A DNA stretch of 60,546 nucleotides from a virus (taxonomy: Duplodnaviria > Caudoviricetes): positions 1 to 60,546 of IMG/VR virus record IMGVR_UViG_3300028024_000009. One strand, 5' to 3'. The notes beneath the pieces were generated by a model. The model had not been told where the DNA came from. It worked only from the letters and a program-made list of their open reading frames with translations, and ran no database searches. The position numbers and the translations under genes are program-made. Of the stretch, positions 1 through 60,546 are shown piece by piece. Numbering within the stretch: position 1 is the first letter of the stretch; each line of letters opens with the position of its first letter.

Positions 1-68
1 CTCCTCCCTGAAAACGAGCGCACTCGACTGTGGAGAAAATACAGCGATGCTTTCGCGGAGCTGACCCC

Positions 69-554
69 ATGAGATTGATTCGAACGCGTTCGACCGAAAC
101 GTATACGATGGGGTACTTCGAGCTGTCGAACGACCGACGCATCTACTCGCTAGAACGGCCGTGGGTTGCATGTACTCGAGGCAGTGCCAGTAATCTCCTG
201 CGGGGAATTCCTCCGTGCGGCGTGAAAGGCGTCTCGTGCGTTCCTCCCGGGCGTTATCTGCTCGAAAGGCACGAGTCGGAAGATCATCCAGGTACGCTCG
301 CGCTGGTGAATCCCGAGCTGTGGGTTTATCATCAGGAGTTTTTCGTGCCGAAGCCACAGCGGGGGATCGCGCGCACGGCAGTGCTGATCCACCCTGCCAA
401 CTGGCCCGAGCAGTTGCGCGGCTGTATCGCTCCGGGTCTAATTCAGGGGATCGGATATGTCGAGAATTCCCGTACGGCAACCGCACTTCTGTACAAGGAG
501 CTGACAGACGGCGATACCCTCGAGATCGTTTACGACCCGGCGCAATTGGTATGA
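69..554 (+). CDS. DUF5675-family protein (L,D-transpeptidase-like fold; candidate endolysin)
   Basis: Motifs 'YSLERPW', 'CVPPGRY', 'LIHPANWPEQLRGCIAPG' and 'VENSR' are typical of DUF5675. GGAG lies upstream of ATG 69. Confidence 0.8.
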   Translation: MRLIRTRSTETYTMGYFELSNDRRIYSLERPWVACTRGSASNLLRGIPPCGVKGVSCVPPGRYLLERHESEDHPGTLALVNPELWVYHQEFFVPKPQRGIARTAVLIHPANWPEQLRGCIAPGLIQGIGYVENSRTATALLYKELTDGDTLEIVYDPAQLV

Positions 555-557
555 GAT

Positions 558-785
558 ATGTTCATCAGCTTCACGATTGCCATCGTTCTGCTCGGTACGA
601 TCTATGGCGGAATGCTGTGGGAGGTGCGTCGGTTGCGGGAGAGAGTCCACGACCAGCAGAATCAGATCACGTGGTGCATGGCGGTGATCTCCCTGATCGC
701 AGTTCAAATTGGTATGTCCTTACCCAAAACCCCGGAGCAATGGAAAAATGAGCGGGACCCCTCGCAAGATGCAGGTGACCTTTGA
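558..785 (+). CDS. Small two-TM membrane protein, holin-like
   Basis: Two hydrophobic segments and a charged C-tail, directly downstream of the DUF5675 gene. Confidence 0.45.
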   Translation: MFISFTIAIVLLGTIYGGMLWEVRRLRERVHDQQNQITWCMAVISLIAVQIGMSLPKTPEQWKNERDPSQDAGDL

Positions 786-933
786 AGAATTCTCTGCCGA
801 GCGGACTTCGATCACCGTTGAGGTGGAAGTCTCGGGAGACGGGGCCGACGCGATCTCCCAAGCTTGTCAGAAGCTCGATTCTTCTTCATTCTGGGTGGCC
901 ACTGGAGTAGTCGAATGTCCAACGACAAAGTAG
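748..933 (+). CDS. Hypothetical protein
   Basis: ORF in a tightly packed operon. Confidence 0.5.
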   Translation: MSGTPRKMQVTFEEFSAERTSITVEVEVSGDGADAISQACQKLDSSSFWVATGVVECPTTK

Positions 934-1115
934 TCTACTTGAAGTTCAAGAACGATAACGCACCGATTCAGGAGGCTGTCTGCTACACCGGCTGTGCGAT
1001 CTGTCACAATAAGACATTTGTCATCATTGAGGACAATCCAGTCGGGAAGTATCCGATGGTTCGCTGCGCGTGTTGCGGGGCTGACATTGGCCGAGTCGGG
1101 TGGGCGCCGGATTGA
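915..1115 (+). CDS. Small zinc-ribbon protein
   Basis: CxxC...CxxC (CAIC, CACC), with GGAG upstream. Confidence 0.6.
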   Translation: MSNDKVVYLKFKNDNAPIQEAVCYTGCAICHNKTFVIIEDNPVGKYPMVRCACCGADIGRVGWAPD

Positions 1116-1175
1116 CTTCGAACGAATAGCCTTGGGTGGCTCGTTTGGTCGATAATGCGGCATCGGAGGTGCTAT

Positions 1176-1448
1176 ATGATCCATCCCCCGTTGAGGATAA
1201 AGTGGAAGGACGGTTCGCTCGTTACGGTCGCGGAAGCCGCGCGACGGATCGGGATCACCCAATGCGGGCTGTGGCATCGTCTTGAGATCGGTGTCCCCCG
1301 CGACCAGCTGTTCTTGCCCGGTACCGGATCGCGGGCCGCGCGAGTGGCCCAGATTCTGAAAGACGGCTCCCCGTTCATCGGGGCAATATCCGGCGAGATG
1401 ACACCCGAAGAGTATCTCGAAAACGACACGGGCCCGAAGAAACGATGA
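1176..1448 (+). CDS. HTH DNA-binding protein
   Basis: 'TVAEAARRIGITQCGLWHRL' is HTH-like. GGAGG lies upstream of ATG 1176. Confidence 0.6.
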   Translation: MIHPPLRIKWKDGSLVTVAEAARRIGITQCGLWHRLEIGVPRDQLFLPGTGSRAARVAQILKDGSPFIGAISGEMTPEEYLENDTGPKKR

Positions 1449-1721
1449 TTTACGGTCCCGTCATTTCGTTCGGCTACTGCTTCCAATGGCGCAAAGGTCG
1501 TTGGATTGCTAAACCCCTGAAACACATCTACGCTGCAAAGGAATTCTACCGGTGGGACCGTACCTTTGGCTGATCAGCGCCACGCTCCTCGTGGTGCTCG
1601 GAGTCGTCGAGATCTCTTCCAACCCCCACGCTTTCCTCGGTTGGGGCGCTTTGATTGTGGCCGGAGTGCATCTCTTAGTGTTCTGTCTCCGAATCAGATA
1701 TGATCGTATGAGGATTCGCTG

Positions 1722-2000
1722 ATGCGCTGGAAGAAAGGGGAAACCTTTAAGAAGATGCCGCCGCTCGCGATGATCCAATCGATCACGGTCGAGTATACCA
1801 AGGGATGCCTAGCGCCGGCTCAGCTGGTCAATCTGTCGATGTATGCCGGCATGCGTCGCGACAATCAGAGGATCCCTCCGGGGCAATTCTACTTCTATAT
1901 GGATTTCGATAACAACCCGTCCGGGTTGCACATCTACCCCACCCCTGAGAAACAACTGAACGTGCGCGTGCGCTATCTGCCAAAGGTGCAAGAAATATGA
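1722..2000 (+). CDS. Hypothetical protein
   Basis: ORF with GAGGA RBS and an ATGA overlap with the next gene. Confidence 0.6.
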   Translation: MRWKKGETFKKMPPLAMIQSITVEYTKGCLAPAQLVNLSMYAGMRRDNQRIPPGQFYFYMDFDNNPSGLHIYPTPEKQLNVRVRYLPKVQEI

Positions 2001-2257
2001 TTACGGATCTGCTTCGACGGCTCGGGTATCTCAAGGTCGATTACGGCTTCTCCTGCGGCCGTCACTTCATCGAGATCGACGGGAAAATCATCGCGCAGAC
2101 GAACGGCAACGACGTTTGGATGCGTGACGAGGACATCTCGACCCTGGGACGCGCTGTAATTCCGGGATGCGCCGCGCATTGGCAACGGCCGGTGCGCGAC
2201 CGGCAGTCGTCGGTCTTCTCGAAACTCGATCCATACCGTAGTGAGGATTTAGTATGA
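1997..2257 (+). CDS. Hypothetical protein
   Basis: ATGA overlaps on both sides. Confidence 0.6.
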   Translation: MITDLLRRLGYLKVDYGFSCGRHFIEIDGKIIAQTNGNDVWMRDEDISTLGRAVIPGCAAHWQRPVRDRQSSVFSKLDPYRSEDLV

Positions 2258-2487
2258 GATCGATTCGCTGGTACGCTTCGGCGACGACCCTCATCGTTTT
2301 CTACTCGGTGATCGTAGCGTTCCTCCTCTACCTGATCTTCTGGGTCGGAGTTGTCGAATGGTTATTCCCGAAGCTGCTCGGGCTGGATCGGTACGATTGG
2401 TTCGGGCTCGGGATTCTCGTCGGGTCTATTCTGTTAGGTTGGTGGATTTATGTCGCGCATAAAACGATCATGGAAGCAGACGATTAA
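2254..2487 (+). CDS. Two-TM membrane protein
   Basis: Two long hydrophobic stretches and a coupled start. Confidence 0.65.
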   Translation: MRSIRWYASATTLIVFYSVIVAFLLYLIFWVGVVEWLFPKLLGLDRYDWFGLGILVGSILLGWWIYVAHKTIMEADD

Positions 2488-2670
2488 GATTGATTTCCGG
2501 GAGATGCCGGACTATACGCGGTCCGAGCGCTATTTCGAACGTCGGTACAACCGACGACATTACGAGGCCGATCCCCGCGATTGGGATGCCGAGGAGATCT
2601 GCGAAATGAACGATCTGTACTCGTCCGGCGACCCGTGGGGAGGCGACGCCTCGATTTGGGAGTTAGATAC

Positions 2671-2904
2671 GTGAGAATATTCGAGATAGACAACCATTTC
2701 ATCGACCTCGAGTCGATTACGGCAATCACCCCTGTACAGGAGGCGAAGCAGGGGTGGGGGTGCTGGGGATTCGCCGTGCATTGCAAGCTGCACGAGCGGC
2801 CGATGTGGATCGGCGACAGCATCGAGACGGATCACTGGAGGACGAAGGAGCAGATTTGGGATATCCGTGCCACTCTGATCAACGCATGGAAGGAGGGTGC
2901 ATGA
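2671..2904 (+). CDS. Hypothetical protein
   Basis: GGGAG RBS before GTG 2671, coupled to the next ORF. Confidence 0.55.
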   Translation: MRIFEIDNHFIDLESITAITPVQEAKQGWGCWGFAVHCKLHERPMWIGDSIETDHWRTKEQIWDIRATLINAWKEGA

Positions 2905-3182
2905 TTCCCGAGAAGAAACCGTGCCCGTGTGGATACGTTTCACCGACGACCGGTAAAGGCTGCCCGCAGGTGATCCTGTCAGGATTCGGTAATCCGATGG
3001 ACGTCGAGACGGCTGACGAGATTATCGAGACATACAAGGACGCCGCACGGTTGAACTTTCTGCTTGCGAATCCGGGCGTATGCGCTACGCTCCAATTTCA
3101 GCTCGCACGCAAGCGGCGTGAGTGGATCGATTATCAGATGACGAAGCCGGGGAGGAAGAAACGTGCCAAAGAAACAGAGTAA
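2901..3182 (+). CDS. Hypothetical protein
   Basis: AGGAGG RBS and ATGA overlap. Confidence 0.6.
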   Translation: MIPEKKPCPCGYVSPTTGKGCPQVILSGFGNPMDVETADEIIETYKDAARLNFLLANPGVCATLQFQLARKRREWIDYQMTKPGRKKRAKETE

Positions 3183-3336
3183 GAATACGGTCACCGCCGT
3201 AATCTCGCAGATTCAGAACGACATCGACGATACGACCCGAGACCTCTCGGACGCCGAATATCTCGAGGTTCTCGAGGATATCGAGGGCTATATCAAATCA
3301 TGCATCGAAGCCAAGAAAGAGGAGATGGAGAAATGA
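3163..3336 (+). CDS. Small acidic hypothetical protein (57 aa; not in ORF track)
   Basis: GGAGG then GTG, reading MPKKQSKNTVTAVISQIQ...; its stop overlaps the next ATG. Confidence 0.55.
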   Translation: MPKKQSKNTVTAVISQIQNDIDDTTRDLSDAEYLEVLEDIEGYIKSCIEAKKEEMEK

Positions 3337-3575
3337 TTCCAGTAGTTGGTCAGTGGTACGAGGATCTGTCAACGAAGTTCAAGGTGACTTTCGTTGATCA
3401 CGACGACGGTCGGGTTGAGGTCGAATACCAGGACGGAAGCTCCGGCGAGATGGATATCGATGAATGGGATGAGGAGGATATCGCGCAGATCGAAGCCCCG
3501 CTCGACGATGAAGACGAGGACGCAGAGGACGAAGACGACGTAGAAGATGAGGACGAGGAGTACGACGATGTCTGA
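3333..3575 (+). CDS. DUF6763-like acidic protein
   Basis: 'PVVGQWY...FKV..VD.DDGRVEVEYQDG...EMD.DEW' pattern with an acidic tail. Confidence 0.6.
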   Translation: MIPVVGQWYEDLSTKFKVTFVDHDDGRVEVEYQDGSSGEMDIDEWDEEDIAQIEAPLDDEDEDAEDEDDVEDEDEEYDDV

Positions 3576-3686
3576 GTGGGCAGTCCAAAATCCGAATGGA
3601 TTCGGGTTTATCCTGTTTTGCGCCATTGCATCGGTTACGATCATCGGCGTGGCCTTTGCGATTGCCATCTCTGAGAGGAGAAGACA

Positions 3687-4682
3687 ATGATCCGCTTGCT
3701 CGACCACGGATTCGTTCGTCTCGTTTCCTACGTTCAGCCAGCGCCCGATTTCTCGGCCGTTGATAACCCCGAGTACGGAGGAAGTTCGGCTGACGTGATT
3801 CTCGATGCGCATAGCAAGTGGACGGGGGATCTGGAAATCATCCGCAACGCGCGCGTGTCGTACGATGCCGATTGGCGTAATGACGGAACGGTCCTGCACG
3901 AGCCGCATTGCCCGTCGATCCTGCCGCCGATGTCGAACGGAGAGCCTCGGCCCTGCAATTGCGTTCCACGTACGGTCTCGGACTCGCGCCTGATGGAGTA
4001 TCTCTACTCCCATATCCATTCGACGCCGTTCGAGGCGATGATCTTCACGTTCGAGGTGCAGGCACCGATCTTCGTCTTCCGGCAGTGGCATCGGCATCGC
4101 ACGTGGTCATATAACGAGGTGAGCGCGCGTTATACGGAGCTGCCGAGCACGTACTACGTTCCGGCCCCGGAGGATATCGGAACGCAAGACCCGAAAAACA
4201 AGCAAGGGCGTTCCTTCGTCCAAACCATGTCACAGGGCTATGCCGAACGCGAGCGGCAGCGGCTGATGGTTGAGGGGTTCGATATCGAAGCTTCCCACGC
4301 ACATCGGACGTACCAGGATCGACTGGGAGAGGGCGTGCCGCGCGAGATCGCACGGATCAACCTACCCCTGTCAACGTACTCCCGGATGTTCGGTACGGTA
4401 GATTTGTGGAACCTCTTCGGCTTCCTATCCCTGAGGGACCACCCGCATGCGCAGTACGAGATTCGAGTCTACGCGCAGGCGCTGAAAGAGCTGATCCGTC
4501 CAATCGTGCCGGAGGCGATGCGCGCGTACGACCGGTTCAAACGGACGATGATCGACACTGAGCATGAGTTTGTTGCGGATGTCAGGAACCTCGCACAGAC
4601 GATCACGGTCAACGGAAAAGAGTATATCGTGCAGGTCACGCCGGTGCCGTCTGACGACATGCTGATGCCAAAGGTGCGATAA
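3687..4682 (+). CDS. thyX: FAD-dependent thymidylate synthase
   Basis: 'ARVSY', 'H.TPFE', 'PIFVFRQWHRHRTWSYNEVSARY', 'REIAR..LP' and 'HAQYEIR.YA'. Confidence 0.96.
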   Translation: MIRLLDHGFVRLVSYVQPAPDFSAVDNPEYGGSSADVILDAHSKWTGDLEIIRNARVSYDADWRNDGTVLHEPHCPSILPPMSNGEPRPCNCVPRTVSDSRLMEYLYSHIHSTPFEAMIFTFEVQAPIFVFRQWHRHRTWSYNEVSARYTELPSTYYVPAPEDIGTQDPKNKQGRSFVQTMSQGYAERERQRLMVEGFDIEASHAHRTYQDRLGEGVPREIARINLPLSTYSRMFGTVDLWNLFGFLSLRDHPHAQYEIRVYAQALKELIRPIVPEAMRAYDRFKRTMIDTEHEFVADVRNLAQTITVNGKEYIVQVTPVPSDDMLMPKVR

Positions 4683-4906
4683 TGCGCAAGAAATTTACGA
4701 ATCAGGAGAAAAAGGAAGCGTGGAATCGCGGGGGATCGCTGCGACCCCGTACCCTGCTTCTGGAGGAGAAGATCAAGGAGCACGCGGCACGTACGGTTGA
4801 TAAGAGTGATGCCAGCAATCATCCTTTCATCGAGGGTTGGCATCGTAGAGTTTTGAAGGATTACGAGAAATGGAGAGAAAAGAATGGCAAAGGGTCGAAC
4901 TCCTGA
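4682..4906 (+). CDS. Hypothetical basic protein
   Basis: Coupled to the thyX stop (TAATG). Confidence 0.55.
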   Translation: MRKKFTNQEKKEAWNRGGSLRPRTLLLEEKIKEHAARTVDKSDASNHPFIEGWHRRVLKDYEKWREKNGKGSNS

Positions 4907-5093
4907 CTTCGAGATGAAGGCGATGAATAAAGGAACCGAACGCGCGCACCGCGTCGGCGCCGCATGGATGAATCGGGACAAGGAGGGGAACATCACTAGT
5001 ATCTCAATCAACCTCGACGAGTTCGTCGTTCTGGAAGGTAAGAACAACGATCTCGCTCTTACACTATTTCCTTGGGAGGAGAAGAAAAAATGA
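4884..5093 (+). CDS. Small DUF736-like (putative ssDNA-binding) protein
   Basis: 'RVGAAW....G...SISINLD....L.LF' pattern. Confidence 0.5.
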   Translation: MAKGRTPDFEMKAMNKGTERAHRVGAAWMNRDKEGNITSISINLDEFVVLEGKNNDLALTLFPWEEKKK

Positions 5094-5503
5094 CTAGATA
5101 TGACGACGAGCCGAACGTCGGCGTTTGGATGGTTGTCGGGATTGTGATCCTCGCTCTCGTGATCGGACTTGCGATGGTCGGATGTCCTACGTACAACGTC
5201 TACACGGCCCAGAAAGCGGGTGAGGCTGAGCTGGCTCAAGCGACGCAGAATCGGCAGATCGCGATCAACGAGGCGCAAGCGAAGATGGAGTCTGCCAAGC
5301 TCCTTGCCCAGGCGGAGGTCGAACGGGCCAAGGGAGTCGCCGAGGCGAACAAGATCATCGCGGAGGGTCTCAAAGGCCATGACGAATACCTTCGATATCT
5401 CTGGATCACGGAAGTTGCCGCTGTCGGAAAAGACGGCAAGACTGTTGTTTATGTTCCGACGGAAGCGAATCTACCAATCCTCGAAGCGGGAGCGCGCAAA
5501 TGA
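5090..5503 (+). CDS. Membrane-anchored SPFH/band-7-like coiled-coil protein
   Basis: TM helix, then 'P.YNVY', 'AEVERAKGVAEANKII', 'YLRYLWI' and 'VYVPTEANLPILEA'. Confidence 0.75.
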   Translation: MTRYDDEPNVGVWMVVGIVILALVIGLAMVGCPTYNVYTAQKAGEAELAQATQNRQIAINEAQAKMESAKLLAQAEVERAKGVAEANKIIAEGLKGHDEYLRYLWITEVAAVGKDGKTVVYVPTEANLPILEAGARK

Positions 5504-5883
5504 CCGGCCAAGAGCTGTACGAGCGATACCAGCAGCATTGCCACGGACGGATTGACTGCGTGGTCGAAGACTGGGACGATCTCTCCGAAGCAGACCAATC
5601 GACGTGGAATGCGCTCGGGTCCGAAGTTCATTGGATGGTACCAGAGTAGCCTTCGAAGGCAATTCTGTCGTATGCTATCCGGCATGAACCTCCCCGATTT
5701 TGAAAGCCCCGAGTGGAATGCGGAACGCGAGCGGCTGCAAGAGCAGATGGCGGCCGCTGTGGTCGCTCTCGTTACGCACATGAGCGGCCCCGGGCCCCTC
5801 TGCGGCAAATTTGATCTCCAGGACCCGTCCGGGCGTCCTATCTCCCTGACAATCGATGCGGGCGCACGCCCGCGGCCAAACTA

Positions 5884-6243
5884 ATGCGCTCGTTAGCTGA
5901 TAGCCGCAAGGCGTGGGAAGGTAGCTCGGTTCACACCACATTCACCGCGAACTGTGCATGCGGAGCGGAAGGCTATATCCAGGGAATTGATATCGAATTC
6001 GAGTCTCTGCGCCGCAAACTGAGTGTGGGGGGCTGGCGCTTTAACGATGCCGGCGACCGCTGCATCTGCCCGAAGTGCGGTCCGAAGAAATATCCGGAGC
6101 TGTACGTTCCTAACTCTCACTACAAAGCTAAACCAGATGGCAGTGTCAGTAATTCTCCGCGTGTCGTGCGACGCGTCGGTCAATCGGGAAGGAAGCAAGC
6201 TGAAAAAAAAGTGCTCGCGCCACGACGAATTCGAAAGCTCTAA
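5884..6243 (+). CDS. Zn-binding hypothetical protein
   Basis: CxC...GW...CxCPKC. A similar GW...CPDC ORF overlaps at ~6138-6373. Confidence 0.5.
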   Translation: MRSLADSRKAWEGSSVHTTFTANCACGAEGYIQGIDIEFESLRRKLSVGGWRFNDAGDRCICPKCGPKKYPELYVPNSHYKAKPDGSVSNSPRVVRRVGQSGRKQAEKKVLAPRRIRKL

Positions 6244-6473
6244 TATCTTCGCTTCGAAGAAGATGGCGACCGACGCGGGCTGGTGCTTTACGATGCGCTA
6301 CACGAAAGACATTATTCTCTGCCCCGACTGCGGGCCAGAAATCATGCCACACTACTACGCGAGGCGAACATGACCTGCTCAGATTGGCTTGAAAAGAACT
6401 TCTGGTGGTTCTGTCCAATGGTCGGGATAACTCTCGCTGGAATCATAATTTGGTTCCTCGGGTGATCTTCGGG

Positions 6474-6503
6474 TTGCAGCCGCTGATCGTTCTGTTTTAA
6501 GCT
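6474..6503 (+). promoter_or_regulatory. Candidate sigma70 promoter for the ncRNA region
   Basis: TTGCAG-N18-TAAGCT immediately after the last small ORF. Confidence 0.4.
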
Positions 6504-6509
6504 ATCGTT

Positions 6510-7150
6510 CGTCGCTCGGGTTGTTCGTTCGATCCCGTGCGGTGGGGTTTACGAAGCTACTGCTCCTTCACGGCTTCTCGCAAGAGAAGTCCCCGGTTAC
6601 GGGGATAAGGAGAAACGCTCCCCGGAACCCCCGGGTCGCAGCCGCTCCCTGCTAAAGTCCGTGTTTCCCCACAGTTACCTGGACTCCCTGGTATAGCGGC
6701 TACGGTCCTTCGCGAAGATTTCCGGATGGCTCTCCTCGGGTCGTCGTGCATTAGCCAGCGGACTCTCGGATGCCGGAAATCTTCGCAAAGGATCGAGCCC
6801 CGGTGCGCACACATCGAGGTTCGTTCGAAAAGGAATGCGGTCGGCGTGGTCAGACACGCAGCAGCCAAGCCCGTATGCTAGGTTTACGCGGGACAGCTTC
6901 GTCGGGGAGAGCCTAGAAAGTTCCCGTCGCTGGTGAAAGAAGTCTTAGTAACGCGTCCAAGAGGCTCCCGGTTTACCGGTACAGCTCTATCCGGGACTAC
7001 CAAGCGAATCCAGCACCGCAGACGATGAATAGGGGAAGATCGTTAAGAGCTTCGGCTCGCGACTGGTGAGCTCAAAGTCACAGACAACGAGCTAACTTAC
7101 CAGCCAGCTAAGATCCTTAGCGGGATCGTCGCTGAAGAGCTTCCCCGGCG
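6510..7150 (+). ncRNA. Candidate large structured ncRNA (~640 nt)
   Basis: No credible ORF. Tetraloop hairpins CTTCTC-GCAA-GAGAAG and GAGC-TTCG-GCTC. Long stem 6712-6726/6773-6786. Long-range pairs 6538-6544/7014-7020 and 7032-7038/7140-7146. Confidence 0.7.
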
Positions 7151-7152
7151 CC

Positions 7153-7223
7153 GACGAGATTAGCTCAGTGGTAGAGTGCGGGACTAGGTCCCGAGGTCGA
7201 GGGTTCGAATCCCTCATCTCGTC
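7153..7223 (+). tRNA. tRNA-like gene with shortened (5-nt) anticodon loop; identity undetermined
   Basis: 8-bp acceptor GACGAGAT/ATCTCGTC, D arm GCTC-AGTGGTA-GAGT, T arm GAGGG-TTCGAAT-CCCTC, anticodon arm CGGGA-CTAGG-TCCCG. No encoded CCA. Confidence 0.75.
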
Positions 7224-7361
7224 CTTTTCAGGTTGCGCCCGAGCCGAGGCACAATGAGTATCGGCCCGCATTTCTGGGAGCTTGCGTAATCCGTACCCAG
7301 CGCATCCGAGTCTGCGACAGTGCGTTCGGCCGTGTCATCCCTGCGGAATCAGGGATGGGTC

Positions 7362-7506
7362 CTTTTCTCGAGGGCCCTGGGAATGCTGCCGTGACTACAT
7401 TCTAGGTTATGACGTCACGGCTAATCTTCGTCGCAGGGTCCTCGAGAAAAGCAGGTGCAAGAGCATGATCCAGACGAAGAGGATCGCCGGTTCGAATCCG
7501 GCCTGT
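7362..7506 (+). ncRNA. Pseudoknotted RNA with tRNA-like T arm
   Basis: 18-bp stem 7362-7379/7434-7451, loop GACGAAGA complementary to TCTTCGTC, and GCCGG-TTCGAAT-CCGGC. Confidence 0.55.
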
Positions 7507-7671
7507 GGAGGCGGGGGTGCGCAATCGTACACGCACAGTGTCTTTTCGAAGGCGCAGTGATAAAAATCGAGGGCAGGTAGCTACTCTCCGCTTCATGCAC
7601 GCATGGGGGACTACGGAGAAACAGTACCTCGGTGGAATCCAATTGGGCAACTCCTCACTGCGCCCCCGAAA

Positions 7672-7765
7672 GGGGTTGACGTTTGCCCGAACGTTCTGCT
7701 ATTGAGGGTTCTGTTTACTCAGCTCGGAGCCTTCGAAGTACGGCAAGCGTCAACTCCCCTTTTTT
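7672..7765 (+). terminator. Long GC stem followed by T-tract (terminator-like or 3' domain of a small RNA)
   Basis: GGGGTTGACGTTTGCC pairs with GGCAAGCGTCAACTCC, followed by TTTTTT. The ~55-nt loop is atypical for a simple terminator. Confidence 0.4.
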
Positions 7766-7835
7766 CTCAACCAACCGCTCGACCTATTGCCCCGTTTAAG
7801 CTACGCTTATTCGGGGTTTTTCTTTGGAGCAGAAA

Positions 7836-8189
7836 ATGTCGAAATCTAATCGAGGGTTTGCGTCGATGAGCGCGGAACGGCAACGTGAGATTGCGAGCAT
7901 GGGCGGGAAAGCCGTACCGGCGGAGCAGCGTTCGTTTTCGCGGAACCGGGGGCTCGCAGCGGCGGCGGGCGCAAAGGGGGGTAAAAGCGTGCCCGCAAAC
8001 GAACGGAGCTTCTTTAAGGACCGCGATTTAGCTCGGGCGGCGGGGTCGTCCGGGGGTAAAGCCGTACCGGCCGATAAACGCTCCTTCGCGCAAAACGCGA
8101 GCTTGGCAGCAGAGGCTGGTCGGAAAGGTGGTTTGGCCCCGAGAACACCCACTGAGGAGAAGACCGATGCTAAGCCAAGCAACGAGTGA
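7836..8189 (+). CDS. KGG-repeat general stress protein (YciG/GsiB-like)
   Basis: 'RGFASMS.ERQREIASMGGK' plus three 'RSF...LA..AG..GG' repeats. Confidence 0.9.
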   Translation: MSKSNRGFASMSAERQREIASMGGKAVPAEQRSFSRNRGLAAAAGAKGGKSVPANERSFFKDRDLARAAGSSGGKAVPADKRSFAQNASLAAEAGRKGGLAPRTPTEEKTDAKPSNE

Positions 8190-8358
8190 GGAACAGGCAT
8201 GGGTTTTGGTCTATGGAATCTCACTGGCGATCGGCATGCTCGGGAGGAAAGGGGCCGCTCCGGGATTCGAAGAGAGGTTCGCGGACAAAATCGACTCACA
8301 AGCTCGGGCCGTTGCGGACCAAGCTGTCACCACCCTGAAAGAGAAGGGAGTCCTGTGA
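8167..8358 (+). CDS. Hypothetical protein
   Basis: GAGGAG RBS, coupled to the next gene. Confidence 0.55.
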   Translation: MLSQATSEEQAWVLVYGISLAIGMLGRKGAAPGFEERFADKIDSQARAVADQAVTTLKEKGVL

Positions 8359-8855
8359 ATAAGCAGAAACAGCTCGAAAAACTTCTTCTGGGGTGTCCAA
8401 CGTGTGCGTACGAGGAAGCGGATGGGGTACTCTATCGCCACTGCAACAAATGCCAGTTCGACATCTCAAAGCTTGCGTACGAGATCGTGATCGAGAACAA
8501 AACAACCCTCGGTGCTTCCGGTTTCCGCAATGGATTGACCGATGCTGAGGAGGAGATGCTTCAGATTGCGGAGGAGGAGTGCGCCGAGCTGATTCAGGCC
8601 ATCTCGAAGATTCGCCGACACGGAATCGATCGGGAGGAAGTAGGGCAGAAGGGAGAGGAACCTCTCGAGGAGGGCCCCCGGATTCAAAATCTCCACGAAG
8701 AGTGCGGCGACGTGATCGCGTGTATCGCGATCCTCTCCCACAACAAACTCATCGAGATTGGTCGGGTCAACAAAGTCGCACGACAGAAACTCGATCGCCT
8801 CAAGGTTCCCGGCAACACGCGGGTTCATTTCATGGTTCCTCACATGATTCCGTAG
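8355..8855 (+). CDS. MazG-like nucleotide pyrophosphohydrolase with N-terminal Zn finger
   Basis: 'EEECAELIQAISK' and 'EECGDV' (ExxE...ExxD), plus CPTC/CNKC. Confidence 0.75.
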   Translation: MNKQKQLEKLLLGCPTCAYEEADGVLYRHCNKCQFDISKLAYEIVIENKTTLGASGFRNGLTDAEEEMLQIAEEECAELIQAISKIRRHGIDREEVGQKGEEPLEEGPRIQNLHEECGDVIACIAILSHNKLIEIGRVNKVARQKLDRLKVPGNTRVHFMVPHMIP

Positions 8856-9083
8856 GAGGTGATGCGTTCAATGAGTCCGGAAGATCAAGAAGACCTCGAC
8901 CGGAGGAGTAGGAAACCATAAACGCGGGGGCTCGCATCCGCGCAAACACGAGAGGAGGTGATGTCCAGTGATTACGCCCTATGAGCCGGGCAAAATGCCC
9001 CCAGGGATAGTCCGGGGGTAGCAGCATCCGGCGAACAACACTCGACATCTATGGGGGAGACGTGGTAGCATGCCTCCCCCATA

Positions 9084-10589
9084 ATGTCCACCGCTCTAGC
9101 CAAGCTTGATCTCTCCGACCCCGGATCGCTGCGGAAGCAGCTAGCCGCATTCAATACGGAGGACCTAATCCTCCTGCGCTGGAAGATGCTATGGAAAGCC
9201 CAAGCCCGGCGCAAACAAATTCCCCCCACCCTGTTACCGAGCGGCAAGCCGTGGAAAGTCTTCGGCGTGCGCTCCGGTCGCGGCTTCGGCAAAACTCTGA
9301 TGGGAGCGAATTGGCTCGGGCAGGCTGCCGCAAGCGATCCCGGGAGCTACAATTTCGTTATCGCTCCGACGCACGACGACGTACGATATACGTGCTTCGA
9401 AGGTCCTACGGGGCTCTTTTCGGTTATCCCCCCGCAGCTCATCGCCGATTGCAATTTGACGCTCCCGTCGATAACCCTGACGAACAGGTCGATCATCAGA
9501 GGATTCGCGGCCGTCGCTCCCGAGCGCTTGCGCGGTCCGCAGAGCAATCGCATCTGGGCGGATGAGGTTGCGTCTTGGCGCGAGCCTAATAAGTCCTGGG
9601 ACAACCTGATGTTCGGGTTGCGCCTCGGTCCGCATCCGCAGATCTTCTGGACTGGCACGCCGAAGCCAACCCCGTTCGTCACCAAGCTGTGCAAATATCT
9701 CACCGACATTCTGGTGTTGGGATCCACATACGAGAATCGGGAAAATCTGGCCGACTCGTTCTACGAGAACGTTGCAAAGTACGAAGGGACGAAGATCGGT
9801 CGTCAGGAACTCTATGGGGAGCTGATCGATCCCGAAGAGTCTGGATTCGTCAAGCGTTCCGATTGGAGGCTTTGGCCGGCGGGCAAGCCGCTGCCTCGCT
9901 TTAAGTTCATCCTCCTCTCCCTGGACACCGCTTTTACTGAGAAAACGTTCGATAAAAAGGAACAGGAGAACGATCCGACTGCCTGTTCCGTTTGGGGTAT
10001 GTTCGAATACGAGCGCAAAGAGCACGTGATGCTGCTCGACTGCTGGGAAGAGCACCTCGGGTTCCCCGAGCTGATCCGCCGTACCAAGCGGGAGATGAAG
10101 AAAACGTACGGAGATGCCGACGAACCCCTGATCAAGGTCGTTCTCCCCGGACAGATTACTCCACACCACGGACGCAAGCCTGATTTGATCTTGATCGAGG
10201 ATAAAGGCAGCGGTATTTCTCTGCGCCAATCTCTGGCAATGGAAAATATATTCGCTGAGCCATATAATCCGGGCCGCATGGATAAGCTCTCCCGGCTCCA
10301 TGCGGTATCTCCCCTCTTCCCCCACAAGCGGGTATGGGCAGTGGAGAGCCGGAACAATCGGGGGAACCCGGTTTCGTGGGCCGATCCGATCATCACTCAG
10401 GTTTGCTCGTATGTCGGCGAGGGTTCTCTCGAGCACGATGACCTTCTCGACACCGCGACACAGGCATTGAAGTTTTTGATGGATAAGTTCCGGATGACGT
10501 TTACGAACAAGGTCGATCCCGACGAGAAGACTAAACAGGCGGCCGATAAGCTCCGACAGAAAAAGGCAGGTAACCCCTATGATCAATGA
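9084..10589 (+). CDS. terL: Terminase large subunit
   Basis: Walker A 'GRGFGKT', 'LRGPQ', Walker B 'WADE', 'TGTP', and nuclease motifs 'SLDTA' and 'HDDLLD'. Confidence 0.95.
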   Translation: MSTALAKLDLSDPGSLRKQLAAFNTEDLILLRWKMLWKAQARRKQIPPTLLPSGKPWKVFGVRSGRGFGKTLMGANWLGQAAASDPGSYNFVIAPTHDDVRYTCFEGPTGLFSVIPPQLIADCNLTLPSITLTNRSIIRGFAAVAPERLRGPQSNRIWADEVASWREPNKSWDNLMFGLRLGPHPQIFWTGTPKPTPFVTKLCKYLTDILVLGSTYENRENLADSFYENVAKYEGTKIGRQELYGELIDPEESGFVKRSDWRLWPAGKPLPRFKFILLSLDTAFTEKTFDKKEQENDPTACSVWGMFEYERKEHVMLLDCWEEHLGFPELIRRTKREMKKTYGDADEPLIKVVLPGQITPHHGRKPDLILIEDKGSGISLRQSLAMENIFAEPYNPGRMDKLSRLHAVSPLFPHKRVWAVESRNNRGNPVSWADPIITQVCSYVGEGSLEHDDLLDTATQALKFLMDKFRMTFTNKVDPDEKTKQAADKLRQKKAGNPYDQ

Positions 10590-10839
10590 GCAAGGTACGT
10601 ATATCAGTCGACCCGTGGAGATCGAGGCTTTCCACTGGAATGGTGAGCCTCCTGTCGAGTGGCCGGCTTGGGCTCGAGACAGTCTCTCGATCCGCTACGA
10701 GATTTCGTGTCTTCAGGTTGATACGGAGGAAGGAACGATGCGAGCCAATCGCGGGGACTGGATTATCAAAGGAACAATCGGAGAAGTCTATCCCTGCAAA
10801 GACCAAGTCTTTCGGAAGAAGTATGACAAAGTCGACTAG
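10579..10839 (+). CDS. Conserved small phage protein (PGDYG-like)
   Basis: 'T.EG.M.A..GDWIIKG..GEVYPCK..VF.K.Y'. Confidence 0.75.
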   Translation: MINEQGTYISRPVEIEAFHWNGEPPVEWPAWARDSLSIRYEISCLQVDTEEGTMRANRGDWIIKGTIGEVYPCKDQVFRKKYDKVD

Positions 10840-11008
10840 CGCTCGCGCGTATCGGCGCCTGGTGAAAAAGGGTATGATCGATGAGATCAAGCGACGCACT
10901 GGCCGAGATGCGTCGAGTTCGTCTGAGGTTCGGAAAATGATCCAGGAGCGAATCTTGGAGAAGGAACGTAAAGAGGCGCTTCCGGATGTGGATATTCCCC
11001 GCCAATGA
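10823..11008 (+). CDS. Hypothetical basic protein
   Basis: Fills the gap in the operon, with coupled stops and starts. Confidence 0.5.
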   Translation: MTKSTSARAYRRLVKKGMIDEIKRRTGRDASSSSEVRKMIQERILEKERKEALPDVDIPRQ

Positions 11009-11184
11009 CTCCAGCTGAGTACATCGAATTCATTGAGGAGAATATGGGATTCCCCGAAACGGGTATCGGACAGGATCCCGATAATCTCCTCTACTGCACT
11101 AAAGAACAGTGCGAAGCGCTGGCGAAGGCTCACACCGAGTATGTCGCCGCTGTTGAGAAAATCCTTTTCCCTGAGGGGAGATAA
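11005..11184 (+). CDS. Hypothetical protein (59 aa; not in ORF track)
   Basis: ATGA overlap, reading MTPAEYIEFIEENMGF...; ends 2 nt before the portal start. Confidence 0.5.
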   Translation: MTPAEYIEFIEENMGFPETGIGQDPDNLLYCTKEQCEALAKAHTEYVAAVEKILFPEGR

Positions 11185-11186
11185 GA

Positions 11187-13790
11187 ATGGCTACCGCTGA
11201 AGGTGAAGTGCTACCCGTAGAGTCCGACGACGAGGATCCAATCGAAACTGATGATGGCGGAGCCATTCTCAAGCTTCAAAAGGACGAGAAGGAATCCTCA
11301 CCCCCGGCTAATGAGACCGAATTCTATCGGAATCTGGCGGAGGAGATTCCAGACTACTATCTGGTCCAGCTCGGCGAGCAGCTGAAGAAGGCTATCGAGC
11401 AAGACAAGAAGGACCGCGAGGAACGCGACAAACAGCAGGCCGAGTCGATCAAGAGAACCGGATTCGGGGGCGAGGCTCCAGGCGGTGCCTCTTTCATGGG
11501 CGCGTCGAAGGCGGTTCACCCGATGCTCGGGAAGGCTGCAATTGACTTTGGCTCACGCATGATCGCTGAGCTGTTCCCCCCTGAAGGCCCCGTGAGGGAT
11601 TACATCCCCGGCGAAGCAACCCAGGAACGCGTTGATAAGGCACGGCGCAAATGCGCCTACATGAATTGGCAGTTCAAGGTTCAGATGCCGGAGGCCTACA
11701 ACCAGACTGAGCAGATGCTGGTTCAAGATGTGATGGGAGGCTCTCAGTACATCCGAATCGTGTGGGACGAGCGTCGCCGGCGTCCGGTTTATCAGTTCAT
11801 TCCGATTGATGAAGTCTACCTGCCATCGGCCGCTAGCGACTACTACACGTCGGAGCGTATCACTTACGCGGAGACCATCACGCAGCTCGAGTTCGAAAAT
11901 CGCGTTCGTGCCAAGATCTATCTGAAGGTCAAGGATCCGCCGCCATCGCAGGCTCCCGAGCGCACTGAATCGCAAAAGGCTACGGACAGAATCGCGGGCA
12001 ACAAGCCGGAGCAGCTGAATCAGTCGGGCTCGAGAATGGTGTATCTGTCGGAAACCTTCCTCGAGATCGAGCAGAATGGTAGACTTCGCATTCCGGGTGA
12101 GGAGCGCGGCGAAGGGTCTCCCGAGATGCTCGAGGTCGATCCACTACCGTACCTCATCTCGGTCGATGCCCAGACCGGTAAGATTCTGTCGATCGTTCGT
12201 AATTGGGAAGAGGAGGACAAGAACTACGAGCCCATCCGCTGGATGACTGATTTCCCGTTCCTTGTATGGAGGGGTGCTGTCGGTGCGTCTCTCGGACAAA
12301 TCATCGGATCTCTCAGTGGCGCTGCTACTGGTGCTCTACGAGCTTTGCTGGATAGCGCTCATATTAACAACATTCCAACCCTGCTGAAGTTGAAGGGTGC
12401 GAATATGCCTGGCCAGTCTATCGAGACTGGGGTTGGGCAGATCATCGAGATCGAGGGCGGAGTGGCTCCCGATCAGGATATCCGGAAGCTGTTGATGGCC
12501 ATCCCGTACAATGAGCCGTCCTTGACTCTCTTACAGCTCCTTGGCTTCCTGGGCGACGCAGGGGAAGGCGTCGTGCAGATGACGTTCACGAAGTTCGTCG
12601 AATCGGGTCGTCCAGACATGCCCGTCGGGACCACTCTCGCCCTCATTGAGCAGGGAATGAAAGTCCTTGCCGGCATCCATAAGCGGATGCACTCTTCGAT
12701 GGACAAGTTGATTCGACACTTGCATCGTATCAACCGAATGTACGTTACGGACGACGAGATCAAGAACGACACGGGGGAGATGCTCGCGCTCCGGTCTGAC
12801 TTCGAAGGACCGCTTGATGTGGTTCCGATCTCCGATCCGGAAGTGTTTTCGGACGTGCAGCGGTTCGCTCAACTCCAGCTAATCTCACAGCGGGCGATGA
12901 CACTGCCGATGCTCTATGACCTGAGGAAGGTCGAGGAGCTGATCCTCTCCCGTACAAAGGTTCCGAACGCCAAGGAGTTGTTGCTCCCGTCAAACACTCC
13001 GAAGGAGATGAATGCCGTCAACGAGAACATGGCGATGGCGCTCGGTCAGGGGGTCGCGGCGTTCCCGGAGCAAGATCATCTTGCACATATTCAAGTCCAC
13101 GTCGACTTCTGGAACAATCCATTCCTCGGCAAACAGAACCCGGTACTGGTGCAAAAGCTCGCGCCGAAGTTCGTCCAACACCTGATGGAGCATATTCTCC
13201 TATGGTACGTAAGTCATACGGTGGAGATCGTCTCAAAGGAGGCCGGTAAAGACGTCGGGGCACTATTGAAGTACCGTGATCCGGAGACTCGTGCGGAGCT
13301 TGATCGCACGCTCGCGGCAGCCTCGGCCGGGGTACTCCTCGACGTGAATGAGAAATTTGCTAAGTTGCCCCCGATCATCGACGAGGCCTGGCAGATCGCT
13401 CAGAAGATTGCATCCTCCCAGATGCCACAGGATCCCGCTTCGGCTGCTGCGGTTCAGATCGCTCAGATGGACAACGCGACCAAGGCGAAGAAGATCGACA
13501 CGGATGCGCAGATCGCTTCGATGAAGCACGGTGGAGAACAGCAGAAGGTTCAGGCGGAACTCGGAGATCGACAGCTGGCACGTATTGCCGAGGCTGCGAA
13601 TGAGCAGCGGCGTCAGGAGGGCGACGACCGACGCACACAGCTCGACAACGCAACGAAGGAGCGTACGAATCTCCAGGACAACATGACCGCTCTCACTATC
13701 GCGGACGCCGAAGTGCAGAGCAAAGAGAAAGTAGCGGTTTCAAAAGGCACCGGGGTCAATCCCGGATCAAAGCAACCAAGCGGAGAATAA
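11187..13790 (+). CDS. Portal protein (P22-like, long C-terminal helical extension)
   Basis: 867 aa, follows terL. Motifs 'HPML..A..DF', 'YMNWQ', 'PVGTTLALIEQG' and 'QDHLAHIQVH'. Confidence 0.9.
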   Translation: MATAEGEVLPVESDDEDPIETDDGGAILKLQKDEKESSPPANETEFYRNLAEEIPDYYLVQLGEQLKKAIEQDKKDREERDKQQAESIKRTGFGGEAPGGASFMGASKAVHPMLGKAAIDFGSRMIAELFPPEGPVRDYIPGEATQERVDKARRKCAYMNWQFKVQMPEAYNQTEQMLVQDVMGGSQYIRIVWDERRRRPVYQFIPIDEVYLPSAASDYYTSERITYAETITQLEFENRVRAKIYLKVKDPPPSQAPERTESQKATDRIAGNKPEQLNQSGSRMVYLSETFLEIEQNGRLRIPGEERGEGSPEMLEVDPLPYLISVDAQTGKILSIVRNWEEEDKNYEPIRWMTDFPFLVWRGAVGASLGQIIGSLSGAATGALRALLDSAHINNIPTLLKLKGANMPGQSIETGVGQIIEIEGGVAPDQDIRKLLMAIPYNEPSLTLLQLLGFLGDAGEGVVQMTFTKFVESGRPDMPVGTTLALIEQGMKVLAGIHKRMHSSMDKLIRHLHRINRMYVTDDEIKNDTGEMLALRSDFEGPLDVVPISDPEVFSDVQRFAQLQLISQRAMTLPMLYDLRKVEELILSRTKVPNAKELLLPSNTPKEMNAVNENMAMALGQGVAAFPEQDHLAHIQVHVDFWNNPFLGKQNPVLVQKLAPKFVQHLMEHILLWYVSHTVEIVSKEAGKDVGALLKYRDPETRAELDRTLAAASAGVLLDVNEKFAKLPPIIDEAWQIAQKIASSQMPQDPASAAAVQIAQMDNATKAKKIDTDAQIASMKHGGEQQKVQAELGDRQLARIAEAANEQRRQEGDDRRTQLDNATKERTNLQDNMTALTIADAEVQSKEKVAVSKGTGVNPGSKQPSGE

Positions 13791-13796
13791 CGGGTT

Positions 13797-14006
13797 ATGA
13801 AAGATTACCAGCAGCGAGTAGTCGACGAGAAGAAAGAACTCGACGGCAGACTCGCGAAGCTTGACGACTTCATCGAGAATGCCCCCCTCTTCGGGACAGT
13901 GGACCCCCCTGAGCAGTATCGTCTGCGGAAGCAGCGTGCGCTCATGAGAGATCTCTCGGAGCTGTTGGGGGATCGTATCGCGGCCTTTCCGAAGGAGGTC
14001 GCATGA
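13797..14006 (+). CDS. crAss001_48-like / Sequestin-like anti-defence sponge
   Basis: 'YQQRV..E..EL..RL.KL..FI....F......Q..L..Q...M......L..RIA.F', as recalled for the T4 Y16Q-type family. Confidence 0.7.
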   Translation: MKDYQQRVVDEKKELDGRLAKLDDFIENAPLFGTVDPPEQYRLRKQRALMRDLSELLGDRIAAFPKEVA

Positions 14007-14293
14007 GCACTCCAGCCCCGGGTGATACCAAGGTCGCCAGCACCTCCGACGAGCGCACGGCGAACAACGCCATGCGACACAACTACCGGACTCTCTCCGA
14101 GGAAGAGAAGGCTTATATGCAGGAGATCAAGGACATGGGAGCCGATTTCACCCGGCTGCTGCATCGGGTCGGTCGTACCAGCTCCCCCAATGACCCGACC
14201 CAGGACCATCGGTTCGCATCGGCCGATCTCACTCTCGCGTTCCGGCATATGGAAGATGCTGTCATGCGCGCTGTCAAGCACATCACTCGGTGA
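14003..14293 (+). CDS. Acb2/Tad1-hairpin family anti-defence sponge
   Basis: 'H.YRTLSEEEK..M..IK..G..F..L' and 'L.LA....E.AVM.AVK.I' parallel the Acb2 pattern 'YRDLSQEEI..M..VK..G..F'. Confidence 0.75.
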   Translation: MSTPAPGDTKVASTSDERTANNAMRHNYRTLSEEEKAYMQEIKDMGADFTRLLHRVGRTSSPNDPTQDHRFASADLTLAFRHMEDAVMRAVKHITR

Positions 14294-14296
14294 TCC

Positions 14297-14935
14297 ATGA
14301 AATACCTCGTCTCAGCTCTCATTCTTCTGTTCGGGTTCTCGAGCATGGCTTCGGCCGAGAACCTCAAATTCACGGTCGGCCAGCAGGTGAACACCAACGG
14401 CTCGGTCACCCCCACTCTGACATGGTGTACCGAGCAAGTGACTTCTCCGGGACTCACCTGCGCGGGAAGCGCTCCAGCGAGTGCCTGTACCGCTTCCGGT
14501 GATTGGAGCGGGTCGAAAGCCGCCTCTGGCTCCGAGACCTTGGCAGCGGTATCAACCACGAAAACGTACAGTCTCCAGTGCTCGTGGCCCGGTTCGGATC
14601 AGTTTACCGTCAAGTGGACTCCACCGACGACTAACTCGGACGGCTCCCCCCTGACTGACTTGAAAGGATTTCATGTCTATTACTCGACCTCGAGTTCGAT
14701 GTCGCAGAATCAGCTTAAGGATGTTCAGAATCCAGCGGCGGGGAGTGTGATCATCGGACCGGGACTCGCGCCTGCTACTTACTATGTGGTCGTAAGCGCG
14801 TATAACGTGCCGGGCGCGGAGTCGACTAAGGTGCCAAGCCCACCTCTGAGTCGAGCCGTTTCATCCGGAGCGGTCGTCGGCCAAACTGTTAAGGTCACGT
14901 TTCCGGCCGCCCCGACTAACCTTACCGTCGAATGA
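14297..14935 (+). CDS. Secreted fibronectin type III domain protein
   Basis: Signal peptide ending ASA, and FN3 motif 'WTPPTTNSDGSPLTDLKGF.VYY...L...TYY.VVSAYN..G.ES'. Confidence 0.8.
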   Translation: MKYLVSALILLFGFSSMASAENLKFTVGQQVNTNGSVTPTLTWCTEQVTSPGLTCAGSAPASACTASGDWSGSKAASGSETLAAVSTTKTYSLQCSWPGSDQFTVKWTPPTTNSDGSPLTDLKGFHVYYSTSSSMSQNQLKDVQNPAAGSVIIGPGLAPATYYVVVSAYNVPGAESTKVPSPPLSRAVSSGAVVGQTVKVTFPAAPTNLTVE

Positions 14936-14945
14936 GGAGAACACC

Positions 14946-15113
14946 ATGGCAGACGAAGCGACCAGGCAGCACTACCGGTATGCCACCGGCTCGGGGGGGC
15001 TCGACAAAACCCCCGCGAAAACAGCCGGAACTCCCGGCTTTCGCAAGGGCGGGACCGTCCGCAAGCAGGCCGGAGGCTCCACGTACCGCAAGGGCGGGAA
15101 GCCCAGTAAGTAA
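14946..15113 (+). CDS. Small basic protein with three xxxGG motifs (55 aa; not in ORF track)
   Basis: GAGGAG RBS; MADEATRQHYRYATGSGGLDKTPAKTAGTPGFRKGGTVRKQAGGSTYRKGGKPSK. Confidence 0.7.
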   Translation: MADEATRQHYRYATGSGGLDKTPAKTAGTPGFRKGGTVRKQAGGSTYRKGGKPSK

Positions 15114-15148
15114 CCTGGGCTTTGCAGCCGACCGGAGACAGTGGTAGT

Positions 15149-15361
15149 ATGGCACCCCTCGAACCCGACAAGTATCTGAGAAAGCTTCGAGAGCTACGCC
15201 AAAAACATGCCTGGGAATCCACGACTAGCCCGCAACTCTCGAGCCGATTCAATCTCGGCGAAGCGTATGCGTATGTCTTGGGTTTCCAGGCGGGTTTGGA
15301 CCAAGCAGAGAAGCTCGTACACGAGATACTGACCGCATTAGAGAAGGACTTTAGCGAATGA
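15149..15361 (+). CDS. Hypothetical helical protein
   Basis: GGAG RBS, coupled to the GroES-like gene. Confidence 0.6.
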   Translation: MAPLEPDKYLRKLRELRQKHAWESTTSPQLSSRFNLGEAYAYVLGFQAGLDQAEKLVHEILTALEKDFSE

Positions 15362-15792
15362 GCGCTCGAATCATCCCCATCCTTGCTTACGGATCTCTCG
15401 AAGAGGCATACCCGGATGTAGATCCGGAGTTTCGCTGTTTCGGGAATCGCGTGTGCGTCCAGCTCCGGACGCCGAAGAACATGACAGCCGGTGGAATAGC
15501 TCTCCCCGAGACAGCCGCTCTCGAAGAGTTCGCCCAATGGAATACGCAGATCGCAAAACTCATTTCGGTGGGTCCGGTCGCATTCCGTGATCGCGATACT
15601 CTCAAGCCGTGGCCGGAAGGGGATTGGGCAACCCCCGGTCTGTTCGTCCGCGTTCCAATGCACGGAGGCGACCGCTGGTGGAAGCCAGTGCCGGGTCGAA
15701 CGGATCATCGGGCTCTCTTCGCCGTCTACCAAGACGTTGATCTGAAAGGCGAGTACACCGGCGACCCGCTGAAGATCGACGCATTCCTCTGA
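15358..15792 (+). CDS. GroES-like co-chaperonin
   Basis: 'GNRV.V....P...TAGGIALPE' mobile loop and 'ISVGP'. Confidence 0.85.
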   Translation: MSARIIPILAYGSLEEAYPDVDPEFRCFGNRVCVQLRTPKNMTAGGIALPETAALEEFAQWNTQIAKLISVGPVAFRDRDTLKPWPEGDWATPGLFVRVPMHGGDRWWKPVPGRTDHRALFAVYQDVDLKGEYTGDPLKIDAFL

Positions 15793-15802
15793 GGAAACCC
15801 AC

Positions 15803-16849
15803 ATGGCGAAAGAAGATCAGAAAGAAGACGAGAAGCTCGTCCCGGTCGGGGATAGCGTCGAGACTTCTGAGAAAGAAGAAGAGTCGAAGAAACCAGCGAA
15901 ATCCGCCGCTGACGAAGACTCGGATGAGAAGGTTGGACATGCGGAGGAGGCCAGCGACGACGAAGAGGACGACGAAGAGGGTGAGGTCAGCCCCGAGCGT
16001 CAGAGGATCCGCGAACGTCGCAAGCGCGAGAAACTCAACCGACAGCGTCGGATCAGCAGCGACCGGCGTGAACTCGACTTCCTGCGCAAGCGGAACGAGC
16101 AGGTGGAGCAGGAACTCTCGAAGGTTCGGCTGCGTCAGGATAAGGTTGAAGATGCCTCCGTCGATGGTCGAATCGGGATTCTCGAGGGTCAGATTCGAGA
16201 AGCCGAGGAGATACACGGCAAAGCGGTCGACGCGAAGGACGGTGCGACCGCGACCGAGGCTCTCAGGGTCCGCGATCAGCTCCGGGACGCACTCGGGCAG
16301 CTGAAAGGCGGAAAGGAGACTCGACAGAAGGAACGTAAGGAGGAGCAGCAGCGAGCGGCTCAGGCCGACAGCGCTCCTGACACCGAAGCCGTGATTCTCG
16401 GGCGCGAATGGGTCAGTAAGAATGGATGGTTCGACCCGAAGCTCGGAGATGAAGATTCGTTCCTCGTTCGTGCGATTGAGGAGCGCATGGCCCGAGAGGG
16501 TCGGCTCGATCCTGCCACCCCTGAGTACTGGGAGGAGTTTGATCGTCGCATCGACAAGAAGTTTCCCAATCTCCGCAAGGAGAAAACGGCCAAGGACGCC
16601 GACGATGAAGACGTCGAGTGGGATGAGGACGACGAGAAGCCCCAGAAGAAGACTCCGGAGAAGAAGCGAGGTGGCCCTCGCATCGCGATTGGAGGTAAGA
16701 CTCGATCCTTGAAACCGAACGAGGTTTACCTCAGTGAACAGAGAATCCAAGCTTTGAAGGAAGCGGGTGTCTACGACGACCCCGAGAAACTTCAGAGATA
16801 TTTGAAAGCCTACAAGCGCTATGATGAAGAAGCGCTTCGTAACAGCTGA
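15803..16849 (+). CDS. Capsid scaffolding protein (probable)
   Basis: Acidic N-terminus, long coiled coil and 'W..KN.WF', upstream of the capsid genes. Confidence 0.7.
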   Translation: MAKEDQKEDEKLVPVGDSVETSEKEEESKKPAKSAADEDSDEKVGHAEEASDDEEDDEEGEVSPERQRIRERRKREKLNRQRRISSDRRELDFLRKRNEQVEQELSKVRLRQDKVEDASVDGRIGILEGQIREAEEIHGKAVDAKDGATATEALRVRDQLRDALGQLKGGKETRQKERKEEQQRAAQADSAPDTEAVILGREWVSKNGWFDPKLGDEDSFLVRAIEERMAREGRLDPATPEYWEEFDRRIDKKFPNLRKEKTAKDADDEDVEWDEDDEKPQKKTPEKKRGGPRIAIGGKTRSLKPNEVYLSEQRIQALKEAGVYDDPEKLQRYLKAYKRYDEEALRNS

Positions 16850-16870
16850 AACTCGCTGAAGGAGTGAGTG

Positions 16871-17482
16871 ATGGCACGTCAAGTTAAGAGAGATGCAGTC
16901 CTCGGCCGAAAAGGAACGATTCGGAGAGAGCGTACCGCGACCAGCGAACGCTCCAAGAGTCGTGAGATGTCGGATGATGAGCGCGTCGATATGTTGAGGA
17001 TGTCGTTTTTCCAGTCAGCCCTTCCGGATTTGCCTCAAATCGAGGGTTACCATGTTTGCTGGCTTACGACGAACAATTCGCGTGATCCAATCATCGGACG
17101 AGAGCGTCTCGGCTATCAGCTGATCCGGGCATCCGAACTCCCTGAGTTCGAGTTCCCGTCGCAGAAGGGTGGTCAATACGATGGTTGTATCATGGTGAAT
17201 GAGATGATTGCCGCGAAGATTCCGCTGCGTCTCTATCAGCGGTTCATGGCGAACAACCATCATCAGGAACCTCTCCGCGAGGAAGAGCGAATTGCGTACG
17301 ACAATCAGGCCAAGAAGGCTGATGCTGCATCTCATGGTGGCGTTCTGATCGAGGCACCCGCGATGGTTGCACTGGGCAAGGACCCCGGTACTCCCAACTT
17401 CACGGCTCCTCCGCCCTCTTCTTTACCGATGTCTCCTAACCAGAAATTCGATGAGGATTGGTCGGATTACCGTCCGGAGTAA
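16871..17482 (+). CDS. Conserved head-module protein
   Basis: 'LP.I.GYH.CWL...N..D.I..R..LGY', between scaffold and capsid genes. Confidence 0.65.
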   Translation: MARQVKRDAVLGRKGTIRRERTATSERSKSREMSDDERVDMLRMSFFQSALPDLPQIEGYHVCWLTTNNSRDPIIGRERLGYQLIRASELPEFEFPSQKGGQYDGCIMVNEMIAAKIPLRLYQRFMANNHHQEPLREEERIAYDNQAKKADAASHGGVLIEAPAMVALGKDPGTPNFTAPPPSSLPMSPNQKFDEDWSDYRPE

Positions 17483-17525
17483 GTGTGCTCGGGGGTTTGT
17501 TCCGTTCCACGAGGAGTAAGCCCTC

Positions 17526-18155
17526 ATGTCAAATGTCTTCGCGCCTTTCGGCCTCAGGCCTGCGCTCCATATCTCGGGAATCGTCCGCCCGTGGTCTGGA
17601 ACAATCGTTTCTGGACTGGCTCAGAACATCTACCAGAATGCTCCGGTCATCATCAGCAACGCTGCTGGTGCGGGTTCCGGGTGTCTCGAGGTGGCCCCGG
17701 CGGCCGGTCGGGCCATCGGCACCTTCCAGGGTGTCGAGTATACCCTGACGGCCACGGGACGGCGCACCGTCGCGAACTGGTGGGCTTCCGGCATCGTAGC
17801 CACGGACATCGTCGCCTACTACACTCGGGACGCCTGGGTTACGTACGAGATCCAGGCCAACGGTCCAATCAACCAGGTCGACGTGGGAAACCAGGCAAAC
17901 TGGACTCTCAACGACGGCTCGGCTGGTACGGGGAACCAGGTCACTGGACTCTCTACGGTCGCGCTCGATACGGCAACCCTCGTTTCCGGCTCCGGAGGTG
18001 CCGGCGACGTGAAGGGACTCCGCATCATCGGCTTTTCGCCGTACATCGGGAATGGCCCAGCCAATCTCGATCCAGCGAACGAGCTGTTCACCATCGTTCT
18101 GGTTGAGATCTCTCAGCATCAGAACGTGGCGAATCAGCAGGCCTACGGCGGTTAA
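17526..18155 (+). CDS. Capsid decoration/cement protein (probable)
   Basis: 'APFGLRP', 'G.F.GVEY', 'YEIQA' and 'TGLS', immediately before the MCP, with a strong GAGGAG RBS. Confidence 0.7.
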   Translation: MSNVFAPFGLRPALHISGIVRPWSGTIVSGLAQNIYQNAPVIISNAAGAGSGCLEVAPAAGRAIGTFQGVEYTLTATGRRTVANWWASGIVATDIVAYYTRDAWVTYEIQANGPINQVDVGNQANWTLNDGSAGTGNQVTGLSTVALDTATLVSGSGGAGDVKGLRIIGFSPYIGNGPANLDPANELFTIVLVEISQHQNVANQQAYGG

Positions 18156-18178
18156 CGAGAGTCTGAAGGAGAAAAGAA

Positions 18179-19108
18179 ATGGCAGTTCCCATGCGGAGTA
18201 CAGACTTTCGTTCAATCGTCGAACCGATCATGAACGAGAGCTTCGACGGCATCTGGACCCAGAGGGCCGACGAATACAAGATGATCTTCACGGTGCGCCC
18301 GGGCACCCCACGCAACTACCACGAAGAGCCGGTTCTCTTCGGGTTCGGCGCGGCCCCGGCACTGCCGGACGGCCAGCCGGTCACCTACCAGTCGGGCGGT
18401 GTGATCTACATCGCGCGATACGTTTATCAGGTCTTCGGTCTGGCGTTCGCGCTGACCAAGGTCCTGGTCGAGGACGGTGATCACATCTCGATTGGTACCA
18501 CGTACGCAGAACACCTCGCGATGTCTCTCATCGAGACGAAGGAGCTGATCTGCGCGAACATCATGAACCGCTCGTTCAATGCCGCGTATCGAGGCGGCGA
18601 CGGGCAGGCTCTGGTGTCCACGGCTCATCCGATCATCGCTCAGTCGGGTGGTCCGAGCACGTACAGCAACCAGCTGACAACGCCTGCGGCTCTGTCGCAG
18701 ACTTCCCTGGAGCAGATGTTGATCCAGATCCGCAACGCCTACGACGATACGGGACGGCGCATCCGCCTCGTGCCGAAGAAGATTGTGGCGGGACCGAGCA
18801 ACGTCTTCCAGGCCGAAGTGCTGCTGAAGAGCGTGCTGCGCACGGGAAGCGCTAACAACGACATCAACCCTGTGAAGTCAATGGGGATGCTGCCGGATGG
18901 TCAGGCGAATCTCTCGCGCATCACGAGCACCACGGCGTGGTGGATCCAAACGGACGCTCCTCGCGGTCTCCAGCTGCTGACGCGCCGGAAACTCGAGAAG
19001 AGCATGGAAGGTGACTTCGAAACCGACTCCATGCGCTACAAGGCGACCGAGCGCTACATCCCGGGCTGGACCAACGCACGTACGGTGTACGGTACTCCCG
19101 GTATCTAA
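18179..19108 (+). CDS. Major capsid protein (HK97 fold, Mu gpT-like)
   Basis: 309 aa; 'GDG.AL....HP', 'LS.TSLEQ', 'EGDFET..MRYKA.ERY..GW...R..YG'; strongly biased codons and AAGGAG RBS. Confidence 0.92.
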   Translation: MAVPMRSTDFRSIVEPIMNESFDGIWTQRADEYKMIFTVRPGTPRNYHEEPVLFGFGAAPALPDGQPVTYQSGGVIYIARYVYQVFGLAFALTKVLVEDGDHISIGTTYAEHLAMSLIETKELICANIMNRSFNAAYRGGDGQALVSTAHPIIAQSGGPSTYSNQLTTPAALSQTSLEQMLIQIRNAYDDTGRRIRLVPKKIVAGPSNVFQAEVLLKSVLRTGSANNDINPVKSMGMLPDGQANLSRITSTTAWWIQTDAPRGLQLLTRRKLEKSMEGDFETDSMRYKATERYIPGWTNARTVYGTPGI

Positions 19109-19109
19109 A

Positions 19110-19245
19110 GAGTTCGGGGGGTTCCCAACCGCGAGTCTCGGCCGGGCGTCGTAGACTTTCGGGAGGAGGGCCCCCCGACCTTCCAAGGCGAGATCCGGAG
19201 GTAAACGGGTCTCTAATCGATCCGTAGGCAATCGGATCATCCTTT
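19110..19245 (+). promoter_or_regulatory. Structured element downstream of MCP (possible Mu-gpT-DE-like RNA or attenuator)
   Basis: Stems TCGGGGGG/CCCCCCGA, GAGATCC/GGGTCTC and GATCCG/CGGATC in a 148-nt spacer. Confidence 0.45.
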
Positions 19246-19256
19246 AGGAGAATTCT

Positions 19257-19970
19257 ATGCCTCTTGCAGACCTGACGACGACTCGCTACCCGAACGGCGT
19301 GACCAATGTCAACGAAACCGTTCTCACCGCTTCCCTGAAGAAGATGGATCCTCTTCTCTTCCAGGATTTCCTGGACGACTTCGTCGACTTCGTTCCGACG
19401 GCGTGGACGGTCACTGAGACTCAGGCCGGTGCTACCCAGGCGACCAGCGCCGGTGCTGGTGGCCTCCTCTCCCTGGTCAACTCGGCGGCCGACAACGACG
19501 TCAACCAGATTCAGAAGGCGTTCGGTTCCTTTCTGCCGGTAGCGGGCAAGAAGACCTTCTGCCGCTGCCGCTTTCAACTCTCGGATGCGACTCAGTCGGA
19601 CTTTGCCATCGGTTTCGCGACGGTATCCGCCGACGCCACAGTCCTGGCGAACTCGCTGGACGGAATCTTCTTCCTCAAGGCCGACGATGCCGCAACGATC
19701 TCTCTCTACTCTCGAAAGGACAACGCGGCGGGTTCGATCAGCGTTGTGGTTGCGACGCTAGTCAACGCCACGATGATCGAGCTGGGTTTCTTCTACGACG
19801 GCGGGGATCGACTCTACTACGAGGTGAATGGAGCCGTTCAGGGTTACATCACAGTCTCGGCGGCGACGTTGCCGGACGCGGTTGGCGCCCCGGTCATCTC
19901 CCTGAAGAACGGCGATGCGAACGCGAGAACCGCTATCGTCGACTACCTCTGGATCGCCCAGGAGCGTTAA
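19257..19970 (+). CDS. Virion structural protein
   Basis: 'TRYPNGVTN' N-terminus, beta-rich, strong RBS, after the MCP. Confidence 0.7.
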   Translation: MPLADLTTTRYPNGVTNVNETVLTASLKKMDPLLFQDFLDDFVDFVPTAWTVTETQAGATQATSAGAGGLLSLVNSAADNDVNQIQKAFGSFLPVAGKKTFCRCRFQLSDATQSDFAIGFATVSADATVLANSLDGIFFLKADDAATISLYSRKDNAAGSISVVVATLVNATMIELGFFYDGGDRLYYEVNGAVQGYITVSAATLPDAVGAPVISLKNGDANARTAIVDYLWIAQER

Positions 19971-19973
19971 TCC

Positions 19974-20312
19974 ATGCGTCCGATCACACAGACGTTGTCG
20001 GATGCCAGCGGGGGCGCGAAAGCGACTCCCGTCATTCCTTTGGACATCTACCCCACCCCGTTCAACGTGTCTCTGCAAGCGAATGTCACGGGTGCAGCTA
20101 CGTTCACCGTGGAGTTCACCAATGACGATGTTTTCGCCGTGGGATACGATCCCAACGCGGGAACCTCCCTGTGGACTCCCATTACTGGGATGACGGCTGC
20201 CTCCGCCGACGCGAATGCCACCCTCATCTCGCCGGTGACGGCTGTTCGCATGCGATTGACCGCAGGAGCTGGGAGTGTAGTTCTGAGGATCACTCAATCG
20301 GGGATCCAGTGA
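19974..20312 (+). CDS. Virion structural protein
   Basis: Beta-rich small protein ending 'PVTAVR......G...L...Q.G'. Confidence 0.65.
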   Translation: MRPITQTLSDASGGAKATPVIPLDIYPTPFNVSLQANVTGAATFTVEFTNDDVFAVGYDPNAGTSLWTPITGMTAASADANATLISPVTAVRMRLTAGAGSVVLRITQSGIQ

Positions 20313-20848
20313 TGAAGAAGATACTCCTTTGTCTTCTTGGTCTCCTCTCGATTCCGATCGCTCTCTCCCAGACGGGGGGTGGGATCCAGGGAGGGATCAA
20401 CCTGACGACCGGTATCATTACCGGAAGTCTCGGAGTCGTGAATGGAGGGACGGGGCTTACTGCAGCAGCCGATGACAATCTACTAGTTGGAAATGGAACC
20501 GTATGGCAATCCAAGGCAGTTCCGGATTGCCAGGATACCTCAGGGAGCCATCTCAACTATACGGCCTCTACCAACGCCTTTTCCTGTGGGGTGAGCGGCT
20601 CGTTCAGCGGAACGAGCGTTTCCCTAGGGGGCGGGGCTCTTCTCGCGGGGGCCTGCGCATCGAACACGACGACCGTGACCGGGGCAACGACTTCTATGGC
20701 TGCTGTGGCAAGCCCGAATACCTACCCCGGCGATGGCTCTACGTGGTCGGCTCAAGTCACTTCGGCGAACACCGTAACCACTCGAGTCTGCGCTGTCGTA
20801 GCGCTCACTCCGACGGCTTCCACATACAACATTCGGGTCATCCGCTAG
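20312..20848 (+). CDS. Short fibre-like protein with N-terminal signal peptide
   Basis: MKKILLCLLGLLSIPIALS|Q, a 'LGVVNGGTG' fibre repeat, and a segment paralogous to the 23179 gene. Confidence 0.7.
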   Translation: MKKILLCLLGLLSIPIALSQTGGGIQGGINLTTGIITGSLGVVNGGTGLTAAADDNLLVGNGTVWQSKAVPDCQDTSGSHLNYTASTNAFSCGVSGSFSGTSVSLGGGALLAGACASNTTTVTGATTSMAAVASPNTYPGDGSTWSAQVTSANTVTTRVCAVVALTPTASTYNIRVIR

Positions 20849-20857
20849 GAGAATCCC

Positions 20858-21229
20858 ATGAAAGGCTTCAAGAACTCAACCCGGATGCGTTCGGGTTTCA
20901 CCTACCCAACCTCGGCGGGCTTTACCACTTCGACTGGCAAGGTGCAGAATATCTCATATTCTCGCAAGACTCCCCGTCGAGGGCCGGCCAAGTTCGCCGA
21001 GGGGGGGCAGATCGATTCATCGCTGCATTCCTTCAAAGGCGACAGTCAACTGAATGTCGAGCACGGGCCAAGCGGGGGGCTTCGACCGGGATTCACCAGA
21101 GGGGGTTATGCCGCCAAATATGCGAAGGGAGGCCAGATCCCTTCGGCAAAAGTTGCCGCTCGGGAAGCGGTCGCAAAGCATGTGGCGACCCCGGCTCCGA
21201 AAGGTCACAAAGGCCTGAAGAGTTGCTAA
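20858..21229 (+). CDS. Basic internal-protein-like with FAEGG/FTRGG/YAKGG motifs
   Basis: AGGAG RBS, K/R/G-rich. Confidence 0.7.
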   Translation: MKGFKNSTRMRSGFTYPTSAGFTTSTGKVQNISYSRKTPRRGPAKFAEGGQIDSSLHSFKGDSQLNVEHGPSGGLRPGFTRGGYAAKYAKGGQIPSAKVAAREAVAKHVATPAPKGHKGLKSC

Positions 21230-21336
21230 TCCGCCACAGCTAGCGTAGTATCCCGGGCTGGTAACGGTCCGGGATCTCTCCTTCACCTAAGCCGGCTGCA
21301 CAAAGTAGGCTGTCAACATGCTCCGAGAAGGCATCG

Positions 21337-22392
21337 ATGGCTACCAGCGGCACAATCTCTACAACGGTTTTCAAGACCCGTAAGGTCATCGATCACGCCT
21401 TCCGGCGTACCAAGCTCGCACCTCAACAGATTACGGCCGAGTATATCGAAACGGCCAACGATCTGTTGTACCTCTACCTGTCCACTCTCACGAGTAAGGG
21501 GATCGCGCTATGGTGCATCGAGAAGCAGATTCTGCCGATGTACGAGAATGTTCAGACAGTCCCGTGCCCGCGTGGCACTGTCGATATTCTGAATGCCAAT
21601 CTGAGAACTTCCAATCGATTCGGGGGCACTGCCTCAGCGAGCGAAGGAGATGCAGAGAATGCCTTCGACGGGGACATCGACACCGAGTGTGTTCAATCTG
21701 CACCAGCTGGATGGATCCAGCTTGCGCTAGATAGTGGGGCTCAAGCTTCGGTCTTTGGAATTCTGCCCGGAACGAGCGGTGAATGGGATTTCTCCATTCA
21801 GGGATCGACGGATGGCGTTACATGGACCGAGCTGTACACCGCGACCGCCCAAGCGATGGTCGACGGAGAATGGCTCTGGGTAGATATCGAGGGAGTGCTA
21901 GCCTACGCTTTCTATCGACTCAAGGCGAACAACACGACAGTGCTCGATGTGCGTGAGTTCTACTTCGGGAACTTACTCGATGAGATCCCCATCGCCAAGA
22001 TCAACCGGGACGACTACGCGAATCTTCCGAATAAGTTTTTCGCGGGACGACCGGTCCAGTTCTGGTATGACAAGCAGCGAACGACCCCCCTGATGACGCT
22101 TTGGCCGGCGCCCGAGGCTCAGTACACGTTCTCGCAGCTTGTGGTCTATCGACAGCGCTACGTCCAGGACGTTGGGACGATGACGCAGGAGCTGGATATC
22201 CCCCAGCGTTGGTACCTTGCAATCGTGATGGAACTCGCGTTGCAGCTCTGCAATGAGATCCCGGAGGTTGAACCCGGGCGGTGGGCGGAGCTGAAGCCCG
22301 AGGCGGATGAGAAACTGCGGGAGGCCTGGGACTCCGAGACGGACTCGTCTCCTTCATACATCCTCCCGAATATCTCCTGCTACACTAGGTAG
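21337..22392 (+). CDS. Head-tail adaptor/tail tubular protein with discoidin-like insertion
   Basis: 'MATSGT', 'NRDDY.NLPNK...GRP.Q.W.D', 'LWP.P', 'DIPQRW', and an inserted 'NAFDGD..T' domain. Confidence 0.75.
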   Translation: MATSGTISTTVFKTRKVIDHAFRRTKLAPQQITAEYIETANDLLYLYLSTLTSKGIALWCIEKQILPMYENVQTVPCPRGTVDILNANLRTSNRFGGTASASEGDAENAFDGDIDTECVQSAPAGWIQLALDSGAQASVFGILPGTSGEWDFSIQGSTDGVTWTELYTATAQAMVDGEWLWVDIEGVLAYAFYRLKANNTTVLDVREFYFGNLLDEIPIAKINRDDYANLPNKFFAGRPVQFWYDKQRTTPLMTLWPAPEAQYTFSQLVVYRQRYVQDVGTMTQELDIPQRWYLAIVMELALQLCNEIPEVEPGRWAELKPEADEKLREAWDSETDSSPSYILPNISCYTR

Positions 22393-22394
22393 CC

Positions 22395-22718
22395 ATGCCG
22401 ATCTACCTCGACACGCGCGGTCGATCCACCCTCGGGATCGGGATTTGTGCCCGGTGCTCTCGCAAGATGTCGCTTGAGGATCTCTATTCGGACCCGAACT
22501 CCCCAGGCCTGATGGTATGTAAAGATGACCTCGACCAACTCGACCCCTACAGATTGCCTGCTCGACAGACAGAGCGTATCAACCTTGATTTTGTCCGTCC
22601 AGACTTACCTCTTACGGGAGTGGGTCCTTCCACAAATCTGCTCAGCTATGATTGGGCAACTGAAGATGGACGGTTCTTCGGAACCGAAGACGGAAACTAC
22701 TTTCAGGTAGAACCATGA
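22395..22718 (+). CDS. Small Cys-containing virion protein
   Basis: 'ICARCS.K', 'GLMVC...LD..DPY.L' and 'RPD'. Confidence 0.65.
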   Translation: MPIYLDTRGRSTLGIGICARCSRKMSLEDLYSDPNSPGLMVCKDDLDQLDPYRLPARQTERINLDFVRPDLPLTGVGPSTNLLSYDWATEDGRFFGTEDGNYFQVEP

Positions 22719-23182
22719 CCATACCCGTTCCAGTCCCCGTAAGTCAGTTTCCGGATGCGACGATCCCTCTCACGGGGAGCGAGCTGGTTCCGCTCGTTCA
22801 GGGGGGGATTACGAAGAAGACGACCGCTTCGACCTTTGCGGTCTTCGCAACCCTGCTGCTTCCGGAAATCTTCAGAGCGATCCCGGCGGGCAACTCGAAC
22901 AATGTTAGCGCGAAGGGGGCTCTTCGGTTGTTCTTGGATACGGCTGCCGGGGATGCTACGGTCACGGGATTCTACCCCACGGATGATCCTCTGGTTCTAT
23001 GGCGGGATGGACAGATTCTGATCGTGGCCAACTCCGGGGGGGCGAATGCTCTGACCCTAGCGGTCGGGATCGGCTCGATCCCCGCGAACCAGATCTACGG
23101 AGTAACGGATATCACACTGCCCCCCCACGGTTCCCAGATGCTTGTTTATAGCGGTACTCTCCAAAAGCTGGTAATGGTATGA
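22715..23182 (+). CDS. Tail-fibre-associated protein
   Basis: 'SQFP.A..PLTGSELVPLVQGG.TKK' fibre-anchor-like N-terminus. Confidence 0.65.
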   Translation: MTIPVPVPVSQFPDATIPLTGSELVPLVQGGITKKTTASTFAVFATLLLPEIFRAIPAGNSNNVSAKGALRLFLDTAAGDATVTGFYPTDDPLVLWRDGQILIVANSGGANALTLAVGIGSIPANQIYGVTDITLPPHGSQMLVYSGTLQKLVMV

Positions 23183-24657
23183 ACATTCGAACCCAGATCA
23201 AGAACTTTCTCATCGGTCTTACAGTCGCGGCCAGTGGGGTCGCGGTTGCGGCAACGTTCAATCTTTTCTCGCCGGCGACCGGTGTCCTCAAGGGCAACGC
23301 GAGCACGTACGTCACGACGGCCGCGAACTCGGCGGATATCCGAGGCCTGTGGACTGGCTCGTGTGATATCACCAAATTCTTGCGCGGAGATGGAGCGTGC
23401 GCTCAAGTCTCGCTGACGACGAATGTCACGGGGATCTTGCCAGTTCCGAATGGGGGCACCGGAGCCGCGACCCTCACGGGACTGATGCAAGGGAACGGTG
23501 CGAGCCCGATCACGAGCGTTGCCCAGGTGTCGGGAGGTATTCCCTATTTCAATACGGTCTCGACGATGGCGAGTTCGGCCGCTCTGACCGCCAATGCCCT
23601 GATGCTCGGGGGCGGGGTCGGTTCGTCTCCTACCACCCTGGGATCTCTCGGAACCACGACGACGGTTCTGCACGGTAATGCGGCAGGCGCTCCGACATTC
23701 GGAGCCGTTGCTCTGACAACCGACGTCAGCGGAGTTCTGCCCGTTGCGAACGGTGGCACCAACCTGAATGTCTCGGCCGACGACAACGTGATGGTTGGCA
23801 ACGGCACGACGTGGCAATCCAAAGCTCTGCCGACGTGCACGGACACCGGCGGTAATCATCTCAATTACGACATCTCGACGAATACCTTTTCGTGCGGCAC
23901 ATCGGCGCCCGGGGGCTTGACCGGATTCGCGAATCCGACCGCCTCCGTGGGCCTTAGCGCCGTCAACGGCGTCGCGACGACCGCGATGCGCTCCGATGCG
24001 GCACCGGCACTTTCTCAGTCGATCGCCCCGACGTGGACGGGGATCCACACGTTCAGCGCCAACAATGCGGCTCCACTGACCGTAACGAACTCGTTCACGG
24101 GATCCTACACGGTCAACGTAACCAACACGAGTACCGTCAGCGGTGACACATCGCGGTATACCCTTGCTGCTGGCTCTACCGCGGTTGCGCTATTCGCTGC
24201 GAATCAAAACCAGGCCGCAGCGATTGTCACTGGGGGGCCTACCGGGCCGCAGTTCGTGTTGCGTACGTTGGGGGCCTCCACTCCCCTCGTGTTCGGTACC
24301 GCCAACACCGAGCGCATGCGGATCAGCGATACGGGAGTAACGATTGGCGGTGCGCCTGTTCCTACATGGAAATTCACTTGGGCAAAATTCGATACAGCGG
24401 GAGCCGCCTGCGTTGTGGTGGCTGGTACTGGGTCATCCAATGTGAGTTCATGCACCTATAGCGGCGTTGGTGCATATACCGTAAATTTTACGGCTAACTA
24501 TCCCTCCGCGCCCACCTGTACCGCTACTTCTGCTTCGGCAACGCGGTATATCACCGTGGGGTCATCGACCAGTCAGGCGATTCTAGCTCAAGCTATTTTT
24601 CCGGGGGGCGGTGCAGGCGACGGCATTTTCAGTCTCACCTGTATCGGCAACCCTTAA
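23179..24657 (+). CDS. Tail-fibre-like protein with signal-peptide-like N-terminus
   Basis: 'GILPVPNGGTG', 'GVLPVANGGT', 'FLRGDG', 'FGT.NTERMRI..TG', 'GVGAYTVNF...Y...P'; N-terminal '...LIGLTVAASGVAVA|A'. Confidence 0.8.
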   Translation: MNIRTQIKNFLIGLTVAASGVAVAATFNLFSPATGVLKGNASTYVTTAANSADIRGLWTGSCDITKFLRGDGACAQVSLTTNVTGILPVPNGGTGAATLTGLMQGNGASPITSVAQVSGGIPYFNTVSTMASSAALTANALMLGGGVGSSPTTLGSLGTTTTVLHGNAAGAPTFGAVALTTDVSGVLPVANGGTNLNVSADDNVMVGNGTTWQSKALPTCTDTGGNHLNYDISTNTFSCGTSAPGGLTGFANPTASVGLSAVNGVATTAMRSDAAPALSQSIAPTWTGIHTFSANNAAPLTVTNSFTGSYTVNVTNTSTVSGDTSRYTLAAGSTAVALFAANQNQAAAIVTGGPTGPQFVLRTLGASTPLVFGTANTERMRISDTGVTIGGAPVPTWKFTWAKFDTAGAACVVVAGTGSSNVSSCTYSGVGAYTVNFTANYPSAPTCTATSASATRYITVGSSTSQAILAQAIFPGGGAGDGIFSLTCIGNP

Positions 24658-24669
24658 AAGGAGATCGAG

Positions 24670-24873
24670 ATGCTGAACGAACATGGTACAAAGATCCTCG
24701 GTGTAGTCATCGCGCTACTCGGCTCGGTAATGCTGCTGACCCCCGAGCAGATCACGGCAATCATGGGGGAGCGAGGTCCGGGAATCATGACAGCGATTGC
24801 GGGACTCCTCACGGTGCTCCGAGGTTTCCAGAATTCCGGCAGTCTGCCGGGTGGTCCTAAGAAGGAGGAATGA
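24670..24873 (+). CDS. Holin-like two-TM protein
   Basis: Two hydrophobic helices, charged C-terminus, AAGGAG RBS. Confidence 0.6.
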   Translation: MLNEHGTKILGVVIALLGSVMLLTPEQITAIMGERGPGIMTAIAGLLTVLRGFQNSGSLPGGPKKEE

Positions 24874-25211
24874 TGAAAGCTCTACGGGTTGGACTCTTCG
24901 GAGTCATTTTCGTTCTGTTGGCGGCGTGCGCGAGTTCGCCACTGGCAGTCCCGACCACTTTTCAGGGGCGCGTCGACTATGCCGACAGCACCCTGACCGC
25001 CGTGGTTAACGCAACGACCGTCTCTCTTTCGGCCGGTCAGCTGTCGGTGAACGAGGCGAAGTCGGTCCGCGACATTGCGGAGCAGGCTCGAACGCTTCTG
25101 GACGCGGCACGAGCGGCTAGCGGCACTCCGGTCGGTGATCAGAACCTGACCTTGGCGATTGGAGTGCTGCAGAATATCCAAACATACCTGAACAAGAGGA
25201 ACCCCGGATGA
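24870..25211 (+). CDS. Lipoprotein (possible spanin-like lysis accessory)
   Basis: Lipobox 'LLAAC' after a hydrophobic signal. Confidence 0.7.
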   Translation: MMKALRVGLFGVIFVLLAACASSPLAVPTTFQGRVDYADSTLTAVVNATTVSLSAGQLSVNEAKSVRDIAEQARTLLDAARAASGTPVGDQNLTLAIGVLQNIQTYLNKRNPG

Positions 25212-25399
25212 AAGTCCAAGTAGCGCTGAATCTCGCAGTCGAGCTTCTCATCCAGGCTCAGAAGTTGTCCGCACTCGTTCATGCCGCGCAGATGAAGGGT
25301 AAAACCGATCTGACGGAAGAGGAGACGGCACAGCTCCTCTCGGATCGCGATGCCGCCTTCGACCGCCTGGACCAGGCGATCAAGAACGCGGAGGGGTAA
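25208..25399 (+). CDS. Small helical protein
   Basis: Coupled to the lipoprotein gene. Confidence 0.6.
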   Translation: MKVQVALNLAVELLIQAQKLSALVHAAQMKGKTDLTEEETAQLLSDRDAAFDRLDQAIKNAEG

Positions 25400-25404
25400 G
25401 TCCC

Positions 25405-26064
25405 ATGGCCGAGTCAATGACCTTTACGAGCCTCAAGGAAGACATGCGTCGTTATCTCGAGAGAGGTAATGCGGCGGACACGGAGGTGTTTGCGCAGATC
25501 CCCCGCTTGATCACGCTCGCCGAAAGGTCGTTGGCTCGCGCCATTAAGGTTCAGGGATTCATCGTCCCGTACATCACAACCCTGCAAGCGGGAGTATCCG
25601 TCTACGCGAAACCCGCTCGGTGGCGTGAGACGGTCTCGATGAACTACGGCGGCAATGCGGCATTCACGGACGCAGGTAACAACCGACGCCAGTTGTTCCC
25701 GCGTGTGCTCGAATATCTGCGAACTTACTGGCCGAACTCGGACGAGCGCGATGTCCCAGAATTCTTCGCCGATTACGATTACAACCACTGGCTGATTGCC
25801 CCGACACCGGTCGCAGCGTTCAACTGGGAAGTGGTTCTCTACCAGCTGCCACCCCTGTTGGGGGATGACAACGGGACGAACTGGCTGACTGACTACGCAC
25901 CGAACGCGTTGCTATACAGATGTCTTCTCGAGGCCTCTCCGTTCCTGAAGAACGACGAGCGCATTCAGACTTGGCAAAATCTTTACACCGCGGAGCTGGG
26001 GGCTTTGGACACCGAAGACCTCCAGAACATCGCCAACCGGGAGTCGGTAAGGACCGAGAACTAA
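25405..26064 (+). CDS. Tail adaptor protein
   Basis: 'IP..I.LAE..L.R', 'APTP', 'TNWL...AP..LLY..L.EA.PFLKNDERI..W'. Confidence 0.8.
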   Translation: MAESMTFTSLKEDMRRYLERGNAADTEVFAQIPRLITLAERSLARAIKVQGFIVPYITTLQAGVSVYAKPARWRETVSMNYGGNAAFTDAGNNRRQLFPRVLEYLRTYWPNSDERDVPEFFADYDYNHWLIAPTPVAAFNWEVVLYQLPPLLGDDNGTNWLTDYAPNALLYRCLLEASPFLKNDERIQTWQNLYTAELGALDTEDLQNIANRESVRTEN

Positions 26065-26065
26065 C

Positions 26066-27667
26066 ATGCCGTTCAATGAAGTATTCGGCGGCAACGCCAT
26101 CTATCCGGCCTCCCCAACGTTCTTGGAGTTGACTCTCGTCGAGAACACTCAGCTCGAATGGCCTCTCGAGCAGAACATGGCGGGCGGCACGATTCTGGCG
26201 ACTGAGATCGAGATTTTTCCGGCCGGCCCCGGTCTCTCCGTGATGATGCCGGATGCGACACAGGGGTCACCCGGATACACGACGACTTTCTTCAATGCCG
26301 CAGCCGATACGTTCACCGTTAAGAGTTCGACCGGAGTGACGCTCGCAACCGTGGCCTCCGGGGATGCCTGGACCATATGGCTTCGAGATAACACCACGCC
26401 TTCTGGCCTCTGGCGTGTCTTTCAGATGGGCGTGGGGATCTCCAACGCGAATGCCGCTGATCTGGCGGGTGCCGGCCTCGTCGCGATCTCGACTACCCTG
26501 AATGAGGAAATCGAGGTCTCCAGTCAGGTGGTTGATTACGGGATCGTCAATCTCGATCGCGCTCGACTGATTCAATGGCTCGGAGGCGTCGGAAATCTCA
26601 CGCTCCCGGATGCGGCGACGGTCGGAGCGAACTGGTTCGTCTCGATCAAGAATTCTGGCTCCGGGATCGTTACGGTCTTGCCTCAAGGCGGCGCCACGAT
26701 TGATGGACAAGCGTCGTTGCCGCTGAGTCTCGAGGATTCCTCCTGGCTCGTAACGAACGGGGTCAATTGGTTCACACTCGGCTTCGGTCAATCAAATCCC
26801 AGCGTCTTCGACTTCCTTGCGATGTCAGTCGCCGGATCGGGGAGTTCCGCTCTCACAGGGTCGCAGCTTAACCGCGTGTCGTATGAGTTCACCGGGGTAC
26901 TGACGGGCAACCGGAGTATCATCGTTCCGAACACGGTCCAGCAGTACTGGGTCTTCAACAACACTACGGGCCCGTTCACGCTCACTATCAAGACGGCGGC
27001 GAATCCGGGTGTGACGGTTCCCCAGGGAACTCGCATTATTCTCTACTGCAATGGTACGGATGTCGTCAACGCAGAGACGAATACCGCGAGCCTCCCTGCG
27101 GTTGTTCAGGGAGATACACTGTACGGTTCGGCTCCGGGAATTCTCACCGCGCTGCCGAAGACCCCATCGCTGTATCAGGTGCTGAAGAATTCTGGAGCAT
27201 CGAACAACCCCGCCTGGGGGGCCCCGCCGTTCCTCGCGGCTAAGGTGACTCGCATCGGTACTCAGGCGGCTGCCAGCGGATCGCCCACAATCATCTCTTG
27301 GAATGCGGAGGTAACCGACGAGGGGGCGTGGCATGATAATGTTACTAATCCCACTCGGCTGACGGTTCCTCCCGGGGTCAATTGGTACAAAGCCGAAGCT
27401 CTGGTCATCATCAATCTGACGAGTGCGAACGTTCCGTTCACGGTTCAGCTCTTCGCCCTGATTAACGGCTCGGGGGGAAACTCCCCGGTCGCTCAGGCTT
27501 ATTTCCCCTCCCTCCCTGGAGCGTCTCTATCGATCCCGATGTACGTCTCGACCGGTTGGGAAGCTTGCGTTCCGGGCCAGTACATCGAGTTTGAGGTGAT
27601 CGTTACCGGAACCGGCGGGGGAACCATTCAAGGAACTTCCATCGGCATGATCGAGGGTCGCCCCTAA
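26066..27667 (+). CDS. Tail fibre/spike protein
   Basis: 'TG.LTGNR...VP......V.N.T.G..TLT.KT', 'QGD.LYGSA', and a C-terminal beta-sandwich. Confidence 0.75.
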   Translation: MPFNEVFGGNAIYPASPTFLELTLVENTQLEWPLEQNMAGGTILATEIEIFPAGPGLSVMMPDATQGSPGYTTTFFNAAADTFTVKSSTGVTLATVASGDAWTIWLRDNTTPSGLWRVFQMGVGISNANAADLAGAGLVAISTTLNEEIEVSSQVVDYGIVNLDRARLIQWLGGVGNLTLPDAATVGANWFVSIKNSGSGIVTVLPQGGATIDGQASLPLSLEDSSWLVTNGVNWFTLGFGQSNPSVFDFLAMSVAGSGSSALTGSQLNRVSYEFTGVLTGNRSIIVPNTVQQYWVFNNTTGPFTLTIKTAANPGVTVPQGTRIILYCNGTDVVNAETNTASLPAVVQGDTLYGSAPGILTALPKTPSLYQVLKNSGASNNPAWGAPPFLAAKVTRIGTQAAASGSPTIISWNAEVTDEGAWHDNVTNPTRLTVPPGVNWYKAEALVIINLTSANVPFTVQLFALINGSGGNSPVAQAYFPSLPGASLSIPMYVSTGWEACVPGQYIEFEVIVTGTGGGTIQGTSIGMIEGRP

Positions 27668-29197
27668 ATGTACACCCCAACCCTCATTCGCTCGCAACCG
27701 GGGATCAAACGGGACGGAACCGAGTTCGAAGGCGATTTTTACACGGACGGGCAGTGGTGCCGATTTCAGCGTGGGCTGCCGCGTAAGATCGGCGGTTATC
27801 GGAACACCACCCCCCGACTGCGCGAGAAAGTCTACGGGATGTCATCGTTCTCCGCTGACCTCCTAAACTATGTCGCTTGTGGTGAGGGAAGTTTTCTCGA
27901 GCAGGTGTCCATCGACCAGAACGGCAACCCGACCGCGATCTCTGATCGCACTCCAGTCGCATTCGTGCCGAACGTGAACAATGTCTGGCAATTTGCGAAT
28001 CTCCCGAGTGCGGTCGCCTCAGCGACTGACTTGATCGCGCACGGAGCCCCGAATCTCGCGGATATCGCTAATCAGACTTCGACTCAGATCTGGTACGGCC
28101 AAGCCGACCTCGGAACTCCGCTAGTAGCTACGGGGCTCGATCCCCAGAGCGGCGGGGCGTGCGCTATCGGTCCGTACCTCTTCGGTTATGGCAATGCGGG
28201 CTTCGTTCAGTGGACGGCGCCGAACGATCCCACGACGTTCCAGAACGAGGCGAGGGTGACAGGCCAGAAGATCGTTTACGGTCGCGAGTTGCGCGGCGGG
28301 GGGAACGGCCCCGCTGGAATCTTCTGGTCCCTCGATTCTCTGCTTCGAGCCACATTCATCGCCGGAGTGACTGATCCGGCCGCAGACCCAGTCTTCGCGT
28401 TCGATACACTGGCAAGTGATCTCTCGATTCTCTCGTCCCGGGGAGTCGTCGAATACGACGGTGTCTACTACTGGTGGGATACCGGTCGCCCCTTGATGTT
28501 CAACGGTGTCGTGCGCGAAGTGCCGAATACCATGAACATCAACTACTTTCTGGACGGACTGAATTTCTCGCAGCGGCAGAAGATCTTCGCGATGAAGGTT
28601 CCTCGGTTCGGGGAGATCTGGTGGTGCTATCCTCGAGGCAATGCGACCGAGTGCACTCACGCCATCATCCTAAACGTGAGGGAGAACACGTGGTATGACA
28701 CGGAGCTTCCGCCGTCGATGCGAACCTCCGGAATTTACGCATCTGTCTACCCGAAACCGTTCATGACCGATGCGACGGAGTCACCCACTGGATTCGGCTT
28801 ATGGCAGCACGAGACGGGGGTCGATGAAGTCTCTAGCTCGCTAGTCAACCCAATCCCCTCGTTCTTCCAGACAGCGGATATCGCCATGATGACTACTGAG
28901 AAGCCGACCAATCAGAGTCTAAGCGTGGCAGTGATCGAGCCCGACTTCGTTCAAGTGGGGAACATGACCGTTACCGTCACAGGTAAGGCGAACGCTCGCG
29001 CTCCGATCCAGGAGAGTGCGGCCAAGACGTTCGTCCCGGATACGGGGTCTCTCACTGCCGATGAGCAGATTGTAAGACTCAAGGAAGAGCGACGTGAGCT
29101 GCGGTTTAAGTTCGAAACGAACACTCCGAATGGCGACTACCAGATGGGCCAGCCTCTCGTGCACCTCGAACCGACCGACTCGAGGGTGACCACATGA
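27668..29197 (+). CDS. Tail nozzle / DNA-stabilisation protein (P22 gp10-like)
   Basis: 'PGI.RDGT', 'RF..GLP.KIGG', 'FGEIWW.YP...ATEC...II.N..EN.WY', 'EPDF'. Confidence 0.8.
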   Translation: MYTPTLIRSQPGIKRDGTEFEGDFYTDGQWCRFQRGLPRKIGGYRNTTPRLREKVYGMSSFSADLLNYVACGEGSFLEQVSIDQNGNPTAISDRTPVAFVPNVNNVWQFANLPSAVASATDLIAHGAPNLADIANQTSTQIWYGQADLGTPLVATGLDPQSGGACAIGPYLFGYGNAGFVQWTAPNDPTTFQNEARVTGQKIVYGRELRGGGNGPAGIFWSLDSLLRATFIAGVTDPAADPVFAFDTLASDLSILSSRGVVEYDGVYYWWDTGRPLMFNGVVREVPNTMNINYFLDGLNFSQRQKIFAMKVPRFGEIWWCYPRGNATECTHAIILNVRENTWYDTELPPSMRTSGIYASVYPKPFMTDATESPTGFGLWQHETGVDEVSSSLVNPIPSFFQTADIAMMTTEKPTNQSLSVAVIEPDFVQVGNMTVTVTGKANARAPIQESAAKTFVPDTGSLTADEQIVRLKEERRELRFKFETNTPNGDYQMGQPLVHLEPTDSRVTT

Positions 29198-29421
29198 TCG
29201 ATCCCACCTTCATGGAAGCCGTCGAGTGGACCGATCGGATGGCGATGCTGCTTCCCCGAATCCAACCGATCAAGATCAATCGGGAGGAGGATTGGAAAGC
29301 GTGGGCTCGGCACGTTCTCCAGTCGGCGGAGATTTCGAGACACAATCCTCCCAACCCTGAGGCCTTCTCCGACTGGAGAGAGTGGGCCTCTCGTTTTAAT
29401 GAGACGGTTCCAACATTATGA
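29194..29421 (+). CDS. Small conserved tail-region protein
   Basis: Trp-rich 'W..WA...P.P..F.DW.EWA', coupled on both sides. Confidence 0.65.
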   Translation: MIDPTFMEAVEWTDRMAMLLPRIQPIKINREEDWKAWARHVLQSAEISRHNPPNPEAFSDWREWASRFNETVPTL

Positions 29422-30779
29422 GTATCCTGCGCCATCTCGCCCGTCGTAAGTTCGCCCAGGGTGGAGATTCCCGAGTTACGCTAAATGATCCGTACCTCAC
29501 GGGGATGTCGGATCCTCGACCGAATCTCCAGACCTCGGGGGACTCCTCCGCCGGTGGCCGACAATACCATCCGATGGCCGAGGATGCGTACTACACCTAC
29601 GGGCAGACCGGAGGGGAGCATCAGTTCTTCACGGGCAAGTTGCCCGTAGCTCCCCTGAAACCCAACAACCTCCCTTCGGGCGGGGGCGGTTCATCCGGAG
29701 GGGGCGGTGGGGCTGGGGTGCTCGGAGATCTCGTACAACTTGCGGGAGCTGCGAAGAATGCCGGCGCGCTTGCGAATATGGCCGGTATCGATAATCAGTA
29801 TACCCAGGCGATGCAGAATCCTATTGGGGCCCTAAAGGATGCGTATGGGAACTACCAGCTGAACAACAACGTCGGTTCGGGTCAATACGCGAACAACGCT
29901 CTCAACGATGCGGGATACGGTTCGAGCTGGACGACTCCGGCTCTCACGGGTCTCGGAGCGGCCGGCGCAGCCTCGACCGGTCTCGGAAGCGGCGTGACGG
30001 CAACGATCACCCCTGAACTGATCGGGGAAGGTGCGGCGGGTGCGGCTGGAGCTGCCGGCGCTGGTGCGGGTGCTGCCGAGGTCGGGTCGGCTGCAGGAGC
30101 AGGCTCAACGGCCGGTGCCGGGGCTGCTGGAGCGGGTGCCGGAAGCTCCGGGCTCGGCGCGACGCTCGCCTCAAGCGGGATCGCCACCGCATTGCCGATT
30201 GCCGCCATCGGTTGGGCTGTCGCCGATGCGGCCAATAAGTCCGGGGACATCAAATCGGGAGCAACCTCCGATCTGCTGAAGTCACTTCAGGGGAGCGGAT
30301 TTATCACTCTGATGGATCCTCGGACGCAGACCTACAAGCTCGCAGACGGTCGGATGGTGCGTGCAGACCAGGGAGCCCGTGCGGTCTCTGAAGCGCTCCG
30401 AAAGGGGGATCAGGCGGGAGCGCAGGCTGCGTTCGAGGCGTGGATCAATGGAGCGAAATCTCCGGGAGGTCATGCTTCGGGGGGTCGATCGTTCGAGACG
30501 GGCAAGCCCGGAGTGCTCGCCTACGCGACTGACCCAAAGTACGTCGGGCCCGTTCGGGGCAAAGGGACCGGGAGATCGGATGAGATCCCCGCCCGTCTTT
30601 CGGACGGTGAGTACGTGATGGACGCCGAGACGGTTGCGATGCTCGGTGATGGCTCGACGGATGCTGGCGCAAAGAAACTGGATGAGATGAGAGCGCGGTT
30701 GCGATCTCACAAGGGTAAGAAGCTTGCTCAAGGCAAGTTCTCCGATAATGCCAAAGACCCGATGGAGTACGTCAAGTGA
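29418..30779 (+). CDS. Internal/ejection protein with tape-measure-type C-terminal domain
   Basis: G/A-rich hydrophobic core and 'G.GTGRSD.IPARLSDGEYV..A.TV..LG.GS..AGA..L'. Confidence 0.75.
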   Translation: MSILRHLARRKFAQGGDSRVTLNDPYLTGMSDPRPNLQTSGDSSAGGRQYHPMAEDAYYTYGQTGGEHQFFTGKLPVAPLKPNNLPSGGGGSSGGGGGAGVLGDLVQLAGAAKNAGALANMAGIDNQYTQAMQNPIGALKDAYGNYQLNNNVGSGQYANNALNDAGYGSSWTTPALTGLGAAGAASTGLGSGVTATITPELIGEGAAGAAGAAGAGAGAAEVGSAAGAGSTAGAGAAGAGAGSSGLGATLASSGIATALPIAAIGWAVADAANKSGDIKSGATSDLLKSLQGSGFITLMDPRTQTYKLADGRMVRADQGARAVSEALRKGDQAGAQAAFEAWINGAKSPGGHASGGRSFETGKPGVLAYATDPKYVGPVRGKGTGRSDEIPARLSDGEYVMDAETVAMLGDGSTDAGAKKLDEMRARLRSHKGKKLAQGKFSDNAKDPMEYVK

Positions 30780-31789
30780 GCAGCGGAGTTCTCGGATTTC
30801 TCTTCGACGGGAAACCCCCGCCATCGGTCACCACTTACGGCTCGACTACGTCGAATGTTCCCCAGTGGATGAGCGATTACACCCAGGGGGTCCTCAATCA
30901 GGCGAACGCGGTCGCCGGACAGGATTATCAGCCGTACGAAGGACCGCGCATTGCGGGCTTCTCTCCGGAGCAGCAGCAAGCCTTCCAGTTGGCTGAGGGG
31001 AACGTCGGTAGCTGGTATCCCGGGGTGACCGGGGGGATGAACCAGACCCAGGGAATCCTCGGTCAGCTGACACCCACTATCGGTCAGAATCTTCAGACAG
31101 CGGGGGGAACGTTCACGGGTGCGAATGTCGATAAGTACATGAACCCGTACATTCAGAACGTCACGAAGCAGGCTCAGAATCTCGCGAATCGAAATTTCAA
31201 CGAGAATTTGATGCCGAGCATTCAGAACACGTTCACGCGTGCCGGGCAGTACGGCTCTACGCGCATGGCGAACGCAGTCGGCAATGCGGCTCGAAACACC
31301 TCCGAAAGTCTGCAATCGGCGGCCGATGCCTCTCTCGCGCAGGGATACAATACTGCGGGTCAGATGTTCGGAGCGGATGCGAGTCGGGCCGGCATACTCG
31401 CACAGCTCGGAGTGCAGTCCGGACTGACGGGAGCTAATCAGATGTCCGCGCTCGGTGAGACACTCAGCCGACTCGGTCTCAGCGACGCTGCTACTCTGGA
31501 GAATATCGGGCAGCAGAAGCAAGGTCTGCAGCAGAAGAGCCTCGATCAGGCGTACTCGGACTTCACCGCTCAGCGCGACTATCCGAAGCAGCAGACCGAC
31601 TGGCTATCGAACATCATTCGAGGCATCCCGAACTCGGCAGTTCCGACGAGCACGACGCGAACGGAGACGGGCCCGTACCAAGGGGACATGCAGTCGGGTC
31701 TCGTAGGCTCGCTGGGCTCACTGCTCTCCCTCTGGCAAGGCATTCAGAAAGATACTGGTACTCCCGCAGCTACCACCAAGCAGCCCTAA
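30776..31789 (+). CDS. DNA ejection protein
   Basis: Q/N/G-rich; 'YQPYEGPRIAGFSP.Q' and 'YMNPY'. Confidence 0.75.
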   Translation: MSSGVLGFLFDGKPPPSVTTYGSTTSNVPQWMSDYTQGVLNQANAVAGQDYQPYEGPRIAGFSPEQQQAFQLAEGNVGSWYPGVTGGMNQTQGILGQLTPTIGQNLQTAGGTFTGANVDKYMNPYIQNVTKQAQNLANRNFNENLMPSIQNTFTRAGQYGSTRMANAVGNAARNTSESLQSAADASLAQGYNTAGQMFGADASRAGILAQLGVQSGLTGANQMSALGETLSRLGLSDAATLENIGQQKQGLQQKSLDQAYSDFTAQRDYPKQQTDWLSNIIRGIPNSAVPTSTTRTETGPYQGDMQSGLVGSLGSLLSLWQGIQKDTGTPAATTKQP

Positions 31790-31802
31790 TTCGGAGACGA
31801 CG

Positions 31803-34800
31803 ATGGAAGACGATGAACTGGATCAAGACTCGGTCGGGACGCTCGGTGCGATCCGTGACCAGCTTGGGGAATTGGTTGATCCGTCGACTACCCTCGAGGC
31901 GCAGGGTTACGCTCGGAAGTTCCTTGACAAACAGCTAGCCTCCCCTCTGGGCACGACCCAGAAGGAAATTTTGACTCAAATGGAGAAGGAGTCGAAAGCG
32001 GCACAAGAAACGCTGAGGGCTGCGCGCGAGAAATTACTGGCTCGTCGGTACAACCCGGCCGATAAGTGGTACACTCTCGCCAAGGCCCTCGGCGCCCCTA
32101 CTCGGGTCGGCGGCGTCGGGGAGCTGGCATCACGAGCGGCGGGTGCTCTCGGGGAGTCCCGTCAGCGTCAGGAAACCTTCGATGAGACCCAACAGAAGGA
32201 AGCGCTCGGCTACGACAAGGATATCTCCGGGCTGGGAATGGATCTTCTCAAGCTGAAGTCCGCTGTTGGACTTTCGCAGGGCAAGATCGACGCCCAGCTT
32301 GCCCAAGAGGCTCTCAAAACCCTGGGAAAGAGAGTTAACTCGCAGCAGACTGGGGTGGATAAGGCGCAGCAGGCTCTCGACCGCGCTTACGCTCCCGAGT
32401 ACCTCGATTGGGTTCAGAACGGTTCCTCGGTCGCGAATAAATCCCTCAGCGAACTGGCACAAGCCCGCGACCGGTTGAGAGGCTATCGAGAAGGGCCCGA
32501 CGGTGAGAAAGTTCCGATCAGCGAAGGCGATTTCGCCACGCGGCAGCTCGGACCGACCGGTCCCGTCATCGGTTCGGTGGCGACGGTTCCGTTTGTCGGC
32601 AAGGCAATTCAGGACGTACTCGCTCCGGGGTCGGCGGACATCCGCGAGCTAGTCGAGTCGACCGTCCAATCCTCCCTGAGACCGATTCTCGGAGCGCAGT
32701 TCACGGAGAAGGAAGGCGAGCGACTCATCTCTCGCGTATACAACCCTCGGCTGCGACCAGAAGTCAACGCCGCGCGTGTCGGCCGTCTTCTGCAGCAGGT
32801 GCAGACCGCTGCCGCGAACAAGACAGCCGCTGCGAAATACTACGAAGCCAACGGGACCCTCAAGGGCTTTACGGGGAAGTTCAAATACACCATCGACGAC
32901 TTCATGCCGGCGGCGACCAACGAGCTGGCCCCCCATAGCTCACAACCCCAAACGCATGGAACGGATGACTTCGGGCATGCGTATGATGGGCCGCCGAATC
33001 CCTACGCCGGGACGGCCGAGGAGAATACGGCTCCCGCCGGCGGTGGCCCACGGACCTTCGAAGGCAAGAAAGTCATCAGGCTGCAAGATCTCCCAAAGAG
33101 GGGGTTTGCTGAGGGAGGCGCGGTCGGGGCTCCAGACCCCGATACTGACCAGGTTATGGTCGAGCTTCCGGACGGTCGGATGATCCCGATGCCGGCTAAT
33201 GCGACCCAGGAGGACGTCCAAGCAGCTATGGGCGGGGGGGATAGCGCCGGGGCATACGATCCCGCCATGTCGCGCACGGCATTGGCCGGATTGGGTGCTG
33301 GAGCGGGGTATGCGGGGGGGAAATTGCTCTCGGGCTTGGGCTCGTCCGTATCCGACCTTAGGCCGGGCAATAAGGAAACCCCGGCGCAAGCTCGACTGTT
33401 AAGATTGATGGAGCGCTCGAAACTGCCGCCGCAGCAGATCACGCAGTTCCAGCGTCGCTTCGGCCGTCTCGGCGTGCCGACGATGCCCTTCGACTTCGAC
33501 CCGAATCTGCGAGCGGTCACTGAAACCGCGCTCCCTCAGGGGGGAGCCGAGTCCGTTGATATGATGGATCGGTTGAAGGCTCGTCAGGCCGAGGCTCGCG
33601 CTCGTGCTCTCGAGCAAGTCAATAAGGGACTCAAGCCGGACGATTACTTCGATAAGGAAGAGGAAGTTAAGACTAAGCTGTACGGCAATCGCGCGAAGCA
33701 GATCGAGTCTGAATCGGGCCCATTGTATCGAGCGGCGTTCGATGCCAACCCAGCGGTCGCATCGGCGCAGCTCGGAAAGCTGATGGATACTCCCAGCGGT
33801 CAGAAGGCCGTCAAGAACGCAATGAAGACGATGAAGGATAAGGGGATTCCCATCGGTAAAGTCAACCAGGTGACCGGGGCCGTCATGAAGCCCTCCCTGG
33901 AATTCCTCAACCAGGTTAAGATCGAGATGGACAATCTCGTCGGAGCCGCGAGAACGGCCGGTAAGGACGCGAAGGCTCGAGACGTCGGTAATCTGCGAAC
34001 TTCGTTCCGCAACGAACTCGACACGGCCACGACCGATCCGGCCACCGGCACATCGCCTTATAAGGAGGCCCGGGGAGTCTACGACGAGCGCAAGGCCCAG
34101 CTCGATGCGCTCCAAAGCGGTCGTGAGAATTTCGGTCGCATGCAACCCCAAGAGGTCTCGCGGGCCGTGGCCGGGATGAACTTCGAGCAGAAAGACGCGT
34201 TCCGGACGGGCGTGGCTCAAAGCATTCGCCAGATGCTCGAGACTCCCTCAACCGATATCAACGCAGCCAAGCGACTGATTGGTTCGCCGGCGATGTCCGC
34301 GAAACTCGAAGCACTGTTCGATAGTCCCCATGAGTTCGAGGTCTTCAAGACCGCGCTCAATAAGGAGGTCGAGACGTTCGAGAACTCCCAGAAGCTCCTG
34401 AATCGCGAGACGACAGTACGCCAGCGGGGAGCCGAGCCCCCGAAGAGCCGTATCGAACGGGGAGCTGAGAAAGCCCCCGCACTCGGCGTCTTCTCTCCCA
34501 CCCATTGGGCTCTCAAGATCCTGCGCAGCAAGCCGGAGATGAAACCCGAGGAGGCGTCCGAGATCATCAAGCTGATGAAATCCTCCACCCCTGAGGAAAT
34601 CACCGCGTTCGATAAGGCTCTCGGAAACAAGTTCGGTCGCGCGGCAGCTCGCAAAACCCGAGGCAGTCGAATGGGGATGGCGGGAGCGGCTTTAGGAGCG
34701 CTCACCGGAGCTTTGACGGGCGGCAAGGAAGAAGAGGAGCCCGCCCCTCAGGACGACGCGATCCTCAGTGGTCTTACGCCCGAGGAACGGGAGATGGCCT

Positions 34801-35333
34801 TGCGTCCCGCGAAAGCGAAGGGCGGCAAGATCGAAGCGGTCAAAGAGCTAGTCGAGGATCTAAAATCGCGCATGGCGAATATGGATCTCCAGCAAGTGTC
34901 CGATCAGATCAGTAACATTGCGGTTAAAACGGGTCAGCTTCCTCACGATATCTGGAAGATGATCTCGGATAAGCCGTTTCCAGGCGCGCAAGGCCCCGAT
35001 CTGTCTCGAACGGCTTCTGCGGCACCGATCACTCAAGTGCCGGCACAGCCCGAGCGGTTGGCGCCGTTCGCCCGGTCGATGGATTTCGAAAAGGCTCGCC
35101 TTGATGCGATCCGGCAGTCTATTGTCAATTCTCAAGGGATGAACCCCGCTCAAGCAAAATCGCTACAGCCAGTCACTTCCGCAGCTGACATGGCTTATCA
35201 GCGAATGATGAGCGACCCGACTTATGAGAACATGCAGCACCTCTCCGAGCTAGTCCGAAATCTCCAGCTGCAATCGAAGCGCCGAGGGGGCCGGATCTCC
35301 CGGCAATTCGGGGGCATGACAAATCATGGCTAA
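31803..35333 (+). CDS. Large internal virion/ejection protein
   Basis: 1176 aa, helical, located after the ejection genes. Confidence 0.7.
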   Translation: MEDDELDQDSVGTLGAIRDQLGELVDPSTTLEAQGYARKFLDKQLASPLGTTQKEILTQMEKESKAAQETLRAAREKLLARRYNPADKWYTLAKALGAPTRVGGVGELASRAAGALGESRQRQETFDETQQKEALGYDKDISGLGMDLLKLKSAVGLSQGKIDAQLAQEALKTLGKRVNSQQTGVDKAQQALDRAYAPEYLDWVQNGSSVANKSLSELAQARDRLRGYREGPDGEKVPISEGDFATRQLGPTGPVIGSVATVPFVGKAIQDVLAPGSADIRELVESTVQSSLRPILGAQFTEKEGERLISRVYNPRLRPEVNAARVGRLLQQVQTAAANKTAAAKYYEANGTLKGFTGKFKYTIDDFMPAATNELAPHSSQPQTHGTDDFGHAYDGPPNPYAGTAEENTAPAGGGPRTFEGKKVIRLQDLPKRGFAEGGAVGAPDPDTDQVMVELPDGRMIPMPANATQEDVQAAMGGGDSAGAYDPAMSRTALAGLGAGAGYAGGKLLSGLGSSVSDLRPGNKETPAQARLLRLMERSKLPPQQITQFQRRFGRLGVPTMPFDFDPNLRAVTETALPQGGAESVDMMDRLKARQAEARARALEQVNKGLKPDDYFDKEEEVKTKLYGNRAKQIESESGPLYRAAFDANPAVASAQLGKLMDTPSGQKAVKNAMKTMKDKGIPIGKVNQVTGAVMKPSLEFLNQVKIEMDNLVGAARTAGKDAKARDVGNLRTSFRNELDTATTDPATGTSPYKEARGVYDERKAQLDALQSGRENFGRMQPQEVSRAVAGMNFEQKDAFRTGVAQSIRQMLETPSTDINAAKRLIGSPAMSAKLEALFDSPHEFEVFKTALNKEVETFENSQKLLNRETTVRQRGAEPPKSRIERGAEKAPALGVFSPTHWALKILRSKPEMKPEEASEIIKLMKSSTPEEITAFDKALGNKFGRAAARKTRGSRMGMAGAALGALTGALTGGKEEEEPAPQDDAILSGLTPEEREMALRPAKAKGGKIEAVKELVEDLKSRMANMDLQQVSDQISNIAVKTGQLPHDIWKMISDKPFPGAQGPDLSRTASAAPITQVPAQPERLAPFARSMDFEKARLDAIRQSIVNSQGMNPAQAKSLQPVTSAADMAYQRMMSDPTYENMQHLSELVRNLQLQSKRRGGRISRQFGGMTNHG

Positions 35334-38142
35334 GGGAAGCAAAGTATCGACTCTTGACGCGGCCCTTCAGTACGTCAAGAACAAGCTGCCGCAAACGGGC
35401 TTCTTCTCTACCCTGGACGAGCTGATCGGACAAGCTCCGTTCGAGAAGGCCCCGTTCGAGCAATGGCAGAATTATCTCAAGCCCGGCCGCACGTTCGAAC
35501 GCGAAGGCGTCCGCTTCCCCCTGAAACAGGAGGAACTAGATTATACGTTTGGTCATCCCCATGCCCAAGACCCCCACGGGGACATCTATCGTTCCCCTGA
35601 CACGGTGATGACGAAGGACGAACTGCGGGATTGGATTCGGGAACTGCGTCCGGATTTCTCATTGAAAGTGGGGGCTACCAGTCCAACTGGAGCTGCTCGA
35701 CTCAAAGACCGCTTCCCGGAGGAGTGGGAACTTGGCTATCAGAATAATCCAGATGCCCCCCTGGAAGAGGTGCGAGCAGTTCTCCCTCGGGTGGATACTG
35801 CGAGATATGGAAGCTATGCTCACGAGACCGAGTCCCCGCACTCTTATGAAGAGAGCGCAACCCGCTCGACTGATTTTGGCCCCACAAATCACGCCGACCA
35901 TTTCGGACCGGATGTAATCTCACACTCGCGTACGACGATTCAACCGACCCTGGTCAGTCCGAATACTGCCGATATGGAGGTCAACGAAAGCAGCGGCGAT
36001 GTTCGACAGCGCATGATGCGCTTGATCGAGGAGATTCAATCGGATCGCCATCAAGCTGCGGCCGAAAGGGTTCCGATAGAGATAGAGCAGTTGCGGGCCG
36101 TAGCTACTCCTGAAGAACTAGAAAACCTCGATGAGATCAGGGGACGTCCAGGGCCTCTGGGGGCCGACTGGGATGAGATCTCGGAGAAGCTCAAGGGACG
36201 AATTCCTCCCCAACGTCGAGGTTATCGGACCCCCGGACTCGAGGAAGATTTAAGACGGAGAATCAACGAGCTAGTTGAACAATCCCCAAACTCTCAGTCC
36301 CTGGACAGTCCCGGATACAAAGAATTCCTGCGTAAATGGACTCCCCTGAATGAGGGGATCTTACGGGAGATGAATGCCGTTAATGACGCACCCTTCAAGA
36401 ATCCGGCCGATTATGGACTTCTCGAATTGAAGATGCAAATGTTGAATGCCGCTAAGCAAGGACAGGACTACCTCGGGCTAGTTCGTGGTAAGGATGTCTC
36501 TGATCGTTTCTCGCAAGATGCGGGGGAAGCCGCGGGAACCTCACACATCTACGACAAGGTTTATCCGTCGGTCATGCGCAAGCTCGCGTCACAGTACGGC
36601 GCCGAAGTTCGCGACGTTCCGACTACCCTCAAATCGAGCATTGATGTCGCTACTCCTAGCATGCGAGATCTGAATCAGGAAACTATCTCAGATGCTGTCA
36701 GGATGTCTCGAGATATGGCTGACGATAGTTCAGACCCGGATGAGTATATCAACGCGCTAGATCATCTGCACGGAATCAAGGAGGAGCTGAAAGACCAAGA
36801 CCCCCACTTCGCAAAGAAGGTGGATGAGCACCTCGGGACTCTCTATAAACTGTATGATGCCGCGGTGACGGATCCTGAGATTGCGACGTCTCTAGGCCCC
36901 AAAATGGACGATGCTTGGGAGCTTCTCTCATTCAACTTGAATCAGCTGCACTTGAAATATGCTAAACAGAAGCGATTGGCCGCTGGAAGTTCCAAAGAGA
37001 ACAAGGCATTCCCGTCAATGGTATTGTCCCCCGAGGTTCGCGACCGAATCCTCAAAGCAGGAGTTCCGATTTGGGGTATGTCGGGGTTGACGGCAGGCGC
37101 GCTCGCGGGGCTCGGAGCGAATCAGGAAGAGGAGGGATTTGCCGACGGTGGAAAAGTCAAAGCGGTGATCGATGCCATCAAACGTTTCGCGCCGATGAAA
37201 GCTGAACGCGAAGAATTTCGAGCTGTCTCAGGGGGTCCGAACGCTACGCTGAAATCGTTGAGGGCGGCGCTCGAGGCTGGGCAAGCGAAACGAGACCAGC
37301 TGAAAGAGGGGATGGAAGAGACTCGACCGGACTGGATGGGACCCGTGGATAAGGCCGAGGGGGGCGAAGTGGGCGGAATCGATAGACTCAAGCAATTAGC
37401 TGAGAACGTCGGAACGGAAGACACCGTTGACCGACGCAAACGCATTCTCTCAGGGATGGCATCGCAGCTCTACGGCGTCAATCCGGACACGAACGAAGTC
37501 GAGCTGTTCGGGGGCATGTCGCTCTTGCCGAAGATTCGGTCGATTGACGAGGTTCGGGATCGCTACAAGCACTACGCCGAGACGGGCGAGGTCCCGCAGG
37601 ACGGGGGCCCCGGGCTCTTCGATGAGGTGCAGTCGATGTTCCTCGGTTCGGATCGCGCGAGCGAGGCGGATGCTCGACTCGCAGCCCTGAAGTCGCAGAT
37701 CAAGGAGAAGATGGGAATTGCAGAGCCTCAGGGGTTCCAAGAGAACTTCGACGAGGCGCTCGGTACGATGCTGGGTCAGCTCCCGGTCCCCGTCAGCCGG
37801 GGCAAGGCGGCCATCGAAGCGGCCACGAAACTCGAAAAGCTGAAGCAGATGCTGAAGGTAGCCCCCAGCGCCGTGGCCGAGTGGCTCACTCCGACCGTCG
37901 AGGCGAGCCCGGCGAACTATCTGATGGGAGCAACCGTCGGGGGCGGGCTCGGAACGCTGGCTGACACACCCCCTGAGATCGAACGGCCGATCAAGAAAGC
38001 CGAGGGAGGATCGGTCGAAGCCATCAAGCCCCTGCATGCTACCCTCGAAATGTGGAAGTCTCGGCTCTCCGAGCTGAGTTCTTCGCTTCCCTCCACACCG
38101 TCGTTCGGTGGTAATCTCGGTTTACAATCTCTGGATGAATAG
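35326..38142 (+). CDS. Large internal virion protein with polyvalent-protein-type 'EEIQSD.HQ' domain
   Basis: 'HF....I.H.R', 'IEEIQSDRHQ', 'APFK', 'AA..G.D' and 'YDK..P'. Confidence 0.7.
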   Translation: MAKGSKVSTLDAALQYVKNKLPQTGFFSTLDELIGQAPFEKAPFEQWQNYLKPGRTFEREGVRFPLKQEELDYTFGHPHAQDPHGDIYRSPDTVMTKDELRDWIRELRPDFSLKVGATSPTGAARLKDRFPEEWELGYQNNPDAPLEEVRAVLPRVDTARYGSYAHETESPHSYEESATRSTDFGPTNHADHFGPDVISHSRTTIQPTLVSPNTADMEVNESSGDVRQRMMRLIEEIQSDRHQAAAERVPIEIEQLRAVATPEELENLDEIRGRPGPLGADWDEISEKLKGRIPPQRRGYRTPGLEEDLRRRINELVEQSPNSQSLDSPGYKEFLRKWTPLNEGILREMNAVNDAPFKNPADYGLLELKMQMLNAAKQGQDYLGLVRGKDVSDRFSQDAGEAAGTSHIYDKVYPSVMRKLASQYGAEVRDVPTTLKSSIDVATPSMRDLNQETISDAVRMSRDMADDSSDPDEYINALDHLHGIKEELKDQDPHFAKKVDEHLGTLYKLYDAAVTDPEIATSLGPKMDDAWELLSFNLNQLHLKYAKQKRLAAGSSKENKAFPSMVLSPEVRDRILKAGVPIWGMSGLTAGALAGLGANQEEEGFADGGKVKAVIDAIKRFAPMKAEREEFRAVSGGPNATLKSLRAALEAGQAKRDQLKEGMEETRPDWMGPVDKAEGGEVGGIDRLKQLAENVGTEDTVDRRKRILSGMASQLYGVNPDTNEVELFGGMSLLPKIRSIDEVRDRYKHYAETGEVPQDGGPGLFDEVQSMFLGSDRASEADARLAALKSQIKEKMGIAEPQGFQENFDEALGTMLGQLPVPVSRGKAAIEAATKLEKLKQMLKVAPSAVAEWLTPTVEASPANYLMGATVGGGLGTLADTPPEIERPIKKAEGGSVEAIKPLHATLEMWKSRLSELSSSLPSTPSFGGNLGLQSLDE

Positions 38143-38144
38143 TC

Positions 38145-38435
38145 ATGCCAAGTAAGTCAGACAAGCAGCACCGCTTGATGGAAGCCGTCAAACACAATCC
38201 GAAGTTCGCGAAGAAGGTCGGCATTCCGCAATCGGTCGGAGAGGATTTCGTAGCGGCCGATAAGCGGACGGGCCGCTATGCTCGGGGCGGTAGCGTGCTA
38301 AAGGCGCTTTCAAGCCCCCGGAAGCCCGTTATGCGTCCGATCCCGGACGTACGGAGCCCCGCCGAGGAGCTACGCTCCGCAGACCGTGCTATTGCGGGGG
38401 CTCGCGACCGCTTTAAGAGGATGAGAGGGAGTTAA
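38145..38435 (+). CDS. Conserved small basic phage protein
   Basis: 'MPS.S.KQHR.M.AV.HNP.FAKKVGIPQSVG.DF..AD', plus YARGG. Confidence 0.8.
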   Translation: MPSKSDKQHRLMEAVKHNPKFAKKVGIPQSVGEDFVAADKRTGRYARGGSVLKALSSPRKPVMRPIPDVRSPAEELRSADRAIAGARDRFKRMRGS

Positions 38436-38436
38436 C

Positions 38437-38868
38437 GTGGGAATAAAAGAGACCCTGACGAGTGGGATGTCACGTGAGGTGATTATCGTGATGGTACTTC
38501 TGGCAATGACCGGACTATGGGCTTGGGCTTTCGGCAAGGTACCGATAGACGGAGAGCACGGATTCGTCATGCGTGTGACTCTCTCTGACGACGTGAAAAC
38601 TATAGTCGGCAAGGACGTTGAGGGCCTCAAGAAGCAATCTCAGGAGACGTCTCAGAAGGTGGACAATATCAAGATTGCCCTCGACCGGATCCTGGCTGAT
38701 TACTACAGCAAACGGATCAAGGACGCAACTCGTCAGCGCTGCAAGCTCCCTCTAGGAGAAATCGCGGAACGCGACCGGCTCTGGGACCAAATCAACGGCG
38801 ACGTGAACCTGTACCGCCAGTATTCGGGTGACACGAGCTACCAGCGACCGACTTGCCAGGACGTTTGA
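38437..38868 (+). CDS. Membrane-anchored protein with coiled coil (antiholin/spanin-like?)
   Basis: N-terminal TM, coiled coil, two Cys; last gene of the + strand operon. Confidence 0.55.
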   Translation: MGIKETLTSGMSREVIIVMVLLAMTGLWAWAFGKVPIDGEHGFVMRVTLSDDVKTIVGKDVEGLKKQSQETSQKVDNIKIALDRILADYYSKRIKDATRQRCKLPLGEIAERDRLWDQINGDVNLYRQYSGDTSYQRPTCQDV

Positions 38869-38994
38869 TTCGGCGCCCGACCCAGTTGTAAGGGTCACAG
38901 CGGCGCAGGCGTTCTAGTTCACTCCAGCCTGCCGCCGCTGCTTCCTTGCGATGCTGCGTCAGCGGAGCGCGTACGACCTCGGGAAGAAGTACCA

Positions 38995-39165
38995 TTACGT
39001 TGGATAGGGATATTGAATGGTGAAGGAAATCATCAGAATTCCGATAAGAATCAGGATCACCCCGAGGAGCCATGCGACCCAATCTGCGAATGATCCTTTG
39101 TCCGTAGGCCCCTGAGCGGCTCCCGCAATCCCGAAGACAATGAGGATGATGCCGACGATGATCAT
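38995..39165 (-). CDS. Small two-TM membrane protein
   Basis: MIIVGIILIVFG...WLLGVILILIGILMISF; coupled start. Confidence 0.6.
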   Translation of the reverse strand: MIIVGIILIVFGIAGAAQGPTDKGSFADWVAWLLGVILILIGILMISFTIQYPYPT

Positions 39166-39431
39166 TAGTGCTTCCTGCTCTGAACCAGCTGGATGAGCGG
39201 GGGGAGGGCCGCATCCTCTCCTACCCCTGACATATACTCGTCGATTGACGCGGTATCGGTCTCCTCCGTCCACTCAAGTAGTCTCGAGGCGAGATCGGGT
39301 CGACTACGTATGAACTCGAGCACCTGATGAGATTCCACGAACCGGGGCAGGTCTCGTGTACGAACGGGGACTCTGATCCCGGCGATTCTTTCGTACGGGA
39401 CAAAGACTGAGCTGGGGCGAGCGCGTTTCAC
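39165..39431 (-). CDS. Hypothetical protein
   Basis: Coupled ORF chain. Confidence 0.55.
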   Translation of the reverse strand: MKRARPSSVFVPYERIAGIRVPVRTRDLPRFVESHQVLEFIRSRPDLASRLLEWTEETDTASIDEYMSGVGEDAALPPLIQLVQSRKH

Positions 39432-39616
39432 TCTCGGAATGCTCCATCACGCCACGACCATTTGTTCGGCTCGTTCTCCCGGCGGAGTCGAGCCATCTCG
39501 TTGCGATCCTTTTCGGTGATCACGCGGTCGTGCGCGCAACACCCCGGACCGTACATCATGTTCCCGCGAGCGCGCTTGGCCGCGTATCCTCGATCACGCT
39601 GTTTTCGCTTTGGCAT
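39428..39616 (-). CDS. Small basic hypothetical protein
   Basis: AAGG upstream of ATG 39616. Confidence 0.5.
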   Translation of the reverse strand: MPKRKQRDRGYAAKRARGNMMYGPGCCAHDRVITEKDRNEMARLRRENEPNKWSWRDGAFRE

Positions 39617-39776
39617 CTGGCACCTTCTCTGCAACCTTACGTAGGTAGTAGTGAATTCCAACCCCAATTCCATGGGATGCTTGTATGATTCCTTCGGCGT
39701 GGAGAGCCTCGAGCACATCTGCTGCGGCCCGAAGTGTCTCACGTCGTCTCAAAACTCCCTTTTCCTCGGGTGTCAT
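39594..39776 (-). CDS. Hypothetical protein
   Basis: AAGGAG RBS. Confidence 0.55.
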   Translation of the reverse strand: MTPEEKGVLRRRETLRAAADVLEALHAEGIIQASHGIGVGIHYYLRKVAEKVPDAKAKTA

Positions 39777-40031
39777 TCAATTCTCCTTTCCGAGGATGTG
39801 GGTATCTGAAGACAGGTACGGCTCGAGATCTTTCATCGCTTTCTGAAGCGTCGGACTCCAATGGATGATCATGGTTGTAAAGTGAGGCTTCGGATCAGAG
39901 GCCTTCGCGTGAGGGTTTCCCTTCATCATCTCCTCGATGTTGACAACGAGCGGACGACCTTCTTTGAGCAGCTTGATATTCTCGTCAGTGATGACGAGGC
40001 CAAGAGTAGTTCCGGCAGCGAAGCGGATCAT
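39777..40031 (-). CDS. Hypothetical protein
   Basis: GGAGG RBS, coupled. Confidence 0.6.
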   Translation of the reverse strand: MIRFAAGTTLGLVITDENIKLLKEGRPLVVNIEEMMKGNPHAKASDPKPHFTTMIIHWSPTLQKAMKDLEPYLSSDTHILGKEN

Positions 40032-40273
40032 CGCTCATCCTCCCAAATATCGTCCGACCACGACGTCTGAGCGGCTTTAGGCGTTTTGCTTCCGACCCGA
40101 CTCCCTCGAATGCACTCGAGGACTGCTGATCCAGAAGTTCCGTCGGGGTATGTAACCTCGACGTCACCTAGCTCGCGGTCGATCCCTCGGACTTCGGCGA
40201 GTTGAAACTCATGAGAGTCCGGACCAGTTTCAACGGCAACGGTTGTGCCGATCTTCGGAAATTTCCATTTCAT
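40028..40273 (-). CDS. Small SH3/Tudor-like beta protein
   Basis: 'PKIG..V.V.......AEV.GID....VEVTY.DG'. Confidence 0.5.
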   Translation of the reverse strand: MKWKFPKIGTTVAVETGPDSHEFQLAEVRGIDRELGDVEVTYPDGTSGSAVLECIRGSRVGSKTPKAAQTSWSDDIWEDER

Positions 40274-40908
40274 TTGAGAGCCGCTCGCACTTTGGCAATA
40301 TCATCGTACGGCGCGCGAAGCCCTGCCGCCCGGAGCAGCTTGCGGAGCTTAGTCGGTTCGAGCTGCAGCTCGGCCGCAATCGTCCGGATAACGTCGGCAC
40401 CGGCCGTCCGGGCGGGCCCCGTAACCGCTTTAGGAGGAGCTACGGGCGGCGATTTCGGCTTATCCGGCTTCGGGGAGCGGGCCGGGTGCATTATCGCATC
40501 TGCGAGCTTAGCGAACCCGTCCGGGGTTGCTTTCGATTGCGGACGGACGGTCTTTGATTCGACGGATGCTTCCCCCGGCAGAATATCAGGGGGCAACGGT
40601 TCGTTATCCTCGACCCCGCCTTCAAGCGCACGCTTGAGGAAGTATTGCGCACGCAAGGTGATCCCCTTGCGCTTACCGATATCTTCGAACCGCTTGACGA
40701 ACAGATCGATGGGGTATTCCCGTCGACCGAGCCCGACCGGACCCATGACGATAGGAGCATCGTCGTGATCTTTGACCGGGATATGCGAAATCGCGCGGAT
40801 GCACGTTTCGTCGTTGATTACGGCGTGGGCTTGGTTCCGACCCCGGAAGCACAACACCGGTTTGATTGCTCTTCTCTCAATTCTCAAAAAACGGATCGAC
40901 GTTTCCAT
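40270..40908 (-). CDS. Protein with C-terminal HTH
   Basis: 'IRTIAAELQLEPTKLRKLLR'. An upstream TATAAT lies on the minus strand near 40947-40952. Confidence 0.65.
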   Translation of the reverse strand: METSIRFLRIERRAIKPVLCFRGRNQAHAVINDETCIRAISHIPVKDHDDAPIVMGPVGLGRREYPIDLFVKRFEDIGKRKGITLRAQYFLKRALEGGVEDNEPLPPDILPGEASVESKTVRPQSKATPDGFAKLADAIMHPARSPKPDKPKSPPVAPPKAVTGPARTAGADVIRTIAAELQLEPTKLRKLLRAAGLRAPYDDIAKVRAALK

Positions 40909-40985
40909 GCTGAAGACCCTTCGTTCGTTTTGTTGGACCCGCAGCTATTATAGCTCAGCTAGCGCTCGTGAAAGCGATTTTTTCT

Positions 40986-41414
40986 CTAGAGGAAAAGCTG
41001 AAACTCTTTCACCCGATCCTTGGTGAGCTTCCGCTTCTCGAGGATGACAGTGCTGTTCCTCATGAACTCCGCTCGTCCCCAGCCATTGAAGACCGGAGCG
41101 AACTTACCTCGGATCATACAGATGTGCTTCCCAATATCTGCGACAATCCAGACCGATCCCCCCAGCGCCAATTCCTCGCGAATCCAAATCATCTGGTCTC
41201 GGTTGAGACCTTCTTCTCCGAAGGGGGGGTTCTTCTTCCGAAGGAATTTCAGCTCGAGGGCTCCAGTGTGAGAGATGCCGGTCTCGTGTCTCACCGTATA
41301 GTGGACATCAGGAAACCCGGCGGAGATTCCATTCTCCACTCGGGTTGCATGGATATCGCGCGGGAGCAGTTTGTCCCGCACGTATCTCCAGAGGGCCCCA
41401 GAGCCCTCGCTCAT
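40986..41414 (-). CDS. VRR-NUC / PD-(D/E)XK nuclease (resolvase-like)
   Basis: 'RVEN....GFPD', 'LELK', 'L...Q..W' and 'GG'. Confidence 0.8.
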   Translation of the reverse strand: MSEGSGALWRYVRDKLLPRDIHATRVENGISAGFPDVHYTVRHETGISHTGALELKFLRKKNPPFGEEGLNRDQMIWIREELALGGSVWIVADIGKHICMIRGKFAPVFNGWGRAEFMRNSTVILEKRKLTKDRVKEFQLFL

Positions 41415-41743
41415 TCGATGCCCAGCGCCTTGCGAGCATCCTTCAGGGACTTGCTGCCGGGTTCCCACGCCCAGCGGCCTTCGCGCGAGAGTTCGGCGTC
41501 GCGAAGCTTGCGACGAGCCGCAGCCGTCGTAATGCCCGCCTCGCCGCAAAGCTCGGCCAGGGTGACCTTGCCGTCGCTGTCGCTCTTCGCAGCGGACTTG
41601 CCGTTCGCCTTCTTCGCAACCTTCTTCACGCTCTTCTTTGCTTTCGCCACTTTCTTCACCTTTTTGGGTTTTTCGGACGCTTCTTCCGGTTCCTTCCCGA
41701 GGTCGGTTTCAACGTCGTTGAGGGTTCGTTCGAGTTTTTCCAC
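41411..41743 (-). CDS. Lys-rich HTH DNA-binding protein
   Basis: GGAG then GTG 41743; histone-H1-like K/A tract followed by 'TLAELC.E.GI....ARRKLR......RW.W'. Confidence 0.7.
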   Translation of the reverse strand: MEKLERTLNDVETDLGKEPEEASEKPKKVKKVAKAKKSVKKVAKKANGKSAAKSDSDGKVTLAELCGEAGITTAAARRKLRDAELSREGRWAWEPGSKSLKDARKALGIE

Positions 41744-43067
41744 TTGTCGGTCTCCGTCTGTATCTGTCGAGCACCAAGCTGACAAAATCTCTCTTTCTTC
41801 GGGCTGACGCGTAAATCAACTCGTCAATCGTATCACAGGCGAGGAGATAATGAAATGATGCGAATGGCTTATGCAGGTTGAGCACCCGAAACCGCATCTG
41901 CTCATGGTTGATGTGGCTGTAGTCCCACGAGTATAGGAGGATGTGATCGGCAGCCGACATATCGACCGCGACACCGGACTGGACTTGTATGACCACCCCG
42001 TCCTCGACAAACTTATGGTTATACGGCCTCCCCCCTGAAACGACTTGAACTGTAATTCCGCGCGATTTCAATCTAGCACAGATGCGTTCGATTTCGTATA
42101 GAAATCGACACACGATCACAAACTTTTTTCTCTCGGATTTAAGCTTCCGTACGATTTTCAATAGCTTGCGGAGTTTCTCGTTGCCGACGATCTCGGGACC
42201 TTCCTCCGTATTAACGAACCCCCCGCATAGTTGCTGGAGCTTCATCGAAAGCGCAATCACAACCTTAGCTTTTACCCGCTTCTTGTTAACCTCGACCTCG
42301 AGCTTTTCCTCCAGCTCGTCGTAGAGTTCTCGAGTCGATTGGTCGAGTTCGAATTTCTCCTGAGAAAATCGCAGCATCAGCGGGCGATCCTTACCGCGAG
42401 CCTCCCGCAGGGTGATTCGATACGAGTGTCGTCGGACGATCTCGAAAAACTCTTCCTCACGCTGGGTTCCGACAACCTTGAGATTGCGCCAGCCCCCCAT
42501 GATCAAATATCGATCCTTGAATCCTTTCTCGATAATCGCTCCGGTCTGATCATCGAGCAGGGAATCGAATCTTCCAAAAACCGATGGATCCGCGAAATCG
42601 AACTGCGGCCATAGTTCGGCCGTAACCTTATCCATCGGAGTCCCGGTAAGTCCGAGACGCCATCGGGCCATCTTAGCGATATGCCGCATGGCTCGGGATA
42701 CCTGAGTACCGCGCTTGCGCATTCCTTTGTGCAGCTCGTCTCCGATGATGAAGCAGTCCGAACCGATCTCGCGCATCCTCTTGTAGTAATTTCGTCGCTT
42801 CTTACGCGAGGCAAGCTCCTCGTGATTCATGATGACGAGCTTGCATTTCCAGTCGACCTTGAGATGCTCAGCTATCTGTTTAGTCCATACGGGGATGGCA
42901 TTGATCGGGCAGATGATCCACAGATGCTTCGGCTTCCTCTTATCCACAATCGAAAGCGCGGTTAGAGTCTTGCCAGTGCGCTGCTCCATGAATAACAGGA
43001 AGCCGTCAAAAGGAAGCGCTCTTTCGAGCGCCTCCTCTTGGTACCAGTTGAGCTTGGTTCGAATCAC
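41709..43067 (-). CDS. SNF2-family helicase
   Basis: 'QRTGKT', 'DELH', 'LTGTP', 'LW.QF.F.DP' and 'KLQQL..GF'. Confidence 0.88.
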   Translation of the reverse strand: MIRTKLNWYQEEALERALPFDGFLLFMEQRTGKTLTALSIVDKRKPKHLWIICPINAIPVWTKQIAEHLKVDWKCKLVIMNHEELASRKKRRNYYKRMREIGSDCFIIGDELHKGMRKRGTQVSRAMRHIAKMARWRLGLTGTPMDKVTAELWPQFDFADPSVFGRFDSLLDDQTGAIIEKGFKDRYLIMGGWRNLKVVGTQREEEFFEIVRRHSYRITLREARGKDRPLMLRFSQEKFELDQSTRELYDELEEKLEVEVNKKRVKAKVVIALSMKLQQLCGGFVNTEEGPEIVGNEKLRKLLKIVRKLKSERKKFVIVCRFLYEIERICARLKSRGITVQVVSGGRPYNHKFVEDGVVIQVQSGVAVDMSAADHILLYSWDYSHINHEQMRFRVLNLHKPFASFHYLLACDTIDELIYASARRKRDFVSLVLDRYRRRPTSGKTRTNPQRR

Positions 43068-43828
43068 TGAAGTTCGAGAGCATCGAGCGGAACTTCCCAC
43101 TCGGTGCCTTTCTTATCCTCGACCTTCGCAACGTCGTCTTCGATATCGGTCACTGTGCCTTTGACGAGCTTGTCGTCATCGTCGGTGAACTGGACCTTCG
43201 AACCCTCCTTGATCTTTGGGGTCTTGCCGACCTTCGGATCCTTCTTGCCGGTCGGCTTCTTCGGCTTCTCCTCTTCCTCCTCGTCGTCATCGTCATCATC
43301 GCCATCCGTGTCGTCGTCATCGTCCGTGTCGTCGTCATCGTCGTCTTTCGAGGGCTTGGCCGGCTTCTTGCCAGGCTTCTTCGCGGGCTCGTCTTCTTCT
43401 TCCTCTTCGACCTCGGTCTCCTCGCCGCCGAAGCCGGTGATCCGGGCCTGGTCCTTGCCCTGGTACTTCTCGTTGGTGATCTCGCAGACGATCTCGTGGT
43501 CTTCCCCAACGAAGTCGTCCGGATCGACCTCGATCACGCCATCCGGAACGTCCATGTCCATCGTCTCCATGAGAGTCTTCAGACGCCAAAGCGCCTGCGG
43601 AGTCAGGGAGACGTTATCCCAAACGACCGCGCCGGAGTCCGGACCGGAAGTCACCTTCCAGCGGAACTTGAACATGTCGTTGCCGGTGCTCGACTCGACC
43701 AGCTCGCACGAGGTAGGATACATCTTCCAGCGACCGTCGCGACACGGACGACCGCCTCCGGATTCGACTCCCGACATATCGACCGAAACGCCGCTACCCC
43801 GCTTCTTCGGATTCTTCTTCACAACCAT
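43064..43828 (-). CDS. DUF669-like ssDNA-binding protein with acidic tail
   Basis: 'S.TGN.M....W.V..G...G..VWDN..L...ALW.LK' and a long D/E tract. Confidence 0.75.
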   Translation of the reverse strand: MVVKKNPKKRGSGVSVDMSGVESGGGRPCRDGRWKMYPTSCELVESSTGNDMFKFRWKVTSGPDSGAVVWDNVSLTPQALWRLKTLMETMDMDVPDGVIEVDPDDFVGEDHEIVCEITNEKYQGKDQARITGFGGEETEVEEEEEDEPAKKPGKKPAKPSKDDDDDDTDDDDDTDGDDDDDDEEEEEKPKKPTGKKDPKVGKTPKIKEGSKVQFTDDDDKLVKGTVTDIEDDVAKVEDKKGTEWEVPLDALELQ

Positions 43829-43831
43829 GGT

Positions 43832-44626
43832 TTACTTCCTCTTGATCTTCGAAATGGCCTCCCCTCGAGAAAGCTTCATGATCTTCTCGAAGGTAGGGTT
43901 AACGAGTACATCCGGCACGTCGACTGAGCCGGGCGGAACTCGAATCTTAGAGCGGTATGACCCGTGAGGGCCGAGCCGCATGCAATACGAAACTTCACGT
44001 TCCTTCGTCTTCTTATCCGTCCTCTCCCTGATGAACGTGTTGCCGATCACGGAAACGGCTCCGTTCATGAAATCCTCGACCGAGGGGGACAACCGAGCCC
44101 CGACGTGGGGAGCGATCTGGTTGTTTTCCCCTTCCTCGGTATCGAACGCTCGCTGGTGAGCGAGGAAAAGAATATGTTTCTCCCCGTTGAAAAGATTGCG
44201 GTAGTTGAGCAGCCACGTCTGCATCATCCCAGATAGCCGACCCCAATCGCGCTGCGTGAACGTGTCCTTCTCCTCGTAATTGTTATCCTCCCTGATCTTC
44301 TGCATGGCGATGCCCTGGAGGGAGGTGATCTGATCGAGGATGATCGTCCGATACTCGTCGTCGTCCTTCAGCTCCCAATAGACCGCTTCGAACTCCTGCC
44401 ACGTGTCGATCTCGAGGACCTTGATGTCCGGGACCTTGGCAATTGTTTCCGTTCCCTTCTCACGGAGATCGAGCAGGATGGCCGGTTTCGGGCAGGTCGA
44501 GGCGAACGCGGTCTTGCCCGTTCCGGATGCGCCATAGATCAGCATCGACGTATAGTTTTCGATCTCACCCACGGGCTTGGCTCGGTCGAGGAGCTTGCTA
44601 CTCGACTTTTTCTTTACGATTTTCAT
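43832..44626 (-). CDS. AAA_24 (Sak4-like) recombination ATPase
   Basis: 'YGASGTGKT', 'TIILD.IT.L', 'DWG' and 'LAH', flanked by exonuclease and SSB genes. Confidence 0.85.
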   Translation of the reverse strand: MKIVKKKSSSKLLDRAKPVGEIENYTSMLIYGASGTGKTAFASTCPKPAILLDLREKGTETIAKVPDIKVLEIDTWQEFEAVYWELKDDDEYRTIILDQITSLQGIAMQKIREDNNYEEKDTFTQRDWGRLSGMMQTWLLNYRNLFNGEKHILFLAHQRAFDTEEGENNQIAPHVGARLSPSVEDFMNGAVSVIGNTFIRERTDKKTKEREVSYCMRLGPHGSYRSKIRVPPGSVDVPDVLVNPTFEKIMKLSRGEAISKIKRK

Positions 44627-45572
44627 CACGAACCTCGAAGTGCGTCTTGCGAACGAAGTCGGCGTCGAGGCCGCGCAGCTCCGCATGACAGAGTTTATAG
44701 AATTCGCAATCCCACGAGCAATTCTTCGTCAGGTTGCGTGCTTTGAGATTTAATCCGTACTCGTCGATCAGGATGGCCGTCTCGCGAGCGTCATCGACTA
44801 CGGATTTTACCATCTCCGGGGAGGGTGTTGGCAATCTGATTCGCTGAAAAAAATCGGTCGTCCCGCGCCTTTTCAGATCAACCAGAAACCCCTGATAAGG
44901 CTTCGGATCCAGCCGGAGCCGGGAGATCTCCGCGAGGTAAGTATGATAATCCGTAGCGATACTCTTGGCCTGGGAGAGTCCTCCATTCTTAAGCTGATCG
45001 GGGATCGTCGGAGGCTTGCTGCGGATATAATCCCATAACACACCGTCGAGGTCGGCTTTGGGCTTGCGCTGATTCTCGGCCCAGTAGTATAGCACGAGCT
45101 GAATATCGGAGAATCGATCCTTTTCCTCTGGGATGGATTTGCACGTCTTGTGATCCATCAGCCAACGCCGGCCCTCGGGATCGATTGCGATCTTATCGAT
45201 GATATAAATCAGCTCGATTTTCTTCTTGACGAGCACGACTCGGAACTCCTCCTCGCTGCGCTCGTATTTCAGCTTATCATCCTTGTAGGTCCGCTTGTAC
45301 GCTTCGAAGATACGCTCGATCTCCGAAATGAAATCGTCGCCATACTCCTCACGCTGCTCCCTGAATAGCTGTTTGTATTGCTTGGCGTATTTGACTGTAA
45401 CGTTGAAGGGATCCTTGTGATCCACCATCGCGTCGATCATCTCGTGGATGATCGTTCCTTTCAGCAGCGGGGCCGGCTTCGCTTTGACCGCGAGGCGCTG
45501 ATTGTAGCGGTAATCGTGCTTCTTGAAGCACCGGCGGAACGTCTTGATCCTTGAATGTGATACACTGATCAT
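44598..45572 (-). CDS. PD-(D/E)XK exonuclease (RecB/Cas4-like)
   Basis: 'SHS.I..F.RC', 'G...H', 'ID', 'DHKT', 'QL..Y' and C-terminal 'C.W.C.F..LC'. Confidence 0.88.
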   Translation of the reverse strand: MISVSHSRIKTFRRCFKKHDYRYNQRLAVKAKPAPLLKGTIIHEMIDAMVDHKDPFNVTVKYAKQYKQLFREQREEYGDDFISEIERIFEAYKRTYKDDKLKYERSEEEFRVVLVKKKIELIYIIDKIAIDPEGRRWLMDHKTCKSIPEEKDRFSDIQLVLYYWAENQRKPKADLDGVLWDYIRSKPPTIPDQLKNGGLSQAKSIATDYHTYLAEISRLRLDPKPYQGFLVDLKRRGTTDFFQRIRLPTPSPEMVKSVVDDARETAILIDEYGLNLKARNLTKNCSWDCEFYKLCHAELRGLDADFVRKTHFEVRDENRKEKVE

Positions 45573-48094
45573 AATGTTATTGCCTTTCCGGCACCCCAGG
45601 GGCCGATTTCGAGTTCCGCGACGAGCGGGATGGATAAATCGATTTTGAAGTCGTCGAAGAGAGCCGGTCTCTCCATGATACGCTTGACACGCCGGAGGGA
45701 AGGCAGCATTGAAGGCCCTTTGCGGACGATCATCAAGATAGCATCGTGGTGCTCACCAACAACCTTCAGGTCGGTATGCGGGACAGTCTCGTGGATTTCT
45801 ACCATCGCCATAGCCTTGATGTCCCCAATAACCCCCTGGACCGGAGAGTTTATTGCCTGCCGCTCGCACTCGCTCCGTAGCATACGATCCGAGGAGGCGA
45901 TCCCAGGCAGCCGACGTACCCGACCGCTCAAGCTCCTCACGAAACCATCCAAAGCTACAAGCTTTTTCTGCTTCTCGTGCCACGGGTGGAGCCCTCGATA
46001 GAGCGCGAAATACGCGCGCTTGAATTCGGCTGCTTCTTCGAACGTCGGCTCGAACCCGTACTTGGTCTTGCACGTTTGGATGAACTTGTTTTCGAACATC
46101 CCGTAGAGGAATCCGAAGTTGATAGCTTTGGCCCGCTTGCGCGCTTCCTTCCAGATCTTGTCGATTTCGATGCAGGCATCGTGTCCAGCCCTTCGAAGAA
46201 CTTCAATCGCTTCCGCGAGTCGAATACCAGCTCGTCCAGCGAGACGTCCTGCAGTGACAAGAGCCGGTTCGAGGTATGTGTCGGATGCTCCCGACTCGAT
46301 GGTGTGGAGGAGAGTGGACCAGTGGACATCAGGTCCGCCAGGAGAGAAGCAGCGACGTAGCTCGAGATCTCCAGACAACTCTGCAGCGATCCGAAGCTCT
46401 GCCTGAGAGAAATCCCCCTGGAGGAATTCCCATCCGGGCGGGGCAATCGCAAGATTGCGGATCTTGCCGTCTCGAGGGACTGAATGCAATCTCGAAGAGT
46501 ATCGACCCGTAACTGTGCCGTGGATTTTGTACGAGATGTAGAGCTTGTCATCGACCATTAACTCCTCGAAGCCCTCGATGTAGGTCGAGTGGAACTTCGC
46601 GCATTCTCGATATTTCAGCAACGCGTCGACGACCGGATGTTTCCCTTTGAGGGCGAGCAAGCTCTCCTCCGAGGTCGAGGGGGCTCCTTTCGCGGTAAGC
46701 ATCGCGGGCTTTAACCCCGCTTCCTTGAATAACACCTTAGCGACTTGCGGAGGCGAGTTCCAATTCGTTGTGCGGTGGATCCCCCGCCGGTCTTTGCGCA
46801 GATCGCGAACAGCGTTATTCAGGGATCGCTCGAGGTCGTCTCGCTCAGCGGCAATTTCGATTCCGGTTTGTTTGAACTTTGGGACATCGATTGTAAGGCC
46901 ATGCTCTTCAATTCCCAGTAGCTCGGCTGTTCCTCCAAGTGCTCGAGAGGCACGCATCTGCAGCTTGTAGAAAAGCTTTCGAAGATCGGGTTCCTTCGCA
47001 AACATCTCGTGGAAAACATGTTTGAGTCTCAGGGTGTATACGGCGTCCCGTCCGGTATAGTCGAAGAAGCGCGGTAGATCTGTGGGCCACTGCTTCTCGC
47101 GGAGGGGAATATCATACTTGGGGGCTTCGAGGTAGTAGTGGCTGAGATACTCCAAGTCCTGGGGCGTATTCTCGTTAAGCACGTGGTGTGCCAACATGGT
47201 GTCGAACCGAAGGTCAAATCGCACTCCGAGTTTGGCCCAAAGAAAATGGTTGTCGAATTTTCCATTGTGTGCGATCCCCGATTTACCTTTGGCGAGGAGC
47301 ATCAGCAGCTTCCCCATCCGCCGCTGAGCGTCCGGTCGAAGCAGATATGGACTCTTCTGCATCTGCATGGGAATGATCCATGCCTTATCGTCGAGTCCGA
47401 TGTTGATAGAGGTAATAGTCGAGCTAGGTTTGAACCAATGCAGAGACGACGTCTCGAGGTCGAACGAGAACTCCTCTACCGCTAGGAACTCGTCGACGAA
47501 ACGCCGAATTGTCTTCGCAGTAACAAGCTCCCATTCGACCTCGACACGCTTCTCGCGCCCCTCGAGCGCATCTTTGAGCCTCCGAAGAGCTTTACGGAAG
47601 TCCGGCAGCTTGCTTGGGTCCCGGCCGACGTACGCGGGGTGGAAAGCCGGGACACCCTTAAAGGCTAGGGGCTGCCAGCGCTTGGGGGCCTCGAGCACTT
47701 GCCCGTTGACCTGCGTGATTTTCGCATTCCCTAAGACTTCTTTCGTCGCAGGCTTGCCGAGGGTGAGTACAAACCGAGGCTTAATCGTCGCAAGCTCCTC
47801 CTCCAGATACGGCCGGCATGCCTTAATTTCTTCCGGAGTAGGATCCCGATTATCAGGAGGACGACACTTGACAATGTTCGTAATATAGACATCGTCGAGG
47901 TCCGCGTTCTTGAGTTCTCCTCGTAGCAGCTGACCACTACGGCCCATGAAAGGTCGTCCAGTTTTCGCTTCAGCCTGTCCCGGCGCTTCTCCGATTGCAA
48001 CCACGCTCGCAGTAGTGGGCCCGTCACCCCATACGCAGACATTGACAGCTCCTTTCCACAACCCGCAGTTGCGGCAATCCTTATTACGGGGCAT
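45569..48094 (-). CDS. polA: Family A DNA polymerase with N-terminal uracil-DNA-glycosylase (family 4) domain and 3'-5' exonuclease
   Basis: UDG 'C..C.L', 'GEAPG', 'KCRPP.NR.P', 'HPAY'; exo 'FDLET', 'HNGKFD'; pol 'DFSQAELR', 'R..AKAINFG.LYG', 'HDA'. Confidence 0.95.
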   Translation of the reverse strand: MPRNKDCRNCGLWKGAVNVCVWGDGPTTASVVAIGEAPGQAEAKTGRPFMGRSGQLLRGELKNADLDDVYITNIVKCRPPDNRDPTPEEIKACRPYLEEELATIKPRFVLTLGKPATKEVLGNAKITQVNGQVLEAPKRWQPLAFKGVPAFHPAYVGRDPSKLPDFRKALRRLKDALEGREKRVEVEWELVTAKTIRRFVDEFLAVEEFSFDLETSSLHWFKPSSTITSINIGLDDKAWIIPMQMQKSPYLLRPDAQRRMGKLLMLLAKGKSGIAHNGKFDNHFLWAKLGVRFDLRFDTMLAHHVLNENTPQDLEYLSHYYLEAPKYDIPLREKQWPTDLPRFFDYTGRDAVYTLRLKHVFHEMFAKEPDLRKLFYKLQMRASRALGGTAELLGIEEHGLTIDVPKFKQTGIEIAAERDDLERSLNNAVRDLRKDRRGIHRTTNWNSPPQVAKVLFKEAGLKPAMLTAKGAPSTSEESLLALKGKHPVVDALLKYRECAKFHSTYIEGFEELMVDDKLYISYKIHGTVTGRYSSRLHSVPRDGKIRNLAIAPPGWEFLQGDFSQAELRIAAELSGDLELRRCFSPGGPDVHWSTLLHTIESGASDTYLEPALVTAGRLAGRAGIRLAEAIEVLRRAGHDACIEIDKIWKEARKRAKAINFGFLYGMFENKFIQTCKTKYGFEPTFEEAAEFKRAYFALYRGLHPWHEKQKKLVALDGFVRSLSGRVRRLPGIASSDRMLRSECERQAINSPVQGVIGDIKAMAMVEIHETVPHTDLKVVGEHHDAILMIVRKGPSMLPSLRRVKRIMERPALFDDFKIDLSIPLVAELEIGPWGAGKAITL

Positions 48095-48500
48095 AGTTTC
48101 TCACTTGGACTCCGGCGTGATAAAGCATTCTCAGCGGATCCTTATCGCGATATTCCCGCAGATATAAGAACCGAATGATCCCCGCGTTGATGATCGCTTC
48201 CGCGCATGTCTTACAGGGAGAATCGGTGCAATACATATCTGCGCCTTCGGTTGCGATGCCATGACGAGCGGCGAAGTAGATCGCGTTTGCTTCGGCATGG
48301 ACCGTAGCATAGCAAGGTTTGTCGGGGCCGCATGTATCCGGAGTGCAATGCTCGAATCCGGTCGGGCTTCCATTGTAGCCTGTCGCGATGATTCGACCAT
48401 TCCGAGCGAGGACGGCCCCGACGTTCAGCCGGAGACACGTAGAGCGCTTCGCGGCCAGCTTTGCGGCGTCCATCAAGTACTCGTCTCGGGTGATTCTCAT
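48084..48500 (-). CDS. dCMP deaminase
   Basis: 'RSTC.R..VGA', 'TGYNG', 'HAEANA' and 'PCKTC'. Confidence 0.92.
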   Translation of the reverse strand: MRITRDEYLMDAAKLAAKRSTCLRLNVGAVLARNGRIIATGYNGSPTGFEHCTPDTCGPDKPCYATVHAEANAIYFAARHGIATEGADMYCTDSPCKTCAEAIINAGIIRFLYLREYRDKDPLRMLYHAGVQVRNYAP

Positions 48501-49066
48501 TTGCTGAACACCTTTTGCAATTTGGGAAACAGCTTCTCGTTCGAGTTCCCCTTCAATGCGAAGATATGCGCTCGGGCTGCGAGGATCGTCAATCGGCGCC
48601 ACTCGAGATCGAGGCTGTTTCCGAGCCGCTCGATGAGCACGAGGTCATATCCGAATCCGCCGATAAGCTCGAGTGATCGGTACATGAGTGTGAGATCGGC
48701 TCGGGCCCCGTCGGAAAGGAGTGATATTGATCCCCCCACGAGGCAGAAGTCCCCTCGCTCCCCGTGGTATCCATGGCCCGATTTCGCAGCTCCGAACCGT
48801 ATTGAGGAATCTTTCTCGCGGCTAATTCTCTGCCCCACTCGCGAGAGTTCCTCGGGGATGAAATAGTTGGTGCAGCGATTGGTCGCTCTCTTCTCCGAAA
48901 TAGTCGAGATATCCAGCGCATATTTATCCTCCCATTGTTGAATCTGAATGACGACCGGTGAGTAGACGGCGGAACGATACTCAGGAACCATGATCTTCCA
49001 TGCTTGAGCAACGTCCCGCGCCTCGAGCAGAAACGGCTTAGGCATTTGATACCGGCTGATGTCCAT
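48497..49066 (-). CDS. Divergent thymidylate-synthase-fold protein
   Basis: 'FCL' Cys followed by 'YRSLELIGGFGYDL', matching the TS RS(D/E)...N/D region. Confidence 0.55.
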   Translation of the reverse strand: MDISRYQMPKPFLLEARDVAQAWKIMVPEYRSAVYSPVVIQIQQWEDKYALDISTISEKRATNRCTNYFIPEELSRVGQRISREKDSSIRFGAAKSGHGYHGERGDFCLVGGSISLLSDGARADLTLMYRSLELIGGFGYDLVLIERLGNSLDLEWRRLTILAARAHIFALKGNSNEKLFPKLQKVFSK

Positions 49067-49634
49067 CCAGATAGGTCTTCATCCCCCGTAAATTTCGAAG
49101 AATGATCTGGCAGCGGCGGGCCTGCCTAATGCAGTCGCTCAGGGGGTTATGAGCCTCGAACCCCTCGAATTTCTCACCGGAGTAATCGATACCGAGCTGA
49201 TCGGCGAGTCGGGAGAGGGTTGTCAGATCTCGTCCCATCCGCCAATCCCACGGCAACGACAATCCCTGATCTCGGTACCACGTCTTCAGGATAGAGAGAT
49301 CGAACGTATTCGGACCGGCCCAGACCCAATGACCGCCGTCGGCCTCAGGAGCGAAGGAAGCCATCCATCTGAGGATTTCCCCGGAGACTTGGGTCTCTCG
49401 TGCCGTACCGGACCAAACCTGCCAGGCGAGATCGGGGGATTTCGTGATCTGTTCGTTCCACCAATCGAGAGTCGAAGTATCGCGGCGACCTGAAGCAAAG
49501 CGAGGGTCGATCAGCCAGATCTTCTGTTGGCGAATGTTATCGAGGTCGAACTCGACCGCACCGATGGCGATGATAGCCGCATCGTTCTCGGTCGAAAGGG
49601 TCTCGAGATCGATCATCACGTGTTTGTTATGCAT
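49038..49634 (-). CDS. DEDDh 3'-5' exonuclease (Rv2179c/ExoVIII-like)
   Basis: 'MIDLETL', 'IGAV.F', 'T..WW..Q', 'FD..IL' and 'HN.L.D'. Confidence 0.88.
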   Translation of the reverse strand: MHNKHVMIDLETLSTENDAAIIAIGAVEFDLDNIRQQKIWLIDPRFASGRRDTSTLDWWNEQITKSPDLAWQVWSGTARETQVSGEILRWMASFAPEADGGHWVWAGPNTFDLSILKTWYRDQGLSLPWDWRMGRDLTTLSRLADQLGIDYSGEKFEGFEAHNPLSDCIRQARRCQIILRNLRGMKTYLDGHQPVSNA

Positions 49635-50478
49635 GTTTTTCCTTCAGCTGTTGGTAATCGTTGACGAACATGTGGAGACTTCCGATATTCATCTTGAAGA
49701 GCCCTGGCTTTACGTCCCCCCACTTATGGTCCATTCCGCGCAACCTTTCGAGTACCCATAGCAGGAGTCTGACCGTGAAATAGCAATCGTCTCGGAAGTG
49801 GCGGACAAAATCGCACGAGCGGATGCTGTATTCAACGTGGAGATAATCATGTCGCAGGAGGAAATGATAACCGAGGGAGCACGGTAGGCGACCGCCGTGG
49901 ACGGCACCCGTGTCTTCGGGGAACCATACTGGAAGATACGCTTGTCGTGTAAGAGGTTCTCGACGCAGGAGTTCCACGACATCACTGAGGTCTCCATAAG
50001 GATAGCGAATTCCGTGGTTCCCGTATGCAGCCGCCATGCAGTTGGCATCGCACGAGGATTCGGGGCCACAAGAACCTTCGTGGCTTGGCTCGGGGCGTCC
50101 GGCATGCTTCGGCCAGAATCGCTCCTGGTAAGTGTGGGTGAACTTTCCTCCCTCCGTTCGATGAGCGTCCGCAGCGTTCCCCCAAGGCCAGATCTTCCAA
50201 GCTTCCCCAGGATTGCTTGGTACTCCCGAAACCCGCTCGGCAAAGTGAACATCCGCGAAAGGTAAGTTTGGTCGAATATCATTCTGCCAATGCTCCAGCG
50301 CTTCGAGTCCCCGCAACGGGATCGAAAATGAGTAATGGAGAAGTTCTCGCATTCTCGCCTCGGGCTTGCGCGAGATATCCACCCCCTGCCATTTCTCCGT
50401 GTGCACCTCGTGGGCCTGCTCGAGGAAAAACTTCTCGAGCCGCTTGCACACCTCAGTGAACGAGACGACGATGCTCAT
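49627..50478 (-). CDS. Thymidylate synthase homologue, predicted dCMP-specific (methyl/hydroxymethyl-transferase-like)
   Basis: 'TRQA', catalytic 'PC', 'RSCD.......D' and 'IGSLH.F'. Confidence 0.85.
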   Translation of the reverse strand: MSIVVSFTEVCKRLEKFFLEQAHEVHTEKWQGVDISRKPEARMRELLHYSFSIPLRGLEALEHWQNDIRPNLPFADVHFAERVSGVPSNPGEAWKIWPWGNAADAHRTEGGKFTHTYQERFWPKHAGRPEPSHEGSCGPESSCDANCMAAAYGNHGIRYPYGDLSDVVELLRREPLTRQAYLPVWFPEDTGAVHGGRLPCSLGYHFLLRHDYLHVEYSIRSCDFVRHFRDDCYFTVRLLLWVLERLRGMDHKWGDVKPGLFKMNIGSLHMFVNDYQQLKEKHA

Positions 50479-50864
50479 GCGTATCTCGGAATCACGGTGA
50501 GATCGTCCCACATTCCATCGGAACCGACGAGGTCGCTGTACTTGTACACCATCTTGCCATTCATCTGCGCCCAGACGATTTCCCGGCGCGTCGACTCCCC
50601 GATGTACGGAACCTCATTGTGCGTCACCGGATCCTCGACCGTACCGACGACCACGATGGCATCGGAATTAAGGATCTTGGCGAGATGGACGAGATCGAGA
50701 TTTTCCTTCGTGATCCGATCCATTTTGATCCCGGGGGTCGCGGCTGATTCGTCCTCCTTCGCCCAAGAAACCGTATAGACAACGTGGCCCGCTTGCGAAA
50801 GCCTCGTATTTGCTTCCTGGTATTCTTGTTTGAAGCGGGTCGAACCGCACAGAGTAATTCTCAT
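50475..50864 (-). CDS. Nucleoside 2-deoxyribosyltransferase-like protein
   Basis: 'ITLCGS.RF', 'H..KI..SDAI.V' and 'YIG.ST..EI..A...GK.V'. Confidence 0.75.
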   Translation of the reverse strand: MRITLCGSTRFKQEYQEANTRLSQAGHVVYTVSWAKEDESAATPGIKMDRITKENLDLVHLAKILNSDAIVVVGTVEDPVTHNEVPYIGESTRREIVWAQMNGKMVYKYSDLVGSDGMWDDLTVIPRYA

Positions 50865-51031
50865 GGTATCCTCTCGTTTTCTCTGAAGGCGTCGATCACG
50901 TCGCGGACTGCTCGCTCGTAGTCGCGCCGGACTTCTGGGTAATCGTCATCAACGATGGGCGTGAATTCGATTCGTCGGTATTGTTTGGCTAGCTCGGCGA
51001 CCTTATCGAATTCATTCTTCTGCGTCTGCAT
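50861..51031 (-). CDS. Small hypothetical protein
   Basis: 'TPIVDDDYPE.R..YE.A'; coupled to the next gene. Confidence 0.55.
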   Translation of the reverse strand: MQTQKNEFDKVAELAKQYRRIEFTPIVDDDYPEVRRDYERAVRDVIDAFRENERIP

Positions 51032-51830
51032 CTTGTCTTTTGCCACGGGGGATATACTCGCCTTTTTGGTGGTGGATTTTGGCCCAATCGAGGGGTCCGA
51101 ATCGCTTGTGCTCTTTGATAAGATATTCCCGGATGCGCTTGAATTGCTTCGGGGGAATATGGGACCATGCAAATCGATGCGCGACGTTCTCGGGGGAGTA
51201 CGGGAAGAATTGATCCTTCTCCATCGAACTCCGGAGAAAAAATCGCGTGGCATGCTTGAAAAACTCGAGATCTGATTCGAAGACATCAGCTAGAAGATCG
51301 AGCGGATCATCAGCGAAGGTAACGAGATAGGGCAAATATACGCCACTCAAGTAGCAGTTAGCGAATCGAAAAGTCACCGTCTGTGGATCAACTCCAAGCT
51401 GCTCGAATACCCATGGCAAGAAAACGAGATCTCCGCCGAACTTTAGTGTGAGTTCGGTCGAACGGTACTGCACTTCAACTCGTTCCTCTTTCTTCGTGCG
51501 CGTAACGACCACGGAGAGGATGCAATGACCCATCGAGCGATTGCCCTTCGACGCTCCACGCATGGAGCACGCCACGGAAGTGAAGCTCTGATCTTTACGA
51601 CGGTCGAGGACGGCACGAACCCGGGCAAGCTCTTCTTCGTTGACATAATTTCGCACCAGCTGCTTGAATTTGTTCTTACCGTACCCGAGATCAGAGAACG
51701 TGACAGGCGTCTCCGTAATCGAGTTCGACATCTCCCAAGTCATTCCGTTGATGATCTTCCTTACCCCCTGATATGCGATGGGTTTTGCGTCGAGAGCTTT
51801 CCGTGCAATCTGGATGAGAGGGTGGCTCAT
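51012..51830 (-). CDS. Divergent thymidylate-synthase-fold protein
   Basis: 'HCI' Cys followed by 'YRSTELTLKFGGDL'; also similar to the 48497 gene ('NY...EEL.RV'). Confidence 0.55.
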   Translation of the reverse strand: MSHPLIQIARKALDAKPIAYQGVRKIINGMTWEMSNSITETPVTFSDLGYGKNKFKQLVRNYVNEEELARVRAVLDRRKDQSFTSVACSMRGASKGNRSMGHCILSVVVTRTKKEERVEVQYRSTELTLKFGGDLVFLPWVFEQLGVDPQTVTFRFANCYLSGVYLPYLVTFADDPLDLLADVFESDLEFFKHATRFFLRSSMEKDQFFPYSPENVAHRFAWSHIPPKQFKRIREYLIKEHKRFGPLDWAKIHHQKGEYIPRGKRQDADAEE

Positions 51831-52327
51831 ACGAGTCTGAAGCAATCGTCGCACTGGCACCCTTGGGGATGGGATTTCGAGGGTTTGCGGAACCCGTGCA
51901 CCACTTGGAATTCCCTGATCACACCATCGATATCCGGGGGTCGCCAGCCCTCGGGCTTTACGACCTCGAGCCCGGTCGTATTGCGAGGTTTGATCGGATC
52001 GCCCTCCTTCCATGGACGCTTCGTCATGTTTGCCCGGTGAACCTCTTCCCAAATAGCGTTGAAGGGGATTCCCATGTAGTGAGCAGTCCCGAGCACGATG
52101 TAGATGATATCTACGAGCGCATCGGAGACTCCCGCGAGATCTCCCCGACCTTGTGCGATCAGGAACTCCTTGATCTCCTCGAACAGGAAGCTCATGCGGT
52201 AATCGAGATCTTTGTCCTCGAGGAGCGCGGGGGGTCGGACGGCCCGATGATCCCGACAGCACCACTCGGCCGACAGAGGAAGCTTCATGCGCTCGTGGAA
52301 CGCGCCGACGTCATCGAAGTAGCTCAC
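51827..52327 (-). CDS. All-alpha NTP pyrophosphohydrolase (PRA-PH/MazG-like)
   Basis: 'V..FH', 'EE..E', 'DALVD..Y...G', 'VH.ANM.K' and 'KP.GW..P'. Confidence 0.88.
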   Translation of the reverse strand: MSYFDDVGAFHERMKLPLSAEWCCRDHRAVRPPALLEDKDLDYRMSFLFEEIKEFLIAQGRGDLAGVSDALVDIIYIVLGTAHYMGIPFNAIWEEVHRANMTKRPWKEGDPIKPRNTTGLEVVKPEGWRPPDIDGVIREFQVVHGFRKPSKSHPQGCQCDDCFRLV

Positions 52328-52863
52328 GTGTTGATCCCCCCAAAGAAGATATCCGCCAATGGACGAGTCTCAGTTGTGTAATCGTAGAGGTATACCGGAA
52401 CTCCAGATGCGCGTATTTTCACCATCGTCTGATCATAGGAATCGAGGAGATCGAGAATTTTTTCCTTAACCCCCGCGAGCTGAGGTTTATTATCGACATT
52501 CGCTATGATCGTATCGTCCGACGGACGACAGTAGATTACGCGCTCGACGGCTCGGAATAGCTCATCGAGTCGATCCTCCTCCTTCTTGAACTGCTGAGAT
52601 TCCTCGAAGAGATGTCCTCCACGAAGCAACGACCCGTAGATCGGCTCGCTTATCAAGGGGTGTCGGTCGGCGATGACGTCGAGACCGGCATGGTACGAGG
52701 TGAAGTTGGCAGCGCGCATGAACTGCGTTGCGTGGTGGAGAGCTAGAGGGCGGCACGAATGCCGGATGATTACGAAGTAGCGCTTGGGGATTTGGATCCG
52801 AGCATTCTCGAGGAGCGTAGATTTTCCACTAGCGTCTACGCCTTCGACTACGATAAGCGACAT
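52324..52863 (-). CDS. P-loop nucleoside monophosphate kinase
   Basis: 'EGVDASGKST', 'DRH..ISE.IY' and 'IYC.P'. Confidence 0.85.
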   Translation of the reverse strand: MSLIVVEGVDASGKSTLLENARIQIPKRYFVIIRHSCRPLALHHATQFMRAANFTSYHAGLDVIADRHPLISEPIYGSLLRGGHLFEESQQFKKEEDRLDELFRAVERVIYCRPSDDTIIANVDNKPQLAGVKEKILDLLDSYDQTMVKIRASGVPVYLYDYTTETRPLADIFFGGINT

Positions 52864-52989
52864 TGGACAACCCTCCGGGCGACTGTTTATTTTTGACGAC
52901 GAGTTGCGCATGCTAAGCCCGTGTTTGCCACTTGTAAATTTTTCTAATCACCGTCAGAAAAATGGCGCTCCGAAGAGCGCCGAAGAATT

Positions 52990-55170
52990 TTGGAGTCCAA
53001 CGTGATCAAGCGTAACGGAAAGTCGCATCCGAGTAAATTGTTTGATAGTGCGCGTGCCGCGCAATCGTGGTTAGATCTGGGGATCCTGACAATACCGCTG
53101 CATCCGCGTTCGAAAAAGCCGAAAGGCGAAGGTCGGGGGAACGGTGCGAAAGGTTGGCAGAAGATGCGATTGACGTCGGAGACTCTCAGCGAGTTCTTCG
53201 AGCGGGGAGATAATATCGGAGGTTTGTGGGGCGAGCCGAGTGGATGGATCATCGATGTCGATCTAGACTGCGAGGAAGCGATTGCCGCCGCTGACACTCT
53301 CCTACCGCCGACGTTTATGTACGGCAGACGCAATCGACCTGCCTCTCACTACCTGTATCGATGCGAGGGATTAGCGACATTCAAGCGGGCTGCATCTAAC
53401 GAGATGCTGCTCGAAGTTCGTTCGACGGGCAGTCAGTCAGTGCTTCCTCCGTCTATCCACCCTGAAGGAGATCGGTATGAAATCAACCATGATGTGGATT
53501 TTAAAACTATTAGCCGTCGCGAGCTGGAGCGGCGCTGTAACATGGTGGCTGCTGCCGCCGTCCTCGCCAAGAATTATCCCGAGTCTGGTAGCCGCCACGA
53601 TTTCGTGCATACTGTTTCCGGGTCTCTTCTTTGGGAGGGGTGGACCCCAGAAATCGTCCGGGAATTCATGACCGCGATGCTCGATGCGGCTGACAGGAAG
53701 GAAGACGACCGCCAACAACGCGAGCGCACCATCGAGAACACCATTGAGCACTTCGCCCGAGGTGACAGGATAAGCGGCTGGCGAACTCTCAGTCAATGGC
53801 TGCCTGCAAAGGATATGGAGAACGCCCGACTGTGGTTGCGGATCGGCAAGCAGCAAGATGAAGCCCCCGAGGCAGTCGAGCCTGAGAAGATCGTCTCTGA
53901 TTTGGATCCGAGCTTCTTGAAAGTCCCCGGTTTGGTGGGAGATATCGCTAAGTGGTGTGCGACACGATCGTTTACGGTCCAGCCGCTATTCGACCTCGCG
54001 GTAGGGCTATGCTCGGTAGCTCTCGCAGCGGGAAACAAGTACGTCGTCGACGGCTGGGAAACCCCACTGCAACCTTACTTCATGCTCCTCGCGCCGACCG
54101 CCTCGGGTAAGGAAAGCGCGCTCGACGGGGTTCACGAAGTGGCACGTAAGATCGGATTGGGCAACAATACTTTTCAAGGGTTTCAATCCTACCACGCGCT
54201 GTTAGATAAGCTCGGCGAGGCTCCTCACGCCGCCTGCTGGCTATGGGACGAGGCCGCACGCAAGTTGCGCTCGACCGGTAAGGCACAAGGGGGACAAGAC
54301 TACCAGATCGTTACGTATCTCCTCTCCCTGTACGGTAAGGCGGCATCGAGCGTGGCTGGCATGCCCGGGCGCAAGCAAAGCATCGAGGGAGTAGAGCATC
54401 CGTTCCTCACCATCTTCGCAGCCGCTCAACCTAACCAGATGATCGAAGCGATCACTGACTCCGATCTCTCGATGGGACTCATCAACCGCTTCGTTCTGTT
54501 CGACGCCGGAGACGAGCTACCAGACGCGAACCTAACCCGCCAGAACGTTTTCCCGGCACGGCTCGAAGAGGGGCTCAAAACCTTCCGCTCCATCGATCCG
54601 CCGAAAGGGGAATTTCCTTTCATACACATCAAGATGAATTCGACGGAGACGTACGCGATCTTTCGAGACTTCCACGAGCGTTGTCGGGAGCAATCAATCA
54701 AAGGCGGAGGATGGGAGATGTGGGGCCGGGCGAATCAGAACGCGTTGCTTCTCGCCGGGATCGTTTCGGTGGGTATCAACCCGAAGAATCCGGTGATTAC
54801 GGAGTCGCTCGCTCAGTGGGCTACCCGCTTCATGGATTGGGCTTCGCATCGCTGGACGCAACGAGTCGAGGAATGCTCGTCGCGGTCGGTTATCGAAACC
54901 GGGAGCAAGCTCGTAGAGCGCATTATACGCAATGCGGCGTCCTATACGGGGCGAACGGCGGGACGAGCGGCGGAAGCCGCAGCCGTCGGACGGGGGCTTA
55001 TGCCGCGATCCCTCCTTACGCGGCTATGCCGGCATATGCGCGGGCGTGATCTCGAGGACGCAATCGATTCCCTGATCTCGAGCGATTTGGTGGCGACCGG
55101 AGAGGCCGAGGGGATCGATTGCGTGTGGATTAAAACCCCTTCGCTCCAAGCGAACGCAGCAGACTCGTAG
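52990..55170 (+). CDS. Bifunctional primase-polymerase fused to helicase-like P-loop domain
   Basis: 'IP.....K.P', 'NIG...G', 'DVDLD', 'H.LY', 'PPS.HP.G..Y'; C-terminal 'APTASGKE' and 'WDE'. The start may be GTG 53002. Confidence 0.88.
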   Translation: MESNVIKRNGKSHPSKLFDSARAAQSWLDLGILTIPLHPRSKKPKGEGRGNGAKGWQKMRLTSETLSEFFERGDNIGGLWGEPSGWIIDVDLDCEEAIAAADTLLPPTFMYGRRNRPASHYLYRCEGLATFKRAASNEMLLEVRSTGSQSVLPPSIHPEGDRYEINHDVDFKTISRRELERRCNMVAAAAVLAKNYPESGSRHDFVHTVSGSLLWEGWTPEIVREFMTAMLDAADRKEDDRQQRERTIENTIEHFARGDRISGWRTLSQWLPAKDMENARLWLRIGKQQDEAPEAVEPEKIVSDLDPSFLKVPGLVGDIAKWCATRSFTVQPLFDLAVGLCSVALAAGNKYVVDGWETPLQPYFMLLAPTASGKESALDGVHEVARKIGLGNNTFQGFQSYHALLDKLGEAPHAACWLWDEAARKLRSTGKAQGGQDYQIVTYLLSLYGKAASSVAGMPGRKQSIEGVEHPFLTIFAAAQPNQMIEAITDSDLSMGLINRFVLFDAGDELPDANLTRQNVFPARLEEGLKTFRSIDPPKGEFPFIHIKMNSTETYAIFRDFHERCREQSIKGGGWEMWGRANQNALLLAGIVSVGINPKNPVITESLAQWATRFMDWASHRWTQRVEECSSRSVIETGSKLVERIIRNAASYTGRTAGRAAEAAAVGRGLMPRSLLTRLCRHMRGRDLEDAIDSLISSDLVATGEAEGIDCVWIKTPSLQANAADS

Positions 55171-55660
55171 CGCGTCCTTCAACCGTCATGGCGAGGAGGT
55201 TACGAACCGCGTGACCTCCGTCGCTGTCGTCGAGACAAGCGGCATCGAGTTCGTTGTTCAGATGGTAAAGCTCGGGGTAGTCGATCGCATCATCAAGCAT
55301 GATGATCGAATGCGCCAGATGCCACAAGCACTTTTTCTTCTTCTTCGAATCGAGGTGCCGCGCATAGGGCTCGGGCAATACGAGAGCGACGAGCGCCCCG
55401 AAGGCATTCCACGTCATTGCATTGTAGAATCCCCCCCACGTTAGGTCGTCCGCGCTCTCCCCTTGATGTAGCAGAGATTCGCTATGAGACTTCGTATGTA
55501 TGAGGAGTTTAAGAAGCTCCGAGGTCTCGACCGACTTACCCTGCAGGAGCGTGCGGAGGATCGGACTCAACTCACGCATGCACTTGCGTCCCCTGAAATC
55601 ATCGATCTTCTCAAATCGGTCATCCAGCATTTTCGCCAGTTGCCGTATCGTCTCGCTCAT
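55130..55660 (-). CDS. Hypothetical protein
   Basis: Coupled to the DnaJ gene, convergent with the primase. Confidence 0.6.
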   Translation of the reverse strand: MSETIRQLAKMLDDRFEKIDDFRGRKCMRELSPILRTLLQGKSVETSELLKLLIHTKSHSESLLHQGESADDLTWGGFYNAMTWNAFGALVALVLPEPYARHLDSKKKKKCLWHLAHSIIMLDDAIDYPELYHLNNELDAACLDDSDGGHAVRNLLAMTVEGRATSLLRSLGAKGF

Positions 55661-56226
55661 ATTCCAGCTTCCTTCTTAGCTTGGTTTAGTTCGGACATCT
55701 TTTCGTGTGATCCTCCCGGGCGATCGGGGTGATACTTCATCGCCAGGGATTGATATGCTTTCTTGCGTTGGGGTTTCGTAGAATTCGGCCGCACTCCGAG
55801 AATCTCATACCATTCACGCTTTTTATCTGTCTTCGGGGGCTTCTCTTCCCCTCGAAAGGATTCGTCGAAACCTCGCCATTTTTGGCGGAGAATTTCTTCC
55901 TCCCAGACCTTTTGCTGCTTCCGCCAGAACTCTTCGGAATCAAAATTGGTTTCGTTGAACCAGCGAGCTTCTTCTCGCCTGACTCCATCCCTCCAGTCGA
56001 ATTCGAATCCGCCTCGCGCCTCATTGCCTCGGTACGGCTCCTCGTAGTGACGCCCCCGACTCTCTCGACGAGACGGCTGCTCGACATCGTAGCCTTCGCG
56101 CTTGCGCAGGAGATCGAGAAACCACAACACTGACTCGATCAGCTCGGGATCGAGCGGGACGACGCGCCCTTTGTAAAAATCACTCAACACACGACGCAAC
56201 GCGAGCCGAACGGTATCTAATTTCAT
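55657..56226 (-). CDS. J-domain protein
   Basis: C-terminal 'WYEILGV......KKAY..LAMKYHPDR.GG..EKM.ELN.A'. Confidence 0.9.
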   Translation of the reverse strand: MKLDTVRLALRRVLSDFYKGRVVPLDPELIESVLWFLDLLRKREGYDVEQPSRRESRGRHYEEPYRGNEARGGFEFDWRDGVRREEARWFNETNFDSEEFWRKQQKVWEEEILRQKWRGFDESFRGEEKPPKTDKKREWYEILGVRPNSTKPQRKKAYQSLAMKYHPDRPGGSHEKMSELNQAKKEAGI

Positions 56227-56393
56227 ATGCGGGAGATCAGGTATCCGAGGAAGCCGAAGCTAGCGACGAATGCTATCACATAGAGCACAGCCTTCCCCAG
56301 CCAATCGATCACCCTGAAAAGGTTAAGCATCGCCTGCGGCGCGACGGCTACCGCAATGATGAACAGAAAGAATACCATGAGGGCTTGCATCAT
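56223..56393 (-). CDS. Small two-TM membrane protein (not in ORF track)
   Basis: GGAGG RBS; MMQALMVFFLFIIAVAVAP...; coupled on both sides. Confidence 0.55.
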   Translation of the reverse strand: MMQALMVFFLFIIAVAVAPQAMLNLFRVIDWLGKAVLYVIAFVASFGFLGYLISRI

Positions 56394-56557
56394 TCCTCCG
56401 GCTCGGGATCGTACCGATCCTCTCTGGGAGGGGTACGTCCAGGGTTGTTATCGTACGGAACATCACTGAGCGGATCCTTGCCGAGTCTCGGGCGTTCCCG
56501 CTCCTGTGGAGGACAGCGTTTACCTTTAAACTTCGGGCGACGTTTTTTGGTACGCAT
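56390..56557 (-). CDS. Small basic hypothetical protein
   Basis: Coupled ORF. Confidence 0.45.
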   Translation of the reverse strand: MRTKKRRPKFKGKRCPPQERERPRLGKDPLSDVPYDNNPGRTPPREDRYDPEPEE

Positions 56558-57291
56558 CACTTCACCTGTCTGTCGAGAGAAACGGTTGCTCCATATTGCA
56601 TGCCGGCCCAACGGGCTGCGGCGTCGAGGTTTTCAAATGCGGGTCGGGGCGCGTCCGTAACCCCGAGCGCGTCGACGTATGCGGCATTTGCCGCTGCTTC
56701 GCGGTCGTATACGGTCGCTAGGACGATAGCCGAGCCCGGGGGCTGCGGGGTAGCGGGGTCGCTTTCGGCGCCCCGTACGGGGGCTTCTGCGGCCGCTTTA
56801 CGGAGCCGATCCGCCCGGAATGCGATTACGGCTGCCGCCCCGGTCGCGAACGAGCGGAAATAGGCATTCCCCGCCCCCGCATTCCGTTGCGCACGTCGGC
56901 CCTCGCGCGTAATCGACTCGACGAGAAATTCAGCGAGGATCGCCGCCGAGATGGCATTCGCGTGGCTTCCAACGAACACATGAAGAGTGTCTTTCGCCTT
57001 CGCCTTAGTGCTAAAGAGATAGCGGCAGAACATCAACTCCGCGACAGCCGTAGACACGAGCCTTGCCCACGGCCTCCCGTAGAATGTGGCTCGGTGCTCG
57101 ACACGCGGCTCGGCCTCCCCTCGTTTCTCAGGGGTGGATCCGATCGTTGCTAAGTCCAGATTGTACTTTGCCAGGGTTGCATGCGCCATTCGCAACGCAT
57201 TCTCCCTCTCACCCTCGCTCGCTCCAGTATCATTCGCCAGCGCGAGCATCTTGCGAATGCGCCCAATGACTTTGTCTGGAATTTCAGTCAT
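56557..57291 (-). CDS. DUF2786-domain protein
   Basis: 'RIRK.LALA.....SEGE..NA...A...L.KYNL' and 'F..G'. Confidence 0.85.
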   Translation of the reverse strand: MTEIPDKVIGRIRKMLALANDTGASEGERENALRMAHATLAKYNLDLATIGSTPEKRGEAEPRVEHRATFYGRPWARLVSTAVAELMFCRYLFSTKAKAKDTLHVFVGSHANAISAAILAEFLVESITREGRRAQRNAGAGNAYFRSFATGAAAVIAFRADRLRKAAAEAPVRGAESDPATPQPPGSAIVLATVYDREAAANAAYVDALGVTDAPRPAFENLDAAARWAGMQYGATVSLDRQVK

Positions 57292-57402
57292 CTCTGGATT
57301 TCCTTCTCAGTCGCTTGAACTGCCAGACCGCTGCCAACACCATCAGAGACATCGTCCAAGCCGCCCCGGCGAGAACTCCGATCCAGAACTCAGTCCCGAT
57401 CC

Positions 57403-57612
57403 TCATCTGACTGGTTCCCCGTAACGATCGGACACGCGGCCGGGGCCGGAGCGAATCCCATCACTCTCTGTCATATCGACCAGATTGCGGATCGCCTCAG
57501 CCTCGCTGTCTCCGGAGCCAGTCTTGCAGCCTTCGTCCGGATCGCCCCAGCACGCGCACCAGTACCGCTCGGCGCCATCGTGCCACGTGGTAATCGATAG
57601 TGTGTACGTCAT
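57403..57612 (-). CDS. Hypothetical protein
   Basis: GGAGG RBS; 'G.G.SE.EAI..L'. Confidence 0.5.
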   Translation of the reverse strand: MTYTLSITTWHDGAERYWCACWGDPDEGCKTGSGDSEAEAIRNLVDMTESDGIRSGPGRVSDRYGEPVR

Positions 57613-57613
57613 A

Positions 57614-58006
57614 TCAGCCTCCCACCCTGAGTCGGATTTCGTGTAGCTCGCCGAGGATTCGCAACATCTCCGGTTCCGCCATGAAGTCAACGTAGCGCTT
57701 GGCCTTGCGCGTCACGCGTCCGATGATCGCGACGAACTCTTTGCGGGACAGACGGGCGCGCTTGTTGGTCTGGCCGTAGATGTAGTCGAGCGCGATGACC
57801 TCGTACGCACGACCAACCTCATCATTAGTCGGGCATGGAGGCAGCTTCGGTGTGGGCCGAGATTGGACAGTAATCCGATAGATCGGCTTTCCTCCCTTGC
57901 GCGACTCAGTGACTCTGATCGGTGGCTTGCGATCCAGCTTCGCCAGCGTCTTCGCCATCCGCTTCTCGTGCGCGCGGATCAGCGCTGCGTCTGACTTGCG
58001 TTTCAT
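57614..58006 (-). CDS. Basic hypothetical protein
   Basis: GGAG RBS, coupled. Confidence 0.6.
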   Translation of the reverse strand: MKRKSDAALIRAHEKRMAKTLAKLDRKPPIRVTESRKGGKPIYRITVQSRPTPKLPPCPTNDEVGRAYEVIALDYIYGQTNKRARLSRKEFVAIIGRVTRKAKRYVDFMAEPEMLRILGELHEIRLRVGG

Positions 58007-58305
58007 TGCGGGTCTCCCGGCTTCGGTGTGTCTGTTCCGAAATCAATGATGAGGGGGCCGCGCAAAGCGTGCCCGAGCACGAGCGATCCAAGCGGGTTTG
58101 CTACGGGGTTCGGCTTCGGCATGCCGGGGGGAGCATCGAACGGGTCGACGAAATACGCGGGCCGGCGCTTGCCGCCGTAATCGACCCCGAGGTGCTCGAC
58201 GTAGCCCCCCGCGAGCGATTGCAACGACGGAAGCGACGGCTCCTTCCCGACGTACGGTACGGCATCGATCCGCCCGTCCGGATAAATCACCAGCAGCGTT
58301 CCCAT
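58003..58305 (-). CDS. DUF3846-like hypothetical protein
   Basis: 'L..LQ...GGYVE', 'N..A' and 'L.G..II'. Confidence 0.55.
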   Translation of the reverse strand: MGTLLVIYPDGRIDAVPYVGKEPSLPSLQSLAGGYVEHLGVDYGGKRRPAYFVDPFDAPPGMPKPNPVANPLGSLVLGHALRGPLIIDFGTDTPKPGDPQ

Positions 58306-58308
58306 AAC

Positions 58309-58524
58309 TCACTCCTTTGGTTTGAGTTTTCCGTACAGTCGATTCAGCCGACGATGTTCGTTGAAAGTTGCGGCGGCAGCCTCGTCGCTGGCATCGTCGT
58401 CCATCTCACGCACCTCGTCCCACTGCGCGGTAGCCCGGTCGCTGAGAGCATTGAGCACGTCCCGAAGCTCCCCATCGGTGAGTTTGACGGTGTGTGTTTT
58501 TCCAGGCGCTTTTTTCTTAGCCAT
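58309..58524 (-). CDS. Hypothetical protein
   Basis: Coupled ORF. Confidence 0.55.
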   Translation of the reverse strand: MAKKKAPGKTHTVKLTDGELRDVLNALSDRATAQWDEVREMDDDASDEAAAATFNEHRRLNRLYGKLKPKE

Positions 58525-58847
58525 TAGCGTCGGAAGCGTGCACGCTCCCACTCCTCGTCTGTGATTTCCTCAGGCCCACCCGAACACCTGTGAGTGTCGT
58601 TCAGGGGGGATCGGTGGAACGGGTCGTGCGCCCGGGATAGCGGCAGGCATTCGTCGCAGCCGCATTCCGGCCCGTGCCCATCCGTCAGCGTGGTGCATTC
58701 GCTGCAGGTGCAATCGCTCGGATGCGCGCTGATCTCGCTCCGCATGATTTCGACGGCCTCGACGTCACGCTGAGGATGCGTGCATTCGCGGCAGTCACAA
58801 TCGTCGGGGTGTTCGGGCGGTTCTTCGAGGTGTCGGTCGTGTGTCAT
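58524..58847 (-). CDS. His/Cys-rich protein with three HxxxCxCxxC repeats
   Basis: HPDDCDCREC, HPSDCTCSEC and HGPECGCDEC. Confidence 0.7.
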   Translation of the reverse strand: MTHDRHLEEPPEHPDDCDCRECTHPQRDVEAVEIMRSEISAHPSDCTCSECTTLTDGHGPECGCDECLPLSRAHDPFHRSPLNDTHRCSGGPEEITDEEWERARFRR

Positions 58848-58861
58848 TTTCCATCCTCTGG

Positions 58862-59065
58862 TTATGGTGTGTAGTTGCGGACTATCTCAGCGAGATCGTC
58901 GATGGCGTCGCACAGCTTCAGCGTATTGTAAAGCTGCACCACGTTCTTGACCCGGTTCTCGGTCCACTCGCCATCGGCATTCGGATACTCGGTGCTGACG
59001 CAACGGGCGATCTCGTCCGCAACGTGCAGGGCTTCCTCAACCAGCTCGGTGTGTCGACGGGGCAT
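58862..59065 (-). CDS. Hypothetical protein
   Basis: AGGAG RBS. Confidence 0.55.
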   Translation of the reverse strand: MPRRHTELVEEALHVADEIARCVSTEYPNADGEWTENRVKNVVQLYNTLKLCDAIDDLAEIVRNYTP

Positions 59066-59076
59066 ACAATTTTCTC

Positions 59077-59403
59077 CTACCCATAAATATAGCAATTCAC
59101 CACGTCAGCGGTCGCCTGCACGATAGCGGCGACGTTGAATTTGGATTTCGGATGCGCACGAGCGAGGCGCGGGTCGCCGAACGTAAACGTTACGTGCGTC
59201 AGCAACGTCGCGGCGGCATCGATTGCGCCCCGGCACGATTTGCCGCATAGCGTCGCGATACTCATCGTCGCGGCGAGGTCGGTTCCCGTGCGGCGGTTGG
59301 CCGTGCCGGGCAATTCGTAGCCGAGCTGGTCCGCGAAATAATCAGCGACGCTCGGCGCGTCCGTGCACGGGATGCCGGTTTTCACCGTGCTATGCGAATC
59401 CAT
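59077..59403 (-). CDS. Hypothetical protein
   Basis: GGAGG RBS. Confidence 0.55.
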   Translation of the reverse strand: MDSHSTVKTGIPCTDAPSVADYFADQLGYELPGTANRRTGTDLAATMSIATLCGKSCRGAIDAAATLLTHVTFTFGDPRLARAHPKSKFNVAAIVQATADVVNCYIYG

Positions 59404-59647
59404 ATTTCCTCCAAAGCCAAGCGCGCAGCTGGGTGCCGTCCGATACGTAGTAATTCACCGCGTCCGTATAAACCAGCACGGTGCCCCCGCCGACCGTTTT
59501 AAAGCCCGTCGGTTGATGCTGCTTCGCCGCTCGCTTTAGCTCGGCGAGCGTTACCGATTGCGCGGGTTTCGGGGCCCGAGGTTCGGCACCCGGGGCGAAG
59601 CTGCATCGCAGGCAGCGGCACGTCGGTCCGTGCGTTTGATCGGGCAT
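59390..59647 (-). CDS. Hypothetical protein with HGPTCRCLRC motif
   Basis: AAGGAG RBS before ATG 59647. Confidence 0.55.
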   Translation of the reverse strand: MPDQTHGPTCRCLRCSFAPGAEPRAPKPAQSVTLAELKRAAKQHQPTGFKTVGGGTVLVYTDAVNYYVSDGTQLRAWLWRKYGFA

Positions 59648-59884
59648 CGTCGTCTCCTTTATGTAAAGTGGGTCGCTACGAAAGGTCGGGGAACGGGCGG
59701 AACCGCTAGCTAATCGATGCATTGCCCGGAACTTACGGATTTCCACCAGCCGGCATCGAGCCCGTTTTGAAAGCCCCCCGCCTATTGGGGGGTTGGACGC
59801 ATATAACCTTTCGTAGCTTCCCGTACGCTCCCCGGGGGCTAGCCGGGGGCGTTTCGGCCGTTGCTAGCGGCCTCGTCAGCGGGA

Positions 59885-60175
59885 TTACTGCTTGGTCGGT
59901 TCGTCGGCAGCCTTCGCTTCGGGCTTCGCCTTCCCGGGCTTGAGGATTTCCCGAACCTTCGCAGCCTGCGCTTCGGTAAACGTCCAGCGCTCGCGGGCGG
60001 CGTGGAAGCTGAGGCCGGCCGCCTTGCGCAGCTTGCGGCGTGCGGCTTTCGGCTCGATGCGGAGCGCCTTGCAAATCGCCTTCAGCGGGGTCCGCTCGAT
60101 TTTCTTCCCGGTGCGGACCGCTTTCGCGGGCTTCGTGCTGGCAGCGGGGGCATTCGTCGTGGTCGTGGTTTCCAT
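59885..60175 (-). CDS. Basic HTH DNA-binding protein
   Basis: GGAG RBS; 'LKAIC..L.I.PK.ARRKLR.......RW.F'. Confidence 0.7.
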   Translation of the reverse strand: METTTTTNAPAASTKPAKAVRTGKKIERTPLKAICKALRIEPKAARRKLRKAAGLSFHAARERWTFTEAQAAKVREILKPGKAKPEAKAADEPTKQ

Positions 60176-60340
60176 CGTCGTATCTCCGTTTCGTCCGGGG
60201 GGCTTCCCCGGGGCTATGCGGTCCGTATCGACCGTGGAAGCATTATCGCCCGCCGGCAGCGAAAAAAAGGTCCGTTTTTACATAATCTGCAAATATTTCT
60301 TCTTTACATAATGCAGCGGGGGTTCGGGGTAAGCACGGGA

Positions 60341-60386
60341 CGGGGCATTACGGCGTCCGATTTACCATAATGCCCCGGTTTTTCTT
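60341..60386 (+). promoter_or_regulatory. Inverted repeat with T-tract in the terminal non-coding region
   Basis: CGGGGCATTA...TAATGCCCCG followed by GTTTTTCTT. Confidence 0.4.
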
Positions 60387-60546
60387 CACAACGGGCTGGC
60401 TTGCCCCGGGTCCTCGAGCGGATCGCGGCGAGGCTTATATAGCGCCTCGATGCGTTCCCGCGCGTCGGCCAGCTCGGTAGCTAGCTTGCTATTGATTTTG
60501 CATACGTAGCTTGCTAGCTTCCAGCAATCCGGGGAGACGTCGATCC

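Follow-up and report, generated by a model that had tools for sequence, protein, structure and literature searches.

A Hairpin-Rich Non-coding Region with tRNA-like Elements Upstream of the Terminase Gene of a Soil Phage

Genomic Context and Coding Content of the Gap

The window analyzed here is the whole soil-phage record IMGVR_UViG_3300028024_000009 (60,546 bp, CheckV completeness 98). A listing of sequencing runs places the phage in soil metagenomes, with no RNA dataset among the runs listed for it, and four DNA runs contain the same phage at 100% identity on short contigs, with no divergent copy. A contig of run X1 matches positions 4000-11000 without difference, and base 4000 of the window corresponds to base 5597 of that contig, which therefore extends about 1.6 kb past the first base of the record; the record ends are thus probably not physical genome ends. 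The plus strand carries tailed-phage genes, namely small early genes, ThyX, a phrog_11227 protein, a KGG-repeat protein, a MazG-like protein, TerL, and portal. The replication module lies on the minus strand (PolA fused to UDG, a PD-(D/E)XK nuclease, an SNF2 helicase, and dCMP deaminase) and is adjoined by a primase-polymerase ORF on the plus strand. The uracil-DNA glycosylase domain is fused at the N terminus of the DNA polymerase A gene (45569-48094, minus strand), and ThyX, a second thymidylate-synthase-like gene, and dCMP deaminase are all present in this phage.

A gene-free gap of 1.37 kb (6466-7835) separates the small early genes from the KGG-MazG-terminase block, all of which are on the plus strand. 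It starts after the stop codon of a 31-codon membrane-peptide ORF (6370-6465, plus strand), which overlaps its predecessor by ATGA, and ends at the KGG-repeat gene (GGAG at 7826-7829, ATG at 7836); TerL follows 1.25 kb downstream. A preliminary description, made from the letters alone, had singled out positions 6510-7150 as the longest ORF-poor stretch of the genome. Its non-coding character was borne out, as the genome's longest run of windows in the lowest 8% of coding scores spans 6201-6901 and resumes at 7101-7301, but the true gap is 6466-7835, of which 6510-7150 is only the first half. The GC content of the gap is close to that of the rest of the genome. Each of the three stop codons occurs in each of the six frames of 6440-7830, and stop-codon recoding was rejected on these grounds. 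The longest ORF of the stretch (minus strand, 103 aa) lacks relatives in a set of 5.8 billion proteins, in viral contigs, and in phage records, and protein relatives of two plus-strand frames were likewise not found. A conserved ORF, which the preliminary description had named as evidence against its proposal, was therefore rejected, and translated self-comparison revealed no gene remains in the gap. The plausible promoter said to precede the stretch could not be recovered: a promoter scan returned zero sigma-70-like sites in 6200-8000, and no repeated promoter motif was found. Iterons or other significant direct repeats were also not detected in the gap by repeat search.

Hairpins and Long-Range Pairings Upstream of the tRNA-like Gene

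The first part of the gap (6466-6572, plus strand) holds CGGGTTGCAGCCGCT at 6470-6484, which returns at 6632-6646 as a 15-nt direct repeat with 14/15 positions identical (CGGGT[T/C]GCAGCCGCT). Both copies are able to pair with AGCGGCT at 6695-6701 and could thus form alternative, mutually exclusive helices. A 5' cluster of about seven back-to-back hairpins follows on the plus strand (6573-6830), including a GCAA-capped 7-bp stem with its loop at 6580 and, at 6640-6701, an AGCCGCT/AGCGGCT helix around AGTCC/GGACT. The most prominent member of the cluster is a long near-perfect hairpin (6703-6795) with 23-nt arms (6703-6725/6773-6795) that are 91% complementary and separated by 47 nt; a repeat search ranked it first among the inverted repeats of the 60.5-kb genome. 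This hairpin had been described as a 14-bp stem with one bulge. The stem is present, but it has no bulge, as GCGAAGATTTCCGG at 6712-6725 pairs perfectly with CCGGAAATCTTCGC at 6773-6786 and the pairing extends into the 23-nt arms. An exact-pattern scan for the long hairpin gave zero matches. We infer that 6703-6795 is a candidate RNase III-type duplex, or alternatively a protein or DNA site.

The pairings named in the preliminary description (AGCCGCT/AGCGGCT, AGTCC/GGACT, CTGGTGAG/CTTACCAG, 6538-6544/7014-7020, and 7032-7038/7140-7146) were all located where it had put them. The two long-range pairs, the first of which is TGCGGTG/CACCGCA, are present both in the sequence and in the centroid fold. 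The GNRA/UUCG-capped hairpins it reported are likewise there, in the form of one GCAA and one UUCG loop on two of the 16 hairpins predicted in 6510-7150; at least two such loops occur in 4/91 background windows.

Downstream of the hairpin cluster, the middle stretch (6831-7030, plus strand) has no excess local structure and contributes only to predicted long-range pairings, for example 6538-6544/7014-7020. It is followed on the plus strand by a predicted four-way-junction domain (7028-7153), closed by GGGGAAG/CTTCCCC and with one UUCG-capped arm. The minimum free energy (MFE) structure of this domain (-48.5) accounts for 0.17 of the ensemble, with a z-score of -3.05 and 1/200 shuffles folding as well. 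As the domain ends directly 5' of the tRNA-like gene, it would form the leader of that gene. A single-sequence covariance model of 7028-7153, searched against 59 related loci, matched the window itself alone.

Fold Strength Compared with Chance

The preliminary description proposed a single ornate RNA of about 640 nt, to be compared with shuffled controls. On the plus strand, 6510-7150 beats most shuffles, with z-scores of -3.54 (20 shuffles) and -2.67 (80 shuffles, 1/80 as good); the corresponding minus-strand values are -2.42 and -1.69. Measured against a native background of 188 windows of 641 nt from the same genome, corrected for GC content, the stretch lies only 1.38 sd below the mean (-1.38 sd) and ranks 18/188. 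Among the plus-strand 641-nt windows of the genome, the two that fold best begin at 7361 and 7041. When the region is split, 6466-6830 gives z-scores of -4.16 on the plus and -4.77 on the minus strand (0/100 shuffles as good), 6831-7030 gives +0.27 and +1.01, and 7031-7153 gives -2.93 and -2.01. The same pattern is seen in 120-nt windows: 6701-6820 reaches -3.99, windows starting at 6731-6881 and at 6941 range from +0.5 to +1.0, and those at 6911 and 6971 score -0.38 and -0.15. The MFE structure of 6510-7150 as a whole has a frequency of approximately zero in its ensemble. The split z-scores indicate real structured modules, but no uniformly ornate 640-nt fold. The claim of one such RNA is therefore not supported as stated, since the excess structure is confined to 6466-6830 and 7031-7153, on either side of an unstructured middle of 200 nt. 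The minus strand of the hairpin cluster folds equally well, so the cluster could also be a DNA palindrome.

Hairpins and Terminator-like Stems Downstream of the tRNA-like Gene

The genome folds most strongly downstream of the tRNA-like gene, outside 6510-7150. Region 7225-7823 has z-scores of -6.41 on the plus and -5.19 on the minus strand, with MFE values of -257.4 and -236.0, respectively. It contains a terminator-like 9-bp hairpin (7335-7358, plus strand) followed by the U-rich tail GTCCTTTTCT, which was listed by a terminator scan. Next to it lies a second long, near-perfect hairpin (7362-7451, plus strand; 90 nt), in which 21-nt arms (90%) enclose an inner hairpin with 13-nt arms; this is the second-best inverted repeat of the genome, and the 120-nt window 7331-7450 reaches a plus-strand z-score of -8.0. 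Further downstream on the plus strand are a branched hairpin domain (7544-7671) closed by 17-nt arms (88%), a long stem followed by TTTTTT (7672-7765; stem 7672-7757, 16-nt arms with two G-U pairs on the plus strand), and an interrupted CCCCG...CGGGG stem followed by TTTTT (7790-7821; stem 7790-7816), which was read by eye and abuts the ribosome-binding site of the KGG gene. The terminator scan missed the last two stems, of which 7672-7757 has a large inner loop and 7790-7816 is interrupted. The GC-rich stem followed by a run of U residues that characterizes intrinsic terminators is present at 7335-7358, at 7672-7757 with T6, and at 7790-7816 with T5. Window 7661-7780 folds with a z-score of -3.87 on the plus strand versus +0.50 on the minus strand, i.e., it is terminator-like on the plus strand only. 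A separate hairpin with 15-nt arms (TATGGGGGAGACGTG/CATGCCTCCCCCATA) is found outside the gap at 9050-9083, its end abutting the TerL start codon.

The tRNA-like Gene Has a Shortened Anticodon Arm

The tRNA-like gene reported beside the stretch occupies 7154-7224 on the plus strand (71 nt) and is the sole tRNA gene of the phage. It retains intact acceptor, D, and T arms and lacks an encoded CCA. The tRNA model (RF00005) matches 7154-7223 with 60.8 bits (E 1e-10), well above its 29-bit threshold, so the preliminary description was right about the likeness, but the anticodon loop has only 5 nt. The anticodon arm is 2 nt short, with a CGGGA/UCCCG stem and the loop CUAGG; an alignment with bacterial tRNAs places a 2-nt gap within the anticodon loop against 5/5 aligned sequences, and the RF00005 alignment has three letters in the anticodon region where five are expected. 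An exact-pattern scan for this odd arm gave zero matches. A decoding tRNA needs a 7-nt anticodon loop with U33, and 7154-7224 has neither feature. ARAGORN labels the gene Leu-UAG, a call that requires a 4-bp stem closed by a G.A pair together with C33. Bacterial tRNA-Leu is a class II tRNA with a long variable arm; the variable region of 7154-7224 is 5 nt long, and this feature of tRNA-Leu is missing. As the Leu-UAG call depends on the G.A-closed stem and C33, and the long variable arm is absent, 7154-7224 is, judged from its sequence, unlikely to decode. Across 20 long genes, the frequency of CUA codons is 6.5 per 1000. Altered anticodon loops in phage tRNAs have been proposed to evade tRNA-targeting defences (PMC10264068), and the 5-nt loop found here goes further than the altered-loop idea as set out there.

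A second tRNA-like element, a tRNA 3' fragment, lies at 7481-7512 on the plus strand and consists of a perfect T arm (GCCGG-TTCGAAT-CCGGC) and the 3' strand of the acceptor stem. ARAGORN extends it to a poor 84-nt cloverleaf (7429-7512) at the 80% threshold alone. A profile built from 43 tRNAs found two sites only in the genome, 7154-7224 (E 1.3e-9) and 7481-7512 (E 0.0015), and no decayed tRNAs in 6466-7153. As to the element at 7481-7512: Over 27 nt, it shares 96% identity with an orphan fragment of a Gemmatimonadota genome (L086 557-583, minus strand). The latter fragment is CCA-ended and copies the 3' end of the same genome's tRNA-Asn. Two of the three TerL relatives found on genome contigs are likewise in Gemmatimonadales metagenome-assembled genomes, a weak hint at the host of the phage.

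Fragments of tRNA 3' ends are typical att cores, and with such a fragment present we considered whether the gap acts at the DNA level, as a packaging (pac/cos) region, a replication origin, or an attP-like site on the fragment. Its position 1.25 kb upstream of TerL and the long palindromes that fold equally on both strands would suit such an element, as would the finding that the TerL relative L002 has a gap of about 980 nt, poor in ORFs and with repeated GAGGGCCGAG motifs. The gap of our phage, however, has no iterons or other significant direct repeats, its GC content is that of the rest of the genome, and its terminator-like stems with G-U pairs are specific to the plus strand. The record lacks both tyrosine and serine recombinases (PF00589 and PF00239, each without a match at E<=1), and neither an integrase nor phage-like homology lies beside the matching fragment in the Gemmatimonadota genome G040. 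The attP assignment was therefore rejected, and a DNA-level element of any of these kinds is very improbable.

Comparison with Known RNA Families

Searches of Rfam gave no family for the stretch, either at the gathering score or at E<=10. The preliminary description had been unable to match the stretch to GOLLD or ROOL by eye, and this agrees with the model searches: GOLLD (RF02032; 416-position model, 150-bit threshold), searched by name, and ROOL (RF03087; 574 positions, 99.1 bits) have no match even at E<=10. A by-name search for ROOL missed the control genomes too and carries little weight; the cmscan negatives for ROOL are unaffected. Two further candidates were rejected. A Y RNA-like YrlB (RF02565) look-alike at 7371-7442 scores 23.1 bits, far below its gathering score of 97, and the phage has no TROVE domain at E<=1. 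A tmRNA was not called at ARAGORN defaults; a permuted call with the tag APRNPRVAAAPC appears at the 80% threshold only, and there is no Rfam match at E<=10.

In its layout the gap resembles some giant phage RNAs. In GOLLD, a tRNA can occupy the linker between the 5' and 3' domains, and ROOL, of about 580 nt, occurs in phages and prophages, frequently close to tRNA islands (bioRxiv 10.1101/2024.12.08.627333). As GOLLD is portrayed there, it shares with the gap a phage origin, a large size, the lack of ORFs, and a position beside or around tRNA genes; here, the tRNA-like gene 7154-7224 lies in a phage record between two structured halves. The gap differs in having no match to the GOLLD model, no conserved 3' domain, and only patchy structure. 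The location near a tRNA in a phage also recalls ROOL in that account, but the model match is absent.

A single giant RNA of a new class, which might multimerize, could accordingly be envisaged, formed either by 6510-7150 alone or by the full 1.3 kb, whose linker would hold the tRNA look-alike. The location beside a tRNA, the lack of ORFs, a plus-strand fold that beats shuffles, the long-range closures in the centroid, and the GNRA and UUCG caps are all compatible with this idea. It is nevertheless improbable: no Rfam model matches at E<=10, GOLLD and ROOL included; 6510-7150 ranks only 18/188 with its middle 200 nt unstructured; the frequency of its MFE structure in the ensemble is near zero; and no family emerged, the single-sequence model of the junction domain having found nothing in the 59 related loci. 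The more specific version, in which the whole gap is one new-class RNA of about 1.3 kb with a 5' domain (6573-7153) joined by the tRNA look-alike to a stronger 3' domain (7225-7765), is quite improbable. This arrangement would be that of some GOLLD RNAs as they have been described, although neither sequence nor model matches relate the gap to GOLLD or ROOL. Such an RNA would be the third tRNA-linked giant phage RNA beside GOLLD and ROOL, the functions of which are described as unknown in the same source (bioRxiv 10.1101/2024.12.08.627333).

Homologue Searches

The gap was compared by blastn with 50,697 phage records, where only the tRNA matched, and with plasmids, where nothing did. Related loci were collected by a TerL search with the single protein, which yielded 16 viral-contig, 34 metagenome-contig, and 3 genome-contig loci, and by a search with a TerL alignment, from which the best 80 of at least 587 loci encoding a relative were taken. 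Neither blastn, nhmmer, nor tblastx found a match to the gap in any of these TerL-anchored loci, and 12 loci around relatives of the phrog_11227 gene also gave nothing. The MazG-like gene retrieved no locus, either as a single protein or as an alignment query. In the whole records of five relatives, the tRNA-like pieces alone matched the gap, and among 401 Gemmatimonadota genomes the matches were confined to the tRNA and the T-arm fragment. Closer TerL proteins (P0002-P0016, 74-85% identical) are known as proteins from Logan assemblies, two of them also with the MazG-like gene (relatives P0122 and P0124, on contigs of 4,279 and 66,190 nt).

Among the best 80 viral-contig relatives (of at least 587), TerL is up to 65% identical, and the common matches in the 6 kb upstream of it are TerL and portal only (1e-4, validly framed queries). 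In five of the 80, tRNA or tRNA-like genes precede TerL, at 1.3-3.3 kb in L091, L100, L123, and L153 and at about 5.4 kb in L129. In all five, the ORFs around these genes (at least 60 aa) overlap or are closely spaced, and no large gap is present.

The missing homologues bear on a further explanation, according to which the gap is the wreck of an older tRNA cluster and/or of small genes, its hairpins are leftovers or ordinary terminators, and the tRNA look-alike is a pseudogene. Decay of this kind would account for the defects in both tRNA-like elements, for the featureless 6831-7030, for the lack of any homologue of the gap in phage records, plasmids, TerL and neighbor loci, and Gemmatimonadota genomes, and for gene content upstream of TerL (6 kb) that, TerL and portal excepted, is not shared with the 80 relatives compared. 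On the other hand, 1.4 kb of junk is rarely kept in phage genomes, tRNA profiles detect no tRNA remains in 6466-7153, and translated self-comparison detects no gene remains. The tRNA-like gene still has flawless acceptor, D, and T arms, and the two best inverted repeats of the genome, together with a junction occupying 0.17 of its ensemble, are not products of decay. We consider wholesale decay unlikely.

A Modular tRNA-Region Remnant or Leader as a Tentative Explanation

The hairpin-rich, orphan non-coding region itself is real. The explanation that we tentatively prefer, while holding it at somewhat under even chances, is that the 640-nt stretch is the upstream half of a transcribed, modular, non-coding tRNA-region remnant or leader spanning 6466-7835. 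This reading draws on the non-coding nature of the region and the lack of ORF relatives, on the uneven fold strength (z-scores of -4.2, +0.27, and -2.9 for the three parts, rank 18/188 for the whole stretch), on the location of the strongest fold downstream and of the genome's two best inverted repeats within the gap, and on the combination of a defective tRNA with a tRNA 3' fragment. Transcription of the plus strand is suggested by the lower plus-strand MFE of 7225-7823 (-257.4 versus -236.0) and by the strand preference of the terminator-like stem (z -3.87 versus +0.50).

In the proposed mechanism, the gap would be transcribed on the plus strand, either from an unrecognized promoter or because transcription of the early genes reads through into it. 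The tRNA-like elements may have been retained as cutting signals for RNase P and RNase Z rather than as decoders, and the 21- to 23-bp duplexes may serve as RNase III-type cutting or stabilizing sites; given both kinds of signal, the precursor would be cut into several small stable RNAs. The terminators would limit read-through into the packaging genes, and part of the gap is possibly plain decay of an older tRNA cluster. We infer the cutting by RNase P, RNase Z, and RNase III from shape only.

Elements of this scheme have counterparts elsewhere. The mascRNA at the 3' end of MALAT1 and the acceptor/T-arm minihelices that are substrates of RNase P are tRNA-like processing signals, and a non-decoding cloverleaf marks RNase P/Z cuts there as it may do here, although these examples are eukaryotic or in vitro. 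In lambda (tR'/Q) and HK022 (put RNA), structured leaders and intrinsic terminators precede packaging or structural genes. The gap likewise places structured RNA and terminators directly upstream of packaging genes, but it is far longer than those leaders, and neither an antiterminator gene nor a put-like match was identified. The closest precedent is the tRNA region of phage T4, where eight tRNAs and the species I and II RNAs all derive from a primary transcript of about 1.75 kb (PMC2330249). As portrayed in that report, the T4 region is a non-coding phage region that is cut into tRNAs and small stable RNAs of unknown role, and it lends support to the modular reading by its likeness to the gap. 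T4, however, has eight working tRNAs in that region, whereas the gap has one probably non-decoding look-alike and one fragment and bears no sequence relation to it.

Several points count against the modular remnant or leader. No promoter site was found, and it would be unusual for a size-constrained phage to keep 1.37 kb for processing signals alone. None of the five tRNA-carrying relatives (5/5) has such a gap, and the predicted long-range closures and well-defined junction would fit a larger folded RNA equally well. If the modular reading is true, the gap would be another phage tRNA region with additional small RNAs, and its cloverleaf, lacking a functional anticodon loop, would suggest that phages use tRNA shapes as cutting signals or decoys.

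Minor Observations on the TerL Relatives

Unusual tRNA-like genes also occur in the relatives. L123 has one (3927-4000) with an 8-nt anticodon loop holding UCA, which could therefore be a UGA or frameshift suppressor, and those of L091 (990-1080) and L129 (480-572) measure 91-93 nt and carry additional sequence within the anticodon region. The gap of L002, whose TerL is 53% identical, lies at 2682-3661, about 2.3 kb upstream of TerL; its many repeats of the GAGGGCCGAG type are iteron-like, and its sequence is unrelated to 6466-7835. In L126, L127, and L132, the tblastn matches to TerL are split and lie 1.1 kb apart, and the TerL relatives P0052 and P0110 (784-853 aa) have LAGLIDADG or intein-splicing Pfam domains. 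Together, the split matches and these domains suggest inteins or introns in some of the terminase genes.

What the first reader, a model, noticed from the sequence alone, without database searches (positions are those of the whole stretch)
14946..38435. Recurring [F/Y/K/H/R]-x-x-G-G motif in six otherwise unrelated internal virion proteins: candidate maturation-cleavage or packaging signal
Seen, about 16 copies counted by eye. 14946: FRKGGTV, KQAGGST, YRKGGKP. 20858: FAEGGQI, FTRGGYA, YAKGGQI. 29418: FAQGGDS, HASGGRS. 31803: FAEGGAV, KAKGGKI, KRRGGRI, RQFGGMT. 35326: FADGGKV, KAEGGEV, KAEGGSV. 38145: YARGGSV. In the large proteins the motifs fall at apparent domain boundaries. I did not notice the motif in the replication proteins. 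Established: di-glycine sites are cleaved by adenovirus and ASFV maturation proteases, and FAxGG is common in tape-measure proteins next to the 'SDxIPAxLSxGEYV' domain, which 29418 carries. No canonical prohead protease is visible here. Inference: a polyprotein-processing or capsid-loading code, possibly read by the 29418 C-terminal domain.
Basis: partly seen in the sequence, partly recalled or inferred. Interest (0 to 1): 0.8.

Follow-up and report, generated by a model that had tools for sequence, protein, structure and literature searches.

The report
Gly-Gly junction tag on phage cargo
A short peptide ending in two glycines really does mark the joints and ends of the proteins this uncultured phage probably packs and injects; the same tag sits where one phage tail protein is known to be cut, so it may be a "cut here" mark, but no cutting is shown here.

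Summary
All 16 listed copies are present. The sharpened motif [FYK][ART]xGGx[VI] occurs 10 times in the six ORFs (0.07 expected from shuffles) and 0 times in the other 77 ORFs or any other reading frame.

The window is a near-complete uncultured phage genome. The tag lies at module boundaries of its large late proteins. In 8 orthologues of the 35326 protein every alignment-block boundary carries a tag, and each inserted module brings a further one. The tags are abundant in only one clade of relatives.

It is the same peptide that precedes the widely conserved GxGTGxSDxIPAxLSxGE[FY]V segment of tape-measure proteins, which 29418 carries.

Two mapped cuts lie next to such a peptide: T5 pb2 (VPR|AEGG) and, in a different register and with an atypical sequence, P22 gp7 (YPE|KGGKGG, host OpdA).

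My best reading (about 0.4) is a processing site at module joints, read by a host peptidase rather than a phage one. An uncut handle or hinge is nearly as likely. The idea that the 29418 C-terminus reads the tag is not supported.

This scan reported the same tag before, in 16 findings on other DNA.

The parts
14946..15113 (+). 55-aa basic ORF with FRKGGTV (15039-15059), KQAGGST (15063-15083) and YRKGGKP (15084-15104). Its gene status is uncertain.
   Evidence: Translation and motif positions. No homologue in 5 related genomes. No family hit.
20858..21229 (+). 123-aa basic small protein in the head-gene block with FAEGGQI (20993-21013), FTRGGYA (21092-21112) and YAKGGQI (21119-21139).
   Evidence: Relatives have a small tag-bearing ORF at the same place, upstream of the 351-aa ORF, in L003, L010 and L019. 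BLASTP to the L019 ORF gives E 3e-7.
29418..30779 (+). 453-aa protein resembling the C-terminal part of a tape-measure protein. It has a 12-aa N-terminal leader followed by FAQGGDS (29451-29471), then a long Gly/Ala-rich hydrophobic stretch (about 29679-30249), then HASGGRS (30471-30491).
   Evidence: sequence. PHROGs tape-measure families match residues 375-411.
30549..30776 (+). Widely conserved C-terminal 76 aa of the 29418 protein: GKGTGRSDEIPARLSDGEYVMDAETVAMLGDG followed by a basic helix.
   Evidence: 8898 cluster representatives at E<=1e-3 and 2510 at E<=1e-10, at 70-79% identity and mostly C-terminal. Match to mycobacteriophage Douge TMP gp16, E 8.7e-07. AlphaFold2 scores the core below pLDDT 50.
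30776..31789 (+). 337-aa protein of the 'DNA ejection protein' family. It has no tag in the window, but its orthologues in L006, L012, L019 and L022 end in tandem tags.
   Evidence: phrog_4287, E 4.3e-16. Orthologue C-termini.
31803..35333 (+). 1176-aa fusion protein. Tags: FAEGGAV (33105-33125) at the joint between the N-terminal module and the phrog_5880 module, KAKGGKI (34812-34832) after that module, and KRRGGRI (35277-35297) plus RQFGGMT (35301-35321) at the C-terminus.
   Evidence: BLASTP HSPs end near residue 370 and restart at 466-536. 6 of 6 fused orthologues have tags at this joint. Caulobacter phage GB2A has the two halves as separate genes without a tag.
35326..38142 (+). 938-aa modular protein. 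It starts MAKGSK, a decayed tag. Further tags are FADGGKV (37138-37158), a ~67-aa insert closed by KAEGGEV (37351-37371), and KAEGGSV (37996-38016).
   Evidence: Alignment A2 of 8 orthologues shows tags at all block boundaries.
38145..38435 (+). 96-aa protein with a conserved 43-49-aa N-terminal module followed directly by YARGGSV (38277-38297).
   Evidence: phrog_16759, E 2e-20, on residues 1-43. The same module followed by a tag occurs in L035 (472 aa, tag at 56) and L010 (288 aa, tag at 54).
27668..29197 (+). Conserved 509-aa virion structural protein that marks the start of the late cargo block. I used it as the anchor to fetch relatives.
   Evidence: phrog_3287, E 1e-22. At least 598 related IMG/VR loci. 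48% identity to Caulobacter phages GB2A, RW, RLK and KcrB.

Best explanation
The motif is a portable 7-9-residue tag: often a basic residue, then F/Y/K/M, A/Q/R, any residue, G, G, any residue, V/I/L. It marks the joints and some ends of exchangeable modules in the proteins this phage most likely packs in its particle and injects. It is the same peptide that precedes the GxGTGxSDxIPAxLSxGE[FY]V segment near the C-terminus of tape-measure proteins. Up to here the statement rests on sequence analysis.

The proposed mechanism is inferred, at about 0.4. The tag is a processing site. The chain is cut just before the small residue, between positions -3 and -2 relative to Gly-Gly, as in T5 pb2. This separates modules that were made and loaded as one chain and trims short leaders. 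The enzyme would be a host peptidase, with P22 gp7 and OpdA as the precedent, or an unrecognised activity. It would not be a phage prohead protease, and it would not be the 29418 C-terminal segment. The cut could happen before assembly, or after the unfolded chain has been ejected into the next cell.
For: Shown here:
- Enrichment and frame specificity in the window.
- Replication in a second complete genome. In G001, 13 of 13 six-frame hits lie in coding frames: 11 in four late cargo ORFs, 1 in the small ORF, 1 in a 567-aa ORF, and 0 in the other 92 ORFs.
- In 80 related loci the tag density is 1.10 per 1000 aa downstream of the anchor gene against 0.23 upstream, at equal GG density.
- Junction rule in 8 orthologues of 35326. 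All four block boundaries carry tags. Inserts in 4 proteins each add a second tag. The 4 proteins with a C-terminal extra module have KA[EK]GGK[VI] at that joint.
- The Gly-Gly is kept only where something is attached upstream. 3 of 3 orthologues with an N-terminal extra module read KAKGGK. The 5 without one read AKGS, AKKG, PKGS, AKKG and PKKQ at the same place; four of them start at that Met, and P0153 has 14 further residues upstream in its gene call.
- 6 of 6 fused 31803-type orthologues carry tags at the fusion joint, and the split forms carry none there.
- Specific flanking residues are conserved while the codons vary, which argues for sequence-specific recognition.

Precedents:
- T5 pb2 is cut after R1127 (passage in PMC10038345). 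The T5 sequence reads NSFVPR|AEGGMMYPG.
- In lambda gpH the cut site and the catalyst are unknown and about 14 kDa is removed (passages in PMC12617516). FATGG lies 120 residues from the C-terminus.
- P22 gp7 loses 20 residues to host OpdA, and the sequence reads SYPE|KGGKGG (record note, sequence, passage in PMC4992974).

Absence of a phage protease:
- No protease family was found in the window's ORFs.
Against: - No cleavage is shown for any protein of this phage or its relatives. No proteomics exists for the tag-rich clade, which has no cultured member.
- The two mapped cuts differ in register: T5 is cut between -3 and -2, P22 between -2 and -1. The P22 sequence is not a canonical tag.
- T5 pb2 and lambda gpH C-termini show no significant pairwise similarity to each other (E 16). 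Lambda shows none to the window's segment (E 0.15). The link to them is at motif level only.
- Tags 3-10 residues from a C-terminus (MLKAVGGAV*, RKYAQGGLVS*) or 3-8 residues from an N-terminus (MKYQEGG) would release almost nothing if cut.
- From recalled knowledge, OpdA-type oligopeptidases act on short peptides, so internal joints of 1000-aa proteins would need another enzyme or an unfolded substrate.
- The junction rule and the decay of Gly-Gly in unfused forms fit an uncut hinge equally well.
- The fused, tag-rich genomes form one clade, so the counts 6 of 6 and 3 of 3 represent few independent events.
Confidence: 0.4

Rival explanations
1. Uncut address or docking handle. The tag is a short linear motif bound by a common partner (portal, scaffold, tail lumen or another cargo protein). 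This loads each module into the particle or holds the cargo chain in order for ejection. Nothing is cut.
For: - Copies at the extreme N- and C-termini and tandem copies 8-9 residues apart (KGGRVRRRFQEGGPV; three in a row before GPGTGRSD in L006) suit binding and avidity better than cutting.
- The tag marks only particle-associated late proteins in two complete genomes.
- The conserved GE[FY]V segment also looks like a linear segment that would fold on a partner.
- Different segments of the crAss001 cargo protein gp45 bind the portal and the tail barrel (passages in PMC10172136). That paper does not mention the tag.
- One earlier scan finding (e1-5358440) favoured this reading.
Against: - An address tag should be kept whether or not a module is fused. 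In the 35326 family the Gly-Gly is lost in 5 of 5 orthologues without an upstream module and kept in 3 of 3 with one.
- Close relatives such as Caulobacter phage GB2A load homologous proteins with no free-standing tags, and most clades have 0-2 copies.
- No partner has been identified.
Confidence: 0.3
2. Passive joint. The tag is a favoured linker made of a Gly-Gly turn and the cap of the following helix. It lets neighbouring modules fold, unfold and thread through the tail one after another, with no protein that reads it.
For: - It lies at module boundaries, and each insert adds one copy.
- It is often followed by an amphipathic stretch, as in GGSVEAIKPLHATLEMW, GGKIEAVKELVEDLK and GGIARLRQLAENVG.
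- The Gly-Gly decays where no module is attached upstream.
Against: - A passive hinge does not explain the conserved aromatic or Lys at -3, Ala or Gln at -2 and Val/Ile/Leu at +2 across distant phages.
- It does not explain the tandem copies or the copies at chain ends.
- It does not explain the coincidence with the mapped T5 cut.
Confidence: 0.15
3. [quoted passage not shown]
For: - The pattern of a bulky residue three positions before Gly-Gly resembles the adenovirus consensus (recalled, not tested).
- 29418 carries the conserved segment that accompanies the tag in tape-measure proteins.
Against: - No cysteine protease or any other protease family is found in the window's ORFs.
- The 29418 segment is not predicted to be a globular domain, and no enzyme family matches it.
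- The mapped cuts in T5 and P22 lie before the Gly-Gly, not after it.
- The conserved head ORF 16868 folds confidently (pLDDT 80) but matches no solved protease fold. Foldseek best E is 0.59, and VIA-align best Z is 5.6 on a helical hairpin only.
Confidence: 0.05

Closest known systems
Cut site of phage T5 tape-measure protein pb2 (after R1127; Linares et al. 2023, PMC10038345, passages read)
   Same: The sequence at the cut is VPR|AEGGMMYPG: a bulky residue, then A-x-G-G and hydrophobic residues. It follows a hydrophobic Gly/Ala-rich stretch and precedes a GE..V-like patch (MGEHGTEVV), the same order as in the 29418 protein.
   Different: - pb2 has one tag in a long-tail ruler protein. Here there are 16 copies in six ORFs of a phage with no recognised tail tube or sheath gene.
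- No significant pairwise similarity to pb2 was shown: pb2 against lambda gpH gives E 16.
- The catalyst in T5 is unknown.
GxGTGxSDxIPAxLSxGE[FY]V module of tape-measure proteins (mycobacteriophage Douge gp16, PDB 8zdo; Pseudomonas phage JBD30 gp46, PDB 8rk3; lambda gpH C-terminus)
   Same: - 29418 carries the module, with E 8.7e-07 to Douge gp16.
- In those proteins the tag sits 5 residues upstream: YAGGGFLSGPGTGRSD and FASGGHIKGPGTGTSD.
- 102 of the 124 best library hits that match the core have a tag-like peptide within 30 residues upstream.
   Different: - In the window the tag next to the module has decayed (KYVGPVRGKGTGRSD), while free-standing tags have spread to other proteins.
- The module is unresolved in both solved tails (passages), so its role is unknown.
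- Pfam and NCBIfam models do not hit 29418.
Leader removal from P22 ejection protein gp7 by host oligopeptidase A (Conlin, Vimr and Miller 1992, cited in PMC4992974; GenBank BK000583 note)
   Same: An injected protein of a short-tailed phage is trimmed by a host enzyme immediately before a Gly-Gly peptide (SYPE|KGGKGG). 29418 likewise has a short basic leader before its first tag, MSILRHLARRKF-AQGG.
   Different: - The register and sequence differ from the canonical tag.
- There is a single N-terminal site and no module joints.
- 30776 has no detectable similarity to gp7, and 27668 has none to gp10.
- I did not read the 1992 paper itself.
Capsid targeting sequence of T4 internal proteins (IPI-III, Alt) and the polyvalent or cargo proteins of phages (Iyer et al. 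2017; crAss001 gp45/gp46, PMC10172136). T4 and Iyer are recalled; passages of crAss001 were read.
   Same: Packaged, injected, modular proteins with a short shared peptide. One orthologue of 35326 carries a tag-flanked insert that resembles ADP-ribosyltransferases by language-model features (score 0.92, a lead only), as T4 Alt does.
   Different: - The T4 signal is strictly N-terminal and is removed by the phage prohead protease at L/I-x-E. Here most copies are internal and no such protease is found.
- Polyvalent proteins are thought to carry their own peptidase domains, and none is seen here.
Adenovirus and ASFV di-glycine maturation sites (recalled)
   Same: A Gly-Gly preceded by a bulky residue three positions earlier, in several core proteins of one virion, including small basic ones.
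   Different: - Those sites are cut after Gly-Gly by a virus-encoded cysteine protease.
- No such enzyme is found here, and the two phage precedents are cut before the Gly-Gly.

Membership tests
Tape-measure-type tag + GE[FY]V module | Core segment GxGTGxSDxIPAxLSxGE[FY]V present | tested here: met
   29418 residues 381-400 read GKGTGRSDEIPARLSDGEYV. phmmer against PDB sequences hits Douge TMP gp16 at E 8.7e-07, with two stretches. PHROGs TMP families match residues 375-411.
Tape-measure-type tag + GE[FY]V module | [FY]AxGG tag a few residues upstream of the core | tested here: inconclusive
   The window has KYVGPVRG at that place, with no Gly-Gly, and HASGG lies 26 residues upstream. The closest library hits share this decayed form, for example DPKFNGSVRG.
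Tape-measure-type tag + GE[FY]V module | Curated model match (Pfam or NCBIfam lambda-type tape-measure C-terminus) | tested here: not met
   No Pfam family at E<=5 for the 136-aa piece and none at E<=0.01 for the whole protein. No NCBIfam family at E<=0.01.
Tape-measure-type tag + GE[FY]V module | The protein acts as the length ruler of a long tail | tested here: inconclusive
   No tail tube or sheath family was recognised among the late ORFs, and 29418 is only 453 aa. Absence of hits does not prove the tail is short.
T5 pb2-type cut site | Bulky residue, then A-x-G-G-hydrophobic | tested here: met
   12 copies of [FYK][AR]xGG in the six ORFs against 0.81 expected. The T5 site reads R|AEGGMM.
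T5 pb2-type cut site | The chain is actually cut there | not testable with these tools
   No proteomic data exist for this phage or for its tag-rich clade.
Adenovirus/ASFV-type Gly-Gly maturation | Virus-encoded cysteine protease of the adenain or SUMO-protease type | tested here: not met
   Pfam at E<=0.01 on 83 window ORFs gave no peptidase family. PHROGs and NCBIfam gave none on the head and late ORFs.
Adenovirus/ASFV-type Gly-Gly maturation | Consensus (M/I/L)-x-G-G|x (recalled) | tested here: inconclusive
   Position -3 is F, Y, K, H or R in the window. M occurs there in relatives.
T4-type capsid targeting sequence | Strictly N-terminal and removed by a prohead protease (recalled) | tested here: not met
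   Only 1 of the 16 window copies lies within 15 residues of an N-terminus. In relatives 6 of 94 do, against 4.6 expected by chance. No prohead protease family was found.
P22 gp7-type leader | Short N-terminal leader ending just before a Gly-Gly peptide | tested here: met
   29418 reads MSILRHLARRKF-AQGG, against P22 gp7 with a 20-aa leader followed by KGGKGG. This is a resemblance only, with no sequence homology.
P22 gp7-type leader | Removal by host oligopeptidase A | not testable with these tools
   The host is unknown and no expression data are available.
Polyvalent / cargo polyproteins | Chain of exchangeable modules in a particle-delivered protein | tested here: met
   Alignment A2 shows modules inserted, added or missing between orthologues, always at tags. 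31803 is a fusion of two proteins that are separate in GB2A and many loci. Delivery itself is inferred.
Polyvalent / cargo polyproteins | Embedded peptidase domain for self-processing (recalled from Iyer et al. 2017) | tested here: not met
   No Pfam family at E<=0.01 in 31803, 35326 or seven orthologues.

The most novel reading that the evidence does not exclude
One tag, read by a host peptidase, is the common 'cut here' mark of tape-measure proteins and of injected cargo proteins across long-tailed, short-tailed and crAss-like phages. If so, it would:
- predict the unmapped lambda gpH to gpH* cut, before A734 of FATGG or before A779 of YATGG;
- explain how T5 pb2 is cut;
- mean that cargo 'polyproteins' are loaded as one chain and released as separate effectors, possibly only after ejection into the next cell.
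Probability: 0.25. Interest if true: 0.8.

Novelty: new variant of a known kind. Interest (0 to 1): 0.6.

Why it matters
- Lambda tail protein H has been known to be cut during assembly since the 1970s. A 2025 structural paper still states that the site and the catalyst are unknown (PMC12617516). A sequence tag shared with the one mapped site (T5) gives a precise prediction that ordinary mass spectrometry and point mutants in laboratory phages can test.
- How short-tailed and crAss-like phages load, order and release injected proteins is largely unknown. A portable tag that delimits every module would be a rule for reading these giant 'hypothetical' proteins. It would also be a practical handle for loading foreign proteins into phage particles.
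- If the tag turns out to be only a linker, the finding is still a useful annotation rule for module boundaries.

Tried and rejected
- Complex prediction of the 29418 C-terminal piece (alignment A1) with the 20858 protein returned no answer. The score was 0.00 against a mark of 0.32, and the controls were not run. This is not evidence either way.
- megablast of the late region against GenBank phages found no match.
- I searched for a hidden protease. Pfam, PHROGs and NCBIfam found none.
- The conserved head ORF 16868 has invariant His and Cys, so I modelled it (pLDDT 80). It matched nothing in the PDB by Foldseek (best E 0.59), and VIA-align matched only a generic helical hairpin (best Z 5.6). 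The ESM Atlas gave only unnamed viral clusters.
- 15803 reads as a charged helical scaffold by composition.
- I tested similarity to phage P22. 27668 against gp10 gives E 1.3 and 30776 against gp7 gives E 0.97. I therefore dropped the label 'P22-like'. Three distant database records call the 27668 homologue a 'stabilization protein'.
- I looked at Pseudomonas phage Pa223 (Bruynoghevirus) as a possible experimental system. It has no tag enrichment in its late proteins; only one small ORF has MAEGGPI.
- Tags are not over-represented at chain ends in relatives: 6 of 94 lie within the first 15 aa (4.6 expected) and 13 of 94 within the last 40 aa (12.3 expected).
- I rejected a DNA-level repeat because of the synonymous codon variation.
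- Literature searches for the strings FAxGG, YAxGG, FAEGG, FATGG, YAEGG and YQEGG gave 34 papers, and none of the 25 listed concerns phages. Searches on internal virion or ejection protein plus glycine motif, and on tape-measure processing, found no description of the tag.
Fig. S5G and Table S3 of the T5 paper, which hold the mass data for the cut, were not seen.

Full report
**What the window is**

The 60,546-base window is a whole IMG/VR virus record. It is linear and estimated 98% complete.

The plus strand up to about 38.9 kb encodes the following:
- ThyX, a MazG-like pyrophosphohydrolase, the large terminase and a portal (phrog_1216).
- A charged helical scaffold-like protein (15803) and a Mu gpT-like major head protein.
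- A tail-fibre-like protein and a conserved structural protein (27668, phrog_3287).
- A block of large late proteins: 29418, 30776 (phrog_4287, 'DNA ejection protein'), 31803 (phrog_5880), 35326 and 38145.

The minus strand carries replication genes: PolA fused to a UDG domain, an SNF2 helicase, a PD-(D/E)XK nuclease, dCMP deaminase and others.

No tail tube, sheath or long ruler gene was recognised.

The nearest cultured relatives are Caulobacter phages GB2A, RW, RLK and KcrB, at 48% identity in the 27668 protein. There is no nucleotide-level match in GenBank phages. I found no detectable similarity to P22 gp10 or gp7, so I do not call the phage P22-like.

That the six ORFs are internal or ejected proteins is an inference. 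It rests on gene position, size and the phrog_4287 and virion-protein hits.

Yes.

| Pattern | Six ORFs (2841 aa) | Expected from shuffles | Shuffles reaching it | Other 77 ORFs (15,934 aa) |
|---|---|---|---|---|
| Sharper [FYK][ART]xGGx[VI] | 10 | 0.07 | 0 of 2000 | 0 |

I defined the sharper pattern after looking at the data.

All 10 six-frame hits of the sharper pattern in the window lie in the coding frames of the six ORFs. Codons at the sites vary synonymously, so selection acts on the peptide.

The loose pattern does occur in a few replication proteins. The 55-aa ORF 14946 has no homologue in 5 relatives and may not be a gene.

**Replication in relatives**

At least 598 IMG/VR loci encode a homologue of the 27668 protein, and 80 were kept.
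- Over those 80 loci, [FYK][ARTQ]xGG occurs at 1.10 per 1000 aa in ORFs downstream of the anchor gene and at 0.23 upstream. GG density is equal, at 13.5 against 13.0.
- In the complete genome G001 (63,910 bases), 13 of 13 six-frame hits of a slightly wider pattern are in coding frames. Eleven are in four late cargo ORFs, 1 is in the small ORF homologous in position to 20858, and 1 is in a 567-aa ORF. None is in the other 92 ORFs.
- The trait is clade-limited. The other 25 rows have 0-2 copies, except L046 with 4.
- Caulobacter phage GB2A has only two copies, both in its 29418 homologue.

**Anatomy: the tag sits at module joints**

BLASTP shows that 31803 is a fusion. Its N-terminal part (to about residue 370) and its phrog_5880 part (from about 470) are separate proteins in GB2A and in many loci.
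- The 6 fused orthologues (window, L003, L010, L012, L019, L035) all carry one or two tags in the joint. A basic run precedes the tag and an acidic, low-complexity run follows it.
- The split forms carry none there.

An alignment of 8 orthologues of 35326 is the clearest evidence.
- Tags stand at every block boundary.
- The window and P0157 have an extra ~70-aa module after [FY]ADGG, and that module is closed by a second tag.
- P0153 and P0154 have an extra 140-190-aa module after MA[ED]GG, again closed by a second tag.
- Four proteins with an extra C-terminal module have KA[EK]GGK[VI] at that joint.
- The three proteins with an extra N-terminal module read KAKGGK at its joint. The five without it read M-A/P-K-(G/K)-(S/G/Q) at the same place, without the Gly-Gly; four of them start at that Met, and P0153 has 14 further residues upstream in its gene call. 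The Gly-Gly is thus kept only where something is attached upstream.

38145 and its longer relatives in L010 and L035 share a 43-49-aa N-terminal module followed directly by a tag.

Tandem tags 8-9 residues apart are common in relatives. So are tags a few residues from chain ends, although these are no more frequent than chance predicts.

**Link to tape-measure proteins**

29418 has three parts in this order: a 12-residue leader before FAQGG, a long Gly/Ala-rich hydrophobic stretch, and GKGTGRSDEIPARLSDGEYV followed by a basic helix.

The last 76 residues are widely conserved.
- There are 8898 cluster representatives at E<=1e-3 and 2510 at E<=1e-10, at 70-79% identity.
- Of the 124 best hits that match my core pattern, 105 have the core near the C-terminus, 114 have a Gly-Gly within 30 residues upstream, and 102 have a tag-like peptide there.

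The segment matches the tape-measure proteins of mycobacteriophage Douge (E 8.7e-07, two copies) and, weakly, Pseudomonas phage JBD30. In both, the tag sits 5 residues upstream. The region is not resolved in either solved tail (passages).

Lambda gpH has FATGG, GIVHRGEFVF and YATGG after a hydrophobic stretch. T5 pb2 has AEGG and MGEHGTEVV after one. Pairwise BLASTP does not show homology among T5, lambda and the window. Those links are therefore at motif level only.

**The 29418 C-terminus as 'reader'**

With a 34-sequence alignment AlphaFold2 gives mean pLDDT 61. Only the flanking helices are confident, and the conserved core scores below 50. No family model matches it. It looks like a second conserved linear segment rather than a domain that could bind or cut the tag.

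**Precedents for cutting**

- An earlier finding of this scan (e1-6000541) pointed me to T5. I checked it. The paper states that pb2 is cut after R1127, and the sequence is NSFVPR|AEGGMMYPG. The cut is between positions -3 and -2 of a canonical tag.
- For lambda, a 2025 paper states that about 14 kDa is removed from the Gly-rich C-terminal region and that both site and catalyst are unknown. FATGG lies 120 residues from the end, which fits roughly.
- I then recalled that P22 gp7 is trimmed by a host enzyme, and I checked that too. The GenBank record says the N-terminal 20 residues are removed by host OpdA. The sequence is SYPE|KGGKGG. A 2016 paper repeats the statement and cites Conlin et al. 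1992. That site is not a canonical tag and the register differs by one residue.

**Protease search**

No peptidase family was found in 83 window ORFs or by PHROGs and NCBIfam on the head and late ORFs. The conserved head ORF 16868 folds well but has no recognisable protease fold. If the tags are cut, a host enzyme or an unrecognised activity must do it.

**Weighing**

- The junction rule, the loss of Gly-Gly in unfused forms and the T5 site favour a function at joints, which means either cutting or hinging.
- The conserved flanking residues favour specific recognition.
- The copies at chain ends and in tandem favour binding.

The evidence is comparative only. The fused, tag-rich genomes are one clade, so the counts reflect few independent events.

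**Relation to earlier findings**

This scan has reported the same tag 16 times in at least 15 other genomes, mostly marine short-tailed and crAss-like phages. This report adds:
- the size and conservation of the accompanying GE[FY]V segment;
- the clade-limited spread of free-standing tags;
- the rule that each insert brings its own tag;
- the decay of Gly-Gly in unfused orthologues;
- the P22 gp7 precedent;
- a negative result on the proposed reader domain.

I found no published description of the tag in the searches.

Noticed in passing
window 14003-14293 (+): A 96-aa ORF between the portal and head genes matches the Acb2/Tad1 hairpin domain (PF24729, E 4.8e-15, above the curated cut-off). 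It is a likely sponge for cyclic-nucleotide immune signals.
   Followed up: no
window 15358-15792 (+): A 144-aa ORF just before the scaffold-like gene gives a borderline Cpn10/GroES match (E 4e-4; 20.8 bits against a cut-off of 21.1). It may be a phage co-chaperonin in the head module.
   Followed up: no
window 7824-8189 (+): A 121-aa ORF matches the 'KGG' stress-protein repeat (PF10685, E 1.5e-17). This is a different Gly-Gly motif, in an early or metabolic region.
   Followed up: no
window 45569-48094 (-): The family A DNA polymerase is fused at its N-terminus to a uracil-DNA glycosylase superfamily domain (E 2.5e-32). The genome also has ThyX, a ThyA-like ORF and dCMP deaminase, which may hint at unusual nucleotide metabolism.
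   Followed up: no
window 16868-17482 (+): This is a widely conserved ~200-aa head-region protein: 481 homologues, with invariant H62, C64, W65, N70, D73, N111, E112 and H131. It has a confident model (pLDDT 80) but no match to any solved fold. Its function is unknown.
   Followed up: yes
protein P0154 residues 818-1008 (orthologue of 35326 from another record): A tag-flanked inserted module resembles ADP-ribosyltransferase clusters (PF03496) by language-model features: score 0.92, 166 shared features, which is borderline. Pfam on the whole protein found nothing. The N-terminal extra modules of P0152, P0156 and P0157 were not identified.
   Followed up: partly
window 15803-16849 (+), residues ~287-300: The scaffold-like protein has a tag-like basic Gly-Gly stretch (PEKKRGGPRIAIGGKTR) near its C-terminus.
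   Followed up: no
related loci, e.g. L014 11759-13129 and L040 11774-13111: In a large subclade the 29418 homologue starts with two tags (MFAKGGR and MAKGGLA) followed by GVGGDELIIHINRxEY. This looks like an N-terminal variant of the tag + GE.V module.
   Followed up: partly
window 55657-56226 (-): A 189-aa ORF has a C-terminal DnaJ (J) domain (E 8.4e-11) in the replication block.
   Followed up: no

Follow-up and report, generated by a model that had tools for sequence, protein, structure and literature searches.

Predicted export of cysteine-paired fibre-like proteins and a candidate virion anchor in an uncultured tailed phage

Introduction

According to standard teaching, tailed phages are put together entirely in the cytoplasm, and their fibres normally fold and attach there. 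Two-component branched or adaptor receptor-binding systems are formed by gp9/gp10 and the fibres of T4, by gp66–gp63.1 of G7C, and by the adaptor of SP6 and K1-5. To our knowledge, both partners of the known adaptor–fibre systems lack leaders, and their assembly is cytoplasmic in all cases. The exported proteins of tailed phages include signal-peptide and SAR endolysins, spanins, and the exclusion lipoproteins Llp of T5 and Cor, and exclusion lipoprotein genes often adjoin receptor-binding genes. The filamentous phage Ff has virion proteins with Sec leaders, pIII and pVIII, of which pIII contains periplasmic disulfides. In PhicrAss001, gp22 docks to the tail hubs and bears further fibre proteins, and the tail contains disulfides; signal peptides are not mentioned in the part of that account available to us (PMC10172136). 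The mosaic adhesive trimer (MAT) fibres of Bdellovibrio bacteriovorus are, according to the accessible part of their description, phage-fibre-like trimers with a conserved domain right after the signal peptide, and they show that folding of such fibres after export through Sec is feasible (PMC10769870).

Here we describe two fibre-like genes from the virion module of a near-complete phage genome of 60.5 kb, related to the Caulobacter phages RW and RLK; the whole stretch of 60,546 nucleotides is called the window below. The genes, 20312–20848 (178 aa) and 23179–24657 (492 aa), had been described in the first-pass annotation as combining fibre repeats with signal-peptide-like starts, and the reading frames and motifs agree with that description. 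The longer protein is preceded by a 155-residue candidate anchor (g155). The predicted arrangement is like the adaptor systems of T4, G7C, SP6/K1-5, and PhicrAss001, in which a small virion-binding protein bears a longer, variable fibre by its conserved N-terminus, with the two genes side by side in the tail module. Unlike in those systems, the distal partner here always has a Sec-type leader and cysteine pairs, and docking is predicted to involve the new N-terminus that would arise on cleavage.

The candidates would share with pIII and pVIII of Ff the property of being virion proteins with Sec leaders, and with pIII that of having periplasmic disulfides; however, Ff is extruded through the envelope and has neither a cytoplasmic capsid or tail nor lysis. 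They would also have in common with the endolysins, spanins, Llp, and Cor that a tailed phage sends them through the Sec pathway ahead of lysis, but the latter group comprises enzymes or small lipoproteins, without any member that is fibre-like or modular or that has an adaptor of the virion type as its partner. The assignment of the candidates as exclusion lipoproteins of the Llp/Cor type was rejected, since neither fibre has a lipobox, and the LLAAC motif of this region belongs to a separate 113-aa gene. The resemblance of the MAT fibres to the present family concerns architecture: the conserved N-terminal domain stands right after the signal peptide, and beyond it come a modular stalk and variable tips. 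The MAT fibres differ in being encoded by cellular genes of a predator rather than in a virion module, and the accessible part of their description includes no anchor of the g155 type (PMC10769870). An Atlas lead (0.83) to a Bdellovibrionota DUF5907 cluster is the sole hint of sequence kinship on the MAT side. The PDB includes some MAT fragments and yielded zero matches to the fibre profile.

Results

Two fibre-like proteins in the virion module

The gene of the 178-aa protein (20312–20848, + strand) starts with an ATG that overlaps the TGA of the preceding frame (TGATG). The predicted leader comprises residues 1–19 (20312–20368), with a cut at A-L-S|Q (residues 17–20). It is followed by one LxVxNGGT repeat at residue 40, a C73..HLNY..C92 unit with HLNY at residue 80, and a predicted C-terminal lectin-like beta-sandwich formed by residues ~97–178, which contains C115 and C160. 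The fifth cysteine, C7, lies within the leader, so that four remain in the mature chain. Residues 101–178 were modelled by AF2 with pLDDT of 97–98, and the domain is similar to C-terminal domains from tailspikes and pyocin fibres, as well as to H-type lectins, at VIA Z scores of 7.6–5.3, which are below the caution line of Z 8. Searches with the domain gave 16 BFVD matches at E<=1e-3, and the best PDB match by Foldseek reached only E 0.098. The protein has 154 homologues, and many of its relatives are stand-alone proteins of about 110 aa made of a leader and a tip domain. It contains neither the docking module of the longer protein nor a recognisable attachment module. The preceding gene (19974–20312, + strand) encodes a leaderless, cysteine-free protein of 112 aa. 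A leader-bearing fibre-like reading frame follows its homologues in four of six related loci, three times with overlapping codons, and this gene context makes the 112-aa protein a possible partner or anchor of the 178-aa protein.

The gene of the 492-aa protein (23179–24657, + strand) overlaps the stop codon of the g155 gene with its ATG (ATGA). Residues 1–24 (23179–23250) form the predicted leader, with a cut at A-V-A|A (residues 22–25). The conserved N-module, residues 25–74 (23251–23400), is the predicted docking element and contains the C62–C74 loop with FLRGDG at residue 67. Fibre repeats (LxVxNGGT at 87 and 187), a C220..HLNY..C239 unit (HLNY at 227), and a variable C-terminal domain with four cysteines (411, 425, 447, and 488) follow, and ERMRI is located at residue 378. 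The mature chain has eight cysteines, so the earlier claim of even counts, four and eight, holds for both proteins. The two proteins have in common a block of 69 residues with 62% identity, which includes the C..HLNY..C unit. Members of the family of the 492-aa protein combine a conserved N-terminus with a variable C-terminus. The protein is matched by 5222 cluster representatives at E<=1e-3; leaderless relatives that share its fibre modules are 500–1400 aa long and have N-termini of the ISxLP type. The AF2 monomer model (pLDDT 52.6) was too poor for a fold comparison of the C-terminal domain.

The profile search of the PDB returned zero matches, meaning that the fibre has no solved homologue by sequence. 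Neither protein matched any family in Pfam (E<=0.1) or PHROGs (E<=0.01), and a Pfam search with nine homologues gave nothing over the cut-off. A tblastn comparison of the 492-aa, 178-aa, and g155 proteins with 50,697 GenBank phage records produced no real match, save one hit of 43 residues.

The locus has a podovirus-like synteny that is shared with relatives (g351–g107–g155–fibre–vsp219). The nearest cultured relative, Caulobacter phage RLK, has a capsid protein that is 72% identical. Its genome contains neither the 178-aa nor the 492-aa gene, and the corresponding slot is filled by lysis-type genes for an endolysin-like protein and a lipoprotein. Therefore, both genes are dispensable accessories in a slot that also accepts lysis genes, and their position in the virion module is weaker evidence than the first-pass annotation took it to be. 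Directly 3' of the long fibre gene lies an optional cassette of the envelope or lysis type (24670–25399, + strand), which encodes a hydrophobic, holin-like protein of 67 aa (24670–24873), the 113-aa lipoprotein with the LLAAC lipobox (24870–25211), and a helical protein of 63 aa (25208–25399); none of them matched a Pfam or PHROG family. The cassette is present in the related locus L026 and absent from L003 and L038, and homologues of the 67-aa protein sit 3' of leader-bearing fibres in L025 and L027. Further downstream, a conventional cytoplasmic tail fibre of 533 aa (26066–27667, + strand; phrog_12796 and phrog_38625) is leaderless, has two cysteines, and is kept in all syntenic relatives. 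The window phage thus retains a conventional fibre beside the exported candidates, an observation that we counted against the exported-fibre reading.

Leader peptides

Signal peptides were called with an in-house heuristic and a position-specific profile of 98 distinct leaders, rather than with SignalP. Among the matches listed, the heuristic classified 100 of 120 homologues of the 178-aa protein and 107 of 149 homologues of the 492-aa protein as signal-peptide-like; these sets consist of cluster representatives and not of independent lineages. In related loci, 48 of 53 reading frames with the N-module bear a leader. As a background, the heuristic flagged seven of 91 greedily chosen reading frames of the window, three of which are the long fibre, a lipoprotein, and a third leader-bearing protein.

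The profile was built from 98 distinct homologues of the 492-aa type, anchored on the N-module. It runs from K/R through a hydrophobic core to A-x-A, and the highly conserved mature N-terminus follows at once. Lysine and arginine account for 23–59% at positions -24 to -19, positions -17 to -9 are uncharged with a mean hydropathy of 2–3, and alanine occupies position -5 in 67 and position -3 in 77 of the 98 leaders. Column entropy drops from ~2.5–3.5 to ~0–1.5 bits exactly at the predicted cut. These are the features of a Sec/SPase I signal: a positive n-region, an uncharged h-region of ~8–12 residues, and small residues at -3/-1. None of 100 N-modules was without a leader. A true start downstream of the hydrophobic segment would have removed the leader, but neither gene has an in-frame ATG, GTG, or TTG just 3' of that segment. 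The retention of leaders with A-x-A geometry among the homologues listed supports, at the level of sequence, the view that the leaders of both proteins are real and conserved.

Cysteine pairs

The cysteine content of mature chains is 1.20% with a leader and 0.22% without one (Mann–Whitney p 9e-13), and even cysteine counts were found in 94 of 107 leader-bearing versus 20 of 42 leaderless proteins. The two-cysteine loop C..RGDG.C occurs in 88 proteins with a leader and in none without, whereas the cysteine-free form S..RGDG.W is found in leader-bearing and leaderless proteins alike. The cysteine pair of the C-terminal domain is likewise associated with the leader (table 119/2/22/10, Fisher p 2e-6). 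The ISxLP module contains 1.4 cysteines per 100 aa behind a leader versus 0.2 at a bare N-terminus; a leader placed directly before this attachment-type motif defines a second class, with 15 cases. In each of three modules, cysteine pairs therefore go together with the leader, as would be expected if the chains fold in an oxidising compartment. The disulfides in the tail of PhicrAss001 mean that cysteine pairs alone do not demand export (PMC10172136, from the part available). We infer that both fibre-like proteins are exported and oxidatively folded, a conclusion that is well supported by the joint behaviour of leaders and cysteines.

Candidate anchor of the long fibre

The g155 protein (22715–23182, + strand) is leaderless and cysteine-free. 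Its N-terminus carries the fibre-attachment-type motif ISxLP..G.E..P.VQ, and residues 112, 114, 130–136, and 141 of its conserved C-terminal beta-sandwich are predicted to hold the fibre by its processed N-terminus. A g155-like reading frame lies immediately 5' of the N-module frame in 32 of 53 cases, at a spacing of -57 to +14 nt and mostly with overlapping codons. Two types of virion module show the pairing: one has the podovirus-like synteny, and the other is a baseplate module of myovirus-like character. Among 40 g155-like reading frames, one is leader-like (an over-extended frame) and 18 are cysteine-free. The N-terminal domain is exchanged with the tail architecture, and the C-terminal domain stays constant. 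In the myovirus-like locus L008, the N-terminal domain of the g155 homologue matches the tail-fibre family phrog_12796 (E 4e-32), to which the preceding 400-aa tail fibre also belongs. The g155 motif matches residues 19–58 of PhicrAss001 gp22 weakly (E 0.0096, domain 0.075), and a weak match to the Pfam family Phage_depo_C is under the cut-off. Look-alikes of g155, which serve as leads only, are phage fibre and baseplate proteins.

The complex of the 492-aa fibre with g155 was predicted in three runs and with three controls, as three plus three chains, a composition unlike that of the tool's calibration. The scores were 0.92, 0.00, and 0.92 (median 0.92), with 0.00 for the best control; of the calibration set, 58 of 80 solved complexes and two of 110 mismatched pairs scored at that level. 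At least 45% of contacts agree between runs, and the partner pLDDT is at least 87. The predicted fibre contacts are residues 25–29, 31, and 42–44, right after the cut. Since the fibre profile has no solved homologue by sequence, the pass does not reflect memory of a like complex. The suggestion that the 22715 protein is the anchor gains support from the gene pairing, the phrog_12796 N-terminal domain of the L008 homologue, and the modelled interface, and is weakened by the second run, which scored 0.00.

Discussion

Based on the leader profile, the covariation of cysteines with leaders, and the pairing of the genes, all of which are visible in the sequences, an assembly route can be proposed, to which we give an even chance. 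The Sec-type leader would carry the unfolded chain over the inner membrane, and signal peptidase I would cut behind A-x-A (A-L-S in the 178-aa protein). The cysteine pairs would then form periplasmic disulfides, and the chain would fold as a fibre whose tip is lectin-like. The 492-aa protein may be the distal half of a two-part fibre, the cut-made N-terminus of which (residues 25–31 and 42–44) is predicted to dock on the C-terminal beta-sandwich of g155. The leaderless and cysteine-free g155 would hold the virion by its fibre-type attachment N-terminus. Because such an anchor would be cytoplasmic and the fibre periplasmic, the partners could not come together until lysis breaches the inner membrane, and completion of the virion would fall at lysis or shortly thereafter. 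The 178-aa protein may likewise be an exported fibre, the shorter of the two, with the upstream 112-aa protein as its possible anchor. Our search turned up neither a precedent in which the fibre of a tailed phage is assembled from the periplasm nor a published description of such exported tailed-phage fibres.

The proteins might instead be exported and oxidised without ever joining a virion, acting in receptor masking at the envelope, in superinfection exclusion, as receptor-blocking lectins released by lysis, or as decoys that have specificity modules in common with the phage's own fibres. The leader and cysteine evidence fits such a function equally well. It also agrees with the absence of both genes from RLK, and with the slot after g107/g155, which in RLK contains lysis and envelope genes, and in the window phage and L026 genes for small membrane proteins or lipoproteins. 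The common ~110-aa proteins of leader and tip domain are more easily read as free secreted lectins than as fibres, and the case for a decoy or exclusion factor is strongest for the 178-aa protein, which has no recognisable attachment module. However, a non-virion role leaves unexplained why, across two tail architectures that are unrelated, the N-module goes with a leaderless partner that has N-terminal domains of the virion-attachment type, why a confident interface is predicted at the processed N-terminus, and why a leader directly precedes the ISxLP motif in 15 cases; moreover, neither protein has a lipobox or membrane anchor. We consider this explanation rather unlikely.

The hydrophobic N-terminus could also be a structural or membrane-active element, for instance a bundle enclosed by the anchor trimer or a segment that acts during infection, in a fibre that assembles in the cytoplasm and whose cysteines oxidise only after release. 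Other tailed-phage fibres are cytoplasmic, and a cytoplasmic anchor with translational coupling would favour immediate co-assembly. Disulfides in a tailed-phage tail have a precedent in the available part of the PhicrAss001 account (PMC10172136). Against this, the segment is free in sequence and length, yet K/R, the hydrophobic core, A-x-A, and the sharp boundary are kept, which is the pattern of a cleaved signal and not of a packed structural helix. In addition, leaderless versions of the same modules are without cysteine pairs (88 versus 0), and the predicted interface consists of the residues just after the cut, so that we regard a retained segment as improbable. Similarly little weight is given to a g155 that stays off the virion, either as a cytoplasmic chaperone or export-control factor holding the precursor N-module, or as a separate short fibre adjacent through shared regulation only. 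The tight coupling of the two genes and the weakness of the gp22 match would allow it, but the swapping of the N-terminal domain over a constant C-terminal domain is the behaviour of an adaptor, the L008 N-terminal domain belongs to the family of the neighbouring tail fibre, and the look-alikes, as leads, are fibre and baseplate proteins.

New here are the constant presence of a leader before the N-module (missing in 0 of 100) and the pairing of this module with a leaderless, cysteine-poor g155 homologue (32 of 53), together with the tail-fibre N-terminal domain of that homologue in the myovirus-like locus L008 and the predicted docking of the fibre on g155. We speculate, at somewhat less than an even chance, that a widespread group of uncultured tailed phages, of at least two tail architectures, makes some of its host-recognition machinery outside the cytoplasm, in the form of a Sec-exported, DsbA-oxidised, and signal-peptidase-trimmed distal fibre, the cut N-terminus of which keys into a virion-borne cytoplasmic anchor. 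The particles would be fibre-incomplete until the holin-mediated breach, and infectivity would need host Sec and Dsb.

The lack of Pfam and PHROG annotation and the absence from GenBank phage isolates indicate that a large family, with 5222 representatives, has gone unseen so far; annotation pipelines would be prone to discard such fibres as 'secreted hypothetical proteins'. Even as decoys, the proteins would constitute a large unrecognised class of phage-encoded, lectin-like envelope or extracellular factors. If the proposed route is true, it would be a new mode of assembly, in which fibres of one class undergo export and oxidative folding and reach the particle no earlier than lysis, and it could explain the disulfide-stabilised fibres of some environmental phages. 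Cytoplasmic expression for receptor-binding-protein engineering would lose or misfold such fibres, and host Sec, signal peptidase, and Dsb functions would be determinants of phage infectivity. The observations suggest that, in this phage and many of its relatives, part of the virion's fibre set may be made outside the cytoplasm.

A conserved leader on two fibre-like proteins

The virion module of the phage encodes two fibre-like proteins that begin with a leader, a putative Sec-type signal peptide. The short protein has 178 residues (gene 20312–20848, plus strand; leader residues 1–19) and the long protein 492 residues (gene 23179–24657, plus strand; leader residues 1–24). Both open reading frames (ORFs) are as described in the first-pass annotation, which had proposed exported, disulfide-bonded fibres, and a position check of the two proteins showed its motifs and cysteine positions to be correct. 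The mature short protein contains four cysteines (residues 73, 92, 115 and 160), with Cys7 inside the leader, and the mature long protein contains eight (62, 74, 220, 239, 411, 425, 447 and 488). A 69-residue block is common to the two proteins at 62% identity. The start codons overlap the stops of the preceding genes (TGATG at 20312, ATGA at 23179). A true start downstream of the hydrophobic segment was ruled out by these overlaps and by the absence of an in-frame start codon after either leader; a later start would also truncate the most conserved module.

Signal-like leaders were called with our own heuristic; as a background, it also called 7 of 91 ORFs chosen greedily from the window. Of 1222 candidates, 154 were homologous to the short protein at E ≤ 1e-3, and the leader was called in 100 of the 120 listed. 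For the long protein, 5222 homologous cluster representatives passed E ≤ 1e-3, of which 2222 also passed E ≤ 1e-10; 150 were listed, and among these the leader was called in 107 of 149. The misses include several sequences that are fragmentary or begin with a visibly hydrophobic segment. The leader is thus kept among the homologues listed, which rules out hydrophobic N-termini arising by chance.

A profile was built from 98 distinct sequences anchored on the conserved module behind the leader, with a methionine required 14–40 residues upstream. Lysine or arginine makes up 23–59% of residues at positions −24 to −19, positions −17 to −9 are uncharged with a mean hydropathy of 2–3, and alanine is found in 67/98 sequences at −5 and 77/98 at −3. 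Column entropy falls sharply after the leader, at the entry into an almost invariant mature N-terminus. The alanine pattern and the drop in entropy place the predicted cut of the long protein at A24|A25, where the first-pass annotation had put it. In every protein and ORF collected, the motif of the N-module (residues 25–74 of the long protein) is preceded by a leader (100 of 100 occurrences) and never forms a bare N-terminus; the lone N-module located beyond residue 60 belongs to an over-extended ORF containing an internal MKK start. Residues 62–74 of the long fibre (23362–23400) and of its homologues form an invariant C-x6-RGDG-x-C, which places the RGD triplet within a putative disulfide loop. 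A cysteine-free form (…FWRGDGTW) is found in leaderless fibres, and the RGD triplet is therefore probably structural.

Cysteine pairs accompany the leader

The cysteine content of the relatives was compared between proteins with and without a leader, using sets of cluster representatives, which are not independent lineages. Mature chains of long-protein relatives contain a median of 1.20% cysteine with a leader versus 0.22% without (Mann-Whitney p 9e-13), and cysteine counts are even in 94/107 and 20/42 of them, respectively. The two-cysteine form of the RGDG unit (n=88) occurs exclusively in leader-bearing proteins, and the cysteine-free form (Ser ... Trp) in 32 proteins with and 14 without a leader. 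In the short-protein family, 119 of 121 leader-bearing members contain both cysteines of the C-terminal domain. Of the 32 members in which no leader was detected, 10 have the two cysteines substituted together (Fisher p 2e-6), and the other 22 include many fragments or heuristic misses.

The motif ISxLP..G.E..P.VQ, searched as a regular expression, defines a second N-terminal module that occurs in two settings. Without a leader, it lies at residues 4–10 of cysteine-poor proteins in about 13 of 16 matches (median 0.2 Cys per 100 residues, n=16). After a leader, it lies 2–4 residues past an A-x-A site; 15 proteins have this arrangement (median 1.4 Cys per 100 residues), 12 of them with an even, non-zero cysteine count, and one of the 15 appears to match by chance. 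Both cysteines of a pair are gained or lost together in three different modules, as predicted for disulfides formed after export. Taken from sequence evidence, the export and oxidative folding of the fibre proteins is well supported, and we regard it as very probable.

A candidate anchor for the long fibre

The gene directly upstream of the long fibre (22715–23182) encodes g155, a leaderless 155-residue candidate anchor or adaptor. Relatives with 70–77% identical capsid proteins (loci L003, L026, L030 and L038) share the gene order g351, g107, g155, leader-bearing fibre, vsp219, fibre and vsp509, where the additional names denote neighbouring virion-module genes. Across all loci, 53 ORFs contain the N-module; 48 of them carry a leader, and a g155-like ORF directly precedes 32. 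As called, the two ORFs are usually spaced at −15 or −18 nt, equivalent to a stop/start overlap at the internal MKK start. Among 40 distinct g155-like ORFs, one appeared leader-like, because of an over-extended start, and 18 lack cysteine.

The pair also occurs in another lineage (L008, L012, L014, L017 and others), at the end of a myovirus-like baseplate module with an E217 gp41-type hub, Baseplate_J and DUF2612. The g155-like protein of this lineage has 241–276 residues, the first ~130 of which match the N-terminus of the tail-fibre family phrog_12796 (E 4e-32); a match to that family was also obtained for the 400-residue fibre encoded directly upstream. The partner thus has an N-domain that switches with the tail architecture and a C-domain that stays constant, a pattern typical of adaptors. 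The N-terminal motif of g155 itself weakly matches residues 19–58 of PhicrAss001 gp22 (E 0.0096; domain E 0.075). PhicrAss001 gp22 is a trimeric fibre with N-terminal residues 1–26 in the tail docking hub, bearing further fibre proteins (PMC10172136). Additional leaderless proteins starting with the ISxLP motif of g155 are encoded in L003 (4161–5159) and L032 (7127–7645 and 7630–8088), which suggests that several proteins may compete for or share a single docking site on the particle.

The complex of three copies of g155 (9-row alignment) and three copies of fibre residues 25–120 (25-row alignment) was predicted with scores of 0.92, 0.00 and 0.92 (median 0.92), and the best of three controls scored 0.00. 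In calibration, 58 of 80 solved complexes reached the mark for such predictions, as did 2 of 110 mismatched pairs; the present prediction departs from the calibration in its custom alignments and 3+3 chains. Contact agreement was at least 45% and partner pLDDT at least 87. The predicted interface joins g155 residues 112, 114, 130–136 and 141 to fibre residues 25–29, 31 and 42–44, the first after the predicted cut. The fibre profile has no sequence-similar solved structure, so the high score does not derive from a known similar complex. The prediction thus supports binding of g155 to the fibre, and the pairing of the long fibre with this anchor is probable.

The short protein and its upstream gene

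The AlphaFold2 model of the short protein contains a confident C-terminal beta-sandwich (pLDDT 97–98 at residues 101–178, mean 78.7); that of the long protein is poor (mean pLDDT 52.6). The solved folds nearest to the short protein are H-type lectin domains, from discoidin I (Z 7.6) and from Helix pomatia agglutinin (Z 6.7), and tailspike and pyocin-fibre C-terminal domains, from Kp32gp38 (7.2), LKA1 gp49 (7.0), phi297 gp61 (6.8), R2 pyocin fibre (6.2) and AP22 gp54 (5.9), all below the caution line of Z 8. With Foldseek, the short protein had no PDB match at E ≤ 0.001. In BFVD, 16 matches at E ≤ 1e-3 comprised C-termini of fibres, tailspikes and depolymerases and uncharacterised viral proteins of ~105–123 residues.

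The short protein lacks the module that is predicted to dock to g155. Upstream of its gene, after the capsid genes, lies a gene for a cysteine-free protein of 112 residues (19974–20312, plus strand), which has homologues in six related loci, among them L026 (6326–6643), L032 (2217–2504), L053 (2216–2503) and L081 (5037–5672). The next ORF is leader-bearing and fibre-like in four of the six, three with overlapping codons, as in the window; in L032 and L053 it encodes a 767–801-residue fibre with the N-module. This position is a putative second slot for exported fibres, and the 112-residue protein may be a second anchor. A very large number of metagenomic proteins of ~105–125 residues (P0012, P0020, P0024, P0026, P0028 and many others) consist of a leader and the lectin-like tip domain with its cysteine pair and nothing else, several of them encoded on contigs of 24–48 kb. 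They could be free secreted lectins or separately attached tips.

Genomic setting and distribution

The window covers an entire virus record of 60,546 bases, which its source rates as 98% complete. The plus-strand virion module encodes the large terminase (9084–10589), portal (11187–13790), major capsid protein (18179–19108), virion structural proteins (25405–26064 and 27668–29197), a conventional tail fibre (26066–27667) and ejection-type proteins (to 38142). The replication module, with DNA polymerase A, helicase and primase, is on the minus strand. The nearest cultured relatives are Caulobacter phages RW, RLK, KcrB and GB2A, with identities of 72% in the capsid protein and 48% in the 509-residue structural protein; the host of the nearest isolates is Caulobacter vibrioides.

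Several other gene products were noted. A third leader-bearing protein (14297–14935, plus strand; 212 residues), encoded between the portal and scaffold-like genes, has an A-S-A|E site and four mature cysteines (44, 55, 64 and 95), and it weakly matches fibronectin type III (24.4 bits against a cut-off of 25). The 351-residue protein encoded upstream of g155 (21337–22392, plus strand) has a weak F5/8 type C (discoidin) match at residues 100–174 (27.4 bits, cut-off 28.2) and is kept in RLK and every syntenic relative. The long fibre is followed (24670–25399, plus strand) by genes for a 67-residue hydrophobic holin-like protein, a 113-residue lipoprotein (lipobox LLAAC) and a 63-residue helical protein, for which no family assignment was found. 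Such small membrane and lipoprotein genes are optional among syntenic relatives; the holin-like protein also occurs 3′ of leader-bearing fibres in two myovirus-like loci (L025 12338–12514, L027 11651–11830), and the lipoprotein recurs in L026 (11941–12769). A 143-residue protein (38437–38868, plus strand) looks like an i-spanin: it has a single membrane segment at the N-terminus, an extended helical region and C-terminal cysteine. An i-spanin would imply that the host has an outer membrane. No gene of the window was identified as an endolysin. Between its capsid and tail genes, RLK (L103; OQ135106.1 33000–52000) encodes a 516-residue protein with 14 cysteines, a 405-residue SGNH-like protein, the endolysin-like gp073c and the lipoprotein gp071c. 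In this group of phages, the slots between modules are thus accessory-gene hot spots.

A bacterial rather than phage family was ruled out, as 185,579 bacterial and archaeal species genomes yielded only four loci (in a Cellvibrionaceae MAG fragment and in Terriglobia, Bryobacteraceae and Solibacter MAGs); viral contigs yielded 58 and 38. Sequence searches of Pfam, PHROGs and the PDB with the fibres gave no matches, and 50,697 GenBank phage records contained no relative except for one 43-residue match. Atlas searches returned unnamed viral clusters and sub-0.9 leads only, and no names were attached to the clusters of ten homologues that were looked up. In the full-text literature outside subscription journals, no description of a tailed-phage tail fibre with a Sec signal was found. 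PMC13412088 ascribes dsbA effects to host receptors and is not relevant to exported fibres, and in PMC12923769, also not relevant, the term is present in the reference list alone.

Virion component or secreted factor

The observation of leader-bearing, cysteine-paired fibre-like proteins is confirmed and extended here, and their function can be read in several ways. The N-terminus could be structural and remain uncleaved, but this is improbable in view of the profile at the cut site and the covariation of cysteines and leader. Alternatively, the fibres may be secreted lectin-like factors that act in exclusion or as decoys. Several observations speak against attachment to the virion: both fibre genes and g155 are missing from phage RLK, which has an endolysin-like protein and a lipoprotein in the same slot, the window phage retains a conventional fibre, many short-protein relatives consist of a leader and tip domain alone, and one of the g155/fibre complex runs failed. 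A role in exclusion or as a decoy is therefore possible, and we consider it rather unlikely. That exported fibres complete the virions at lysis, as the first-pass annotation had suggested, has in our judgement a little under an even chance.

The closest working analogues are the Bdellovibrio MAT fibres and the adaptor-plus-fibre systems of tailed phages, which follow the same logic but in all known cases are assembled in the cytoplasm. The proteins described here would belong to the known kind of tail fibre plus adaptor, from which they would differ in the proposed export of the distal partner. If confirmed, the export of the distal fibre partner would constitute a new assembly route.
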